From Mytilus edulis (taxonomy: Eukaryota), in NCBI RefSeq assembly GCF_963676685.1, contig NC_092351.1:64604001-64668000 (forward strand): a DNA stretch of 64,000 bases. The letters run 5' to 3'. Position 1 is the first letter of the stretch. The number at the start of each line of letters is the position of its first letter. The notes beneath the pieces are model-generated. The model saw only the letters and a program-made list of their open reading frames with translations. It was not told where the DNA came from and made no database searches. The translations under genes and the position numbers were made by a program. This document shows positions 1 to 64,000 of the stretch, piece after piece.

Positions 1-8
1 CAGACTCC
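1..8 (-). CDS. Gene A exon 19 (start of TM3 exon, GVC..), truncated by window
   Basis: tcatttttag|GGA GTC TG; phase 0 matches the preceding exon; supplies the conserved Cys at the top of TM3. Confidence 0.65.
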
Positions 9-3000
9 CTAAAAATGATAGAATACAAATTATTGTATTCTTTTATTTAATGTCGGTCATGTTTGGAACAGTAAATTTTTCAAGAACATATAGTTGTTTT
101 TTTCCAACTTGAATGTTCATAGCAATTGATTGAATACTTCAAAAAGTGTACACACTTTAATGACTTGCCTGCATTTTTAATTTTAAAAGTTGAAATGCGC
201 ATCTTCAAGACCTCTATCAGTTCTTTGTATTAAAACATGCTTAGACTAAAAACTAACACAGTTTCCATGAATACGATTAAATACGCTAAACACGAAAAAC
301 AATCAGGTTACACTAACGATAACGAAAGTAACTCCTCTAGTCCAAAAGACGGTGATGGATTCTTGTTAAGGATTTTTGAGGTTGATGTTGCAAATAGATA
401 TCGAATAACTTGATTATGTGTAAAACAAGTGAGCACCAATGTTCGGCTTTTATATGCTCAAAATGTATTAAGCTTTCTGCAGACTGAGTTGTAAGAAGTA
501 AACATCTACCGGCAACTTTAAGTTTAAAATTAGAGTTATCACCGGTTATACGATTTACGATTAATTTGCTGTAACTAATTAACTTACTTTATCTTCTGTT
601 CGTGTTATACCAGAAAGGAATATTGCATACGACAGAATTAAGGCCACACATAAGTTTATCAATATTTTTGATCGGTCATTTCTCAAGTTTTTCACATGCC
701 TACAAAAATAGCGAAAACATAGAAATTAGCAATTAACCATTGTCTGCATTACAAAAACCATAAACCAATAGGTAAGGGACAGTAGTCCTATCAACCTAGT
801 GGTGTTCGATATGATATTTTGTTCATTTCACAGTAACTGTTTCATATTTACAAAATACAACGAATCCATCTGAAATAACATTAGTTATGAAATAAAACAT
901 AATTAAGGAATCATTTGTTCCTAAGTTTACTGATGTAATATGTACGACAAAAACCGTTTCCATTTTACACTTTTTTTCTCCAAAATATTAGATTAAAGCA
1001 ATTGTATTAATGAATAATAGTACATAGTTTTGTAACTTCAATAAACTATATTAAAACGAGAATATATAATTATTTTATATAACATACACATTGAAATCGT
1101 ATTAACAAACATTACAACGTTTATTCAACTTTCAACTCAATTAGAAAACATATTAGCTTAACATGTTTATATTAGATCTTGTTGATTGATTGATGGTTTC
1201 TTAGCGTCAAGTTCCTCGATCGGTGTCATATTATTTATTGGGTCATAAACATGACAAATCTATGACCTTTTTTCCACGAATCTTTTACCTTTTTAATAAT
1301 CAGTTCATTGTACTTCGTGTTAACGACATAATTCGTCTTCCAATTATGCATTTTTGTGGTAAAACTTAAACATCTTAAGAGCCGAACGGTTAACATTGTT
1401 GAATAGGTTTGAGTCTCTTTTTTTAACTGTATGGTGCTTCCTTTTGCGATCTGATGATTCAAGCCCTTTCCAATTTATTTTTACAGTTTGTTTTATGCTG
1501 CGTTGTAACACAACTGTTCCACCAGGGAAGAGTTGGGCTCTATACATTATATTTGTATCTGACCAAATGTACGCAACATTACAAGATGTTTACTGTAAAA
1601 GAACAGATTTTATCAAACAAAGGAAAACATATATGTGTATGAAAGGTATTAAGAGGAATTCGTATTTAGTAAGCTGGACAAAAGACTACAGATTTAATGG
1701 TCATGACGTCATGAGACAAATATCTGAGAATTGAACACATGTTTGAGGCTATGCATAGATGTTACTCGATAATACACACCATTGGTTAATTCAGATTAAG
1801 CATTACTCTTAGCGGCATGGGTATATTCAAATTACCTACGTTATTTTAATTAAAACACTGAAACAACTCTTAACGATTTTTTTTTATAAAAGAGGGGCGA
1901 AAGATACCAGAGGAACATTCAAACTCATAGATCGAAAATAAACTAACAACGCCCTAACTAAAAATGATGAGGACAAACAGACAAATAATAGTACACAAAA
2001 CACAACATAGAAAACTAAAGAATAAGCACCCGTCGTGTTGCTCATTGATTCACAAACCCGTTATAACTTACCTCCAAAGTACAGAATAAATCAGAATTGT
2101 AACCAAAAGACACAAAATTGATATTCCGCATCCTATAGCTGATATAAGGCTCAGTGGAAAATGATGTATACTCGGCTAAAAAGAAAGTGAAAATGTTTCA
2201 TTACATGACATCAATGCTTCAACGTGAGTTACAATGAAAATAAGTTAAACATCAACTATCTGAATTGTTAATGTTTTGTCAATAAAGAAAAAGGGAATAT
2301 ACAACTCCCACTGGTTTAGATGGGAACGCATTTCATAAAAATTCCTTTCTTGTGTCATGATGTTTTCAACAGAAGCTATAATAGCAGAAGGGGCCTCCAT
2401 GGCCGATTGATCTAAGTAGTTGAAATACTGTATCATCTGATAACATGTCTGTCAAAACTGAGGTTGTAAGGTCAAATCCCGTGGCACTTGCATTCGTCTT
2501 CAATCTTAAGATTGGGATCATCTATTTTTCTACAACTAGTCGTTGGTTTTCTCAGTGCACTCCTATTCTGCATTCTACACCAATAAAAAAAGGATCAACA
2601 CGATATTGCACGATAACAATCAATTTATTCAGATATACATTTCTATCTTGTAAGTAGATAATAGTAGATGTGGTATGAGTGCCAATGAGACAACTCTCCA
2701 TCGGAGTCACATTATGTAAAAAGTAAAACATTATAGGTCAAAGAATGGCTTTCAACAAGACGCATTGGCTCACACCGACAATGTACCAGCAAGCTATAAA
2801 CGGCCCAACATAATTAGTGTAAAAAATCCCAAACTGGAAAACCAACGGTTCAAATATGTACAAGTGCTTAACTCATATTCTGTAGGATTATCATGACTTG
2901 GTTATGTGTTGTTATAGATTCCAATAGATATACGTACTGTCCTTCCTGGGCTCATTAGCATGGCGAAATTCGTAGTGTGATTATATTCACAGATTGTGTA

Positions 3001-6000
3001 AGAATCTGTTGACTCAACAACTCGTGACCCAAAGGACGACCACGCACCATTCGTAGTATTGCTAAAATATAGTTGATCCACATATAAAATCAGTGGTTTT
3101 CATTATACATTAAGAATAACATCTCTTATCAAACGAAAATTTTTATTTATATTTCAATGTTAATTGAAGTTTCATCAAATGGTAATATTCTTTAAATAGT
3201 TTTAAAAATATGTTTATAAAATGGATAGGGAATGGAATACAACCACCTTATACGTGACAAATACACAAGAATGATAGTCATGTAGAGGTCAGCGTATGAT
3301 ATCTCAGAGTCAAAATATCATTCATACAAAATTCCCAATCGTAGTCGTATGTTAATATATCTGCCAAATGCTGAGGTTTGTGTTAAATCTCATGAAAAGC
3401 AAAATCTGAGTATTTCTTTCAACACCGACAAATTGTTCGGTTTTTAGGCTTTTATCATGTATATATATATAACAATGAAGATGTTGTATGATTGACACTG
3501 AGACAGCTCTTCAAAAGAAACCAAATGATACAGAAATTAACAACAATAGGTCACCGTACGACCTTATATGCATTGGTTTAATACTTACGAAGCACCGAAA
3601 TCCCAAAATCCACAGAAAGGTGTCGAGTAGTCTCCCTTGAAAAAATACATTTGTCACGTTAAAACATGTCAGAATAATAATGATTGCTTTCAATAAACAT
3701 GTGCTATCGTTTTGTAAGGAGTTAAACTTTAAAAGATTTCATATTCACGTGATGAGATTTAAGTTAGAAAAAAAAAAATAACAAAAACATAGACAGTCTA
3801 ATGTTGCTTTAGTTAATTGACGCCTGGTTACTAAATAAGAAACAACAAATTGCTCAACCAATCTTATAAAAGTTTTGGAACACCTATACGAGGTAAGTAT
3901 CGTTTCCACTGACATCTTACATTTTTTACAAAAATGCTTAACAAACTGGGAGACACACTTTATTTATGTAAAGTTTTGCAATAGAGGTACATCCAATTTA
4001 AGGATTATGAGACATAAATATTTATAAAGCATATTGAAATACTATAACTTACTAACAGGTGTTCGAATTTAATATTTAAGGAATAATCCGAACAAGATGT
4101 TCCGTAAATCGTAAAATCAGCTATAATAGAATTAACATCATTACTTCCATTAAATGCACGTACGTCACTGTAAATAAAATTAATAAAATCATGTCAGCTC
4201 ATTATGTGAGTTTCGCAAAGCAATATGGTAGGTAGAAAAAAATGTAGTGATATAAAAACAACATTAAATAATCGACTAGAATAATGAAAATTGTAGATAG
4301 TTGTTCACGAATAACAATAAAACAGGTGATAACAATATAAACAATATCTCACAAAGACCTGGATGCGTGAACAGTTTTCTTTTTGTATCGGATAAGATAA
4401 ATGATAGCAGAATTATTGTGTTAAGGTGGTACCTAACACTACAGTGAGATAACTCTGTAATATCAGCTAAACGTTTTAATTACGTTGCGTTGTGAAGGCA
4501 ATATAAAGCTTCTCAATGATCAAAATTAGTGTTTGTCAAACTGCTATATAACCAGTGTAATTCTTCTGATAAAACGCTTGGTTCAAATTTTTTAATTTTT
4601 TATATAAATGTTCCTGTTGAGGTCAAATATATGCCGATGAGTACTCACCCATTTATTATTAAATACTTCGGGAAAAAACTTGAAATATTTCGATAGAATG
4701 TGCTACTATATCCCGTTAAACCTAAAAAAACAATTGCTGACATTTTCATATTTTGTCTGTTAGAGGTAACATAGTCATAGATATCAATGTAACAATATTA
4801 TCCATTCTAATTATTCGGTGTTAAAATATCAATTACAAACAATTTCATCACACTCTATTGTTATTATAATATCAATATCCATAGTTTTTGCTAGTCCTAA
4901 ACACAACAGGATATTTTTCAATGTTTACGGTCACAAATGCAACTGTATGCTGAAGGAAAGTTAATATCTATCGTTCAAACTACTACATGTACGTATTAGT
5001 GTTGCGTACTAACTTCAAAGTCGTGAATTCAAATTTCCGTTATTTCAAGAAATATTTTCATTGCGTGTTATATTGCTTTTTTCAAATTATAGTTGTGAAT
5101 TGATCTAGCTGGTTTGTTTATCTTCGGTTTAAACTTAAGTTTTTTCATATGTGTCGAATGAATTGTTATTGTATTCACGTTTTGTGTTTGCTTTTAATTT
5201 TATATGCATATATATTTAAATTTCAATGACAATATAAAGTATTAATATTTAAATTAAGATATATAGGTCAGATGCATTGATTACATCAATTATGATTAAA
5301 TCTATCTGTTTATATATTCCTTAATCCTGGATTTTGACTAAAATAATATTTGGATTAGAGCATATATAGTTATTTAGTTATTGCAGATTCGTATTAATTA
5401 TTTACCACTACAAATGTTCTTCTTAAGTTTAATTTCAGTCACTGAATCTGCTATCCAAGAGTCAGAAGTTTTTGAACGATCAGGAACAGATATCTCGTCC
5501 GAACCAGCCTTCCCTACTTGCATTACTGCAATAAGTTACATAAATAAACAATTACGCAGCATATATTGTCATTAAATAAAACATTCCTAAATGTTGTTGC
5601 TTTATGCGACTGCTGTGGATTAACACAAATATAAGATAGTTAAATTCGAGGACAATACAATTCTTGGAATATGATTGGTTTAATGCAACTGTGTTTAATT
5701 CGTGTATACTTCATATGGGGTAGTAGGCGTGGTATATTTAAATCAGGTTTATTATTTGAGATATTTATACGTCCATTTGTAAAAACAGCACAGTGTTAAG
5801 GAAAACTCTGAAAGGTTTCAACAGACGACGAAATTGGTGATGACCTGTTGAAATGAATTCATAAAAGTCATTAAAATTGAACAAGCCGTTATTGATGGTA
5901 TTTGTTTTTGTATAGACCAATGAAAGAGGGTTAGTAATATTGAAGATAACTACTTTGATGACTACGTGAATAAGAAATACAGTATGATCTTGTATGTACA

Positions 6001-9000
6001 TAAACAAGCGTAAATGACTTTCTTTGTTTTCCCCTCAAGCATGACATGGTATGTTTCAGTAAAGTATGTATTACTCTTAATCACAAAGAACATCGTTTAC
6101 ATCTACACACAAGCTCGGAAAGCATAACACATAATGTTTAATCAATTAACGTACCAACATTATCTTTTGTAACAATCAATGTGGCTTCAGTATTTATAAT
6201 TTGGTTTACTTGATTAGTGTACTCTGTTACTGTGTTCACGAGTGAAGTTACACCATTTGATCCCTGATGAAAAAAAATCTTAATTATATATTGGGAATAT
6301 CAGATTAATGATTGCTTCATATTTATATCATTGTCCATGATGCCGAAAAAGCCTACATTTGCATATAAGTTATCACTTGTTATTATTGTTAAGATATCAT
6401 GTAAAACGCTCTTGATTTTGGCTCTGTAAATATTACTTAAGATGATTTATACAAGGTTCAATATTTAAACTTTGCTTTGAGCATTCTTAAACATACATAC
6501 AGCAAGTCTTTCTGGCCAATACCTACATAGAGTGTTATATTAATTCATAACAGTCGATTACACAAAGAAAAAAAATATTTCCGATGTCAGATTATTTTTT
6601 ACCAACAATAAACTAACGATGTTATTTTGAAAAGTCAGAATCATGGGATTTGAAATCGTACATTACTTGAATGCATTTAATACTGTGACAAATATTCACT
6701 AACACTATCCAATTTTGAAATATAACACAATAGATAGTTTTAAAAGTCAATTTGTTTACCAATATAAAATGCAATAGGTATATTACATGTATAAATGCAT
6801 ATATATACTATATTTGAAAATAATAACCTTGTCGTTAAGTTCTTTCCATGACTCATGATTTCTTTCGTCGAGTAAATTATTGCACAAAGAACCAAAAATC
6901 TGAAATACATACTTTCAATCACTTACCAATGATTTCAAATTATATCAATACAGAATGCGAAACATGTAGAATTAGAAAAAATCAGTTTTACAAAGATATT
7001 CAAAGCATAACTGACTTTGTAAATATGTGTTGTATTCCATGTTGTAAACAGAAGATTTTGTTCCTTTTAAAAGTAATAGATATTGTTATTTCTCCTTCGT
7101 TTCATTCCTTCGTAGAAAAAATGAACACAGTATAAGATTGTGCTTTCGCTACAAAATTACGTTTAATTTTACATGTTGAGCATAAATATATAGTCAACAA
7201 AAGAAACGATACAAAACTTTTTTTCAAATTAAAGATAAAGTTTTCCGTTCATTGGACCAATATTGAAGGAAGTAATACTTAATCATTATGGAAATATAAA
7301 TCCGTTTAAAAAAAAATATTTGTTCGCTTTTGTGACGTTTTTTCGCGATTTTTGTTTTTTACAAAATTTACATGAAACGACAATTTTAAAAACAGAAGTT
7401 CCAACTAATGATGCCAACCTCTAATTTAAAGGTAAAGACAGTGTTTGCCATCAATTTGTTTTTAAAAATCATACAGTTTCTTCGTTTATTAGTTAAGCAA
7501 AGTTCGGCCCCACGAGAAATCCTTAAAATGTATACATTATCAACTGATTTACCATAGACAGTATGTGTAAAGTGATATTCAAAAAGCGGTAACAATCTTA
7601 AAACTAATCCGAAAGGTTCCAAATTTACTGTGTATTGTTTTCATATCTAAAGCATTGATTTTAGACTAAAATTAAAAAATTTTTTTTGCACTTTTTTAAA
7701 ATTTCAAAAAACACTTTTTTCCCAAAATTTAAAAAAAAACCAATATTTCAACCCATTAGTTACAACATGAACATAACTTGATTAGCATATTGAATAGTTT
7801 TAAACAAATTTGAAATTTTATTTAGTACTTAGAAAATTATGGGTCGATTTTTTGTTCAACTTTCCGCAAAACTAATCTACAACCTATGACCGTTTACACG
7901 GAATTTAGATACTTTCCGAAAAGTTTTGATTTTCATTATCACATGTGCATACATTGCAAATCAAAGCTTTTTAAAATAGTGTATATCATTTTGTTTTATA
8001 TGTAACACTTTTTGATAAATTTTATTTCAAAGTCGTGTATCGTTTCTTTTGTTGACTAGTATATATACGGTCAGCCATACATGAATGCATCAAAATTCAC
8101 AATACACGAATCAGTAAGGGGCGATAAAGTTACAAATAAAATTGTGAAATGAATGGGAGAGAGGGAACTAGTAACCAAACTAATCTAGTCCTTTATATGT
8201 GGTAACGAATGTCGCATTGGTGAAACACGCCTTAAATGTTCCTTCACCGGCCGTGTAAAAAGAAATCTAATGGATATTACACTTTCGCATTTAAATGTAG
8301 AAAGACCGTTATATAAAACATAGGACCGTTAGGAAATGTAGTTAGCAGTATCTGTTTTCGTATCTAATGTAAATCCCTGTCGGTCAACTAGATTTGAACG
8401 ATTTCCAAACAAACTATGTTATAGCGTTTCTGATGAACGCAAATTATATTTTTTGGCATACAAGTTAGATGCCATACCTTAAATATTAAGAAACATATTC
8501 TATTTGTTCAAATAAACTATATTATAAAATTAACAAGAAGTTTATATATATTTTTTTTAAAACGATACAATACACCTGTGATTAGAAATTTGCTGTAACA
8601 TAGGCGGAAATAAAACTTTGATGAAGAACAATAAAACTGTTTTCATGTTTATATATACACGTTATAAACATGTATAAATACAACCACGGATTTTGTTGGG
8701 ATTTGTCTTAATCAGTCTTAAAAGTGTATGTTGTGCTTTGTATACTGTTATCGGTTATTTTTATTATTTGTATTTATTTGCCATGGCGTTGCCCTCTTAC
8801 TTTCCCGTTCTTTAAATGTTCGTTTCGTTTGTTTTTTTTTGCTCTTCTTAAACATCGTACATCATAACTGACTAAAGCAAAACGAACAGCTAATAGTTAG
8901 TCTTAAACAATTCAGAGTAGTTTCGATTCATTGTATTTGTAACATAGTGTATGGAGTCAAGATATGCTTACAAACAGAATTTGTAATGAAGTGTTTTGTT

Positions 9001-12000
9001 TATTAGTTCATAATCCATATATTTTTTAATTGTTATTTTCTCATCTCGTTTTTCATTGCCTCTCACAAAGTGTATTCGTGTTATGAATATCAGTTTCATT
9101 GTCATTTAATAGTACTGTGGATTCATTATTATTCGTTGGATACCAATTTTCGTTGCTCTCGTGGGCACAGATGAACCACGAAAGTAAATGTTCACCGAAT
9201 TACAAATCTTATATAGTCTTGTATGCAAATATTAAATATCCACAAACATACAGGTTTTCCTTCATCCACGAAAATTGGTACCCACGAAAATAAATGAATC
9301 CACAGTATGCTGTTATATTCAAATTGAATATAATTGGATTTTACCTGTTAAAATAGATAAAGATTCAGGTTATTTGAAGCATTCAAGAATGGATAAAACA
9401 ACTTCATATTATTATGTTATATTAATTATTTTTGAACAAACTTACATCCAGTTGATTAAGTGAAAGTTCATCTTCATCATTTATTACATATGTGGCAATA
9501 TCATTTAATATGGCTGATGCTGTTAAGAGATCACCAGAACGTAATTCATAGTTGTTCCTTGTGATGTTATCTAATTCTTCCAGGATAGTGCTTACAAATT
9601 CATCGTCACTGTTCCCAGAAAAAAGCTTATCCAACTGAAAAATGGGAAAAGATGTCTTCATCTATATAAGATATCTTTGTTGTGTATATTCTGTTAGCAG
9701 TTGAATATTATTTTTTCGGGAAAAAATTCAGTTTGAACAATACAAATATTGAAGAAAGTTATTACATAACTAAGCACCTTTTGTGAATAAAACAATTTCA
9801 GATCTTTTCAATCGTTTTTGTTCACGAATCTACAATTCTATTAAAAACCTCTTGTTTTCGAAGTTACTTCCGCTGTTTTAAAATATTAATAGTAACGAAG
9901 TTTGGTAGTGATATTCATGAAAATAATGGGCAGCACGGTTGCCTTTTAAAGATCCTGTTACAAATGTATACACTTCATTTAAAATTGGGTGGATAGTTGT
10001 TTCAATGGCAATCATACATTATCTCTTATTTTAAATCAGTAAATTCCATATGGGATAATTAATTATCAAAGGTACCAGGAGTATAAATTAGTACGCCAGA
10101 CTCGCGTTTCGTCTACATAAGACCCATCGGTGTTGCTCAGATCAAAATAAATGTAAAGCCAAACAAGTACAAAGATGAAGAGCATTGGTGACCCAAATTT
10201 CCAAAAAGTTGTGCCAAATACGGCTAAGGTAATCTATTCCTGGGATAAGAAAATCCTTAGTTTTTCGAAAAATGCAAAGTTTTGTAACAGGAAATTTATA
10301 AAAATGACCATATAATTGATATTTAAGTCAACACCGAAGTTGGACAACTGGGCTGGTGATAAAATGGAGTCTGCTAGTAAAATAGTACGCTATATAGTAG
10401 GGCAGTACATTTCATAATGGGTAAGGAACATTCATTATCATGAGCAATAAACCAGAAAGCCGTTGCTGTATTTTAATCATGTTAGAAGTACTCAATTTAA
10501 AGAATTATTAAGAATACTTATGAAGGTGGCTTGGTAGTCTGAATTAAAATCCATGAATCTTTTTAATAGTTTGTCAAAATGATGTTTTATTGTGTTTTTA
10601 TCAAAAATATAATAAAATATATGGGTCACCGGACTTTTTTTCACGCTATATGTTATAGATTAGGTATAAAAAATTCCAATTTCATGAATTATAAATGATA
10701 AAAAGAAAATTACACCATAGACTATTTAGATAAAATGTGAGAAGATAGCTCTAATAAAATGCCTTCAGATTAGATGGGTCTGAAAAAATGGGTCCCCGGA
10801 CTAGTTTTCTTGCTTCATATCAAATAGGAAAATTCACAATACTTCTTATCACCCTGTATAACCCCGATACAGATGAAACCGGACGTTGACGCGTTCGAAT
10901 CGAACACACCGTGTAACACTGAGTTCAGACAGTAAGAAATTAATACTTCTAAAGAGAATCCAATATCTGTTCTTCGGATATTTTGCTCCAATATATTCTT
11001 TGCCATAATATTCATTAGTTACTAAAAGGTTTTTTTTCAAATATGTGGAATTTTTCTATACAAACATCAAATAACGCACGACGATATCAATGATAAAACG
11101 TGCTTGGTATTTTTAAATATTTAAAACTTAATGTTTCTTGTACCTTATAGTTTTTATAACATACATTTTTGAAAATTTCATAGTTAAAATTAACAAACTT
11201 ATAAAGATCGTATGTTTGTGTTGTGTCGTTGACACAATATTGCGTTTGTCAATGAATTTTGCGTGTATGAAATAATGCTTTGATATGATTATAACCAATA
11301 TGCATGTTTAAAAATAAATAATTTACCACCATAACATGCAGACAGTAACCTATAATATCCGTTGTATTGTCGAAACACTCTTGGAGGTATTAAAAAAATC
11401 CTTATGTATACGAAAGTTGAATTGTTAGAAATACTATACTCGACAGATGCAAATATGACTAAGCATACAGATACACACACACGTCCGAATATCTAATTTG
11501 ATAGCATTTTAGAAAATGTTTACCATTCGACAGTCGATGTACGGTTAGGGATGGGTTAGGTGCCCGCTAACATGTTTAGTCCCGCCATATTCTGTATGTG
11601 TCTGTCTAAAGCCAGGAGCTTGTAATCAGTGGTTATATATATTTTTGTGTTCACTATTTTGTGAAAAATTTAGGCTGTTAGTTTTCTCTTCTGAATTGTT
11701 TTACATTTGTCATTTCGGTGTGATTTTTTAGCTGACTATGCGGAATGGGCTTTGTTCATTGTTGAAGGCCGTATAGTTGTTCATTTTTGTGTCGTCTGGT
11801 CTCTTGCGAAGAGTTGTTTCAATACCACATCTTCTTTTTGATGTAGACAGCAATCAAAACAATTAATTGATTATAGGCTTTTGGCCTAAATCTCAGAGGC
11901 GGGTCCAAGGGGTCATAGATTACAATAGAGTTACATTAAGGCTAGAGAATATGTGTATACAATGAACATGTAACTTATAGCCATCAATAGTAATACAGTT

Positions 12001-15000
12001 TCTTTAATGTAAAGATATAAAGATGAAGAGATACTTCTTGATATTAACTGGTTTGCTTTCTTCGATTATGTTTTTTTGTTTGTTTAATTTTTAAGGTATT
12101 AAGATTATGCTTAGTTTCCTCGAACATTATAGTCTTTCTACTGTGATGCCAAAATCTAAATGATTGGTAATTCTGGTACTTTATGCCCTTAAAGTCTATA
12201 CCCACCCATATGCATTTCATTCAAATGTTGACTTATTTCGGAGAAGACCAAAGGGACCATATTTATATTCCCCAGTTACCTTTGGCGTCATCGATAAATT
12301 ATTCAATTGAGCAAAGCATCAATCATCAACCATCAACCTAACCTTAGACATTTGCTTTGTTTCTTCTATCATGTCTTAATAGTTATTAATAAAAAGTTGA
12401 AACGTTTCACAGATGATACTTAATAATTTCTGGACCCCTTAATTTGTTAATGACACGCGTACGTAATAGCTGATTGTTGGCTGCTTAACGTTCAGGATAA
12501 GCACAAATTAGTAACACATACTACATGTAGGTCCTGGAAGGAGGCCCTCCGGAATTACGTCAAGGGAAGTTTGGACTGCCACTGGATAAAATGAGGTATA
12601 TTGAATAAGGACACAAATATTGCCTTTCAACAGGCCATTTATGGACCTCTCTAAAGGTTCGTACAGTACACGAGACATGGATCGTATATTCCCATTCGGA
12701 CTGGACGTGACTGCGTACTTTTACATCCCACACAACTAAACGGGTGGCCAACTTCGGTCAGGTTGTACTGCCGGTCGGAAAAGACCCAAGTGACCATATC
12801 TAATAGTATATTTCCTAGTCACCCTTTACCAAATTCTTTCATAAATAAAAATAAAAGAAAATTGGCTACAAGTTTTGCTGTACCTGTTAAATCAAAACAT
12901 CACAATTAGATGGATAAAATGAACAAACGAACAATTGCAATTAAATAGTTGTTTAATTGTATATCTGAATCGTATTTTGGTACTCTCCCCAAGGTGACAC
13001 CTGCGACCACAAGTAATGTAATATTTTTTACATTTACATGTTTGCAGTTCATGCATGTTCCTTTGCATTTGCTTTTTTTTGTAAAGTTGCTAACTATGCT
13101 AAAATAAAATGTCCTCCCACATCCGATATCTTCAATTTCAGTGATCATAATTCAATTAATGTATTACTGTTCGACATGCTAAATACAAGAGATTAACAGA
13201 TTTAATTAGCGTGAATTTTTTAAATAGTCAAAATATAAAGTTATTATTTCAATTACTATTGAACTTTTTTATATTAATTTGAGAGTTAAGTTATGTTGAT
13301 TTGTTATATGCGTTTGTATCTTATAAACTTGACCAACTTCTTAATATTAGTCAGACCGTACGCGTACGGTCCTACCGTATGAGTATTTTGAAAAAGTACG
13401 CGTACGGTCCAAATGCTCATACAGACTGGAACATAATCACTGACTTATATTTTAGAAACATGATTTACCTGTTAGTTGGAATTCGCTTTGAAATAACTAT
13501 CAGTTACAACAATTACTCCTTTGTCGATATTTTATGTAATATATGGTTTTTGTGCCTTGTATCGGCATTTTGAGTTGAGCCAATTGCAACTGTACAGGTT
13601 TTTTTATGTTTTTTTATAAATTGTGCTGTTACACCAGTGTCCCAGGTTAAGGAGAGGGTTTGGGGCTCACATGTTTAATCCCGCCGCATTTTTTTCGTGT
13701 CGGTCCTACGTCATGGGCCTGTATAACATAGGTTATATAGATCTGTCATATTTTTTTTTTGAGAAACCCAAAGATAAAGCAGCTGGAATGCCATCTAAGG
13801 CATTCGGCAAACTAAGTACAACGAGCTCCTATGTCTGCTTTCGTCTACGCCGTCTATGGAAGAGCCCCAAATTGTGAAAAGGAAGTCATTAATGTTTTAA
13901 TAACTGTTCTATACTTTTTGAAACTTTATTTCCTCTGGAATATATTTATTAACTGTTCATTTCATCTGGAATAACGTTGAAAGTCCCAATTTTCAATAGA
14001 AACATTCCTATCAGATGTACGCTGGTTAAACACTGCAACTTTGGCTTTGGGTGACTGGTGATTTAAGTTCAAATACTTTGACAAATTTAACGGATAAACA
14101 TTTACAATAAAAAACAGAAAAAAAGGGTCGCCGACATCATCCCGAATACCTTGACAAGAAAGTGATTTGTGACGGTTTTTGTCAACGAACTGTACAGTGA
14201 TTATTTAAAACCCCACAACGAACGCGAAACATTTGGTGGAACGAACAATACACTAAGAGAAAACTTATTTACTATGATATTGCGTTCATTCTTAGTTCTA
14301 GGGAACATTTGAAGGCACGTAGTAATTCAGCGTATAGTTATTTATTATTGCTTAAGGTATTAATATGCAAAGGTGTATGTACGAAAAGATATTCAGCATT
14401 GTTTATCTCATAAAACGTATGAAATTGCACCATGTCTGTGCGTTTTGCATCTAGCAGTTTTATCAAACGTTCTATGCAATATCTAAAACTAACAACAATG
14501 GTATAATTGAATAAATAAACTAGCATGCACATTTACATATTCATATATACTCAAATAAGTTCTAGAGAGGCATTCGAAATTGTCATCCCAAATGTTGTCC
14601 TGATTATCGCTTCGAACGCGTCAACGTCCGAATTCATTTGTATCGGGGTTATACGGGGTGCTTATGATAAAATGCTTGTTTATCTGCCTTCTATTTGGGT
14701 TATCTTCCGCACTTTGAAAAGTTGAAAGCAATCTATTAAAAAAAAAATAGTGTCCTGTTTATACTGATTATAATGTTTCGAAACCCTTGATAAAATATTT
14801 CAAATTTGGACAATATCGTTACGTACAAAATGACAAAACTAAAAACCTTTTATCCTTTATAATTACTTCTGTTAAATCTAACTAGATTGCTTCGGTCAAA
14901 AATGATACAAAATAAAGATTTTAATCAAAACCTCTTACCATTACTCAGGAATAACGATAACACACTTACGTTTACGGAGCGATAACTCTTATATACATGT

Positions 15001-18000
15001 TCAATTACAAAAGATCGCAAAATTAAAACTAGAAAAGAAAACATCACATGCAGCGTTTTGACTACGTTATAGAGATTGATAACTACAAGAATTAAACATA
15101 ACTCAATCAAACACCGTAAGCCAATTCACCAAAACAAAGAATTTAAATGAGAAAGAACTCATTTTAAAATTACTAACTTGTTCTTGGATGTATAGCATTG
15201 ATTTACTTATGCACCTGCTGTAGTCTGGTTCATCCCAAATTCCACCACTGCTGCAGTTTCTTGAAACATAACCCACGTGTTCACCAGTGCAGGATAATGT
15301 CATTTGTTTGTTTTCTTGGGTTAAACTCCATTTAGTGTTAAATCTATCTATATTTGCTCCACACAGGTTTGCATCTTAATACACATAAAAAATAATTAAG
15401 GTACCAGTGATAATGGCCATAAATGAATTTGTATCATCATTGCCGTGCAAAGTGATATTAATAGTAGCAATACGACAACGATCATATTTAGCAATAAAGT
15501 GTAATTCATAAAAAAGTTATTTGATTAATTTATTTTTGTCATTTAGGCCTTTTTTTAGTTAGATTCGTTATAGTCTTGATGAAGACACATATGTGTAAAT
15601 GCACTTTTAGATTTTATGTTATTGTATTGACGTGTGCCTCTATCAAAGAAATAATTTGAGCATGTCAATTTTGATTAAAGCAAGGAGTTGACTTTTATGC
15701 CAAACATTTTACAATAGGCGACATCATATCACTCCTTATGTATTATATCAAATAAGGAGATGTGATATTATTGCCAATGATATCAACAGAACTATAAATG
15801 AAGTGGTTGTTAGCCATTATAGGCAATTGTACAGCCCTCAATAATAAGACGAACCAATACCGTATAGTTGGCTACATAGTCGGCTATACTGTTATATATT
15901 TTTTAAAATACTTAAACTGTTGTAAATATTCTCATAAACAAAGTCGTTGTCAACATATTCATGATATTAGTCAAATATTTTAAAAAGAAACCATTAATTA
16001 AGGATACTCATACAACTATCATGTCTATATAAAAAAGAAGATGTGGTATGATTGCCAATGAGACAACTATCCACAAAAGACCAAAATGACACAGATATTA
16101 GCAACTACATATCACCGTACGGCCTTCAATAATGAGCAAAACCCTTACCGCATAGTCATTTATAAAAGGCCCCGATATGACAATGTAAAACACTTCAAAC
16201 GAGAAAACTAACGGCCTTATTTATGTAAAAAAATGAACGAAAAACAAAAATGTAACACATAAACAAAGGACAACCACTGAATTACAGGCACCTGACTTGG
16301 GACAGGCACATACATGCATAATGTGGCGGGGTTAAACATGTTAGCGGGATCCCAAACCTCCCCCTAACCTGGGAAGATGGTATAACAGTACAACATAAGA
16401 TCGAACTATAAAAATCAGTTGAAAAAGGCTTAACTATGAACACAAAGAATTAGGAATTATGGTACCCTATTATGTTTTTTTTTAAAATTTTTTATGTTAA
16501 TTTTGTTCGGCATACCAATACTTCATTCGACATTGACGTAAACAAGAAATCTGATGAAACGACGATAATAAAGGATTAAATGGGTCTTCTTGATTGATTG
16601 TTGTCTCAAAAATATGAAAAGACTCCGAAAGATTTGAAGAAAATTAACAGAGACTATCAACAATGTATCACAAATTTTCAAAAAATTGCCCAAACCAATG
16701 ATACAAATTAAAACACATACACATAAAGCGCTACTGAAGAAAAATTATACATTTTTAAAAAGTTTGGTGGGATTCGTATTGCTCAGTCTTCAGTTTCTAT
16801 GTTGTTTTATGTTAACTATTATATGTCTGTCGATATTTGTTTTTATCAAAGCGTTGTCAGTTTATTTTTTATGTCCCTTTGGTATCTTTCGCCTTTCTTT
16901 TGGACGAACATACTATATTTAGACAAAAACAACAAAACATAAACGAGAACTATTACATTATCAGCACTAGTAACCCGAATTTAACTTGATCGGACAAAAA
17001 CGCATTAACGCTGTTTAAATGAGATTTATCGTCATTTGATAAAGATTGACAAAAATGAAAAATCATTTTTAATTTATTTCAATGCATATCAAATCATTTT
17101 AATGCCAGTCAAATAGATTCGCTTGCAGTTGTTCAATTTAATTCAAGTTGGCGGTAAGTTACGTCAAACAAATAGGCCACGTCCCCGTTAAACTATTTCA
17201 AACTGGTATTAATTCGTTTTAAACAGTGTTGAGACCCGAGCTTTTAACAGGTAAATCACTCAAGCAAAACAACATCGATGTATCTTTCGTTTATTTTTTT
17301 CAAACTTTATCGACTTATATATATATAAATGCGTGTATTCTTATTAAAGTCATATACTTATCACAATTTAAACAAATGAATGATCAATAAACGTAACATA
17401 TAAGGAATTTAAATAAAAAAATAAAATATTGATGCACGGTTTAAAAAATTTAATTCTTGTGAATCTGTTAGAAATAAAATAGTTAGATGTTTAACATATT
17501 TTTAATTTGCCCAAATGCAGTAGATCTTTATCTCACATATTCGTTTCAAAACTTGCTGAGTGCTATGAAAACTTGTGACAAGTCAGTAATGTATGGTCCA
17601 TTGCAATAGTTTAAAGAAATCTTTGAATTTGCAGAATATTTAGACTTATTACGTTATAAAGATAAGATAACGTTGTATATGTTTAGAACTGGAAATCATC
17701 GGTTACCTATAGCAACCGGTAGATAGGGTAGAATTATGAGACAGGAAAGGTACTGTGTACTTTGTGACTCTCAAGAGATGGAATAGGATCCCAGTTAGGG
17801 CAACCAGTCCGGTACCCACGAATGTAGTTCTTAAAAAAAATATATAACTTTTGTTATAAATTGTGTAGTGTTATTATTTCACTAGTTCTAGCACTGAGAT
17901 TAGACTTAGACACTTCAAAATGAATGCCTAACATGAACCAGAAGTCCCAAGGTGGCTATCAAAATTATTTATTGAACAGGACCCTATGTATTTACTATGA

Positions 18001-21000
18001 TTTTCAATGCGTTCCAATGGGGCAAATAATTGGGTCCCCGTTCCAGATAGGTTGATGTATTCACTATATTCTAAACTGCACAACTCTAACAGAAAGTAGA
18101 AGACCTTTTCTTAAACCTAACTATGTAAGCCGAGTAAATGTTTCGAAATTGGGCACTTTATTTATTTAAAAATATTGTGTTTTGAAAAATTTGTGTAAAT
18201 TAATTTGAATTATATATACATAAAAGTATGTTCTCCAGGCTGATCACCAATCTCTCATTCTTGTTGCTCGTTTTGTGCAAACTGGTCATACGCAAAATCT
18301 GTATGTTAATATTATATGTAAAAATATCTTTCTTTTTACCGTTCACTTGGTTTTATAAGAAATAAAGAATCTAAATTAAATAATGCAATTAATTTTATTT
18401 AGTTTTTCGGATTTAATTACCTTAAATTAAAGGATGCGAAAAGCTAACTTTTTCAAAGTTCAAGTTGATCAATTATTGATTTAAGTGAATAAATGAAATT
18501 TATTTTCTCGAGGAATAAATCAAATCAGGAACATATATATTGTTAGGTATACTGTTCCCAAATTGAATAGTATACAAATCCTAGTTCTTATATTATAGTA
18601 ATAATTATTCATCGGCGAAAAGGATAGTATATTTGTTGTGTTGGAAGTTTATTGTGTTGGAAGAATCGTAAAAGTGTTTTATTTTCTAAATTCTATTTAT
18701 TTACTCGGACATCGTAGAGTTTAAAATTCTTTTTTTTTACCATATTGGACTTCTTCTTCTTTGGGGGTTTTAAGGACGGCTTTCCAACTGGAAATTGCGC
18801 CCTACATGTTCCTAATGTTGTTTTTTGACAAAAAAAAAAAAAATGTACTTAATGTTTGTTTGGTTTTTTTTTTTTTTTTTTTTCTTTTGTTGTGAGTTTT
18901 AAAAGGACCTAAAGTGTGTCGCTCATTTTTTTTTAATTTTTTAAAACAGATGTTACTAACTTGCTTTTGAAATATTCGACTTAAGTTTCGATCAGTTGCC
19001 CCAGCCAGTGGTCCCGTGAGAATCGTGTATACGCACTATCTCACGGAGGTACTAACCATGGTAGTGTAGGTTAGTTGCAAACTGGAACCAGACATTGACC
19101 TGTTCTCTGTCTGATGATCAGTCAGGCAGAGGACACGCCACTGTCCAGACCCCGAAATGCAAAAAACTGTTTCATGATATACCCCCCCAAAAATGCCAAA
19201 TTGTATATATACATGTATATATATATATATAAAAAGAAAAATATGTTAACTTATTTCTATAATAAAATACTGGACTTTATATGCTTCTATATTAATATAC
19301 TAGGATGCTCAAGGATTCCAGTTTGAATTGTACTTGCTTGTTTTTCCAGTAAGTACATGCGATGTACTTGTGCTGACGCCATTGTTAAACAAGCTACATA
19401 CACGACAATCTGGTTAAATATTTTACATAATTTCATACCCTGTATATCACGACTACCATGTCAGGGGGTGACCACTGGTTGGCACCGCTAATCTACTTGT
19501 CTATATGTTGTGTCGATGACTTATCATGAATTATAATGAAAAAAGGTGTAATAAATTGAGCAGCTTAAATATGAAAATGAATGAAATGAAAATTAACTAT
19601 GTAGTGCTACGTAAGTAGTGAATTCTTAATCGAGGTCTAGTTGAAAGTTTGAAGATATATAGGGAAGGTAGCTATTCTGGTGTTTTGATGTAGATGAATA
19701 TAGCATGATAAAAAGTCTTTAACTATTAAAAGTATTCATTAACAAATTTAACAATTTTTATCCTGGGGCAGAAAATAAATTCTCCCTAATATAGGTAGAC
19801 CCCTATTTTTTTTTTATTTGAATTATATGTAAAAGGTAAAACAAAATACAGCATTTGATTTTAGTTCAGATAAAACCTAATAAAATCTAAAAAAAATAAA
19901 AAAATTGTTACGTATTGTTGACATAATGTAGTCTTTTGGTACTCAACACATATTCATAAATGGGTGCAAAATTATAACCTTTTAGTAGATTTTTAAGTGA
20001 AAAATCAGTAACGTTTGATTTTTTTAGTTTTTCAAATAAAATTTTTCTTTCTAAATTGAATAATTTACAATTTAACATATAATGCTCTACACTTTCGATC
20101 TGGTTACAGTTTATACATAGATTAGAGGTTACTACTCCAATTTTATTCAGGTGCTTATTTAGCCCAATATATCCTGTTCTTAATTTGAAGAGTAGTACTT
20201 CTTTCTCTCTTGTTAATTTTGGAATAATAATTTGAAAATTTACTTTATCAATAATTTTAAATAATGACCTATCTTTGTTTGTCTCCCAATCTTGTTGCCA
20301 TGAATTTTTCAGAAAATTTTTACAGACAGTTTTAATATCTTCTTTAAAGAGAGGTATAATATCTATACAGTTGTCTAAATTAAGTGCGTTTTTTGCTTGT
20401 AAATCTGCACTTTCGTTGCCCATTACTCCAACATGACTTGGTATCCATTCAAATATAATTTCTGATCCCCCCTTTTTAAGTGAATTCAAAATTAAATGAA
20501 TATCGTATAAAATTTGATTCTTTACTTTAAAAATAGGAGCTCTGATGGCTTGAAGAGCTGACAGAGAATCTACAAAAATTACAGTTTTAATAGGTCTAAA
20601 ATCTTCTAGCCATAAAAGACTTACAAATATTGCCATTAATTCTGACATAAAAATAGAAATGTAGTTTGGTAGTTTAAAACCTTTTTTAATTTTAAGTTCT
20701 GGAACAACATATGCACAACTTGTATTACCATGTGGGTCTTTAGATCCATCTGTAAATATTTGCAAATGTTTTGAATATTCTGAGTCAATTAATATTTCGG
20801 CTTCACTTTTAATCAAATGTGGTAGATCCTTTTTACTTATTTTATCATGAAGTTGCGTTTTAACCAGTGATTTTTCAATATGCCATGGTGGACATGGACA
20901 TTCTGAATAATTATAAATACATTCTGTAGAAAAATTATTTTGAGCAAGGAAATCTCTTGCAGTTATTGAAAAAGGTTTTCGTTTAACGTTTTTTGAGTAA

Positions 21001-24000
21001 TAATCAAAAATAAAAGTGTCATTAACAGCGGCTTTTGCCGGGTGTAAGTTATCAAAACTAGTCATATTTAAAAAAGCTTTTGCTATTAGACTTTGTCTTC
21101 TTATTTCTAAAGGTGGATCTCCCATTTCGACTTGCAAAGCTTTCAAGGAAGCTGATCTCATTGAACCGGTACATATACGTAATGCCTGATTTTGAATTTT
21201 GTCTAGACATTTTTTATTGCTAAAAGAAGCTGAATTATAAATTTCACATCCATAATCAAGTTTTGATCTAATCAAAGAAATATAAATAGTTCTAAGAGTA
21301 TTACTGGTTGCGCCCCATCTTGTTCCTGTAAGTACTCTCATACAGTTAATAACTTTTAGACATTTTGTTTGTAAATTTTGGATATGGTTATGCCAAGTTA
21401 AATTTCTGTCAAAAATTAATCCTAAAAATTTAATTTCTTTAACTATTTCTAATGTGTGATTACCAAGTTGTAAAGATATATTTATATTGTTTCTTCTTGT
21501 AAATATCATAGCAACAGTTTTACTTGGCGAGATTTTAAAGCCCCATGTAGAGCACCATTTACAAATATTATCCAAGTCTAGTTGGATTTTTTTCTGTAAG
21601 AACTTAATACATGAACCTGATTTCCATATAGCACCGTCATCTGCAAATTGTGAAATCTCACAGTTTTGTAAACATGTTGATAAATCATTAACCATAATAT
21701 TAAATAAAGTGGGACTTATACAACTCCCTTGTGGGGTACCATTTTCAACAAAATAAGTTTCTGAAAAAGTATTATTTATTTTAACTTGTAGAGTTCTTGA
21801 TGTTAAATAATTATTGACATAAGCTAGTAAATTTCCTTTAATACCAAAATTAACCATTTTCTTTAATAATCCGTGTTTCCATAGCATATCAAAAGCCTTT
21901 TGAAAATCTATGAAAACGCCAACAGTAATATATTTCTTAGCAAAAGTTTTATGTATTTCGTTATCGAGTCTAATGCATTGCTGCAACGTATTTTTATTTT
22001 TTCGAAATCCACTTTGGTTTGGATTATATAAATTATTTTTTTCTAAAAACCATCTTAATCGGTTATTTACCATCTTTTCCATAATTTTATTAAAATTAGA
22101 GGTCAAAGCTATAGGCCTATAAGACAAAGGATCACTTGAATCTTTTCCTTGTTTTAAACATGGGATGACCACAGAATGCTTCCAGTCTTTAGGAATCTCC
22201 TGTAAAAACCATATTTTATTTAAAAATAGCAAAAAAATGTTTAAAGTTTTGTCGCTCAAATGTCTGAACATAATATAACTTGTTTTATCTTTACCAGGTG
22301 AACTATCGTTTGTATCTGAAATTGCATCTTTAAATTCCTGTAAAGTGAATTTTTCGTTAAAACAATCTTGATTTTCTTTATAATATTTAAGAAACGTGTT
22401 AATTTCCTGCTCTTCAACAGTAGATTTATGTTTTTTAAATTCATTATCATAGTTGTTAGAACTACTAACTTCTACAAATTTTTTAGCAAAATAGTTTGCT
22501 TTATCAATAGTATTAGTTAAAAAGTGACCACATGCTCTAAGAGCTGGTATCTCTTTTTTGCTGCTTATTTTGCCAAGCATTTTTTTAATATTATACCATA
22601 AATCTGAAATGTTGGAATTGTCATTCAATGTGTTACAATAATTTTTCCAATATATATCTTGTGTATCCTGTAAAACTTTTTGACTAATTTTGTTTTTTTC
22701 CTTATAAATAATAAAGTCATGCCCCTTTCCTGTATGTCTAGCTTTGTTTCTAGCCTTATTTCTTTCCTTTATCGCTTTGGTGCATTGGTCAGACCACCAT
22801 GGCACACAAGGTTTCGTTTTATTTCTAAATTTTTTAATGGGAATAAACTGAGTTGCAATATCAATAAGCTCAGTAGTTAATCTAGTATTAGAATTTTCAA
22901 TATTATCAGAAATATAATTATCTGAAATTCTCTCATTACAAGCTTTGGAAAAATTCTTCCAATCAGCTTTCTTAAAATTCCATTTAAAACTATTGTTTTC
23001 TTCACTATTGATAACTTTGATATCTATTTTAAGTGATATAGAAAAGTGATCACTATTAAAAGTACTATTTTGGTCAACTGACCACTGAATTCTGTGAGCT
23101 AAATTCAAACTACAAAATGATAAATCAATACATGAAGTTTTAAGGTTAGTAGGATTCAGGCGCGTGCCTAATCCTTCATTTAATAAACAAATATTATTAT
23201 ATAAAATGGAATTTGCCAATTCTCTACCTTTTGTGTCTATTCTTTCACTACCCCATAAATTGTGGTGAGCATTAAAATCTCCACATAAAATAAATTCAGT
23301 ATCAAATTGATTTATTAAAGTATCATAATCTGTCTGAACTGTATCAGATTGAGGATCGTATATATTGACAATCAATAAACGTTTCTTATTATAAATAATG
23401 TTAATAGCTGAAATCTCTAATTTACTGATTAACGATACCTTAGTAAAGTTAATACCATTTTTACAATAAATAGCCGTCCCCCCTCTTTTTGTACCTCTCG
23501 TGGAGAAGGCAGCTAACATATATCCTTGTATATCTATAAAATCGGACTCATTTGAACAAAAAGTTTCTTGTAAACAAATAATGTCAGGCCTATGTTTAAC
23601 AGACCCTAAGTGCCATAAAAATTCTGGTGCATGGGCTTTAAGACCCTGGCAATTCCAGTGCAGTACTGTAAAATGTGCTGCCATGACTAATATTAGGTTT
23701 AAATACAAATATAATATATACATTATTAAAAGAGATATTCTGTACAATTTACCCTGTAAAACAAATATTTGCTTATATAAGTTCAGTAAATCGTTTTGTA
23801 AGATTTTGTGGTTGTATTTCAAACCCAAAAACCTTTTTAACTAAATCTGTAATATAAATAAATTGGGCATTTTCTTCCTTAATAGCAGGTAGTTTCTTAA
23901 GTAATAAGGCTATAAATACTAAAAGATCTTCTATCTCTGTGTGTTCTTTGGGAAGGGGAGATTTTGTTTTAGGACGGTGAACTATATCTTGTTTTTTAAT

Positions 24001-27000
24001 TTCATGCTTTACTTCTGTCCGTGCTTCCTTATAACTGCACTTCTCTTTAGCGACCTTTGTTATGATTTTGATATTTTCAATCCTCTTGGGACAGTCTTTA
24101 TTTGAGGCGGGGTGTTCCCCATTACAATTAATACATTTGGGGGGTTTATCACAATTTGGTGTTGTATGTGCACCACCACAACGGACACATATTTCTTTAT
24201 TAGAACATTCGTTCTGCATGTGACCGTAGCCTTGGCATTTAAAACATTGTATAGGTTTTTTAACAAAAATTTTGACCTTATATGATGTAAAGCCCAGATT
24301 GACTCTTTCCGGTAGTTCCGGAGTATTAAAATATAATTTTAAAGTGGCAGAACGTACCTTCTGTTTCTTTACTTTATCGTAGAAGAACATTTCTTCTACC
24401 TTGATAACATTATATGCCTCTAGGGCTTCTTTAACCTGATCAATACTTATATCTGATGGGGTTCTATAAATACACCCCACAGAAGTGGACATAATTTTGG
24501 GAATATTAACTCTGATTTCCCACTCACCTAATTTGTTGAGCTTTTTTAACTCATTAAATTGATTTACATCAAAACACTCTACAAATAAATTGCCTGTTTT
24601 AGTTTTATTTAAAGTTTTAATTATACCAACTGTTTTGTTAAACAGTTTTTGTATTAAAATAGGGTTTTTAAGACCCAGTTTTATTTCTGTATCAACACAT
24701 GTAACAACAGCGAAAAACTTCTTCGCTTTGCTAACAGTTTTTTTCACTTCTAGTCTCCTTCTAGTAGGAGCTTTCTTAATAGTGCTTTGTACACTTTCAC
24801 TATAAGTTTTTAAACCAGGAGAGATATTAATCTTCCTTTTCTTATGGCGCTGGGTTTGCCAATCATGGGCTGCTTCGTATTCAGACGTACTGACTTCACT
24901 GTCAGTACCTGACCTAACACTAATAGAATCAAAATTCTTATGTGGGGTATCAACATGAGTATCTTGTAAATTATGCACGTACTCTTCAAGGGGATCTACC
25001 TCATATCCAGTCCCTGTAAAATGTTGACTGTCATCCATTGCAAAAGCAATGGTGACTTTCAAAATATCTACTTAATAAATTAAACTAAATTAAATGTACT
25101 AGACTCCTGTAAAAGTAGAATCCTAAGTAAATGTAAATATAAAGTACGAATATCAAATACAGTATAAACAATATAAACAAAAATTGTGCTCAAACATAGA
25201 CAAAGTGCGACGTGTGTGAAAACCATTGGACTCACTACCAACGTTTTTCATATTGGACTTCATATTGTGTATTGATTTGAAACAAGAACGCGGACCTCGA
25301 TGAGAACACCTGGATTGAAAGTTTGCAAATATTCCGACCAATGAAATTCATTTTACTATGTAACGCGAACTTCAACGAAAGCACCTAGATGAAATATTGT
25401 GTATTGAATTGAAACATGAACGCGGACCTCGATGAGAACACCTGGATTGAAAGTTTGCAAACGTTTCAACCAATGAAATTCATTTTGATATGTAACGCGA
25501 ACTTCAACGAAAGCATCTAGACGAAATATTTTATGTATACGACAATCAGTTTTTATCAAGACATTACCGCTCAAATATAGTTAATAAAAATTATATCAGA
25601 GCAACAATGCAAAATTGTTTCTTTTCTATTCTTGTTTATTTTAATAATGTTTATGTTGATTTTAATTTGGTAGGTAGACTTAAATTAAATGCCCTAAACG
25701 TAAATATACGGGTTTTTTCTAAAAATCATTAGACGTAAGATAATGTCGACTTAGAGCAAGTCAAGGTCGTAAAACTTAAATCAACCAACCCATCGTTATC
25801 GCAGACTAAAATTTATCTCATATAAACAGAATATATGTTCATAGCAAGACTTTGTGTACGTCACGGTGCATGACAGCACACTAATCCCTGTACAAAATCG
25901 GAACCACAATTCACAATTTCGTATTGTGCTGCTTTTCCAAAATTTACGCCTGTTTCGCGTCAGTGACCGATATTACAATTTGACACAGTTTTAAAAGTTT
26001 ATTGAGCTGTTCCTTCATTTACAATGTTGTGCAAGACTTAACTGTTTATTAAATTCAACAAATGTCAGCAGTATCTTCATTAATTTTATTATTTAACACA
26101 ACATTGTTTTTATTACAAGCTATTTCATATAGTCCGGCCGATCGGTGAAAAAATTGCTCAAATAATGAGGAAAGCACCAATTTTTGCATGATGGTACATT
26201 TTTGTGTACTGAGCAATATTAGCTATGGACTAATCCTCAAAATTCAATATGGCGGCCTATTTCAAGATGGCTGCCGTACGTTCTAAAATATTTTCCAGTA
26301 TTGCACAAACCATAGTGGATTTGGTGCTGGGTGCACAAAAATCAACATATTTGAATGACTTGGTGTACTTATCAAGATTTTGTTTTGTTCTATTTTTGAA
26401 ATACAAAATGGCGGCTATTTTCAAAATGGCCGCCTTGAAAAATAAGCAAATATTCATTATTGAGAATTGACCTGAATATTAGCATTTTATTGATGTATAG
26501 TGACATTTGATATCTGTCCCAGTTCTGTCCTTTCTGATTTTGCCTTGCTTGTCATTTCATACACAAAGTAGTAGCTTTCATAAAAAGCTGCAGTAGTAGC
26601 TTACATTAAAAGCTGCACTATTTGTTGTCTTGGGTCACACATAAAAGCTGTAATTTGGGATTTATCTGCCTTAAGATATTATTCAGTGCCTATCTTATCT
26701 CTTGGTCGCAATATTTTGCAATTTGAGACATTAAACTGAATTGAGAATCAGTTAAACACATATCAGTGAAATGGCAGGAATTGAGGACAACAAGGACAAG
26801 AACATTGAAATGGCAGAAACTAAATCACTTGGTGATATTGAGAAACCCACAACTGAAGACGCTTCAACAGAGGACAGCTCAGAAATGACTATTAAACAAT
26901 TGTACCAAGAATATTTAACAGATAGAAAATCAAATGCTAAAAGAACAGTTGATATTTACCGCAATATAAAACAGAGCGAAGCGCGAATATATAAAATGTG

Positions 27001-30000
27001 TGTTGGTCTCATTACGTTTCAAGCTGAACAGAAAGTGGCAATGAATTTCAATAACAAACAGGTGAAAGCAATATCTCAGCAACTTCAGCAGTCTGAAGAC
27101 AGGATAGACCACAAGGCTAGTAATAATTGCTTGGCGGAATTGATGGCCAGACCAATAAGATATTCAATGTTGTGGTGAGACGAATGGACAAGCTGACAAC
27201 AACTGAGGAAGGAGACACAGTTCTATTTCAAAGTGCATTTGAACAGCATGGTACCTTCCAACAACTGGCATCTGTTGTGAATGAATCAGTGGACAATCGA
27301 AATAAAGAAGTTAATATTTACTGCAATGGACACATCATCTAAGCCAAAATTTGACCTTAGCCAGTACAACGCAAGTTTACCAAAAGTACACAACAAAATC
27401 CATGCAGTGGGTCTTTCCACAATTGAAGTTCGCATGAACCATAAACCGTACCAACTCTGTTGAAGGTGTCTTCGCCTTAAGTGAAAAGTCCTATGCCAGT
27501 GCCCTTGGCCCTGCATGAGACAGTTCAAATTATTCAACAACAATCTCCACTTAAGAACATACTATAAACCTCTAGTACTAATCAAGGATACCAGCAAAAG
27601 GCTTATGTGTTTTCTTACGCACACTAACCATCTACTATGAGTCAATAATATTTGGTTTAGATCAGCACACCATTACAGAAACAATTAACTGCAAATGAAT
27701 TCTATCGAGTTTCTCCAATGTTGAATGCAGTGCCTACTTACGGTATCATCCCAGTCGAGTCAATGGCAAATCCCACATTTATCACTCCAATTATGACAAC
27801 CTCGTCCGCTTCTGGAGCTCTAATATGCTTCCCATAACATCAAGTTGGCTCCATTGACCGATCCAGGAAAGGGCAGAGGAAAGAAAAAGAGTGTGACAAC
27901 ACCTCTTCTTCAGACTCTTCACTGGAGAGAGAATATACCATGTGGCAAGAACATCTTTGAACAAGGGACCGGAGCCGAAGCCCACAGCTGCCACAAATTT
28001 AAAAACTCAATTGAAGAGGATCCATCTCTTGGGAGGCGCTCATTAACCAATTTGAACGAACTGCCGGTAGATGACAATGGGAAATCAGGAAAAATGTGTG
28101 TAGGCCCCAGATTGCCAGGCCGATGTTGGCTTTGAGTACGCTCGCATGGTAAACACAGATGATGATTCCAAGGCCTTAAAAAGCATTCATTTGGAGCAGC
28201 GCTTCAGCAAGGAAGACGATCAAACCAGATTGCAACCAAAACATTCCGTCGAGGATGTAAAGACAAAGAATCTTCAAGGCATGTAATAGAGAGGAACCTA
28301 GAAACATTCAACAAGGCGTTAAAACACGTGAAAACCTCAAAAGCAAACCAGATGGCGATATATGGATAAAAAAATGCCAATTATGACCATCGACCACCGT
28401 TAAAGAAAATATGAGCAGTCCTTTGGATTATGAGTTGCATAACCTCACACTGGATTGGCCGATCAATATAATCTCGGTTCTTCTGATAAAAAAATCATGG
28501 AAGATCACCAGTTCAATGGAAGATCACCTGATCAATATAAACGTGGAAGATCTATTGAGCAATACAATCGCGGTAAATCGGCAGATAGAAGTACATCCAA
28601 GCTTAATGCCTATCGATCAGTAACACCCCCACTAAGCTAGAGATCATATAGTCCCTAAAGACAACGGTTAGCATCTCCACGGACAAACTCCAGAAATCCC
28701 GAATATTTCAGACAACGGTCACCTTCACCAGGATACGGAGCAAATCAAAGTTTAACCCCAACAATGGAGCAAAGGGTCGGGTCATTAGGACAACTCAGAT
28801 TCCAAAGTCTATTGGCAATGAAACATCATCTTATCACACAATCGAACAGAGGCCCAGTCCTCGTCCAATATTGTCATCAGACGAACCATTTGAAATAGCT
28901 TAGTAGTACGAGGTACTACACATGACCAGAATGTGAGCATGATTGTGGACACTGCTGCAATGATAACATTAGTAAATGAGAAATTAATTCCCGTAGAAAA
29001 TTGAGATTTGGAGAACGTAACGCTATGTGGTGAGGTTAACAGCTTGTTATTGAGAAGATTATAAGGAACGACTCTCGACATTAATAGAGTAAACATACAA
29101 TGGGATGTGTGCAAAGAGCCATTAACAGACGATGTTATACTTAGGCTAGTTATTTTGGACACACTGATCGCAGTGATAAACCTGAGTAGTCCCACAATTA
29201 CCATTAACAATAAAGAGATAAATGCGTCATTTGTTAATAGTGGAAACGAGATTTTAACTCAGCTAGTTTGCATAAAACGACCATTACAGTTCCACCAAAT
29301 TCAAACATGACTGTTACCATTAAGACTAATAAAAGTGCTGACCAGGAGTGCATTTTAGGACATGCTCGCTGAAATGTTGCAAATTGGTTACGTACGTAGT
29401 TGGAAAAGGAAATAGTTGCCCCTTAACCATTTTAAATGATGGCAATCGTCTAATCCGCCTGAAGAAAGGTACACCTATTGATTACATAGAATAATTTGAC
29501 GATGTAGTGGGTACGGCAGATGCAAACGCGATAAGTGACGTAAGACGTGGCATTGAAGAGACACGAGACAGGTGCCCTCGGCACTGCCTCAAAGTTCAGA
29601 TGAGTTTATCCGACCTATATTAACGTCAATCGACTCGTTTCAACCTATTTCATTCCAACCATTAAAACTGAAAGCGTTTAAAGAACAATTACAATAACAT
29701 GTAACATTATGATATTGATTAACATTTTAAATTTCACTATTTGTTTTTGTATATGCAGCTATATTTGCAACTTATGTGTTATAGAAATACCCAAATTATT
29801 TGTTTTATACTTTTGAATTAATTGATAACAAATTCAAGAACATGAAGTCCATTTTTTAAGAATCATTACTTTAATTTCCGAAATTATATAAAATACTTTT
29901 AGGACAATCTTGAATTTTATACCGTTTTCTCGCCATCTTGAAAATGGCAGCCATATTGGATTTTTCAGAGTGGGTCCATAGCTGAAATCAAAGGATATAT

Positions 30001-33000
30001 AACCAAGAACTACTATGCAAAGTTTCATGCTTTCCTCATCAAGTGAGCAATTCTGCTCTATATCTGCACCAATCGGCAGGACTAATATATCAATATACAG
30101 CTAGGGAATATTTGTTGTTGACCGAAAATATAAGATACATCGATTTAAACTATATGAAAAATAAATAATTTTTGTAAGTTACTTTAATTTCCGTGTCTAT
30201 ATTAAATTTACGAGTACACTATAGGAAGACAGAAAAAGAGAAACGGAAATATACAGGAATACCTAAAGTTTCGTAAGTCATTGCAATGGACCATACATTA
30301 CTTTCATGTCACAAGTTTTCATAGCACTCAGCAAGTTTTGAAACGAATATGAGAGATAAAGATCTACTGCATTTGGGCAAATTAAAAATATGTTAAACAT
30401 CTAACTATTTTATTTTTAACAGATTCACAAGTTTTAAATTTTTTAAACCGTGCATCAATATTTTATTGTTTTTATTTAAATTCCTTATATGTTACGTGTA
30501 TTGATCATTTATTTGTTTAAATTGTGAAGTATATGACTTTAATAAGAATACACGCATTTATATATATAAGTCGATAAAGTTTGAAACAAATAAACGAAAG
30601 CTACATCGATGTTGTTTTGCTTGAGTGATTTACCTGTTAAAAGCTCGGGTCCTAACACGGTTTAAAACGAATTAATACCAGTTTGAAATAGTTTAACGGG
30701 GGCGTGGCCTATTTGTTTGACGTAACTTACCGCCAACTTGAATTAAATTGAACGACTGCAAGCGAATCTATTTGACTGGCATTAAAATGATTTGATATGC
30801 ATTGAAATAAATTAAAAATGATTTTTAATTTTTGTCAATCTTTATCAAATGACGATTAATCTCATTTAAACAGCGTTAATGCGTTTTTGTCCGATCAAGT
30901 TAAATTCGGGTTACTAGTGTGTGGTATTATTGCCAATGATATCAACAGAACTATAAATGAAGTGGTTGTTAGCCATTATAGGCAATTGTACAGCCTTCAA
31001 TAATAAGACGAACCAATACCGTATAGTTGGCTACATAGTCGGCTATACTGTTATATATTTTTTTTATTGAAGGTTGCATTTCTGTAAATATTGACAATGC
31101 AATTTCCCATAGGAACTCCTTTTACGGCTAAAACTGTACCACTTTTACTATGAAGTTTTGAAAAAAATCATATCCTAGAATTGAAAGTTCATATGCACCA
31201 CAATTTTTTTCAAAGGTCAAAATATAGGGCTGTGCGGCATATTTTCAACGTTTATATGCCCTGAACTTCTCAGAGTTAAAACTTACACTAATTTTCTTAA
31301 CTACCCCTACCTCGAATGAAAGGTTACCACAGATTTCAATGTAAACAATATGCACGTGTTTATTTACTGGTAACATTCCCAATTTTTGTCTCTGCGATAT
31401 TGAACACAGAGAGCATAACTGGGAACCAGTATGTAAACAAAATTATTTTTCTATGAATATTCAATTACTCCCCAAAAGAGGCGTGTTTTGAGAAACAGCT
31501 GTATTTACAAAGTGCAACCTGAACAGATAAAGCTATTACTCGATACAAACATATTTTGTGATATTGATTACGTTTGTTTAATTGTAGATATATTTTTTGC
31601 ATGTGTTTGGTTGTTTTTCATCAAAGATAAAACCAACATAATCAGTTTTATAAAGGACAAAATTCTTTTACTACCTACGTTTAATTTAATAAGTGATTTC
31701 GCATTCACTATGTTCACGTTTTCAATGAGCTTTAAACAATAGAATGTCAACAAGCATGCAAACTTACTAGACATGTGAAATTGGGTTCTGATTATAACAT
31801 TTTGTAAGTATGTTTTTCATCTCGAACAATTCAATTAGAATAACGATCTGTAGTATCTATTTATAGTGATACATCTCATTAAGATTGGAATATACGTATT
31901 TCCTGAAAGATCATCAAATTGTTGATATTTGTATATAAGTTACAATCATTATAATAAATATAAAGAAAAAAACACATGAATGTAATATTGGATGATGCAA
32001 ATAAAATATAACAGATTAAAATCGACGACCATTGAATATCGATACGTTGCTGGTGATTGAAATACTATTTGAAGTGCAACAACGTTAACATTTTCACATT
32101 TTATAAATTCAATTTCTTATTCTCATAAGCGAAATGTAGTCGATTCTCATAATTGAACGAGTATCGTTTGAATTTTGAAAACATATGCTTTCCGTAAATA
32201 TCTTTTTATGGTGGTTGAGTGGGATTTAAAAAAAATGATTATCATTTGTAAAAATACATATCTAATTGTTTGAATCGATATCATTACATAAACGGAAACT
32301 TTGTTTATCGATGTTCTTGTCAAATACATTATTATTATCCCCAACCAACATCTTTGATTGATCTTAACTTTCAATTTAAACATTTCCCCACAAACTTTAA
32401 ATGGTACAATAATAGTTTTCTTGCATGACCATTTTTTAAGCTGAATATATCTTCATACATTGTAGTCCTAATAATACACGCTAGGGTTTTCGAACAAAAT
32501 TAAAACGATATAATTTTTGTTCAGGAGAAACATCCAGACTCAATCATTAAAGTATCCGACTGCATATCGTATGATGATAATCATCTCTTGAATGATCCTT
32601 GGTATTCATTGTTAACAAAAATATTTTGGCAAATATTTGACAAATCGTAAATCTTGATAAACAAAAGAAGTACTTCTTTACAAATTTTGTTCTTTCATAA
32701 AACTATCTCCATATTGAATTACAGATTTAAATCCTGTGTTATTACATGACGTATCACACTATTTCCTTGTCAAATTACACAATACACTGAATACGCATCT
32801 ACCATGTCTAATGAAACTTGAATAAACTATCTGATTTGCCAATCTTTTTTTTCCTCCTTTATTATGTACGAAAAGATTTAGTTCACAAATGGAAATTGTT
32901 GCACATAGTCATTGTAAAATAAATCACTTTACTTACTTTTCACTTGTAACGTAATACAGATCTGATTAGAAGCTTGACTGAAATAAAGAATTAGTTCAAT

Positions 33001-36000
33001 GTAAATAATTGTTTTTAAAGAAAATGTGCCAAAGCAATAGCTAATTTTTTTTCGTATGAGTATGAATACTAAAAAAACCCAAAGGTGTGGCTAATTTTGA
33101 ATTATATACTACAAATAATCACGGTATTTTTAAGACAATTAAATTTATCAATTTTTGTTTATATCTTAACATCTCTACCTTTAGTTAGGGATATTTCAGT
33201 GATATAAGTAAAAACATGCCAATTATACAGTAAAACACAACATAAAAGTGAAAATAATACACAAACTGCAAACTCAGAAATCTTCGCACGAATTTCTATT
33301 TTTACATGTTTAGCAATTTGGATACAAATTTTATAAACAAAATCAAGATATATAGATAAAATCCAAGTACAAGCAGTTACCTATAAGAAGAAACTAATTT
33401 ATGGAACATGACGTTATCCAGCGTACAACTAACCCCGATTCATTTTAAGTATCAATTGAGCATCAAAAGCACTATGCGAAACCAGAAACTGCAATCAGAA
33501 CTGCAGACTTCACAGGAGGACATATATCTACTTCTTTTAGTTTGTTGAATATAACAGGTATAATAAATTGCCGAAATTTATGAATTTTTGTTATAATTAA
33601 TTCACTGACGTAAACATGATTAATAGTCTGAAAAAAGGGAATGACATATGTTACGTTTACGATTTTATCATTATTTTTTATATGATTCTGTCGGTCAAAT
33701 AACTGTTATTTTATTTTTAAACGTTGATATCTCTTTTACCTCATACTATCGAAAGCTGTAAAGCAGACCGCATGATTACCAATATCCTTCTCGTCAGGTG
33801 TCCATGTGACATTGACGTACCATCGATCGATGGCTATACCATAGCTAAGCAGCTCCGACTTAATCATTTCTTTTGGAGAAGTAACGTTAATTTCTGAAAT
33901 TCTATAATAAATCGAAAATACTTTTGACAGCTTACATTTATTAAAACTATTTAAAAAGTAAAATCACACAAATACTGAACTCCGAGGAAAATTCGAACAA
34001 ACAGTTCCTAATAAAATGGCAAAATCAAAAGTTGAAACACATCAAACGATTTGATAACAACTGTCATATTCATGGTACAGGCATTTTTTTATGTAGAAAA
34101 TTATGGATTGAACCTGATTTTATAGCTAGCTGAATATCTCACTTGTATAACAGTCTCATCAAATTCCATAATATTGACAACGATACGTGAACAAAACAGC
34201 GACAACGTTTTTTACTGATATGATTCCGTAATAATTCAATTTCAATACGACTATATTGATTGACCAAACAAAGATATAAAAAGGGAATGCATTATTAATG
34301 TAGTGTTTTATACCAAAACTACTATCGTATAGGAGACAATTGACAAATCTTCACAATAAATAGTGCATATTCATTTACAACATTTGATTTGGTAGTTAAA
34401 GATATTTAATGTTTTTAGCTGGACATCAACTTTTCTCACATAAAAGAGGGACGAAAGATACCAGATGGACAGTCAAACTCATAAATCGAAAACAAACTGA
34501 CAACGCCATGGCTAAAAATAAAAAAAAGACAAACAGACAAACAATAGTACACATGACACAACATATAAAACTAAAGAATAAGCAACACGAACCCTACAAC
34601 AAATAATTGGTACAACAAGAAGCGTCTTAAAATCAAAACCAAATATAAGTGGTAAAACATGACCACCACTATAATTAACAGTTCACGGGAAACTTATGTT
34701 TGACCAAGACAACGCAACAAATAATCGGAGGTTAACATGAATGGTTCATACATGTCATGTCTCAGGTCAAATGTTCGAATAAGCATAAAACAAGGAAGTA
34801 ATTCGATTACAATATTAGAGATACTAGAATACACAAGCAAGATCGCCTGTCCGTAACTGAATTAAAGCACATGCGAATTTTTTTTTTAGAAATAAGAAGT
34901 TATGGTGTTATGCCAATGAGACAACTCTCAATCCAAGACGCAATGTTTAACAAGTAAACAATTGTCGGGCAAAGTATGGTCTTAAACACGGAGCCGGACA
35001 GCAAGCTATACAGTGGCCCAATATTTTGCCTAAACTTTTAGTATTAGTATTGTTATTTGATTAATACGCGCTTCTTATAAGTTTTTCTGCTTTCAAAATA
35101 TTTTTGTTTGAATCCGTCCTGGTTTCTTCTACAACCGGATCAAACTTATGAAGATATATATTTTTTGTCAATGATTAAATTAAGTATTGTCAATCATTGA
35201 ATAATGACGAGGTTCAGGTGTTATTATAACAAGTGTTTATAACAAAATCTAAAATCACCGCTTGGTGTTGTGACTAATAGAAGTGGAATATATAGATGAT
35301 GTAACGTTTACCGTTAAAACTATCATTCTATTTTACCAGTATCAGATTTGACACAGAACTTGTTACTAGTAATTATTTGTAATACAAGCAACAAATTTTT
35401 CAAAAAGTTTGCATGGTTTTAGCGTATTATGTTGATAATCGAGTTTTGCTTTGTATTCATCTATCCAGAATATTACATATAAATTGTAATAGGGTAAACA
35501 AACAAGTGGAATAGAGGAAAAGTTAGCAGAAGGAGTTCGTTCCAGGTCATTGACCTAATGCTTTTAATTAGTGTATTTAATTTTGCGACTTATGGATTTT
35601 GTGTTTATTGCATATCATTTCGAAACTCTTTAAAAAATTCTTTACAATTATTTTAGTTTACATAAAGTGCTGGGAATATTGTAAAGACTACTTCTATTTG
35701 ATAAGGTAGTTCATGTTTACTGCTACAATGCCTTCAAGTGAAAAATTGCTGCTCTAAAAAATTATTCGGACTACTCTGTACCGTAATGGACGTTGGCATG
35801 ATAAGGAAAGTTCACATCGACACACCTCTCCCTGTTCCAGGTTAAATGAACAATAAAATTATACAAAAAAGGAAATGTTAAGATACGTGTTTCAATATTT
35901 GTTTTAAAACTTTTAAATTATACAAGTAACAAGATACTAATCTTTATTTTTTGTAAACCACAGACAGAAACATACACGATCCTTTCTACTTTCTATGACA

Positions 36001-39000
36001 TTTGTACATGCCCATGCTCAATCATGACCGTGAATTTCTTGATTTGGCGTTAATGAGTTATGTCACCCGTGTGCATTTTATACATTACAAAATCGCTAAT
36101 GCTTTGTCTTTTTGTTTAAAAATTTGAGTAATAACTTATTCACATCAACAAGGTAATTATGTTATGACACGAAAGATTACATGATATTTTTATTTGATGC
36201 GGAAACAAATTAATAATGAAAAAAAATTTGCAGGAATAAAACTCAATAAATAAGGAATCACTTTAGTAGTTGTTCTTGTGGCATTAACATGTCGATTCAG
36301 CACTTAAATAACAACTTCAATGAACATTTCAATGTTAATTTCATAACCTGTGATCATGTTTCTTACCGTCCTCACTTACTGATATGATCACATATTATAT
36401 GTGTTTCGTGCCAACTGATCAATAACTGGGTTTCCAATATAGTGCGAGTGATTATTTTACCTCATACTCATCATTGTTTTAAATGACATCTAAAACTGTC
36501 AAAAAAGCCTCCGAAGAAGGCAGTACACAAAAGAAAACTTGAATAGTCGGTTATGTTATGATTAAAAACAATCACATACGTTCTAATGAAACAAAACTGT
36601 GACGATGAAATCTACCAGTAACTGAAATCAAAGTGTGAGTACTTAGTCTTCCAATAAAACATGATAATTTTGAGATACGAAGCAATTGTCTTTCCTCATT
36701 AATCCATTAAGATACAATCCATTGTAAAAAAAATATATATGAAATATTTTTAAAACTTTGCAATATTTTAAACAATATAGTTCTTTACTTTATTGATAAT
36801 TACAAAAGGAGAATATGTATTTTAACACAATAAGAGGTTATATCAAATATGCATGACATTAAATATCATTTTCACATTGCCATGACAATGAACAATGGAC
36901 ATCAATATAGCAAAATTATAAAATTCACTACTCACCGAAATCCTTTTGCTATAATTGTCTGGTGGTATGTAATGTGTACAGGTATTTCGACAACTGAATT
37001 TATTTCGTGCAAATTTTCAAAAACTGGTTTAATACTACAAGATTCAGTTGAATTATGCACTGTCACATTTATTAGAAACTGGATTGGAATGCTGCTTAAT
37101 GCATTAAGTGCCTGTTCTGTAGCAAAGTCTTCAATTTGTAGAGCAACGGCGTACATACCAGTCGTTCCAGTTGCGTTGTAAGTAAGAATACACTTTTCCT
37201 TAAAAAAATAAAAAAATAAAAAAGTCATATTTGCTGTATCAAAAATACAACAATTCAAGATCGCACGCCTTAACATATTTTTGTTTTTATTATTTATATT
37301 TGATACGGGAGACAAAATGAAAATCCTTAAATACTACTCTTCATTTTCATTTTCATACTCATTTAAGTACAAATAAAGAATTCAAAGAAGTATTATTTTA
37401 AAGTTAAACAAGCGCATATGTTTTATTTACGAATGATGAGTACGCCTTTTTTATAAAAAATGTTGTAAAAAGAAATTCTAGAAAAAAAAGCCCATCTCAA
37501 ACAAGTTAAAGGGAATGTTGTCCGCTCTCTTATGTATAACGTTTACATCCTCGGACTTCAAATATTTTGCTTTGAACGTTCCTGATACAGGTAAATCAAG
37601 AAAAGCGTTTCGGACGCATAAAATCGATAAACGTGTTGTTTTCATTTTTTTTTTATTTCAATGGGTCGATACCTCCAGTACTTCGGTACTGGCATGATTT
37701 ATAACAAACCTTTCTAAATATGTCCGTTTATAAATATTGAAATTGTTAAGACACTAAGGTTTCAACTCTCTCAGGCAAAATTAACCTTAGATGTAATTCG
37801 ATATTTTAAGGTATTTTTTTTATCATATAGATCTTCAACTGTTTCGGTACTTGAACATACTCGGCTTTCAAATATTCTGCTTTTGTCGTTATTGATGCAT
37901 ACAATTATTAAACGTTCTGTTTTCAATTTTTCACATCAAAGACGGGAGAGTAACAAATACAGTAAGTTTAAACTACAATTCATTAAATCAAGTCGGCTAT
38001 AAATTTTGCTTGACAATTGAATAGATCACCGACTTGTAATTATTCAGATCAAAAAAGTTATCAAGCAAAACAAGAACAAAGTTAGAAACTTTATTTTACG
38101 GAATGATTTAAAAAAGTGTAATCGCTGAGTATTGATATTTTGCTTGAAGAAAGTGTTACCAAAACGTTTATCTTATTCAATACTGAATCACTACTTAAGC
38201 TTTTTAAGTTTACCTTATTCAATACTGAATAACTGAGCTTTTTACATACGCTGTCACATTCATGATACGTGAGTGCCCATCGACATCGTATTACATCACC
38301 ATCTTCGTCTTGAACTAAAACATTGATTAAATTGATATGAAATAATATCTGGTGTTTTTCTCGCAAATTGATAGACTGATATTGTCCTAAAAAATTTCAG
38401 TACATATTTTTATAACGGCAATTGGAATTATCTCCCTTATATTATTGACTTATTAAACACCAACTTAGTCACTTTATAGTCTTTATATTTTTCATTTTTC
38501 ACAGTTTAAGATTAAATATTTTAATACATTTGGTTGATATTGTCCTAATAATGGAATGTGAATATACTAATAATTATCCTGCAATTTGGTGTCGTATTAT
38601 ACAAATACAGCCCTATAAATATCGCTATACTGTATCTGTTTACTATACAGATATCACTTTAAAGCTCCACCCACTGCCGAACACATTTGTGTATTGCTAA
38701 TAACGAGTGTCGTATGAACCTTCGTGACCTCAGAATGTGTATTGCAGTCGCATTTTAATGACGTATTGTTTGAACTTATGCTAACTAACGATTACTTTTA
38801 TACATTGTTTGTTTTTTAACATTTTTTTAAAAACCAATTAGAATTAAACCAATTTTTTTTATTACAGACGAACATGAACAGCAGTATTTTCTACGACGAC
38901 AATTATCCATTTAAAACTTGAATGTGTACATTTTTCACAAAAACAATCATGTCGATTTCGGCATGTATGTTAAGTGAATGTCAAGTTCATTTCTAAACTA

Positions 39001-42000
39001 AGAATGCAGGACAACTGGTACACCTTTGTTTCGAATTGGAGAATGATTTCTTATTTGTTTAACTGTTGATATTAGCTGTTATGTTGAAATTGATAATTAT
39101 TCACCGTAAGCGATGTATTATTATTGACAATTTGAGATCATTTCTTTGTGAACCCGTCTGAATGCGTGATTTTAATATAACTACGCGAGCCTCAAGGTAT
39201 TTTGAATTGTCTTTCCAAGCACAAACAATATACAGAATTAATTTCAGAATAAAGACAATCACTGTTTATGTAATATTACAGAATCCGGATACATTTGATA
39301 CACAGTGTGCAAATGTCCTCACCCAATATGAATTTTATTTACCCGATAAAGTCTTATATTAAGGCAATTGCACACTGTGTAACTAATAAAATCGTCATAT
39401 CTCGTTTTTATTATGTAAGGGAGTAAACATAGAAATAAGAAATAACTTCAGGACCATTGTCAAAGCTTGTAAACATTCTGTCTTTTAATCTAACAATAAT
39501 GTATTTGATCTTAAATGTACCAATAGTTTGAGTATAAAAGTGTGTTTCTAATCAAACCGTGCATTTGGTTCAAATCAATACTTGACATTGAAAGCATAAA
39601 ACGATGTTAAAAAGGTAAAAACCCGGTTATAGTAGAAATCTAGTCACTCGGTTTTTCAGTTTTTTAAATATTATGTTTTGAAGTCAGTCGTTACTTTCGT
39701 CTACTTTTGATTTCTGTTCGACACCATTGAATAAGAATTATGCAAGATTTCCTACCAACAAAGCGGGCGTTACATGATGAACAGGATATTCCGAACCTTC
39801 TGATACAACTAATGTAAATTTATTTTCAATTGGTGACGTTGGTGCTGCTCAGTCCTCATGTTTCTATATGGTGTTATGCATACAAATGTGTTTTGGTAGT
39901 CTTTTCATTTTTTACCAGAACTTTTGTCAGTAATTCATTGACTAATACTAGTTTTAACATCGCTTTGGTATCCTGAGCAAAGGTTTATATTATAAAATAA
40001 TTTTTATGGATTTTGTGAATGACCACATATACTTATCAATTGATTATTAGCAATAAATATCAACACGATTGATTTCTAAATTTGCAAAGCTCAATAATAC
40101 CTGGAAGTGACAAAGAGTAAAAACATCCATATTCTAATCGAATAACTGGTGGAATATTGCTTATTGGTGGGGAATTAACTTTAGCAATATCTTCACGTAT
40201 GGTTAAATTTGCAGTCGAAAGCAAAGACCAGGCTAGCCCACCTTCTTCAAGGTTTATCCAGTTGTATCCTTCGTACCTAGTAATGTTAAGACAATATCGT
40301 AATACAGTTACATTATATACAAATTGTTTAAATGATAAAAATAATATAGACGTCATCATAACCATAGTTATGTTGTCACAGATAAGCTAAACACCAGTGT
40401 TGGTGTATTTCAAAGTATTTTAAAACCACACATAGAAATTGAGTCTATACAAGAAAACATCTCTCATACATTTGTAAGTATTCCTTGCATTACTTGTATC
40501 TTTTAAAACTTATTTCGCATACAATTATCATTGTTTCGTGCACTGTACAATACATGTTTTTATTGTAAATTAGCATAGTCATCCCGTTCTTGAAAAATGT
40601 TCTTTTCTCTCGTCGTATTGTTGATTCATTAACAAATATATAGTATGGGCTTTGCTCATTGTTGAAGGCCGTACGGTGACCTATAGTTGTTAATGTATGT
40701 GTCATTCTGTTCTCTTGTGGAGAGTTGACTCATTGGAAATCATAATACATCTTTTTTTACATGTATTTCAAACATACATGTAGTCAGTTGTTACTTCTAC
40801 ATTTGAAATGTCTTTACCAAGTCAGAAATATGACAGTTATTGTCCTTTCGTTTGAAGTGTTTTATCATTAGATTTTGCCATTTGATTACAGACTTTCTCT
40901 TTTTGAATTTTTCTCGGGTTTCAGTATGCTCATTTGCGGCACGATATAATTGAATGAAATTCGTCCAAAGGAAATTGATAAATACGATATTAATGTGTGT
41001 TTTTCTTTTCAAAAAATCAAACACATGAAAAGTTCTTGATTAAGTATAGGTATGTCCTTATGTAAAACCTGATTGATTTAGATTTATTTTAAAGCCAACA
41101 TGTGTATGACAGTCGCAATTAGTTCAATTATATTCATTACAATGTGTGAGCAAAACGAACTGACATAAAAGGTACACTAGTTACATTTTGCATTAATCTC
41201 AATCACTGTAATAACAAACAATTGTGTCAAGCAAGAAATACAAATTGACAAATGATGTGTGATTTCGTATATTTTTTATTTTCGTTTCTGTGTAAATATG
41301 CGCGTATTTAGAATTTGCTTACCGAAATTGGTATATGTTGTCCAATACTTTTGGGAGAGTAACATTTAATGTTCTCTGACCATATATCCACCCTTCTTCT
41401 TCACTAAATGCAATACAGTAGAAGGACATCAAAGGAACTAACTTTAACCAGCATCCTCTGTAGCAATCTAAAGTGCCTTCTCCCTCGACCAAATCTCCGC
41501 TGTCATACTCATTGCAAAAAAGGTTCGATGTATCTCCACGAAACGATAGTTTATATGTGATGTCAATTTGCTGGAATGAAAAAAATATTAGAAAAAAAAA
41601 AAAAAAAAAAGGAACAACTGCTAAACGTAAAATGCATTTATGACGTTATCCTTTCTCACATTGCAGTCATAGAAAATACTTGGAGAAATCTGAAAATTTT
41701 TTGGACGATCCGTTTTGCCTCTTTTAACAAATTTCTAACTGGACTGAATTGTATACAGTTTCAGTAATGACCAATTGAAATTTTAAACCGAACATTAATG
41801 CTAATTCTTCTCAATTTCTCAATAATTAGAAAACACGAAAACATCACCACTGTACTTTTTCAAGATTCTTCTCATATATTATTAACTGGTTCAAATACAA
41901 CATTGCAAAGAAAGTTTCAATTCTGTTTTAATACACGACCTATTGGTATTAAAAACCGATATGGCAGCAAAACAAAACTTATATTAAGCATCACTTGCTT

Positions 42001-42936
42001 TGATTACAAAACTAACTTGCATTAAAGTAAAAGAACAGACAAACGATCACTAAAAATAACTATAATCCATACATTCTAACCACAAAAAGTAAAAAAGAAA
42101 CCCAAAAATATTGAACAAAAAAGGTAAAGTGAAAAATAAACGATGAAAACCAAACAGAAAAAAACGAATACACTGACAGAGTTTAATCAGATCCACTGGT
42201 AAAACAAACCAAAACCCATACTGTTCTTTAAGTGCCATACATCACATCCAAATGCTGTTAGACTGATACCACTGAAGGTACCATAAACCCAGCAGTCAGT
42301 GTTTAACTCTTTTGATTAAGGTGGTACCCAACACTTTCACTAAAATTAATTTGGCTCGTTTAATTTTCATAAAATGTTGTCAAAGTATTTACTTTGAGAC
42401 TTTATTAAAAATATAAAAAAATTTTTTTTTTTGAACCAACCGTTTTGTCAGAAAAAATACACTGGTTATATAGCAATTTGACAAACAGAAATTTTGATCA
42501 TTGAGAAGCTTAATATTCTTTTTACAACACAACGTAATTAAAACAGTTAGCTGACTTTACAGAGTTATCTCCCTGATGTATAAGGTACCACCTTAAGACA
42601 GAAATTATTGAAAAATAAACTTGCCACCCTCACCTTGCGACGTTGACCTTCAATAAAAAAAAATCCATTTAGGTCCTTGTTAGTCAAACAAACTATAACC
42701 GAGAAAACACATCATCTTTGAAAGGGCATCAGCAGACCACCAGAATAACTTGAACTCAAAAAAAGCAAACGCCAAAATGCATTTGGTACTGGACATTTTT
42801 AGAAAAATAAATATAATTTTGACCGTACCTGATTATCTATGTGCCTCCATGTAATTGTACCTCCTCGAAAATGGGATCCATAAATACACACAATGTTAAC
42901 TATAATCAACACCGCATTCACAGTGTTGACACACAT
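1..42936 (-). CDS. Gene A: adhesion GPCR (signal peptide + SHFRGG/cadherin-Ig-like module + HormR + GAIN/GPS + 7TM), 3'-partial
   Basis: Exons: 42829-42936, 41323-41570, 40101-40276, 38214-38314, 36936-37198, 33740-33901, 32937-32977, 15178-15374, 9446-9634, 6828-6899, 6155-6263, 5406-5525, 4649-4721, 4053-4167, 3589-3635, 2938-3061, 2072-2175, 588-699, 1-8. All introns are GT-AG, and the phases join into one open frame (2361 nt through TM2). HormR Cys/Trp pattern, GPS 'CGFWDF..WSSFG..TICEYNHTTNFAMLM', secretin-class TM1 and TM2. Confidence 0.9.
588..699 (-). CDS. Gene A exon 18 (ICL1-TM2)
   Basis: HVKNLRNDRSKILINLCVALILSYAIFLSGITRTEDK; tag|..|gtaagt; phase 2-0. Confidence 0.92.
2072..2175 (-). 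CDS. Gene A exon 17 (TM1)
   Basis: PSIHHFPLSLISAIGCGISILCLLVTILIYSVLWR; ttttag|..|gtaagt; phase 0-2. Confidence 0.93.
2388..2615 (+). mobile_element. Degenerate tRNA-derived SINE (V-domain-like)
   Basis: A-box-like TGGCCGATTGA, B-box-like GGTCAAATCC, and central 'ggttttctcagtgcactcc' resembling the V-SINE core. Confidence 0.5.
2938..3061 (-). CDS. Gene A exon 16 (GPS, cleavage site and Stachel)
   Basis: NTTNGAWSSFGSRVVESTDSYTICEYNHTTNFAMLMSPGRT; phase 2-0. Confidence 0.93.
3589..3635 (-). CDS. Gene A exon 15 (GPS start)
   Basis: GDYSTPFCGFWDFGAS; caag|..|gtaagt; phase 0-2. Confidence 0.9.
4053..4167 (-). CDS. Gene A exon 14 (GAIN)
   Basis: DVRAFNGSNDVNSIIADFTIYGTSCSDYSLNIKFEHLL (VNS.I and F.H GAIN motifs); phase 2-0. 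Confidence 0.9.
4649..4721 (-). CDS. Gene A exon 13 (GAIN)
   Basis: GLTGYSSTFYRNISSFFPKYLIING; ttttag|..|gtgagt; phase 1-2. Confidence 0.88.
5406..5525 (-). CDS. Gene A exon 12 (GAIN)
   Basis: VMQVGKAGSDEISVPDRSKTSDSWIADSVTEIKLKKNICS; phase 1-1. Confidence 0.88.
6155..6263 (-). CDS. Gene A exon 11 (GAIN)
   Basis: GSNGVTSLVNTVTEYTNQVNQIINTEATLIVTKDNV; phase 0-1. Confidence 0.88.
6828..6899 (-). CDS. Gene A exon 10 (GAIN)
   Basis: IFGSLCNNLLDERNHESWKELNDK (NLL..N..W..L GAIN-A motif); phase 0-0. Confidence 0.9.
7191..8058. mobile_element. ~870-bp non-autonomous TIR element (Tc1/mariner-like)
   Basis: TIR TAGTCAACAAAAGAAACGATAC(A) at both ends, in TA context. Confidence 0.8.
9115..9305. mobile_element. 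191-bp MITE with TA TSD; related partial copy at about 56641-56815
   Basis: ta|CTGTGGATTCATT..AATGAATCCACAG|ta. Confidence 0.85.
9446..9634 (-). CDS. Gene A exon 9 (GAIN-A helices)
   Basis: LDKLFSGNSDDEFVSTILEELDNITRNNYELRSGDLLTASAILNDIA..QLD (L.SGDL motif); phase 0-0. Confidence 0.92.
10093..10136 (-). ncRNA. Degenerate minimal type I hammerhead ribozyme within a dispersed repeat (about 10060-10360)
   Basis: ca-CCGAUGG-gucu(uaugu)agac-GAAA-c(gcga)g-UC-uggcgu; stems II and III intact; two mutations in the CUGAUGA core. Confidence 0.65.
13348..13440. repeat. Short palindromic repeat built of GACCGTACGCGTACGGTC units
   Basis: Perfect 18-bp palindrome at 13354-13371 and a partial second unit at 13396-13410. 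Confidence 0.7.
15178..15374 (-). CDS. Gene A exon 8 (HormR domain)
   Basis: NANLCGANIDRFNTKWSLTQENKQMTLSCTGEHVGYVSRNCSSGGIWDEPDYSRCISKSMLYIQEQ; phase 1-0. Confidence 0.92.
16031..16435 (+). repeat. Dispersed family 'AAGATGTGGTATGATTGCCAATGAGACAACT'
   Basis: Other copies or fragments at about 2665-2852, 3477-3563, 11545-11840(-), 34895-35020, 40643-40760(-), 60778-61084, 61780-62052(-). Confidence 0.85.
16965..17607 (+). repeat. Left arm of ~640-bp inverted repeat (partner 30280-30919)
   Basis: CACTAGTAACCCGAATTT..GGTCCATTGCAAT is near-identical to the reverse complement of 30280-30919. Confidence 0.95.
17608..18370 (+). mobile_element. Decayed 3' end of a LINE ORF2 (CR1/L2/Crack-type), interrupted by a MITE
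   Basis: Translates FEFAEYLDLL..FRTGNHRLPIATGR*..RQERYCVLCDSQE / ..FHYILNC, with stops and frameshifts. Confidence 0.75.
17780..18044. mobile_element. 265-bp MITE with imperfect TIRs and AGAT duplication
   Basis: agat|GGAATAGGATCCCAGTT..AATTGGGTCCCCGTTCC|agat; removing it restores the LINE codons caa gag ata gg. Confidence 0.7.
19908..23684 (-). CDS. LINE ORF2: AP endonuclease + reverse transcriptase + RNase H + CCHC finger
   Basis: WNCQG, LQET, GDFNAH, SDH (APE); YRPIAL, DFQKAFD, GTPQG, FADD (RT); FTDGSK, DSLSAL, WIPSHVG..GNESAD (RNase H); CINC..ESVEHYMLNC. Likely ATG (MAAHF) at 23684; the open frame extends to 23828. Confidence 0.96.
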   Translation of the reverse strand: MAAHFTVLHWNCQGLKAHAPEFLWHLGSVKHRPDIICLQETFCSNESDFIDIQGYMLAAFSTRGTKRGGTAIYCKNGINFTKVSLISKLEISAINIIYNKKRLLIVNIYDPQSDTVQTDYDTLINQFDTEFILCGDFNAHHNLWGSERIDTKGRELANSILYNNICLLNEGLGTRLNPTNLKTSCIDLSFCSLNLAHRIQWSVDQNSTFNSDHFSISLKIDIKVINSEENNSFKWNFKKADWKNFSKACNERISDNYISDNIENSNTRLTTELIDIATQFIPIKKFRNKTKPCVPWWSDQCTKAIKERNKARNKARHTGKGHDFIIYKEKNKISQKVLQDTQDIYWKNYCNTLNDNSNISDLWYNIKKMLGKISSKKEIPALRACGHFLTNTIDKANYFAKKFVEVSSSNNYDNEFKKHKSTVEEQEINTFLKYYKENQDCFNEKFTLQEFKDAISDTNDSSPGKDKTSYIMFRHLSDKTLNIFLLFLNKIWFLQEIPKDWKHSVVIPCLKQGKDSSDPLSYRPIALTSNFNKIMEKMVNNRLRWFLEKNNLYNPNQSGFRKNKNTLQQCIRLDNEIHKTFAKKYITVGVFIDFQKAFDMLWKHGLLKKMVNFGIKGNLLAYVNNYLTSRTLQVKINNTFSETYFVENGTPQGSCISPTLFNIMVNDLSTCLQNCEISQFADDGAIWKSGSCIKFLQKKIQLDLDNICKWCSTWGFKISPSKTVAMIFTRRNNINISLQLGNHTLEIVKEIKFLGLIFDRNLTWHNHIQNLQTKCLKVINCMRVLTGTRWGATSNTLRTIYISLIRSKLDYGCEIYNSASFSNKKCLDKIQNQALRICTGSMRSASLKALQVEMGDPPLEIRRQSLIAKAFLNMTSFDNLHPAKAAVNDTFIFDYYSKNVKRKPFSITARDFLAQNNFSTECIYNYSECPCPPWHIEKSLVKTQLHDKISKKDLPHLIKSEAEILIDSEYSKHLQIFTDGSKDPHGNTSCAYVVPELKIKKGFKLPNYISIFMSELMAIFVSLLWLEDFRPIKTVIFVDSLSALQAIRAPIFKVKNQILYDIHLILNSLKKGGSEIIFEWIPSHVGVMGNESADLQAKNALNLDNCIDIIPLFKEDIKTVCKNFLKNSWQQDWETNKDRSLFKIIDKVNFQIIIPKLTREKEVLLFKLRTGYIGLNKHLNKIGVVTSNLCINCNQIESVEHYMLNCKLFNLERKILFEKLKKSNVTDFSLKNLLKGYNFAPIYEYVLSTKRLHYVNNT
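23773..25038 (-). CDS. LINE ORF1: gag-like nucleic-acid-binding protein with three zinc knuckles
   Basis: CFKCQGYGHMQNEC, CVRCGGAHTTPNC, CINCNGEHPASNKDC; ATG (MDDSQ) at 25038. Confidence 0.93.
   Translation of the reverse strand: MDDSQHFTGTGYEVDPLEEYVHNLQDTHVDTPHKNFDSISVRSGTDSEVSTSEYEAAHDWQTQRHKKRKINISPGLKTYSESVQSTIKKAPTRRRLEVKKTVSKAKKFFAVVTCVDTEIKLGLKNPILIQKLFNKTVGIIKTLNKTKTGNLFVECFDVNQFNELKKLNKLGEWEIRVNIPKIMSTSVGCIYRTPSDISIDQVKEALEAYNVIKVEEMFFYDKVKKQKVRSATLKLYFNTPELPERVNLGFTSYKVKIFVKKPIQCFKCQGYGHMQNECSNKEICVRCGGAHTTPNCDKPPKCINCNGEHPASNKDCPKRIENIKIITKVAKEKCSYKEARTEVKHEIKKQDIVHRPKTKSPLPKEHTEIEDLLVFIALLLKKLPAIKEENAQFIYITDLVKKVFGFEIQPQNLTKRFTELI
25262..25530 (+). repeat. Two tandem ~132-bp units
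   Basis: ATATTGTGTATTGA..GAACGCGGACCTCGATGAGAACACCTGGATTGAAAGTTTGC.. starts at 25262 and 25394. Confidence 0.9.
26130..30084. mobile_element. Non-autonomous TIR DNA transposon, Academ-like
   Basis: ata|TAGTCCGGCCGATCGGTG..CACCAATCGGCAGGACTA|ata: TAG..CTA termini, 3-bp TSD, about 150 bp of imperfect TIR with repeated AAGATGGC/AAAATGGCGGC motifs. Confidence 0.72.
26771..29640 (+). pseudogene. Decayed Gypsy/Ty3 gag-protease fragment
   Basis: Broken gag-like ORFs with an RS/SP-rich end; retropepsin motif SMIVDTAAMITLV (D at 28948) and 'DDVILRLVIL'; many stops; no RT or integrase seen. Confidence 0.72.
30280..30919 (-). repeat. Right arm of ~640-bp inverted repeat (partner 16965-17607)
   Basis: ATTGCAATGGACC..TTCGGGTTACTAGTG. 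Confidence 0.95.
30920..31064 (+). repeat. Near-identical direct copy of 15761-15904
   Basis: TATTATTGCCAATGATATCAACAGAACTATAAATG..GGCTATACTGTTATATATTTT occurs at both sites. Confidence 0.9.
32937..32977 (-). CDS. Gene A exon 7 (41-nt end of module)
   Basis: QASNQICITLQVK; paralog of 53620-53660 with the same length; phase 2-1. Confidence 0.88.
33740..33901 (-). CDS. Gene A exon 6 (Ig/cadherin-like)
   Basis: ISEINVTSPKEMIKSELLSYGIAIDRWYVNVTWTPDEKDIGNHAVCFTAFDSM; 162 nt, as in paralog 55469-55630. Confidence 0.9.
33953..34200 (+). repeat. Dispersed family 'AAAAGTAAAATCACA.AAATACTGAACTCCGAG'
   Basis: Other copies at about 44052-44333(-), 57566-57755, 40797-40930(-), 45440-45690(-), 58617-58960. 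Confidence 0.8.
34443..34600 (+). repeat. Dispersed family 'AAGAGGGACGAAAGATACC'
   Basis: Other copies at about 1889-2062, 48168-48320, 16760-16900(-), and 60640-61197(-), the last split by the previous family. Confidence 0.85.
36936..37198 (-). CDS. Gene A exon 5
   Basis: EKCILTYNATGTTGMYAVALQIEDF..LSSIPIQFLINV..QTIIAKGF; phase 0-2. Confidence 0.92.
38214..38314 (-). CDS. Gene A exon 4
   Basis: VQDEDGDVIRCRWALTYHECDSVCKKLSYSVLNK (DxDGD); phase 1-0. Confidence 0.9.
40101..40276 (-). CDS. Gene A exon 3
   Basis: YEGYNWINLEEGGLAWSLLSTANLTIREDIAKVNSPPISNIPPVIRLEYGCFYSLSLP; phase 2-1. Confidence 0.9.
41323..41570 (-). CDS. Gene A exon 2
   Basis: QIDITYKLSFRGDTSNLFCNEYDSGDLVEGEGTLDCYRGCWLKLVPLMSFYCIAFSEEEGWIYGQRTLNVTLPKVLDNIYQF; phase 0-2. 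Confidence 0.9.
42320..42592. mobile_element. Kolobok-like MITE with TTAA TSD; other copies at about 4421-4615 (partial) and 51719-52005 (diverged)
   Basis: ttaa|GGTGGTACC..GGTACCACC|ttaa. Confidence 0.82.
42829..42936 (-). CDS. Gene A first coding exon (signal peptide + SHFRGGTITW)
   Basis: MCVNTVNAVLIIVNIVCIYGSHFRGGTITWRHIDNQ|gtacgg; hydrophobic leader ending IYG|SH. Confidence 0.85.
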
Positions 42937-45900
42937 ATTTGATCACAACCGAACATGCACTTACACACTGACTTTTGAACAATTCCTTTTTTAAATGTTT
43001 TAAATCTAAATAAAATGCATTATGGGTATTACATAAACCTTTTAATATTTATCAAAGCTATTTTTCTTTGGAAAAACCAATGCACTATATTCTAAGAAGA
43101 GGACAATAACTGATTGAAATTATGCCTTGTACTTTGTTAGCAATGAATTATATTGGTGTCGTTTAAACATTTAAAAGATATGTATCGCTTAAAAAGTCTT
43201 TAACAATGAAATTAACAATATCATCAAATACTGAATAAGGTATATTTTTTTGTTAAATTTACTGCTGACACATATATTTTCTTTTGTGTTAACATTATCC
43301 ACAAATCCGTTGTATATTTCTGTCTATCAACTTAAATATCGATTAATATGTTTGATTTTTAAATGTATGATTCACTTTGTTAAACAGTTAAATTAGCAGT
43401 TTTTCTTTTATTTTGTACTGTGAACGTAAGATATTTATAATATAAAGTTGAATCTGTATAAATGTGTGTTTAATAAGAAGTAAATGTATGTAGTAGAATG
43501 CTCTGATAATCCTCGGACGTTCTCTAATGAGCCTTTAATCTTTGGTTCAGAATAACGGTCTTGTTAATGTTCTTTTGTCGTGTAAGTATTTCCGCCGTAT
43601 TTCACCACATGCTATCAATTTCAGATGTTCATGAATATTTTCTATGGCATAAAGGTTCTCGATGTTCATTAAATGTATTATTACCTGACATACTAGATTT
43701 AATGATGTTTCATAAACAGCCGTCACATTCCAACAACAACTTCTATGATGTATGTGAGTTTTCTTCTAGAAAATCCGTTTTTAGATTTCTATAATGGCAT
43801 GGAAAACAATGCACCTAATTTGGAAGTATTATCTGCACTTGTGGTACGTACGTTTGTCAATTTACTCATCATTTTTGTTTTTGTATAAATAGCAAGGCAG
43901 TGCATACGTTTAGTAATATTTTATTGAATTAACATTCCAATTTTATGTAGTTCAAGCTACGCAAATCGTATAACTATTGGTATACTCATAAAAATCTATT
44001 TTGAATGTTTTTCTCTTGAAATGTTAGAACCATCCCGAGTTCCAATGTTGACTACTGCACCCCTATTTTTGATATTTTCACCTGTTGTGTCTGTTTGCGT
44101 TGTTCACTCAGCGTTCTCAATAAAATTGAATTTGTTGCGACTGTCATACAAGTGAGAGGTTTAGCTATCTTTAAAACCAGGTTCAATTCGTCATTTTCTA
44201 CATAAGAGAATGCCTGTAACAAGTCAGGAATATAACAGTTGGTATCCATTCGTTTGATTTGTTTGATATTTAATTTTTGCCATTTGATTAGGGACTTTCT
44301 CGGAGTTCAGTATTTTTGTTATTTTACTTTTTACATGCTATTGCCTAAGTGATATGTTATCTTTCATTTCCAAAATGTAATGTTCTTTCGAAAACGAAAT
44401 TGTTGATAAAATTAAGGTTTGTATTGAATACGTTAACTTAATACATATAGGGATATTTTGCTATTATCAAATATGCATCATTTGTGCAAGAAAATGAAAA
44501 GAATTTTCATTGACACATTGGTCCATTTGATTTTTTCCGTAGAATCCTACTAGGTTAGATATTTGAAGTCAATACATTTTCGTTATATGTGATTATCTCA
44601 GTTAAAACAAAATTTAAAGGTACTGAAATACAAAGATTAGTTTAATTATCTGTGCCTGTAAATACACCAATACAATTATGTGTTTGTCATTGACACAACT
44701 AACAAAAGAGGGGAAGTGATATGGAAGCAGAGAAATATCCGATTTCGTAAATAATGACATTTTCTATAACTGTCAGCAAAGTCAAGACTTAATTAACTGA
44801 TATTCACCCTTCAAATGCACCCCAAATATTCGCAATTCTAAAGAGATAATGTTAAGATGTCCTAAATTAAATCTTTTCAATAGAATAATAATCATTGGTT
44901 ACGGATTTACATCTCTGAGGATCACAAATATTTCTTGAGTTATATACCTTTATGGAGTTATTTTCTTTGAAGAACAATAGGTCATTCTTTCGAAAAACAG
45001 CCCGTACGATACCATATGAATATTTTAATGAAATATGCTCTAAGGCATAATTACCTGTGAGGTCATTATTTTGCTTGATTAAAATGCAAACTATAATTAA
45101 CTTCAAAATTATATTCGTCTGATAGTTTTTAGTTGCAGATTGGGGAATATATTTTTGAAAGTTAAATCTATGAAACATGAATGTGTAAAAAAAACCACAT
45201 TGCCTGCATTTTGATTTTAGAAACAAAAAATGTGAAGTTTTGTTAATTTATCGCTACAATACAGAGACATAATCATATGTTTGAGATGAATTTTAATGTA
45301 AAACTTTTATTACACTTTTTTTTTCTTTACTGTGAATCCAACTCATTTGTTTGCTACATGTATATTTATCAAATTTTGGCTTTGAAATTTTGATAATAGA
45401 GCGTACATTTTCATATTTTTTTGACTTTATACCTATTATGTCTTATTGTTTTGTTCATTCATCGTTATCAATATCATGACATTTTATGCCACTGTCATTC
45501 ATGTGCGCAGTTAAGCTAGCTAGAAAACATGTTGAATCCACTATTTTCTACATAAGAAATTGCCAACACAAAGTCATAAATATGTCCGTTGTTATCCATA
45601 CGCTTGCTTTGATGTGTTTGCGCTTTTGGTATTAGCATTTTCTGAGATACTTTCCTTTTAGAATTTTCCGCAGAGTTCGGTATTTTTTTCCCCACTATTT
45701 GCTTGATTCGTTTTAAAACTGAACATGTTCTCGTAAAAAGTTAGGAACAATTTTTTTAAGGATTAGAATACAGGTATTGTTTTTCATGTTAAATTTGTTT
45801 TTCACATCCAAGGAGATTTCTTCAAAAACGAATTAAGTGTATTTATTCAACTTTAAATATAACTACCTTATATATTACAACAATTAGCAAACATAAATAA

Positions 45901-48622
45901 TAAGTAATATATGCATAGGTAACAAAGTGTTATCATTTGTTATTAAACGGTTCTATTTGAAAGTGAACATGACATTTTACCTATTTGCTCATTCTCAATT
46001 GGGCGTTTGAAGATATATAAATCTAGATATTTGTGACAATCTTCATTTCTTTGATTTTTAATCTGAACTATAGATATATTTCTATCTTAACTGTTCCAAG
46101 TTCATTAAAGCCCCTGTTTTGAACTATTAAACATAAGTTTACAATTTTTTGGGCATATGAGTTCGAACAATTTTCCGAAAACAAGTTTTCGATTACAAAT
46201 GTATATAATATCCTTTCGACGGTTATCATTCAACTCATGTATATCATTATCTTCACTTCAAAATAGAATGTTCTGCATACAAATCTATTAATAATTCTTA
46301 TATGGCGTGCTGCTTTCGCTTTATGAATAAACTCATGCTCTAGATCCAATATTTTTTTTGTCACATGCTTATATTGACTACTGCAGAATAAGGAATTTTA
46401 TTAACTTAAACATTTCCAAACTCTGAAATGATGCACATGTTGTTACTCACTATCGCTCGGCCATAAATAATCACGAAAATAATGCCTCCCCATGTTAAAA
46501 CTACTATACAATATAGCTTGCATCATTTGGTTCTTAAATTTTCTATGTTCAGTGGTTAATGATTGATATATAAAATGAATACACCAGTATGTATATATAT
46601 CCATCAATTCAATACCACCTATTTCTAAATTTATTTTTCTCTCGTAACATACACTAGATACGCAATTACACCTCCACTTTTCTTAAAAGCGTTTCTATCT
46701 TTTCTTTCTTTTATGAAGCCTTCAATTTGAAGTATATACAGTTGTAGGTTAACGATTCCCAACCTGTATTCGACGATAAATAATCTTTTATAGTGCTATT
46801 CTCTGAACTGTTTGTTATTTCATTGGTATATGTAGCCGTAGAATTTAATGTTTCCGTTTTCATTAAATCCTTTACAATACTGTTATAACAACCTTACTTT
46901 TAACCTTGCTTTTGTATTAAACTTGGAGGAAGTGCCTAATAGTCTTCATGGTAAGGGGTTCGTCAATGCTTACATAACTGCCTACCAAATAATAACCTAC
47001 CACCAGTGGTTCCCCATAAACTGATTTAAACAAACTAAGTTGATAGATTAATTGTCGGTTGTTAATATCTTCCAAAGGAAAATATCTTATACATGTTCAA
47101 GACTAGAACATATAAATACAACGGGAAGGTCATGTGACAAAGGTCGATGAAATTTCATTATCGGAGTACCCATGCCAATCGCGATCAAATCCGTTTGTTT
47201 TGATAATATTCAAAAAATAAAAGAAGCTTAAAACACATTAACAGTATAAGCTATATAGATCATTTTTAAAAGATAACAGTCCTTGAAAACTACAGAAACG
47301 TGATAACTGTTTAGTGTACATGGTGTATAGGATATATTAACATTATGCATGCATGTAACCCATTTATAACGATTCAACCCCACATATGTGTCCATACGAC
47401 GTAATTGAACTTCAAAAGCCAATATATAGTTGCTAGTGTGCGCAAAAAAAGTGTCTTTTTACAATACGCCAAAACGTTTTGATTCCCAAAACGGGTCTGT
47501 ATCAAGCATACACGGCCCTTTTTGATGATATAGCGCTTTTATTGACTTATACATGTATACTCGCTTTGCTCTTTCGTCTTTTGTACGAGTCGAATTGTGA
47601 CTGGAGAATAGAAATATGTTCAGAAAGTTAGTAACACCTTTTGCGGAGGTGGTGCTTTCTATTGAATAAGCGGGGTGTAAAAGTGCGCAGCAACGCCAGG
47701 TCTGACGGAGCATGGTTATTTCATAATCCTGTGTATACATGTACTTAAAGATAGCGCCTTTAGAATATATTTACCTTTTGTATACATTATTAACTTTTTT
47801 TTGTCTTGAATACGCATATATTATTTGCCCCTGGACGTTAAGCAATCACAAATTATTCAATTTATTGTCTTACATGGAAACGATGTAGTTACACTAATCA
47901 TTAAGCAAGCAATAATCAGTCAATCTCTAATTTCCTGGATTTACAGCAAAATTAAATCTGTATTAAAGGTTAACTTGTATGAACCTTTTTGAGAGGTAAT
48001 TTGCATGCAAATCTTGTTATAACATTCCCGTTTTACTGTCGGTTAAAATCAATAATAGAAGGATTCGATCTCGATGCAACCGGTACCGAACTACAATGCA
48101 TGTATTACAATCGTGTTCATCGTTTTCACAATAAAAATCTTTAATAATTTTGTATTCGTTATGAATAAAAGAGGGACGAAAGATCCAAAAGGGCCAGTCA
48201 CCCTCATAAATCTAAAACAAACTGACAACACCATGGCTCAAAATGAAAAAAGACAAACAGACAAACAATAGTACACATGACACAACACAGAAAACTAAAG
48301 AGTAAACAACACTAACCCCAATGGATTAATTGTAAATGCATTGGCAACGCAGTATTGCTATTCATGTACAGAATCATGTTGAGATCATCAAGATTTCCCC
48401 TGTAAACTCGGGCAATAATATTTAATTTCCACAGAGGTAATGCATGGAGTTTCAAGAATACGCATCATACAGATTAATTCAACAGAAAGCATTGTGATAA
48501 AAAGAAAACAAAACACCTGAAAAAAAATATCCCCCTGATATTCTAATAACTACACATTTTGAATTTTAGATATGCAAAATTCAGTCACAATGTTTTATTA
48601 TGTTTAAACTTAATCCATATAA

Positions 48623-48777
48623 TCACATATACAGATGATCGTGTGTATCAATGGAGCCTCCCGGGCCTTTGATAAATGAAACTAAACTTTTAGTCAGCAC
48701 TCCAGTCATTATTACAGATAAAACCAACCCAGCTGATATGAAAACAACACTGAGTACATAGCTTGTATTGTCAGCTT
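48623..48777 (-). CDS. Gene B terminal exon (TM + cytoplasmic tail)
   Basis: tattatag|EADNTSYVLSVVFISAGLVLSVIMTGVLTKSLVSFIKGPGGSIDTHDHLYM*; phase 1; AATAAA about 24 nt after the stop (48594-48599). Confidence 0.78.
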
Positions 48778-51211
48778 CTATAATACAAAATACATAATAC
48801 AAAATGATATCTAAAACAAAGCATTGGTTAACATATTTACTATTGTCGAATTATGTGTTTGCCTGTTCCTTATTTGGAGCGGTATTACAGTGATTGTCGT
48901 TGGTTGATGTTTTAAATATATTTTGTTTGTTTACTCTCGTTGGTCGTTTATTGCTGATTGCAGTATGTGTTATTTGTTTACTTTTGTTGACGTAAATCAG
49001 GCCGTTGGTTTTTAATAATGGGTTGATATTCCTGTAACCGTTAACTTATATATTTGTCTAATAAGGGATATAATTGTTGTCTTTGAGACAACAATCCAAA
49101 TCTTCAATTTGACATCAACTATCTTGTATTATTTATGATATGGCAACAAACATATATTATCCAAACAAGGACAGATTTTTTCCCGGTTTATGAAACAACA
49201 TTAAATTTATTGAAGTTTATATTCATGATAGTCTTAGTTCTTTTCTTTTTCTCTTGTATTACATGTATAAACATGATTTAGAAACATGATGGATATACCA
49301 AATACAGTGTTTCTTTTTACAAATATAATGGTTTTGCATCGTGCATAATTTCATGCCATATACAGAATTATCTGTTTCTAATGTGATATACGCATCAAGA
49401 CTTACTCCATATACATTTTTACTACTCTGATTTGCATTAAAAAACAATAACAGAGATTTGATACTGTCTTATATAATGTTTACCTGTTTCACAATGGTCA
49501 CCAGTACGTGTTAAAGGACATACACATGTGTAATCAAAGAGACCATCCACACAAGTTCCCCCATTGCGACATGGTAGATCCTTTAATTTGCAGAAATCAA
49601 TATCTGTAATACAGCACAAAAATATCTGAATACGAACTGTCATACGATAATACATATGTACTGCAATGTACAAATAACGTTATCAAAAGCTCAAACTATT
49701 TTTTGAATTTAGTTCACAACCAATAACATTGCTTGGATGTATTGAATAGGACTGTGATAATAAAATGCTTTTTCTTTGAGAAGTACCGGTGTATGATCTC
49801 TTTAAAAGTGGAACACATTATACATTTTATAATATATAACTGGTTAAAATAGGAATTGCAAAATGATCATTAATAGTTTGATTAGTAGGCATTAATTAAA
49901 GAATAAAAACATCAAAAAGATGATAGCATTGCAGATTATTTCGATCGTGTGTTGCGTCTTTATAATATATCAATGTTTAATAGTTAAATCCTGGTATTGA
50001 TAACATTGTTAACCTTTGCTCTTTCGACAGTAAAGAGGGCTAACATATTTTCTTATTTGTTAACAACACAGCAGATTGAATGTCAATCATTAGATATTTA
50101 GAACAGAATGAGTGACAATTCTTAAAATGTACAAAGTCGTGTAATACAAACCAAGTCTGATAGCTTTACCTTGTTTGAGTTCAAACATGTGATGAGTTAG
50201 CAAACTTACAAAACATTAAAACGTTCTAAATTACTCGAAATGTTTGCCATTTTAAACTAAATCCCTACTCTTGGCATACGTTTACCTGATTCGCAGTGAA
50301 ATCCAGTGTGGGAAGCTGGAAAAATGCAACTGTAATTGAAAACGCCATCAGCACATGATCCGTTGTTCTTACACTGCAAAAAGTGTATTATGATATTTCT
50401 CCACTCGAGACAGTTACATTTTATTATTTAAAGCGCGAGGCTTGCAGAGCCCTTTAAAGAATTAAATTCATAACTTTGCCTGTATAATTTTAGATATCGA
50501 TTTCTGTGATGGTGTTAAACAACGGATCATGTGCAGATGGCGTTTTCAATTACAGTTGCATTTGAGAGAGTGGAGAAATATCGTAATACACGAGTTATAG
50601 TGTCGGAATCTGTTTCTCTAATGCTTTTTATCGTTCTTTTTCAAAGATTTTCAGAAATGGTGCTCTTTATATGCGACGTCATCAAGCAAGGCCGCCTTTT
50701 TTCATGACGACACAATAGGAAAATTGAGAAGAAAACAAAAAATTTCGACGTCATAATCAAATTTCGACTAATCATTTGCCGAGAACAGATTTTTCACTAG
50801 TGAGGATAAATATTTTTCTCACACCGGTCAGGAAATGTAAAAATACTACAAAAAATTTCTCAAAACTTAAGAGGAATTCTCTGTTATCATCACATTATTA
50901 CTTCTTCCAATGATGCCTTTCTGTGAGAATATTATTTTCTTTAAATCGATACTGGTCACTTATGCCTCAAATGCTAAATTATTGACGCTATGATTGGATT
51001 AATGCTATTATGTGTTGACCCCTTTGGATCTGTTCTAATCAGTTATGTATGATTTCTGAAGTCATTCATACAAGTTATTGCATATCATTGACGATTTTTC
51101 TAAAAAACAGAAAGATATCGGATCTACGTTAAAGAGTTAAACTGCAAAGGTGCTGGTTTTCAACTTGACAAGTTTGATACTAATTAGAAAATTATGTGAT
51201 TTACCAAATAT

Positions 51212-51243
<32 letters not shown>

Positions 51244-54200
51244 TTTATTCTCATAAAACCATGCAAGTACAAAGGTTACAGAGAAGTTGAAAAATAATAT
51301 ACATAAAAAAAACAAATTATGCATTTAAAATGCATAAAATTCAAAACGATCAACGGGTTGTTTGTGATGTTTTTGAAAACCATTACATGTACCGATCAGA
51401 TTGACGATCCAGTATGTGAAGTAGAAGCAAAGTTACTAATAATAAAAATCTTCTAACTTACACGAAATGTTTGCCACTTTTAACTAAGTCCCTACAATTA
51501 AGCATACGTTTACCTGATTCGCAGTGAGATCCAGTGTGGGAAGCCGGACAAATGCAACTGTAATTGAACATACCATCAACACAAGATCCGTTGTTTTCAC
51601 ATTTAACACCATCACAGAAACCGATATCTATTAGGATATAGGCAAAGAAATGAATAAAAGTTATGAATCGAACAATAGCACTGTATTGCAATGATTATGC
51701 ATAGGGTGAAACGTTCGATTTAAGGGGGTGTCCAACATTCTAATTAACAAAGACTTGGATCGTTAAATTTTCATAAAGTTTTGCAGTATACTCACTTTGG
51801 CCCGTTTACAAAAATATTAAAATTTCTAGAAATTTTAACCGGTCATTATTAAGGAATAATTTGATTGGATATATAGCAGTTTTACTAACACAAATTTTGA
51901 TCTTTGAAGTGCTTGATTTCCCTTATTTAATTTTACATGTTTGTGATAACAATACTAAACCATTTTTTAAGAATTTACTCCCTAAAGTGTGTTGTACCCC
52001 CTTAAGGAAAAGTCTTTAATAAAAATAGTATGTATTATATTAGCTTTTGTATTTGTTTTAATGTTGTATCGTCAATACAGAGAACGATATCATTATCTTC
52101 AATCAATATGAGAGATATATCGGTAGTAGGCCTACTTGTACACGAATCAACATTGATCAGACGAATTACCATGATTACTCAAAGGAATTTTCTGTTATCA
52201 CATTATTACTTCTTCCAATGATGACTTCAGTAAAAATATAATTTGAAAATAATTTATGCTGGCCACTTATACTACAAATGTTAAATTATTGACGTTATGA
52301 TTGGTTTAATGCTATATTGGTGACCCTCTTTGGATCTGTATTAATCAATAAAGTAAAATTTCTGACGTCACGTCTAACATTATTGTTGAAGTAATCCATA
52401 ATGAATTGCATTTGATCGGTTCTACAAAACAGGAAAATAACGGATCAGTATTTAAGAGTTAAATTTATAAACTGCAAGGGTGTTGGTCTTCAACTTGACA
52501 AATTTGATATTGAATAAAAAATGATGTGATTTACAAAAAAGTAAAGACGGTCAGTAAACTCGCTAAAACGGGTTGTTTGTGAATTTTTTGAAAACTGTTG
52601 CCTGTTCAGATTGACGACCCAGTAAGCATGGTAAGTGTAGTTGTAAACTAACTTATAATAAAAAGCTTCCAACTACCGCGACGTGTTTTCCATTTAAAAC
52701 CAAATGCTTACACTCTTGACATTAGTTTACCTGATTCGCAGTGAAATCCGGTGTGGGAAGCTGGACAAATGCAACTGTTATTAAACAAACCACCAACACA
52801 TGTTCCACCATTTTCACATATAACACCATCACATAAATCTATAAAACATAAAACATAGCAATAAATAAATATAAATAACTGAATACATCCATTGTATGTA
52901 CATGGATATGAATATTAATAAATGTTCGCGTTTAGGAACGATCTGTTATACAAGAGATTCTTGGTATGTTTTAAAGAATAGGTAATAATGGGCAAACACA
53001 CAAAAGAATAGAGAAAAGTTTACCAAGAAATTAAAATAAGAGAACAAAATGGTGCTTTAATACATAACATTCAGATATTATTGCGGGAGTTTCATTAAAT
53101 ATTGTGACTGGGTAAGAATATGGTAAATCGCATTCTCATATCTAATACATACATTTGTACTCAGTTGTTCGCGAAATCACGATCATGATTTATCTTGAAT
53201 ATCTTGTTCCTTCACCAGACGTCGCCATAAAAATGCACGCATGAATCAGAATTTAAGTAAAGAGACGGAATGGATCATGCAACCAATTTGATATATTGTA
53301 TGGTCAAGTCACAATCTAATTATGATAATTGAATGTATAAAGGTTCAGAGAATTTAAAATAACATTGGCGTACTCAATTATAATTTTGGTAAATAGGTTG
53401 CTCTTATTCAGACATGCATCGCTCTGGTACATGGTTCTTGTTTAGGAAAGTCATTTATTAAATAAATACAGGTGTACGGGTATCGTAACAACTCCTTTGA
53501 TACATATGTTGACTACATAACCGTTGATTACTGTCAAATAATGATAACTTTATTTTGTCGTGTTGAAGAAAAGAAACATAGTAAACTTAAGACATACATG
53601 ACATAGTACATATACTTACCATCTACTTTTATGGAAACACATGCTTGGTCAGAGGCTTGTCTGAAAATAATGTCCTCTTTTTTTAGAATGTGATGTATTT
53701 TAGGGTATGCATTTGATTATTATTTAAAGGTTATACTCCCTTTACTTATCAATAAATATTGATTAACAATAGTTGATCGGACATAAACAACAAATGTCAC
53801 TAAACACAACTGATATTCACTGGTAGATAAACAGAAATTTGCAGTGGTTATTTTGATTCTAAAATCATCTGAAAAGTCTGAACAATGAATTTTTTATGGA
53901 TGCTCATACTTCCAGTTAAATCAACTCGTGAAGAATATGAAAACCTACTAAACTATAACCTTTTTCTTACCATTCATATGGTTTAATTTATTGTTGATAT
54001 TCGTCAAAAGGTTTTCAATGACATTTATATGTATTATTAATTTGATAGCATTTATTTGTAAATAAGTAAATTTGTTTGAAAATTGTTTTTAGAATACCTT
54101 TTGTAGGATCAAAAACCAATAGTAAAAATAATTGATTAAGCCCTCGCAGCGACCTAATTTTTTGCACTGCTACCGCATAAAGCAAACACAAATCAATCAG

Positions 54201-57200
54201 TTAATCTTTAAGTCTCATTCCCGGTAGTTTTTTCCAGTAACGTCTAACAAGATTGCTTGTTGTTAATTTATTTATCCTCAGTGGCTTTTCGCTACGATAT
54301 TGTTGTGAAACGGTGAAAACACGAATGAAATTTTGAATTAATGCTGTAAATTTTTCAATTATAAACAGATGAATTGTCCAAACATTTATAAATATATAAA
54401 CGTGGATAATCCTGAACTTTAAATAAAAGACTAGAAATTGTAGAACAGTTTATTGTTGAGAGGTTTTAAAAGTGTTCGGAATAAAATGGTCGTTTGATAT
54501 CAATTTGTAGTAAATAGCTCACACAGAAGTGTATATTATGACACTCCAATCCTATTGCATTGTTATTTCGCTGTGTTTCATTCAATGGGTATCAAACATC
54601 AGTTCCTTAATTGACATAACAATCATATTTGAGTTATTTGAAATTATTTTCCATATTTTGTATTTTATTTTGCTTTTATAACTGTTTTGATTCGAGAATC
54701 AATGATATCAACGTGTAGAAAGGACACTGGTCTGGTATGTCAAAATTGGTTGACTGATTGATTGATTGTTGGGGCTTTACGCCGCATTAGCACGAAAAGG
54801 ATACATATGTATATCGCGGCGAGAGTAATACGAATATTTTTTTATAATTCAAAGCATATTTTAAAATAAGACAAAAGGACCTTCAATAAACTGAATCTCT
54901 TGATCAAAGCCAATTGATTATTTACAAATAAAATCAACAGTAAGATCAACATGATAAAAATTTTAAATCGAGCTAAATATAATATTTGTTTTTTATATTT
55001 CATAATAAATTCCAATTTCTTTTAAGAATGCAACAATATTTGTATATGGAACATTATTAAATAAATCATACATATTATTGGCATGTAAATGCTTCCTACG
55101 AATATCAGCAAAATACAATTATTTAAAAGCATGTTTTATAGTATTCTAGCAGTTACAAGTTAAACATTGTGGTTCTACTTCATTCTTTAAAAGATATTCG
55201 TGCGTTTTTCTATTATGACCAATACGACATCTAGAAATAACACACTGATCTTTTCTGCACATAAAACTATTGAAAGGTTTACCTAAATTAGGTTTAATTT
55301 TATGTAATTTATTATCATTTTTTTTACTATATTCATTTTTCAATATGTTAAAAAAAATATTCTCTAATATTAGATTTAAAATCAGTATATGGTATATCAC
55401 AGTTAGATAAAGGATCAAATTTGAATCCAGTTATCTATGGTTAGTTTATTGTCAATGTATGAACTAACCCAATGCTGTTCACAGCAGTATAACAAAATAT
55501 ATGACTTCCGCCTTGAGATGAAGACGGTGTCCACGTTACATTCACATACCACTCCGTTCCTGATGACCCGTAGGGTAAAATTCCAGTTTTAATCATTCCA
55601 ATGGGTGATACTGTTACAATTTCTGTAATGCTGCAAAGGAAACAGCTTTTACGATGAGCTTAATGTTATTCAGGCAAGGTTGACTCTAAACAAATTTTGT
55701 GATTCTCAAGATACTCTTTTACCATATAGCTCTTCAACAACTTCTAATACATGTTTAATATTATCATTTGGTAGGTCTTTTTGATATTATTAGGTATTTA
55801 TTTGTTTTAATTTTTTCCATTCGATTAACGGCGAAGGTCACACTGAGGTTAAGAAATCCAATACTTGTGTATGTACATTTTTATACAATATTCAGTCTAT
55901 TTGAAAACATGTAAATGCCACATTCGTTACAAAATAGTCCATTAATATTAATAATATAGAATTTCTATATACGTTCAATGTATCATTCAACATTTTGAGG
56001 CTATCATGTCAGTTAAAAAAATGACCCTCGTCTTTGCAAGAATGTTACAAGAAAAGAAAAAAGCTTAAATAGTAATGATAAAATCTAAAATAAAAAAGCC
56101 CACTCTGGTCACCAACACAGTATTTTTAACTAATCTTTTATGTTTTCCGTGAAAACATGGCAAAGGTGTCGGAATATTTAGCTTAACATTGTGTAACCAT
56201 TTTGGTAAAATGTCCTGTACCAAGTCAGAAAAATTGCTATTGTTATATTATAGTTTCGTCGTGTGTTACATTTTAATGTTGTTTTCTGTTGTGTCGTAGT
56301 TCTCCTCTTATATTTGATGTTTTCTCTCAGATTTAGTTTGTAACCCGGATTTGTTTTTTTCTCAATCGCTTATTAAATTATGAATTTCGAACATCGGTAT
56401 ACTACTATTGCCTTTATTTAGGTACAACAATAACTGAATGATTCCTATCATATCACTCCATCACAATTGGGAGGATTTATGTGATCAAGCTTGTGAAACC
56501 AATTGTAACATTGTAGATGTACTGTAAACTCAGATAAACTTCTTTTTTTCTAATGTAGTTAAACTTGTTTTTGTTTTGTTATTAAATTTTATGTGAATAC
56601 ATTAGTAAAAGATTTCCAACAACAATTTCATAACTGAATACTGTGGATCCATAATTTTCCAGGGGGATCATTTTCCGTGGTTGAGGAAAACTTGCGTTTT
56701 CGTGGGTTTTTGATTTCGTGGTTTTGCCAATCTTTGCATACAAAACCCAAAACAATGGTTGAACATTTGAAATCGTGTGGTTCACATGTACCCACGAAAC
56801 CACAAAAAATGGAATAAAGAAGGTTTATACAAGATAGATATTAGAATGAGAATATACCGATTTTAAAATTCCTACATCTACAGAGTTATTCAATGTAGCT
56901 CATTTGATGTTTTTATAGATTTTTACATGTTCCTCGCGAATCATGAAACGTTTCATTAATTGAAATATTGGAATGGCGTGAAAGTAAAATATTGCATATT
57001 AATTTTTGGTGGTCATTTACAAACAACACTGATTTACGTGTTATTTGAACGAGTAATTAACCTGTATATTTACCTAACATTAGTCGATCCACTATTAGCC
57101 ACAATAGTCTGAAAGAAGGTTGTGTTTAGTGCTATGGTAGCTACCGAACCATTTACATTAGTAAGATTCAATTGCAAAACTAGGGGTTTATCATCGCATG

Positions 57201-60200
57201 AACCTGTTGTTGAAGATATGTCGACCAAAAACTGTAGCGGAACACTGCTTAGCGGTGTCTCAGTGTCGGAAACAGAATAATCTTCAATCTGTAGTGCAAC
57301 AGCATGCAAACCAGTACTCCCCGAGGCAGTGTAGGATAATATACATGAAGTCTGAAAATAATAAATACATTCGAAATTAGTAAAAATCATGAATAATAAA
57401 AATATTTCCTGTATTTTTTAAATATTATCAAATTGCAACATACAATACAGTGTGTCTCCCATTCATCTCACTCAATAATTTATGAAGTTATTCCTCCACA
57501 TGAGGAACACGTCTCTCATATATATCTGTGTTGACATCAATGAGCATTGATATGGTCATAATCATAAAAAGAAAAATCACAAAAATACTGAACTTAGAGG
57601 AAAATCAATTCGGAAAGTCCATAATCACATGGCAAAATCAAATAACAAAATGCATCAAAAACGAATGGACAAGAACTGTCATATTCCTGACTTGGTACAG
57701 GCATTTTCAAATGTAGAAAATGGTGGATAAAACCTAGATTCTATAGGGCTAACCCAAATTAACTGTCGACGAAACTTTACAACTTGGAATTTCTAAATCC
57801 TTTCTACCGAATAGATTACCTTAGATGTTTTTGACAAAATTTTAGGATTTTTTGCTCCTCAATGTTTTTTTAACAATTCAACTTCGTATTTTATTTGGCT
57901 TTTTTAACCTTTGTTTCATTCGATCTACACTGATGAGTCTTGTGTGAGGAAATACGCGTCTGTCGATATTATTACATTTTAATCCTGATATCTGTTTTAC
58001 AATGTTTTATGAGTTTTTTTTTACTAAATTACCGAGTTACCAATGATATTTTCCAATAATTATTGTTCTGCATATTTTTTGGAGGATATCATACATGTCA
58101 CTGAAGGTGATAAAATGAGACCACGTGAAACGTGTTTTCTTCAGTTAGTTGCGTTTACCATGATTTGCTATACTAAACATTTTATTTTTTTAAATACTTG
58201 TTGCAAAACACACTACCTTGCCTTTTTTTTTTTTTTATATATAAAAACAAACTTACATGTGCTAATAGTTATTGAAGGTGTGACACATTTTGCACACACA
58301 TGTAAATATATAATTGCATTATAGAATTTCATCTATATATAACTAAGAAAATGCCTAACAAATAACATGTATAACTTGCCTCGTTTAAAATTGCTCCTGG
58401 AAATGCTTCACAGACACCATAACATTCATTACTCTGTGAATGATTCATGTTATTCATTATATTAGCCCAGCGACATTTAACAATGTCTCCATCATCGTCT
58501 TGCACTGCAGGAAAGCATTTTTTTTTAAATCTTAATAATGTTTGAAGTTTTAACAAACCTATATGTTTTTTGCAATCAAACTTAAATTCAAAGACCAAAA
58601 AAAAAAATGACCGGTATACCATTTCTATTTAAATGAAAAAGTAAACTGATAAAAATATCGAACACTTTTGAAAACTCCTTGTTTATTTGAGAAAAAAAAA
58701 GAAAAAGATCAAACACATAAAAAAAATCAAACACGACTGTCTTTTTGTAGATTTCGTGCAAGCATATTCTTATGTGGAAAATGCTCTTAAACCTTCTTTT
58801 ATACCTAATAATTTTTTTTACGTGTACTACTTTCGTTTGTCATTTTATTATATGGAAACATGTATGAGCAAACAAATAAATATAATAAGAAAAACATGTC
58901 AAATATTTGGGTACAGCAGTCAACATTGTGTTATAATCTCACTCACTATAAAACAAAATGGCGACAAAGAAAAACAAAAAGGAAAGAGTATGCAATATTA
59001 TTAAACATTCAATTATTGAGGTAAATAAATTTCCAATGAAGGCAACAGTAGTATACCTCTGTTCCTTAGTCGTACACATTCTGTGACAAACAAAACTTAT
59101 GCAATTTGGTTAATATTAATAAAGCTTAAATTTTGATTGAAAACGACTGATTTATTTAAACTTTCGAAAAAAAAACGTAGATTTAATAAGAGTGACTCCT
59201 TATACCTAACAACTGACACATTCGATCTTTATTAACTTACGGAACTATATTGTAAGTATGCGACTTCGACTATTCAATCAGATATATTTGCATGCATGTT
59301 GTTATCATTAAAAATTGAAAAAAATCTGATGAAAACTGTAGATGCCAACCAGTACTCCCCGTGGCAGTGTAGGGGAGAAGTATAGATGCATTTAACTCAA
59401 TTATAATGACTGATTGGTTGACCAACTCAAACAGACAAACAAAGGTAATTTTTTAAATAGTGCATTATTTTTGTATGTTGATATTGAAACAAAAAAAATG
59501 TCAAAAAGAATGCAAAAATATGATACTAGGCAAATTAAAGTTGACGTTTCAATTCTGAATGCATTTACACTACAAGAACAACGGTTAGGGTCATGTGCGA
59601 CGAGACAAAACAGTTTTTATTTCATATTCTAAATGGCACTTTTTATCATTATAATTTGGTGAAAATATGAACTGCAAAATAAAGATTGAAGACATATAAT
59701 GATAATGGTAATTTCATATATATTCATTAACGACTCATGTATAAAAAAAAAAGACATTTAGGTTACCTGGTATTGTAAGTGAATAAGAACACCCATACTT
59801 AAAGCGAACAATTGGTTGCATGGCAGAAATAGGTGAAGTATTTATTTTGCCAGTATCGTTCCTAATAGAAAGATTTGCAGTAACAAGCAATATCCAACTA
59901 CCTCTGCCAACTACAAGGGTACTTATCCAACAGCAGCTGCTATACCTGCAAATATGTATAAATATATACATAAACAAACGAACAATTTCTATTTTTTATT
60001 AATATTTTTGATCGATTTATGTCTCTTATATTGCTGCCTTGCGGAAATGTTCCTTATGTCGTAACTACAATACCGTTTCCATTTTCACAAATGTGACCTT
60101 TCGAGTTATAAAGTTGAGAAAGGAATGTGGAATGTGTTAACTTGACAACAACCCGACCAGAGAGCAGACAACAGCCGAAGGCCACCAATGGGTTTTCGAT

Positions 60201-63200
60201 GTAGCGAGAAACTCCCACTACCGTAGGCGTCCTTCAGCTGACCCCTTGGAAATATATGTATACTAATACAGTGATAATGGACGTCATATTAAACTCCGAA
60301 TTATACACAAGAAACTAAAATTAAATATCATACAAGACTAACAAAGGCCAGAGGCTCCTGACGTGGGGCAGGCGCAAAATTACGTCGGGGTTAAACATGT
60401 TCATGAGATCTCAACCTTTCCTTTATACCTTTAGCCAATGTAGAATAATAAACACATAACAATACGCACACTAACATTCAGTTGAAAAGAAGTCTGAATC
60501 CGATGTCAAAAGATGTAACAAAAGGAAATTAAACAAGATGACAATAAATCATGAATATCAACAGACTACTAACAGTTAACTGACAAGTTAGCTCCAGACC
60601 ACAATTACACTGATTGAAAGATTATCATATGAACTATTAACAAAATTTGTAATGATATAAGAAACACGACGGCTGCCTCAGGTGGTGCAGGATCTGCTTA
60701 CCCTTCCGGAGCACTTGAGATCACCGCGAGTTTTTGGATGGGTTGGTGTTGCTTACTCTTTATTTTATTAAAATGAAAAAAAAGATGTGGTATGATTGTC
60801 AATGAAACAACTGTCGACAAGAGACCAAAATGACACAGACATTAACAACTATAGGTCACCATACGGCCTTCAACAATGGGCCATACCGCATAGTCAGCTA
60901 TAAAAGGCCCCGATAAGACAATGTAAAACAATTCCAACGAGAAAACTAAAGGCCTTATTTATATAACAAAATGAACGAAAAACAAATATGTAACACATAA
61001 CCAAACGACATCCACTGATTTACAGGCTTCTGATTTGGGACAGGCACATACATAAATAATGTGGCGGGGCTAAACAAGTTAGCGTTGTGTCTTTTGTACA
61101 ATAATTTGTCTGTTGTCTTTATATTTTTTGCCATGACGTTGTCAGTTTATTTTCTATCTATGAGTTTGACTTTATCGCTGGTATCTTTCGTCCCTCTCTG
61201 CAATATTTGCATCATTTTCACAGCATAACTTTTTTGTCATGGGAACAATACGACCGGTTGTTTAGCAGGTAAACTCACAAATGCGAGTTGAGAATATATT
61301 ATATAGTTGTTGGAGGTCTTCTTCCGTCTGGAAGTAAACTTTTTTTCTAAATAGGTTACATCTGTTAAACAAGATTGAATATGAAAATGTGTTTTTCTGA
61401 TTTTTCTTGGTCCAATATTATCATGATTATTGAAGTGAACACTATTTGATTTGATATGCATGTATTTTAGTTGATACTTCAACGTGACATTTTTTTTCTA
61501 TACTTTTATATACGTGTTTTGACAGTACTTTAAAAGTTGTTATAAGTATCATTCCACTGTTTTGATTTAAACAGATTGATAAATCAAAACTATGAATTGA
61601 TGGAATCGTATTGAGTAATATCCATATTTAAGGTCTCTAATTTGTGTTGATTGTTTTTGTTTTAAGAACCAGGGTGAAATATACTTACGCCTTCATATCA
61701 GAGGGACATCCCATACAATCATTTTTTTTCAAGAATTAAAAACTAGCAATAAATTATCCCGCAATATACCGTATGCAATGCCTGTCCCAAGTCAGGAGCC
61801 TTTAATTCAGTGCTAGTCATTTGTGGATGTATTCATGCAATGTATGTGTTTTTCTTTCATGTTTTTGTATATTAATAAGGCCGTTAGTTTCTTCTTCTGC
61901 AGTGTTTTACATTTGCCATTTCGGAGCCGTGTAAAGCTGCATATGTTGTATGGGCTTTGCTTATTGTTGAAAGCCGCACGGTAACATATAGTTGCTAATT
62001 TATCTGTCTCTACAAAACAGTTGTCTTATTTGCAATCACACCATATCTTCTTTGCGTATTTGTAAAGAATATACGAAACTTTTTAATTAGATGAATAGAC
62101 AAAAAAAATTATCTTCGCCATTGTAAGTTTTCGTAACGAACGAAATATCATTTGTAATTTAAGTAATGAATTTTAACAAAAGGACTCGATTTGATCAAAG
62201 TTAGTTTTTCTTTGTTTAAATTATATTGTTTAAAATAATGAACCTAATACCTATATAATTTTCAGCAAATAGTTGTATTAGGTGAAACAATGACGACTTA
62301 TATCACCTACAGTGAATTAAATACATGCAGACCTTGAACTGATATAAGTACGAATACACTTGTGTATTATAATAAGAAACGCGTTCATAACGAAACGCAG
62401 ATATTGATATGAAAATAAATACGAAATAATTCAAGACAAGTTTTTTTAGAATGGATGAGTGATATTTTCTTTTAATGTAATTAAACTCTTCTAATCTATC
62501 CTTCAATAATAATGATACAAATTTAAACAGAGAGAGTACATAATTTGTGGTTAAAATAAGTCTATCACGTAGCAGAAGTGATGTATTTATAAATTAAACA
62601 TTGTGTAAACGTGATCGTGAACAAATCAGTCTGTCTTGATTCTTTGCCCGCATGTGTCATTTCAAAGTTTTCGATTTCGTTGGTAATTATGTCTTTAGTA
62701 AGATCATAGTTAACAATAAAGTGTCCCAAGTACACGGATGCCCCATCCGCACTATCATTTTCTAGGTTAAGTGGGCCGTGAAAATGGGGTGAAATCTCAA
62801 ACTTGGGATTAAAATTAGAAAGATCACATTATGGGGAACATGTTTACTAAGTTTAAAGTTCATTGGATTTCAACTTCATCAAAAACTACTATGATTTAAA
62901 ACTATAACGTGAAGTTTGACAGACAGACGAACGAACGCACCGACGAACGAAGGAACGGACGCACATACCAGAAAGCATAATGCCCATACATATAGCATAA
63001 AAAAAGTAAAAAAAAAGGAATTAACAGTGTAATTCCAATTATTAGATAACAATTTACCCGAACTGAAATATATTTCCAAACGTTGGAACAGTATAATATA
63101 TGCTCCGTTGACCAGCTGACCAGTTCTCATCTACGCTATAATCAGTGCAGTAGTAAGACATAGGGTTAACTATAGATCCACTACATCCATGATAGCAAGC

Positions 63201-63311
63201 CAATGTTCCTTCTCCATTCAATATGTCTCTATTTATAATGTTGCTCTCATTACACATGTGACTTACGGAATAATCTCTACGAAATGCTAATCTGTATGAT
63301 ATTTCTATTTC
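48623..63311 (-). CDS. Gene B: single-pass type I membrane protein (SHFRGG-family module + 3 EGF + TM + short tail), 5'-partial
   Basis: Exons: 63058-63311, 59767-59945, 58380-58504, 57074-57351, 55469-55630, 53620-53660, 52731-52838, 51514-51627, 49484-49603, 48623-48777. They join to 1536 nt in frame, ending TGA. No signal-peptide exon was found in the window. Confidence 0.87.
49484..49603 (-). CDS. Gene B EGF exon (last)
   Basis: DIDFCKLKDLPCRNGGTCVDGLFDYTCVCPLTRTGDHCET; phase 1-1. Confidence 0.92.
50286..50564. pseudogene. Disrupted EGF exon: 3' part on minus strand (50286-50373), 5' part with its acceptor inverted on plus strand (50474-50564)
   Basis: Minus piece CKNNGSCADGVFNYSCIFPASHTGFHCES|gt has a Cys>Phe change. 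Plus piece ttttag|ATATCGATTTCTGTGATGGTGTT.. has an internal deletion. Confidence 0.8.
51215..51243 (+). repeat. (GATA)n microsatellite
   Basis: About 7 tandem GATA units. Confidence 0.9.
51514..51627 (-). CDS. Gene B EGF exon 2
   Basis: DIGFCDGVKCENNGSCVDGMFNYSCICPASHTGSHCES; phase 1-1. Confidence 0.92.
52731..52838 (-). CDS. Gene B EGF exon 1
   Basis: DLCDGVICENGGTCVGGLFNNSCICPASHTGFHCES; phase 1-1. Confidence 0.92.
53620..53660 (-). CDS. Gene B 41-nt exon
   Basis: QASDQACVSIKVD; ttttcag|..|gtaagt; phase 2-1. Confidence 0.88.
54750..55430 (-). mobile_element. 5'-truncated I-group LINE remnant
   Basis: NKLHKIKP..RKDQCVISRCRIGH..THEYLL..PQCLTCNC*, then a 3'UTR ending in a (CAAT)n tail. Confidence 0.82.
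55469..55630 (-). CDS. Gene B Ig/cadherin-like exon
   Basis: ITEIVTVSPIGMIKTGILPYGSSGTEWYVNVTWTPSSSQGGSHIFCYTAVNSIG; phase 2-2. Confidence 0.9.
57074..57351 (-). CDS. Gene B exon (AVALQIED)
   Basis: TSCILSYTASGSTGLHAVALQIEDYSVSDTETPLSSVPLQFLVDI..; phase 0-2. Confidence 0.92.
57921..57967 (+). ncRNA. Degenerate minimal hammerhead ribozyme, same repeat family
   Basis: aca-CUGAUGA-gucuugugugag-GAAA-uacgcg-UC-ugu; core intact; stem II damaged. Confidence 0.6.
58380..58504 (-). CDS. Gene B exon (DDDGD..CRWA), GC donor
   Basis: VQDDDGDIVKCRWAN..ECYGVCEAFPGAILNE|gcaagt; phase 1-0. Confidence 0.87.
59767..59945 (-). CDS. Gene B exon (CCW..NTSP)
   Basis: YSSCCWISTLVVGRGSWILLVTANLSIRNDTGKINTSPISAMQPIVRFKYGCSYSLTIP; phase 2-1. 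Confidence 0.92.
62713..63000 (+). mobile_element. Helentron-associated (HINE/pearl-like) non-autonomous element
   Basis: Repeat-like core followed by a (GACA/GACG/GAAC)n microsatellite and an A-rich end, as in bivalve pearl/CvA-type elements. Confidence 0.55.
63058..63311 (-). CDS. Gene B first visible exon
   Basis: EIEISYRLAFRRDYSVSHMCNESNIINRDILNGEGTLACYHGCSG..YCTDYSVDENWSAGQR..FQF; paralog of 41323-41570; phase 0-2. Confidence 0.9.
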
Positions 63312-63640
63312 CTAGATTGAAAATAAGTATAGATCAATTCATTTAATATCATGTTCAAAATTATTTATTGCATACGTTATAATTTAACACCTTTGTTAAA
63401 TCTTCTACGTTTCTTGTTTTTCTGCTTAATCGTAGCAAATTATATTTATTTGCGCGGGAAGAAAAGAACATGCTAGTTTAGAAACAAAAGATGTAAACTG
63501 AAATGCATTTTTTAAAACTAACTCTGCAATATTTATTCAAAACTTTGTACTTGTTTGGCTTTATAATATTTAAATCTGAACGTCACCGATGAGTCATGAA
63601 GACAAACAAAGTTTTCAAAGGTACCAGGATAATAATTAAA

Positions 63641-63686
63641 TACGCAAGACGCGCGTTTCTTCTACACAAAACTCACAGATGATACT
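63641..63686 (-). ncRNA. Degenerate minimal hammerhead ribozyme, same repeat family
   Basis: CUG-UGA-guuuugu guagaa-GAAA-cgcgcg-UC-uugcgu; one-base deletion in the core. Confidence 0.5.
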
Positions 63687-64000
63687 CAGATGAAAATAGT
63701 TATGAAGCTAATTAAGTACAAAGTTAAAGAGCAGGAAACAAAATTCCAAAAAGTTGTGCCAAATACGGGTAAGGTACTTTATTCCTGGCGTATTGAAATA
63801 TAAGCCTGGTATCTTTGATAATTAGTGAACGTCGTTTGATGGTCCCAATATTTCGTTCCTGTTTTTTTGTTTTTTTCAACAGACGTAGTAAATAGGTTAA
63901 ATATCTATAAGCTAGATCTTTTGATTTCCCCTTGTAGTCTAAACAAACAGTTTATGATTTAAATTATTTACAGACGTCCTAACAATGGCATATTCGCTAG

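What the first reader, a model, noticed from the sequence alone, without database searches (positions are those of the whole stretch)
1..42936. Adhesion GPCR whose ectodomain is a SHFRGG / cadherin-Ig-like module rather than a textbook adhesion domain
Seen: exons 1-7 encode about 366 aa (signal peptide, SHFRGGTITW, Cys-rich region, NSPP, DEDGD, CRWA, YAVALQIED, WYVNVTWTP). They splice in frame across a 17.6-kb intron onto HormR-GAIN-GPS-7TM. Established: characterised aGPCR N-termini use EGF, cadherin, lectin, olfactomedin, TSP1, Ig, LRR, pentraxin, CUB or SEA domains. Inference: this module resembles the N-terminus of Dictyostelium Sib ('integrin beta-like') proteins and their invertebrate relatives, and NxxP/DxDGD suggests Ca-binding cadherin-like folds. 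I know of no described aGPCR subfamily with this architecture. The ORF track misses most of these exons.
Basis: partly seen in the sequence, partly recalled or inferred. Interest (0 to 1): 0.85.

Follow-up and report, generated by a model that had tools for sequence, protein, structure and literature searches.

The report
Mussel adhesion GPCR with Sib-type ectodomain
This is a real, intact mussel (Mytilus) adhesion G-protein-coupled receptor gene whose outer tip is a three-domain 'Sib-type' module (Sib-like, cadherin-like and Ig-like beta-sandwiches); the design is unusual for this receptor class, but it already sits unremarked in public mussel protein predictions.

Summary
Eight minus-strand exons (42936 to 15178) have AG/GT borders, no stops and chaining phases. 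E1-E7 total 1,099 nt (366 codons). They join a Pfam-positive HormR exon across a 17,562-nt intron, of which 13,955 nt is one inverted-repeat-bounded insertion carrying a LINE. GAIN, GPS (H-T|T, TNFAMLM) and TM1-2 follow in the window; TM3-7 lie just left of it.

The E6-E7-HormR join is nearly residue-identical in predicted proteins of four Mytilus species from several annotation pipelines, including a RefSeq model of a paralog 90 kb away in this genome. The genome has at least 18 module loci. Five of them sit directly upstream of HormR-GPS.

AlphaFold2 models of natural homologues (pLDDT 89-92) give three beta-sandwiches:
- D1 is related to Pfam SIBA-E_N.
- D2 is cadherin-like (Z 7-8.9).
- D3 is Ig-like (Z up to 9.6).

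In other animals the same module caps EGF, ZP, SRCR, Sushi and other proteins. The receptor fusion was seen only in Mytilus.

The novelty is overstated, because databases already hold this architecture as 'ADGRB-like', though I found no paper describing it. It is a new variant of a known kind, of moderate interest.

The parts
42829..42936 (-). E1: start codon, signal peptide and the SHFRGG start of the mature protein (phase 0 out).
   Evidence: It aligns to residues 1-36 of P0158 at 78% identity. The HFRGG motif follows the signal peptide in 48 of 48 relatives.
41323..41570 (-). E2: most of domain 1 (SIBA-E_N-like, with conserved cysteines).
   Evidence: It is 64% identical to P0158 residues 36-119. 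It is homologous to the upstream paralog exon at 63311-63060 with E 3e-19, and that paralog's product P0200 hits PF24907 at residues 31-143.
40101..40276 (-). E3: end of domain 1, the NSPP linker and the start of domain 2.
   Evidence: There are 19 paralogous exons in the genome. N and P of NxSP are invariant in alignment A2.
38214..38314 (-). E4: the DEDGD / CRWA part of domain 2.
   Evidence: D-x-D-x-D, C-R-W, E-C and C are invariant or nearly so in 55 relatives.
36936..37198 (-). E5: the YAVALQIEDF core of cadherin-like domain 2.
   Evidence: A profile of this exon finds 584 proteins. Domain 2 of the homologue model matches cadherin EC domains at Z 7-8.9.
33740..33901 (-). E6: Ig-like domain 3 (WYVNVTWTP).
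   Evidence: Domain 3 of the P0016 model matches Ig domains at Z up to 9.6.
32937..32977 (-). E7: a 41-nt micro-exon encoding the last strand of domain 3 (S-x-Q-x-C), ending in phase 1.
   Evidence: The same micro-exon occurs in paralogs, in one case only about 400 bp upstream of its HormR exon. Its peptide matches P0158 except at the last residue.
15375..32936 (-). The 17,562-nt intron between the module and HormR.
   Evidence: 13,955 nt of it is one insertion (see the next part).
16965..30919 (.). An insertion bounded by inverted repeats (361 nt at 98% and 200 nt at 95%). It carries a LINE with open ORF1 (25071-23776) and ORF2 (23840-19911).
   Evidence: One search shows the inverted repeats. 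One search shows RVT_1 at 6e-37, Exo_endo_phos and zf-CCHC.
15178..15374 (-). E8: the hormone-receptor (HormR) domain exon. It enters in phase 1 and its open frame opens only one base upstream of it, so it has no upstream start of its own.
   Evidence: Pfam HRM at 6.9e-7. A stop lies directly upstream in frame. It is 73% identical to P0158 residues 364-433.
3591..9637 (-). GAIN-domain exons, given as approximate HSP ranges: 9637-9443, 6905-6828, 6266-6156, 5529-5404, 4773-4648, 4166-4029 and 3635-3591.
   Evidence: They are collinear with P0158 residues 429-670 at 60-100% identity. Pfam GAIN covers P0158 residues 444-611. No single exon reaches Pfam GAIN on its own.
2938..3060 (-). The GPS exon: C-E-Y-N-H-T|T-N-F-A-M-L-M, holding the predicted cleavage site and tethered agonist.
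   Evidence: Pfam GPS at 2.7e-9. It is 95% identical to P0158 and conserved in 15 of 16 paralogs.
2071..2175 (-). TM1 exon.
   Evidence: Hits 7tm_2 profile positions 4-29 at E 0.002.
582..725 (-). TM2 exon. TM3-TM7 and the tail continue left of the window (L018 9999-1115).
   Evidence: Hits 7tm_2 profile positions 22-63 at 8e-6. The L018 exons hit profile positions 79-113, 147-171 and 205-246. One search gives the collinear HSPs.

Best explanation
The window holds the 5' four-fifths of one intact gene of about 52 kb, on the minus strand of Mytilus edulis chromosome-scale contig C8. It encodes an adhesion GPCR of about 1,030 residues.

The predicted protein runs as follows:
- a signal peptide;
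- a three-domain N-terminal cap, made of D1 (a divergent SIBA-E_N beta-sandwich starting with S-H-F-R-G-G), D2 (cadherin-like, with NxSP, DxDGD, CRW and IEDF) and D3 (Ig-like);
- HormR;
- GAIN with a GPS reading H-T|T and the tethered agonist TNFAMLM;
- a latrophilin-like 7TM.

Shown:
- the exon structure;
- the domain identities;
- the recurrence of the same order at five loci in this genome;
- the same join in predicted proteins of four Mytilus species.

Inferred:
- The fusion arose by phase-1 exon shuffling. The module's last exon ends in phase 1, and it joins EGF exons in the neighbouring gene but the HormR exon here.
- The cap is the ligand- or surface-binding tip.
- Pulling on the cap is passed through HormR-GAIN, exposes the TNFAMLM agonist and switches on G-protein signalling, as in other adhesion GPCRs.
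- The 17.6-kb intron is long only because a 14-kb mobile element landed in an intron of about 3.6 kb.
For: - Splice sites, phases and open frames hold for all eight exons.
- Pfam hits HRM and GPS on single exons and 7tm_2 on five TM exons in the right order.
- The locus is collinear from residue 1 to 1032 with P0158, the M. galloprovincialis RefSeq 'ADGRB1-like' protein, at 64-95% identity per exon.
- The E6-E7-HormR junction has the same residues in P0158, P0152/P0012, P0157, P0160, P0161, P0163 and P0005. These come from four species and several annotation pipelines.
- P0160 is the RefSeq model of the paralog at C8:64.73 Mb in this same assembly.
- The module exons lie directly upstream of HormR and GPS, on the same strand, at five loci on two chromosomes.
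- In one paralog the E7-like micro-exon lies about 400 bp upstream of HormR.
- The HormR exon cannot start a protein. It enters in phase 1, and the stop that opens its frame sits directly upstream.
- All invariant residues of the 55-sequence family alignment are kept in the window's exons.
- The AlphaFold2 models have pLDDT 91.6 and 88.9, and the fold matches are.
- By sequence, the 7TM and GAIN of P0158 are closest to ADGRL3 (3.6e-50) and its HormR-GAIN region also matches BAI3. No solved chain covers residues 1-367.
Against: - There is no transcript evidence for this locus.
- No full-length or module-only product of this exact locus turned up among annotated M. edulis proteins of 199-1772 aa. 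The neighbouring gene's product P0200 did turn up. So RefSeq may have missed, split or demoted this gene.
- A 14-kb insertion with an intact same-strand LINE sits in the critical intron. It could impair splicing.
- Predicted proteins from other species are gene models, not cDNAs.
- Exon-wise Pfam does not reach SIBA-E_N or GAIN for this gene itself.
- One of the two canonical GPS disulfides is missing (C to S and C to Y), so cleavage is not assured.
Confidence: 0.8

Rival explanations
1. There are two genes. E1-E7 make a secreted module-only protein, and an independent HormR-GAIN-7TM receptor starts from an unseen first exon. On this reading the in-frame join is a relic of family history and is not used at this locus.
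For: - A module-only isoform exists for a relative: P0016, 362 aa, M. galloprovincialis isoform X3, ending right after the E7-type strand.
- Read-through of the E7 donor gives a stop after three codons.
- The gap is 17.6 kb and holds a 14-kb mobile element.
- No fused product of this locus was found among annotated M. edulis proteins.
Against: - The HormR exon enters in phase 1. A stop sits directly upstream in its frame and it has no start codon or signal peptide of its own.
- No other coding exon similar to any relative was found inside the intron.
- The same join is modelled in four species and for the paralog 90 kb away in this assembly.
- Without the insertion the intron is about 3.6 kb, in the range of the paralogs, which run from 0.4 to about 12 kb.
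Confidence: 0.1
2. This is a recently disabled copy. The gene is one of many tandem paralogs, and the 14-kb insertion in the module-HormR intron has silenced or truncated it. The exons still look intact only because the event is young.
For: - The inverted repeats are 98% alike and the LINE ORFs are open, so the insertion is young.
- The LINE lies on the same strand as the gene, so it could end transcripts early.
- The locus product is absent from the annotated proteins found.
- The family is large, so a single copy may be dispensable.
Against: - All coding exons found (8 defined by splice sites, about 15 more as HSPs) are open and keep every family-invariant residue.
- Introns with large mobile elements are common in this 1.37-Gb genome and usually splice.
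- E5 is held word-for-word by runs labelled as three of the four coded organisms, and at a 0.77 share by the fourth.
Confidence: 0.08

Closest known systems
[quoted passage not shown]
   Same: They have the same architecture, from signal peptide through D1-D2-D3, HormR, GAIN/GPS and 7tm_2. The exon order is the same and the module-to-HormR junction is nearly identical.
   Different: None is the product of this locus. The best match, P0158, is 64-95% identical per exon, so it is a paralog or a diverged allele group. The BAI-type names are automatic and misleading, because these proteins have no TSP1 repeats.
Latrophilins (ADGRL) and BAI (ADGRB), the vertebrate HormR-GAIN-7TM adhesion GPCRs
   Same: They share the HormR-GAIN-GPS-7TM core. 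The tethered agonist TNFAMLM is almost the latrophilin one. For the homologue P0158 the best solved-structure sequence match is ADGRL3 at 3.6e-50, and its HormR-GAIN region matches BAI3 at 5e-16.
   Different: The distal ectodomain lacks the lectin and olfactomedin domains of ADGRL and the TSP1 repeats of ADGRB. The GPS has H-T|T instead of H-L|T and lacks one disulfide.
CELSR/Flamingo (ADGRC), the cadherin-bearing adhesion GPCRs
   Same: This is an adhesion GPCR with a cadherin-fold domain distal to HormR-GAIN. CELSR1 EC domains are among the structural matches of D2 at Z 7.1-7.2.
   Different: There is no Pfam Cadherin hit. There is a single cadherin-like domain flanked by two other beta-sandwiches, not nine EC repeats. 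There are no EGF or laminin-G domains.
Dictyostelium Sib proteins (SibA-E, 'integrin beta-like'), via Pfam PF24907 SIBA-E_N
   Same: D1 of the family is related to the Sib N-terminal domain. Homologues hit the profile over positions 3-117 of 119, starting right after the signal peptide.
   Different: There is no VWA domain and no Sib-type membrane anchor or tail. For the receptor-type proteins themselves the hit stays under E 0.01. I could not align a Sib sequence directly.
Invertebrate 'integrin beta-like protein A/B/C' and module+EGF/ZP/SRCR/Sushi proteins, including the neighbouring gene product P0200
   Same: They carry the same three-domain cap, always at the extreme N-terminus. The last module exon ends in the same phase 1.
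   Different: The cap is followed by EGF, ZP, SRCR, Sushi, CARDB, RHS or TSP1 parts instead of HormR-GAIN-7TM.

Membership tests
Adhesion GPCR (class B2) | Secretin-type seven-transmembrane domain (Pfam 7tm_2). | tested here: met
   Five TM exons hit profile positions 4-29, 22-63, 79-113, 147-171 and 205-246, at E 0.002 to 2e-6. TM3-7 lie outside the window in L018.
Adhesion GPCR (class B2) | GPS motif with H-x-S/T at the cleavage site, followed by a tethered-agonist strand. | tested here: met
   Pfam GPS hits at 2.7e-9. The sequence reads N-H-T|T-N-F-A-M-L-M. One of the two usual disulfides is absent.
Adhesion GPCR (class B2) | GAIN domain upstream of the GPS. | tested here: inconclusive
   No single exon reaches Pfam GAIN. 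The exons are collinear at 60-100% identity with P0158 residues 429-670, where Pfam GAIN scores 3.5e-13. The joined translation was not searched.
Adhesion GPCR (class B2) | Actual autoproteolysis and agonist-dependent signalling. | not testable with these tools
   This needs expression and a cleavage or signalling assay.
ADGRB / BAI (the name RefSeq gives the relatives) | Thrombospondin type-1 repeats distal to HormR. | tested here: not met
   There is no TSP_1 hit in P0152, P0155 or P0158, nor in any window exon.
ADGRL / latrophilin | Rhamnose-binding lectin and olfactomedin domains. | tested here: not met
   Pfam finds only HRM, GAIN, GPS and 7tm_2 in P0152 and P0158.
ADGRC / CELSR | Tandem Pfam Cadherin repeats plus EGF and laminin-G domains. 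| tested here: not met
   No Cadherin, EGF or Laminin_G hits. The resemblance of D2 is at fold level only.
Pfam PF24907 SIBA-E_N | A score at or above the curated cut-off of 28.1 bits. | tested here: inconclusive
   This gene's exons give no hit. The receptor-type homologues stay under E 0.01. Clear homologues reach it or approach it: P0003 39.0 bits, P0111 29.3, P0201 27.6, and P0200 (the window's neighbour) 21.6.
Dictyostelium Sib adhesion proteins | VWA domain, a single C-terminal membrane anchor and a short talin-binding tail (from my own knowledge of the family). | tested here: not met
   No VWA hit in any receptor-type relative. The membrane part is a 7TM.
Cadherin superfamily | Calcium-binding linker motifs and a Pfam Cadherin match. 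| tested here: not met
   There is no Pfam Cadherin hit. D2 shares the fold at Z 7-8.9 and rmsd 1.6-2.9 over 86-101 residues. Whether NxSP, DxDGD and ED bind calcium was not tested.

The most novel reading that the evidence does not exclude
A mytilid-specific adhesion-GPCR subfamily was made by phase-1 exon shuffling of an ancient module that is always N-terminal, the 'HFRGG cap' shared with Dictyostelium Sib proteins. Its free N-terminus (S/T-H-F-R-G-G directly after signal-peptide cleavage) is part of a binding or metal site. The receptors and the neighbouring secreted or EGF-anchored cap proteins recognise each other or a common target. That would give mussels a rapidly diversifying cell-surface recognition system wired to G-protein signalling.
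Probability: 0.12. Interest if true: 0.65.

Novelty: new variant of a known kind. Interest (0 to 1): 0.4.

Why it matters
Adhesion GPCRs are defined by what their outer tips bind. This one adds a tip type absent from the characterised families I know of: a cap shared with amoebal Sib adhesion proteins and with many invertebrate matrix-type proteins.

It is also a clean case of domain shuffling at a phase-1 intron. The same terminal micro-exon joins EGF repeats in one gene and HormR-GAIN-7TM in the next gene 6 kb away.

The receptor core (H-x-T site, near-latrophilin agonist strand) looks fully competent, so the family offers a tractable way to ask what the otherwise unstudied cap binds.

It is not a new kind of system. 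Invertebrate adhesion GPCRs are known for novel tips, and the models already sit in public databases under misleading 'BAI-like' names.

Tried and rejected
- **Short fragments.** Searching the E8 exon for short Logan-derived fragments that might span the junction gave one genomic fragment only.
- **Exon-wise Pfam.** Pfam on the single module exons gave nothing. PF24907 searched over the whole genome did not find the locus.
- **Literature.** The motif search for 'HFRGG' gave only unrelated papers. Four searches for the architecture in molluscs gave no description.
- **Solved structures.** A profile search of the Protein Data Bank with the family alignment gave no hit.
- **ESM Atlas.** The search with D1 returned only rotifer hypothetical proteins.
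- **Tree.** A tree of HormR plus GPS exons from 16 paralogs was too weakly supported to say whether the module was gained once.
- **Domain 1.** Its fold class beyond 'beta-sandwich' is open.
- **Joined model.** Exons were searched singly by reference, and natural full-length homologues stood in for the spliced product.
- **Rejected idea.** I considered that the upstream module copy in the window (63311-55468) forms a second module of the same protein. It is instead a separate annotated gene, P0200, which ends at 48626.

Full report
**What is in the sequence.**

The window is AT-rich animal DNA (GC about 0.30). It is G000:C8:64604001-64668000 of a 1.37-Gb assembly. The contig length (90,587,198) equals that recorded for Mytilus edulis RefSeq proteins. 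One of those proteins, P0200, is 95-100% identical to exons in the window. The genome is therefore M. edulis.

I then checked them arithmetically.
- The exons are E1 42936-42829, E2 41570-41323, E3 40276-40101, E4 38314-38214, E5 37198-36936, E6 33901-33740, E7 32977-32937 and E8 15374-15178.
- All acceptors end in AG and all donors begin with GT. No exon has an internal stop.
- The phases chain, and the split codons read R, V, R, S and N.
- E1-E7 total 1,099 nt (366 codons plus one base). The E7-E8 intron is 17,562 nt.

**The receptor part.**

- E8 hits Pfam HRM at 6.9e-7, and the frame at 3099-2905 hits GPS at 2.7e-9.
- TM1 and TM2 are in the window. The other TM exons and the C-terminal tail lie within 9 kb to the left (L018).
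- Five TM exons hit 7tm_2 in the right order along the profile.
- The GPS reads C-E-Y-N-H-T|T-N-F-A-M-L-M. This fits the canonical H-x-S/T site (PMC13062082, abstract as listed; paper not opened) and is followed by a near-latrophilin agonist strand.
- By my comparison with the canonical GPS pattern, recalled from memory, one of the two usual GPS disulfides is missing in the paralogs examined.
- For the homologue P0158, the closest solved 7TM/GAIN by sequence is ADGRL3 (3.6e-50), and its HormR-GAIN region matches BAI3. Nothing solved covers the first 367 residues.

**Is it one gene?**

I could get no reads. The case rests on five lines of indirect evidence.

1. The HormR exon enters in phase 1. 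A stop sits directly upstream in its frame and it has no start codon or signal peptide. It therefore needs upstream coding exons.
2. The whole locus is collinear, residue 1 to 1032, with P0158, a 1,033-aa M. galloprovincialis RefSeq protein. Identity per exon is 64-95%.
3. The junction itself is conserved.
   - P0158 reads ...S-Q-A-S-N-Q-I-C-I-T-L-Q-V-I-N-A-N-L-C..., and the window gives the same string with K for I.
   - The same E6-E7-HormR join appears in models from M. californianus, M. coruscus, M. galloprovincialis and M. edulis, which come from several pipelines.
   - P0160 is the RefSeq model of the paralog at C8:64.73 Mb in this very assembly.
4. The module exons occur at 18 or more loci in the genome.
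   - At five of them, on two chromosomes, the module lies directly upstream of HormR and GPS exons on the same strand.
   - In one paralog the E7-type micro-exon is about 400 bp from its HormR exon.
5. 13,955 nt of the long intron is a single insertion.
   - It is bounded by inverted repeats of 361 nt (98%) and 200 nt (95%).
   - It carries a LINE with open endonuclease-RT and zinc-knuckle ORFs.
   - Without the insertion the intron is about 3.6 kb.

Two points count against one gene. No product of this exact locus appeared among annotated M. edulis proteins of 199-1,772 aa, although the neighbour's product did. The insertion might also disturb splicing.

**What the module is.**

A profile of E5 and five paralogous exons found 584 proteins in 1.84 billion representatives. 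Pfam scans of the long ones show the matched stretch near residues 190-310, followed by very different C-terminal parts:
- HRM-GAIN-GPS-7tm_2, in Mytilus only (9 of 55 scanned);
- EGF repeats;
- EGF plus ZP;
- SRCR plus ZP;
- Sushi;
- CARDB, RHS and TSP1.

Carriers include oysters, Mercenaria, Pinctada, a crinoid, a sea cucumber, amphioxus and bdelloid rotifers.

Pfam PF24907 (SIBA-E_N, named after Dictyostelium Sib proteins) hits the first about 115 residues after the signal peptide. P0003 scores 39 bits and P0111 29.3 bits, both above the 28.1-bit cut-off. P0201 scores 27.6 bits. P0200, the window's neighbour, scores 21.6 bits (E 2.2e-4). NCBI calls several relatives 'integrin beta-like protein A/B/C'. 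For the receptor-type proteins themselves the link is only transitive.

I did not search or fold the joined translation of the window's exons. Instead I folded two natural relatives with 55-57-row family alignments.
- P0016 (362 aa, the whole cap) gave pLDDT 91.6 and pTM 0.88.
- P0080 (330 aa, D1-D2) gave pLDDT 88.9.
- Both models are all-beta.

Foldseek puts multi-domain protocadherin and Ig ectodomains first, at E about 1e-6 and low TM-score because of domain angles.

Exhaustive structural alignment resolves two of the three domains.
- D3 (residues 264-362) is Ig-like. The best match has Z 9.6, rmsd 2.8 over 90 residues.
- D2 (about 162-273 in P0080) matches cadherin EC and cadherin-like domains in about 40 of 50 rows. 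These include cadherin-23, protocadherin-15, CELSR1, dystroglycan and SraP, at Z 7-8.9 and rmsd 1.6-2.9 over 86-101 residues.
- These Z values are modest. It is the consistency of the family that persuades.
- D1 was not tested alone.

The family-invariant residues are N and P of NxSP, D-x-D-x-D, C-R-W, E-C, the E-D-F of IEDF, and several cysteines and tryptophans. All of them are kept in the window's exons. Whether they bind calcium is untested.

**How it probably arose and works.**

The cap's last exon (E7 type) ends in phase 1. In the neighbouring gene (window 63311-48626, the separate RefSeq gene product P0200) the same micro-exon at 53653-53624 joins EGF exons. Here it joins HormR. That is the signature of phase-1 exon shuffling. 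This step is an inference.

A tree of HormR plus GPS exons from 16 paralogs could not say whether the cap was gained once. The five 'cap-less' paralogs I checked have no cap exons within 10-20 kb upstream.

Functionally, I infer the standard adhesion-GPCR mechanism. The cap binds a surface or matrix partner, force on it is passed through HormR-GAIN, the TNFAMLM strand is exposed, and the 7TM signals. The partner is unknown.

One paper lists an 'ADGRB1' transcript among the most induced in M. galloprovincialis gills after Vibrio exposure (PMC7772429). I cannot tie that transcript to this family.

**Verdict.**

The novelty is overstated, because the architecture already sits in RefSeq and UniProt for four Mytilus species under automatic 'ADGRB-like' names, although none of five searches of the held paper library (open-access PMC and bioRxiv) turned up a description. 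I rate it a new variant of a known kind, of moderate interest.

The earlier scan note on the inverted-repeat-bounded segment (s1-837393) was checked and holds.

Noticed in passing
window 48626-63311, minus strand: A separate gene lies upstream on the same strand. It has the same three-domain cap followed by EGF repeats. It is 95-100% identical to M. edulis RefSeq 'uncharacterized protein' P0200 (552 aa). Its E7-type micro-exon at 53653-53624 joins EGF exons in phase 1.
   Followed up: yes
window 16965-30919: A 13,955-bp insertion is bounded by inverted repeats (361 nt at 98%, 200 nt at 95%). It carries a same-strand LINE with open ORF1 (zinc knuckle, 25071-23776) and ORF2 (endonuclease plus RT, 23840-19911). 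The insertion looks young.
   Followed up: partly
48 family proteins (P ids); window 42860-42880: The x-H-F-(R/Q)-G-G motif sits at residues 4-42, directly after the signal peptide, in 48 of 48 relatives from molluscs, rotifers, echinoderms and others. The cap is nearly always at the extreme N-terminus; P0003, which has a second internal match, is the one exception seen. The reason for this positional constraint is unexplained. It may reflect a role for the free N-terminus or for the histidine.
   Followed up: partly
G000:C1:73714973-73715125 (L046): The cap-bearing paralog on contig C1 has S-Q-T-G where the others have N-H-T-T at the GPS. It lacks the catalytic His and Thr and is probably not self-cleaved.
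   Followed up: no
window 2938-3060 and 15 paralogous GPS exons: By my comparison with the canonical GPS pattern (recalled from memory), 15 of the 16 M. edulis HormR-GAIN-7TM paralogs examined lack one of the two canonical GPS disulfides (G-S for G-C, and C-x-Y for C-x-C). They keep H-T|T-N-F-A-(I/M/V)-L-M almost unchanged.
   Followed up: no
G000:C8:64767339-64772245 (L023, L024, L039, L040): One cap-bearing paralog has three tandem HormR exons. They are mirrored in the M. galloprovincialis partial proteins P0005 and P0156.
   Followed up: partly
G000: C3 2.86-4.04 Mb, C8 55.2-55.3 Mb, C7 34.08, C5 37.34, C14 14.41, C10 34.7-35.5 Mb: At least 20 further HormR-GPS paralogs exist. The five loci I checked have no cap exons within 10-20 kb upstream, so this receptor core carries several different tips in M. 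edulis.
   Followed up: partly
I worked beside them afterwards.
   Followed up: no

Follow-up and report, generated by a model that had tools for sequence, protein, structure and literature searches.

Two genes lying in the same orientation in Mytilus edulis, here called A and B, carry one seven-exon N-terminal cassette on two different membrane anchors. They are located on the minus strand of a 64,000-nt stretch of contig NC_092351.1 (positions 64,604,001 to 64,668,000), which we refer to as the window. They are very probably two independent members of one gene family, in which the cassette came to stand on an EGF stalk with a single transmembrane (TM) helix in gene B and on an adhesion G protein-coupled receptor (aGPCR) chassis in gene A, by exon shuffling at a phase-1 hinge that dates back at least to the common ancestor of Mytilus.

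The correspondence between the two genes can be followed exon by exon. Six exons of gene B (63311-53620) pair one-to-one with six of gene A (41570-32937), with the same phases in both (0-2, 2-1, 1-0, 0-2, 2-2 and 2-1), an arrangement described in the initial annotation and borne out by tblastn together with splice-site reading. When the open frames of B were used as queries against the A half of the window, tblastn returned five significant exon matches, all on the minus strand: exon 1 (B 63311-63060 vs A 41570-41325; E 1e-19, 45%), exon 2 (B 59959-59744 vs A 40290-40078; 6e-18), exon 3 (B 58505-58374 vs A 38315-38208; 7e-7), exon 4 (B 57375-57097 vs A 37222-36947; 2e-21), and exon 5 (B 55629-55471 vs A 33900-33742; 2e-14). 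The sixth pair comes from splice-site reading and consists of a 41-nt exon, B 53660-53620 (QASDQACVSIKVD) and A 32977-32937 (QASNQICITLQVK), likewise on the minus strand. The same reading gives B/A exon lengths of 254/248, 179/176, 125/101, 278/263, 162/162, and 41/41 nt, confirming the two pairs of equal length reported earlier (162 and 41 nt), and it leaves 0 stops in the frames of A and B across the six exons. The 26 of 55 residues said to be common to the 162-nt exons appear in tblastn as 26 identities over 53 aligned positions, and the cassettes as a whole share about 48% of their amino acids. The tblastn search with B open frames found no similarity in the A half of the window 3' of the 41-nt exon, in agreement with the earlier claim that homology stops at the phase-1 intron following it; the outer coordinates given then are also exact, with B exon 1 starting at 63311 and A exon 6 ending at 32937. 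In addition, a seventh homologous exon lies upstream of each set, with an ATG, a signal peptide, and the motif SHFRGG(T/I)ITW, and ends in phase 0. Exons were queried singly throughout, no joined (spliced) window model entering any search or fold; joined exons served only for counting frames and stops and for measuring identity to the RefSeq protein of gene B, XP_071124120.1 (P0170), and the database proteins P0170, P0011, and P0157 stood in for the gene models in later comparisons.

Gene B can be modelled with 11 exons, all on the minus strand, and the model is identical to P0170, an M. edulis RefSeq entry, at 552 of 552 residues. Exon 0, bearing the ATG, signal peptide, and SHFRGGIITW, falls about 360-480 nt past the window end (window-equivalent 64477-64355). 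Exon 1 (63058..63311; 254 nt, phase 0-2) was found by tblastn and matches P0170 at 100%, and exon 2 (59767..59945; 179 nt, phase 2-1) is placed by tblastn, splice sites, and P0170. Exon 3 (58380..58504; 125 nt, phase 1-0) holds a near-invariant DxDGD..CRWA motif and ends at a GC donor (GAG/GCAAGT), and it is the model using this donor that gives the 552/552 identity. It is followed by exon 4 (57074..57351; 278 nt, phase 0-2), which contains AVALQIEDY..PLSSVPLQFL as a motif, exon 5 (55469..55630; 162 nt, phase 2-2), and the 41-nt hinge exon 6 (53620..53660; phase 2-1). Past the hinge lie three EGF exons of phase 1-1, each with RNA joints, namely a (52731..52838), b (51514..51627), and d (49484..49603), and one decayed EGF copy (50287..50427) that has no phase-1 acceptor and has lost one cysteine. 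This copy, one of four EGF-like open frames in gene B, is missing from both the RNA contig described below and P0170 and is skipped. The last exon (48583..48777) encodes the TM helix and a 23-residue tail and contains the stop codon TGA (48625-48623) and an AATAAA signal (48599-48594).

RNA evidence covers much of this structure. A spliced contig of 1740 nt spans exon 5, exon 6, EGF exons a, b, and d, and the TM exon, with GT..AG introns; the hinge exon is tied to the stalk by the joint 52838>53620, the exon 5-6 junction is a loose end of the contig, and two of its joints recur in true RNA-seq reads. RNA contigs from two runs stop at 48583/48592, 10-16 nt past the AATAAA. Gene B is expressed and spliced as modelled; it is not the unexpressed pseudogene that the initial annotation had named as the outcome that would undo its reading. 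At the protein level, P0170 exceeds the Pfam cut-offs for hEGF (38.0 bits, cut-off 29.3) and EGF_2 (29.2 bits, cut-off 22.1), and its Kyte-Doolittle windows rise above 1.6 only at residues 3-23 and 505-537 of 552. Gene B is thus predicted to encode a type I single-pass membrane protein, with a signal peptide, one TM helix, and a cytosolic tail. The tail, TKSLVSFIKGPGGSIDTHDHLYM, comprises 23 residues and has no NPxY motif; between species the last exon stands at 69% and the short tail is kept.

Gene A begins with an exon of its own (exon 0, 42829..42936, like all its exons on the minus strand), with the ATG at 42936, a signal peptide, SHFRGGTITW, a phase 0 end, and in-frame stops upstream. Exons 1 (41323..41570; 248 nt, phase 0-2), 2 (40101..40276; 176 nt, phase 2-1), 3 (38214..38314; 101 nt, phase 1-0), 4 (36936..37198; 263 nt, phase 0-2), and 5 (33740..33901; 162 nt, phase 2-2) are placed by tblastn and splice sites, and the 41-nt hinge exon 6 (32937..32977; phase 2-1) by splice sites. 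The hinge intron extends over 17.5 kb because a 14-kb element (16965..30919) that has terminal inverted repeats and contains nested LINE ORFs sits inside it. On the far side is a 197-nt HRM exon (15178..15374), whose phase-1 acceptor is compatible with exon 6 and which scores 30.0 bits against Pfam HRM (cut-off 26.2). Six GAIN exons (9637-9443, 6905-6828, 6266-6156, 5529-5404, 4773-4648, and 4166-4029), found by tblastn with the M. californianus aGPCR P0157, align to its residues 434-668. They are followed by a GPS exon (3060-2938), for which Pfam GPS gives 37.9 bits (cut-off 22.5) on 2905-3099(-), and by 7TM exons identified by tblastn with P0157: TM1 (2232-2071), TM2 (725-585), and the start of TM3 at the window edge. 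The TM1-TM7 exons are collinear with P0157 residues 705-955, TM3-TM7 lying just beyond the window; the Pfam 7tm_2 scores come from the related proteins P0004, P0054, and P0301 rather than from the exon pieces of A. This order of exons identifies gene A as a predicted adhesion GPCR (class B2), with a secretin-type 7TM region and a GAIN domain ending in a GPS. The cleavage triad of the GPS in adhesion GPCRs is usually H-L-T/S. The site in A reads ...CEYNH-T-TNFAMLM, keeping His and Thr with Leu replaced by Thr, and autoproteolysis of A is therefore uncertain. Among the database proteins retrieved, none is identical to gene A.

As to what the cassette is, the AlphaFold model of the M. coruscus orthologue of B is all-beta with pLDDT >90 over residues 30-370, and in this model the cassette (about 340 residues) folds as three beta-sandwiches after the signal peptide. 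The third domain is Ig-like (Z 9.7) and was the sole one resolved by a wide VIA search, while Foldseek with the whole model returned only generic Ig/cadherin arrays at a TM-score of about 0.15. No exon or relative matched a cadherin family in Pfam, and the TM-score of 0.15 to cadherin ectodomains is no better than that to Ig arrays. Pfam likewise gave no significant match on single exon pieces of the cassette, and B exon 1 alone reaches E 0.07 against SIBA-E_N (PF24907). The full P0170 sequence scores 21.6 bits against this profile (gathering 28.1; E 2.2e-4) over profile positions 3-110 of 119, the M. galloprovincialis orthologue of B scores 27.6 bits, and the relatives P0142 (29.3) and P0001 (39.0) exceed the gathering score; at E<=0.01 the profile matches 8 of 47 relatives. 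These scores suggest that the first cassette domain is a remote relative of SIBA-E_N, sub-threshold on B itself. This likeness is also the reason why several family members bear the NCBI name "integrin beta-like protein B/C". In Mytilus that term occurs as no more than an entry among genes whose expression fell under microbial-pattern challenge with LPS, with PGN, and with poly(I:C), and another match of a literature search combining it with Mytilus concerns a true integrin beta. No functional study of the cassette head domain in animals was found in the literature searched.

The cassette is by no means confined to A and B. At least 18 copies exist in the M. edulis genome, 13 of them outside the local array, which itself comprises six or more related genes. 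The family was found with an exon 4 profile built from 17 genomic copies, which recovered 696 cluster representatives elsewhere. The head domain occurs in bivalves, a brachiopod, cnidarians, echinoderms, amphioxus, and rotifers, and the parts downstream of the cassette in relatives include GAIN/7tm_2, HRM, EGF, ZP, SRCR, Sushi, TSP1, CBM_14 (chitin-binding), and CARDB/RHS. Hence the "tandem pair" of the initial annotation is correct in that there are two separate genes with one cassette on different anchors, but they are two among many. In the tree, A groups with the array members E and D (support 97/94), in keeping with cassette identities to A of 59% for E, 56% for D, and 48% for B, and the B lineage is sister to all mytilid cassette-GPCRs (96/92; GPCR clade 97/90). 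Paralogue E, which has the same cassette, is listed in RefSeq as "adhesion G protein-coupled receptor L4-like". B orthologues with the same EGF, TM, and tail are present in M. coruscus, M. californianus, M. galloprovincialis, and M. trossulus, and B-type and GPCR-type genes lie near each other in five Mytilus species, as judged from accessions on shared contigs that run in sequence or nearly so, and from a chimeric M. trossulus model. On synteny and phylogeny, the checks proposed earlier, linkage is kept within the genus, but this is expected of any tandem cluster; A is nearest to E and D rather than to B. A duplicon arrangement, with F-E and B-A as copies of an EGF-type plus GPCR-type unit, was considered and rejected, as a sister relation holds for A and E (59%) but not for B and F (49%), F being nearer to A and D. 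Both genes are old members of a large shuffled family and are already in public annotation.

Exon shuffling at the phase-1 hinge is well supported. Past the 41-nt exon, gene B continues into EGF exons and a TM/tail exon, and gene A into HRM, GAIN/GPS, and 7TM exons; the hinge exon itself is kept in five cluster members (A, B, D, E, and F), and the exon after it is either HRM or EGF, entered in phase 1. Moreover, the HRM-GAIN-7TM chassis also carries LRR N-termini in sister paralogues. One N-terminal cassette before many C-terminal architectures, together with a chassis that accepts LRR N-termini, is a signature of exon shuffling. The event is old, because B is sister to the whole GPCR clade and its architecture recurs in four other Mytilus species. 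Consequently, the claim that shuffling at this hinge produced A and B holds for the phase-1 hinge and the varied anchors, but the process is old and family-wide and A and B are no simple pair of products. In gene F, too, the hinge leads into an EGF exon, although its identity values bring F closer to A and D than to B; there may thus have been more than one swap, or the ancestor may have been of EGF type. The swap may have run from EGF/TM to GPCR or the other way round.

Other readings of the locus have to be weighed against two independent genes. One may argue that A and B form a single long aGPCR with two cassettes, or a regular conjoined read-through transcript, given their common strand and order, the mere 5.7 kb from the B stop to the A ATG, and an M. 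trossulus RefSeq model (P0287, 921 aa) in which B-type exons run on into exon 2, exon 3, and GAIN exons of A type. However, the B last exon has its own TGA and AATAAA, at which RNA contigs of two runs stop; A has its own ATG and signal-peptide exon preceded by in-frame stops; M. edulis RefSeq lists B as a separate, fully matching 552-aa protein; and the EGF exons end in phase 1 whereas A exon 1 begins in phase 0. P0287, which omits A exons 0, 1, 4, 5, and 6 and HRM, looks like a prediction artefact. We therefore rejected the single-gene reading, which is very unlikely, and consider occasional B-to-A read-through possible given P0287. Just as improbable is that one of the two genes is a young tandem copy of the other with its 3' half replaced in place: adjacency and shared exon structure would fit, but the trees already contradict it, with A beside E and D and B beside an M. 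coruscus orthologue outside that clade, as do the B-type orthologues in the four other species. That B is a pseudogene in decay, or a by-product of cluster rearrangement without function, is hardly credible at all, for although one EGF copy has decayed and EGF number varies by species, the reading frame of 552 codons is intact, its splicing is canonical, RNA in several runs contradicts it, and orthologues are conserved, tail included.

A different question is whether B serves its neighbour as a co-regulated decoy, ligand, or co-receptor, the two cassettes binding each other or competing for one ligand. The proximity of B-type and GPCR-type genes in five species, the position of the B lineage as the nearest non-GPCR relative of the GPCR clade, and the retention of the short B tail are consistent with such a role. 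On the other hand, A and B cassettes are only 48% identical, A is nearer to E, D, and even F, linkage within one genus would be expected anyway, and the choice of a "pair" is arbitrary in an array of at least six genes, so that we consider this pairing unlikely. We are equally doubtful of a wider version, in which the EGF/TM form (B, perhaps F) and the GPCR forms that adjoin it throughout Mytilus would be a working unit tuning aGPCR signalling, the former binding the GPCR cassette or competing for its ligand, and the Sib-like head would be an ancient adhesion domain common to amoebozoan substrate receptors and animal surface receptors.

Under the preferred reading of two independent family genes, a seven-exon cassette invariably ending in phase 1 after the 41-nt exon would have been placed in B on a phase-1-1 EGF stalk, followed by one TM helix and a conserved tail of 23 residues, and, as a 48%-identical version, on the HRM-GAIN/GPS-7TM chassis in A. 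Afterwards, the GPCR form would have multiplied in tandem while the EGF stalk changed in copy number. The cassette may act as a surface recognition or adhesion head, possibly Ca2+-dependent via the near-invariant DxDGD motif. B would then be a non-signalling surface protein displaying the cassette, and A might turn engagement of its own cassette into G-protein signalling via the GAIN/tethered-agonist route, which is the usual one for adhesion GPCRs. The locus offers a clean, checkable case of how animal surface receptors are assembled, with one head, one phase-1 end, and two anchors in one chromosome cluster, and with a chassis that carries LRR heads in other places. The locus also draws attention to a widespread head domain with a remote Dictyostelium Sib link and a partial Pfam model. 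Because the genes are already in RefSeq and exon shuffling and tandem expansion are textbook processes, its value is descriptive unless the pairing is confirmed.

Three known systems invite comparison. Sib proteins are type I adhesion receptors that carry a VWA domain outside the cell and NPxY talin-binding motifs in the cytosol (PMC9197732). Over its first ~115 residues the cassette aligns to almost the full SIBA-E_N profile of Dictyostelium SibA-E ("similar to integrin beta"), but the cassette has two more beta-sandwich domains that have no Pfam model; moreover, P0170 has no Pfam match to VWA and the B tail has no Sib-type NPxY, and the animal cassette proteins are not Sib orthologues. Gene A resembles the ADGRB/ADGRL-like adhesion GPCRs, as NCBI names the Mytilus paralogues, in having HRM, GAIN, GPS, and 7tm_2-type exons in canonical order; it differs from them in its H-T-T GPS site and in a distal ectodomain where the Sib-like cassette of three domains takes the place of TSP1, olfactomedin/lectin, or LRR modules. 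Finally, according to the phase-compatibility rule of Patthy, EGF, Sushi, TSP1, SRCR, and similar modules shuffle as phase-1-1 exons. The genes described here conform to this rule in that the phase-1 end of the cassette leads into 1-1 EGF exons or into an HRM exon entered in phase 1, and the EGF exon number of B-type genes differs between species, as expected from the symmetry of these exons. Unlike such mosaic modules, the cassette is a fixed seven-exon unit of mixed internal phases that always occupies the extreme N-terminus, and for these reasons it behaves like a 5' "head" and not like a 1-1 module that can be inserted.

Two minus-strand genes of Mytilus edulis, A and B, share an N-terminal ectodomain head, here called the cassette, which A carries on an adhesion GPCR (aGPCR) and B on an EGF stalk with a single transmembrane (TM) segment. 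Open frames of B compared with the A half of the window returned five exon-sized matches (E 7e-7 to 2e-21), and the sixth pair, a 41-nt exon, was located by splice-site search. Exons 1 to 6 lie at 63311-63058, 59945-59767, 58504-58380, 57351-57074, 55630-55469 and 53660-53620 in B and at 41570-41323, 40276-40101, 38314-38214, 37198-36936, 33901-33740 and 32977-32937 in A, with lengths (B/A) of 254/248, 179/176, 125/101, 278/263, 162/162 and 41/41 nt and the same phases in both genes (0-2, 2-1, 1-0, 0-2, 2-2, 2-1). From these matches and splice-site coordinates, the one-to-one correspondence of six exons with identical phases, as described in the initial annotation, is correct to the base. Since exon 1 of both genes begins at an acceptor, an upstream exon was looked for. 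Exon 0 of A, preceded by in-frame stops, starts with an ATG at 42936, encodes a hydrophobic signal peptide followed by SHFRGGTITW, and ends at a phase-0 donor at 42829; its equivalent in B (M..SHFRGGIITWKQSGTK) lies just beyond the window end, at window-equivalent 64477-64355, also on the minus strand. Summed exon by exon and including exon 0, 156 of 326 aligned residues are identical (48%). B exon 3 ends in a GC donor (GAG/GCAAGT, 58378-58380), and the RefSeq protein needs the same junction. Searches used exon pieces, the joined frame was checked locally, and natural database proteins took the place of window models in searches and folds.

Beyond the hinge, the phase-1 intron after exon 6, B continues with three EGF exons, all phase 1-1 (52838-52731, 51627-51514 and 49603-49484), and a last exon starting at 48777 and coding for a hydrophobic helix of 22 residues followed by the tail TKSLVSFIKGPGGSIDTHDHLYM, with a TGA stop at 48625-48623 and AATAAA at 48599. 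A fourth EGF copy at about 50427-50287 is decayed, without a phase-1 acceptor and with one cysteine lost. The resulting 11-exon model equals XP_071124120.1, named "uncharacterized protein" in RefSeq, at 552 of 552 residues. When RNA reads and contigs were aligned to 48300-53700, a 1740-nt contig (depth 17, about 99% identical) joined exon 5, exon 6, EGFa, EGFb, EGFd and the TM exon, omitting the decayed EGF copy and ending at 48583; all parts that it skips have GT..AG ends on the B strand. The same 3' part ends at 48592 in a second RNA run, and a genuine RNA-seq library with the same species label shows the joints 51627>52731 and 52838>53620 in its raw reads. B is therefore transcribed and terminates on its own; its spliced, 3'-terminated RNA refutes the alternative of a pseudogene raised earlier. 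At 50291-51014 and 51196-51376, inside a B intron, RNA coverage is very deep on either strand and the alignments have numerous mismatches and loose ends; this signal, which overlaps the decayed EGF copy, is repeat- or transposon-derived and does not represent B exons. The EGF count of B orthologues is three plus one decayed in this assembly, five in M. galloprovincialis, four in M. trossulus and two in M. coruscus. Together with RNA joints that go back between B EGF exons (51627>50286 and 51627>51514, region 50286-51627), the two to five repeats across Mytilus suggest either that individuals differ in their number of phase-1-1 EGF exons or that reads from paralogues were misplaced.

In A, the next coding exon after the hinge is a hormone-receptor domain (HRM) exon (15374-15178, minus strand; 30.0 bits, cut-off 26.2) whose phase-1 acceptor fits exon 6, followed on the same strand by GAIN exons (9637-4029), a GPS exon (3060-2938; 37.9 bits, cut-off 22.5), TM1 (2232-2071) and TM2 (725-585), with TM3-TM7 just outside the window. 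These exons are collinear with an M. californianus adhesion GPCR, XP_052078407.1. The GPS site has H-T-T where H-L-T/S is usual, and tyrosine stands in place of the second C-x-C cysteine; judged from these residues, autoproteolysis may be impaired. The 17.5-kb hinge intron is mostly one 14-kb element (16965-30919) with 361-nt terminal inverted repeats (16965-17325 and 30559-30919, 98% match), further 200-nt inverted repeats (95%), and a nested LINE (non-LTR retrotransposon) with an endonuclease-RT ORF (19911-23840) and a gag-like ORF (23776-25071), both on the minus strand.

A and B belong to a larger family, with at least 18 copies of exon 4 in the genome. Across 254 kb around the window, a local array lies entirely on the minus strand in the order F, E, D, C, B, A, followed by further exon-0-like sequence. 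F combines the cassette with EGF; E, RefSeq "ADGRL4-like" (1093 aa), combines it with two HRM exons, GAIN and 7TM; and D joins it to an HRM-aGPCR. C, between B and D (window-equivalent 76821-103397; XP_071126876.1, 641 aa), is an HRM-GAIN-7TM aGPCR with the same chassis, and no cassette exons were found upstream of it. In E (window-equivalent 197266-197045 and 163336-165777), the C..GC cysteines conserved in the cassette are missing from exon 1, and Pfam marks three HRM stretches on its protein against two HRM exons. The exon-0-like sequence downstream of A (window-equivalent -11928 to -11804), with a signal peptide and an HFRGG motif, matches a database relative (P0011) at 100% over 12 residues and may mark one more gene of the family. 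Five genes of the array, A, B, D, E and F, have the 41-nt hinge exon, each time followed by a phase-1 HRM or EGF exon. Moreover, four Mytilus aGPCRs (P0304, P0309, P0310, P0312) have LRR N-termini in place of the cassette on an HRM-GAIN-7TM chassis that is 62-77% identical; by these alignments heads as well as anchors are swapped in the family, LRR heads on the same chassis being the reverse combination.

In five species, B-type and GPCR-type genes are found near one another: M. edulis (XP_071124120 and XP_071124121; CAG2198994 and CAG2198997 in an older assembly), M. galloprovincialis (XP_076070855-858, 860-867 and 870), M. trossulus (XP_063416333 and XP_063416335), M. californianus (XP_052078407/8, 413/4 and 422-432) and M. 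coruscus (CAC5400900 and CAC5400905, one contig). The conserved linkage asked for in the initial annotation is thus shown for a single genus, Mytilus, within which any tandem cluster would persist. Aligned to 3588-64477, M. trossulus XP_063416333.1 runs from B-type exons through the TM exon into A-type exon 2, exon 3 and GAIN exons, which proves adjacency in that species; the fusion, the sole hint of B-to-A read-through, is probably a chimeric prediction artefact.

How the two anchors came to stand side by side is addressed by the trees. An exon-4 tree groups A, E and D (97/94) and leaves B and its M. coruscus orthologue outside, and in a full-length tree of natural proteins (336 columns) all mytilid cassette-GPCRs form one clade (97/90) whose sister is the B lineage (96/92), and CBM_14-type proteins branch next. 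On these phylogenies A and B each have closer relatives than one another, and the anchor swap is real but old, older than the sampled Mytilus species. A simple two-gene duplicon was rejected, since F, despite its EGF exon, shares 52-53% identity with A and D but 49% with B. Hence exon shuffling at the phase-1 hinge, as initially proposed, is supported by the trees, the hinge exon and the varied architectures, but as an old, family-wide process rather than a one-off event that made this pair. That A and B would act as receptor and decoy or as receptor and ligand is a speculative and rather unlikely reading. Both genes are already in RefSeq, and theirs is a well-documented ordinary case.

The cassette itself is a mildly interesting, functionally uncharacterised head domain. 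An exon-4 profile built on 17 copies in the genome matched 696 cluster representatives (E<=1e-3), and the match falls at about residues 210-300 in complete proteins, so that the cassette is always N-terminal. Its sources include Mytilus spp., Mercenaria, Crassostrea, unionids, Lingula, Nematostella, Orbicella, Antedon, Patiria, Branchiostoma and rotifers, and according to Pfam the architectures behind it include GAIN/GPS/7tm_2 with or without HRM, EGF repeats, EGF + ZP, SRCR + ZP, ten Sushi repeats + HRM, TSP1, chitin-binding CBM_14, and CARDB/RHS giants in Nematostella. An AlphaFold2 model of the M. coruscus orthologue of B, with 47 relatives as input, is all-beta with three sandwich domains (pLDDT >90 over residues 30-370). 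Foldseek returned generic Ig and cadherin arrays only, and a wide VIA search found domain 3 (256-367) to be Ig-like (Z 9.7, rmsd 2.2 over 89 residues). In exon 3 the motif V.D.DGD..CRWA is nearly invariant and suggests a putative metal site. Several cassette proteins are named "integrin beta-like protein B/C" in the database, a label that stems from the alignment of Pfam SIBA-E_N (PF24907) to the first ~115 residues. Against a cut-off of 28.1 bits, the B protein scores 21.6 (E 2e-4), its M. galloprovincialis orthologue 27.6, and two relatives, P0142 and P0001, 29.3 and 39.0. The defining features of Dictyostelium Sib receptors are a VWA domain and an NPxY tail (PMC9197732), whereas the animal cassette proteins have neither; they share one domain with the Sib group but do not belong to it.
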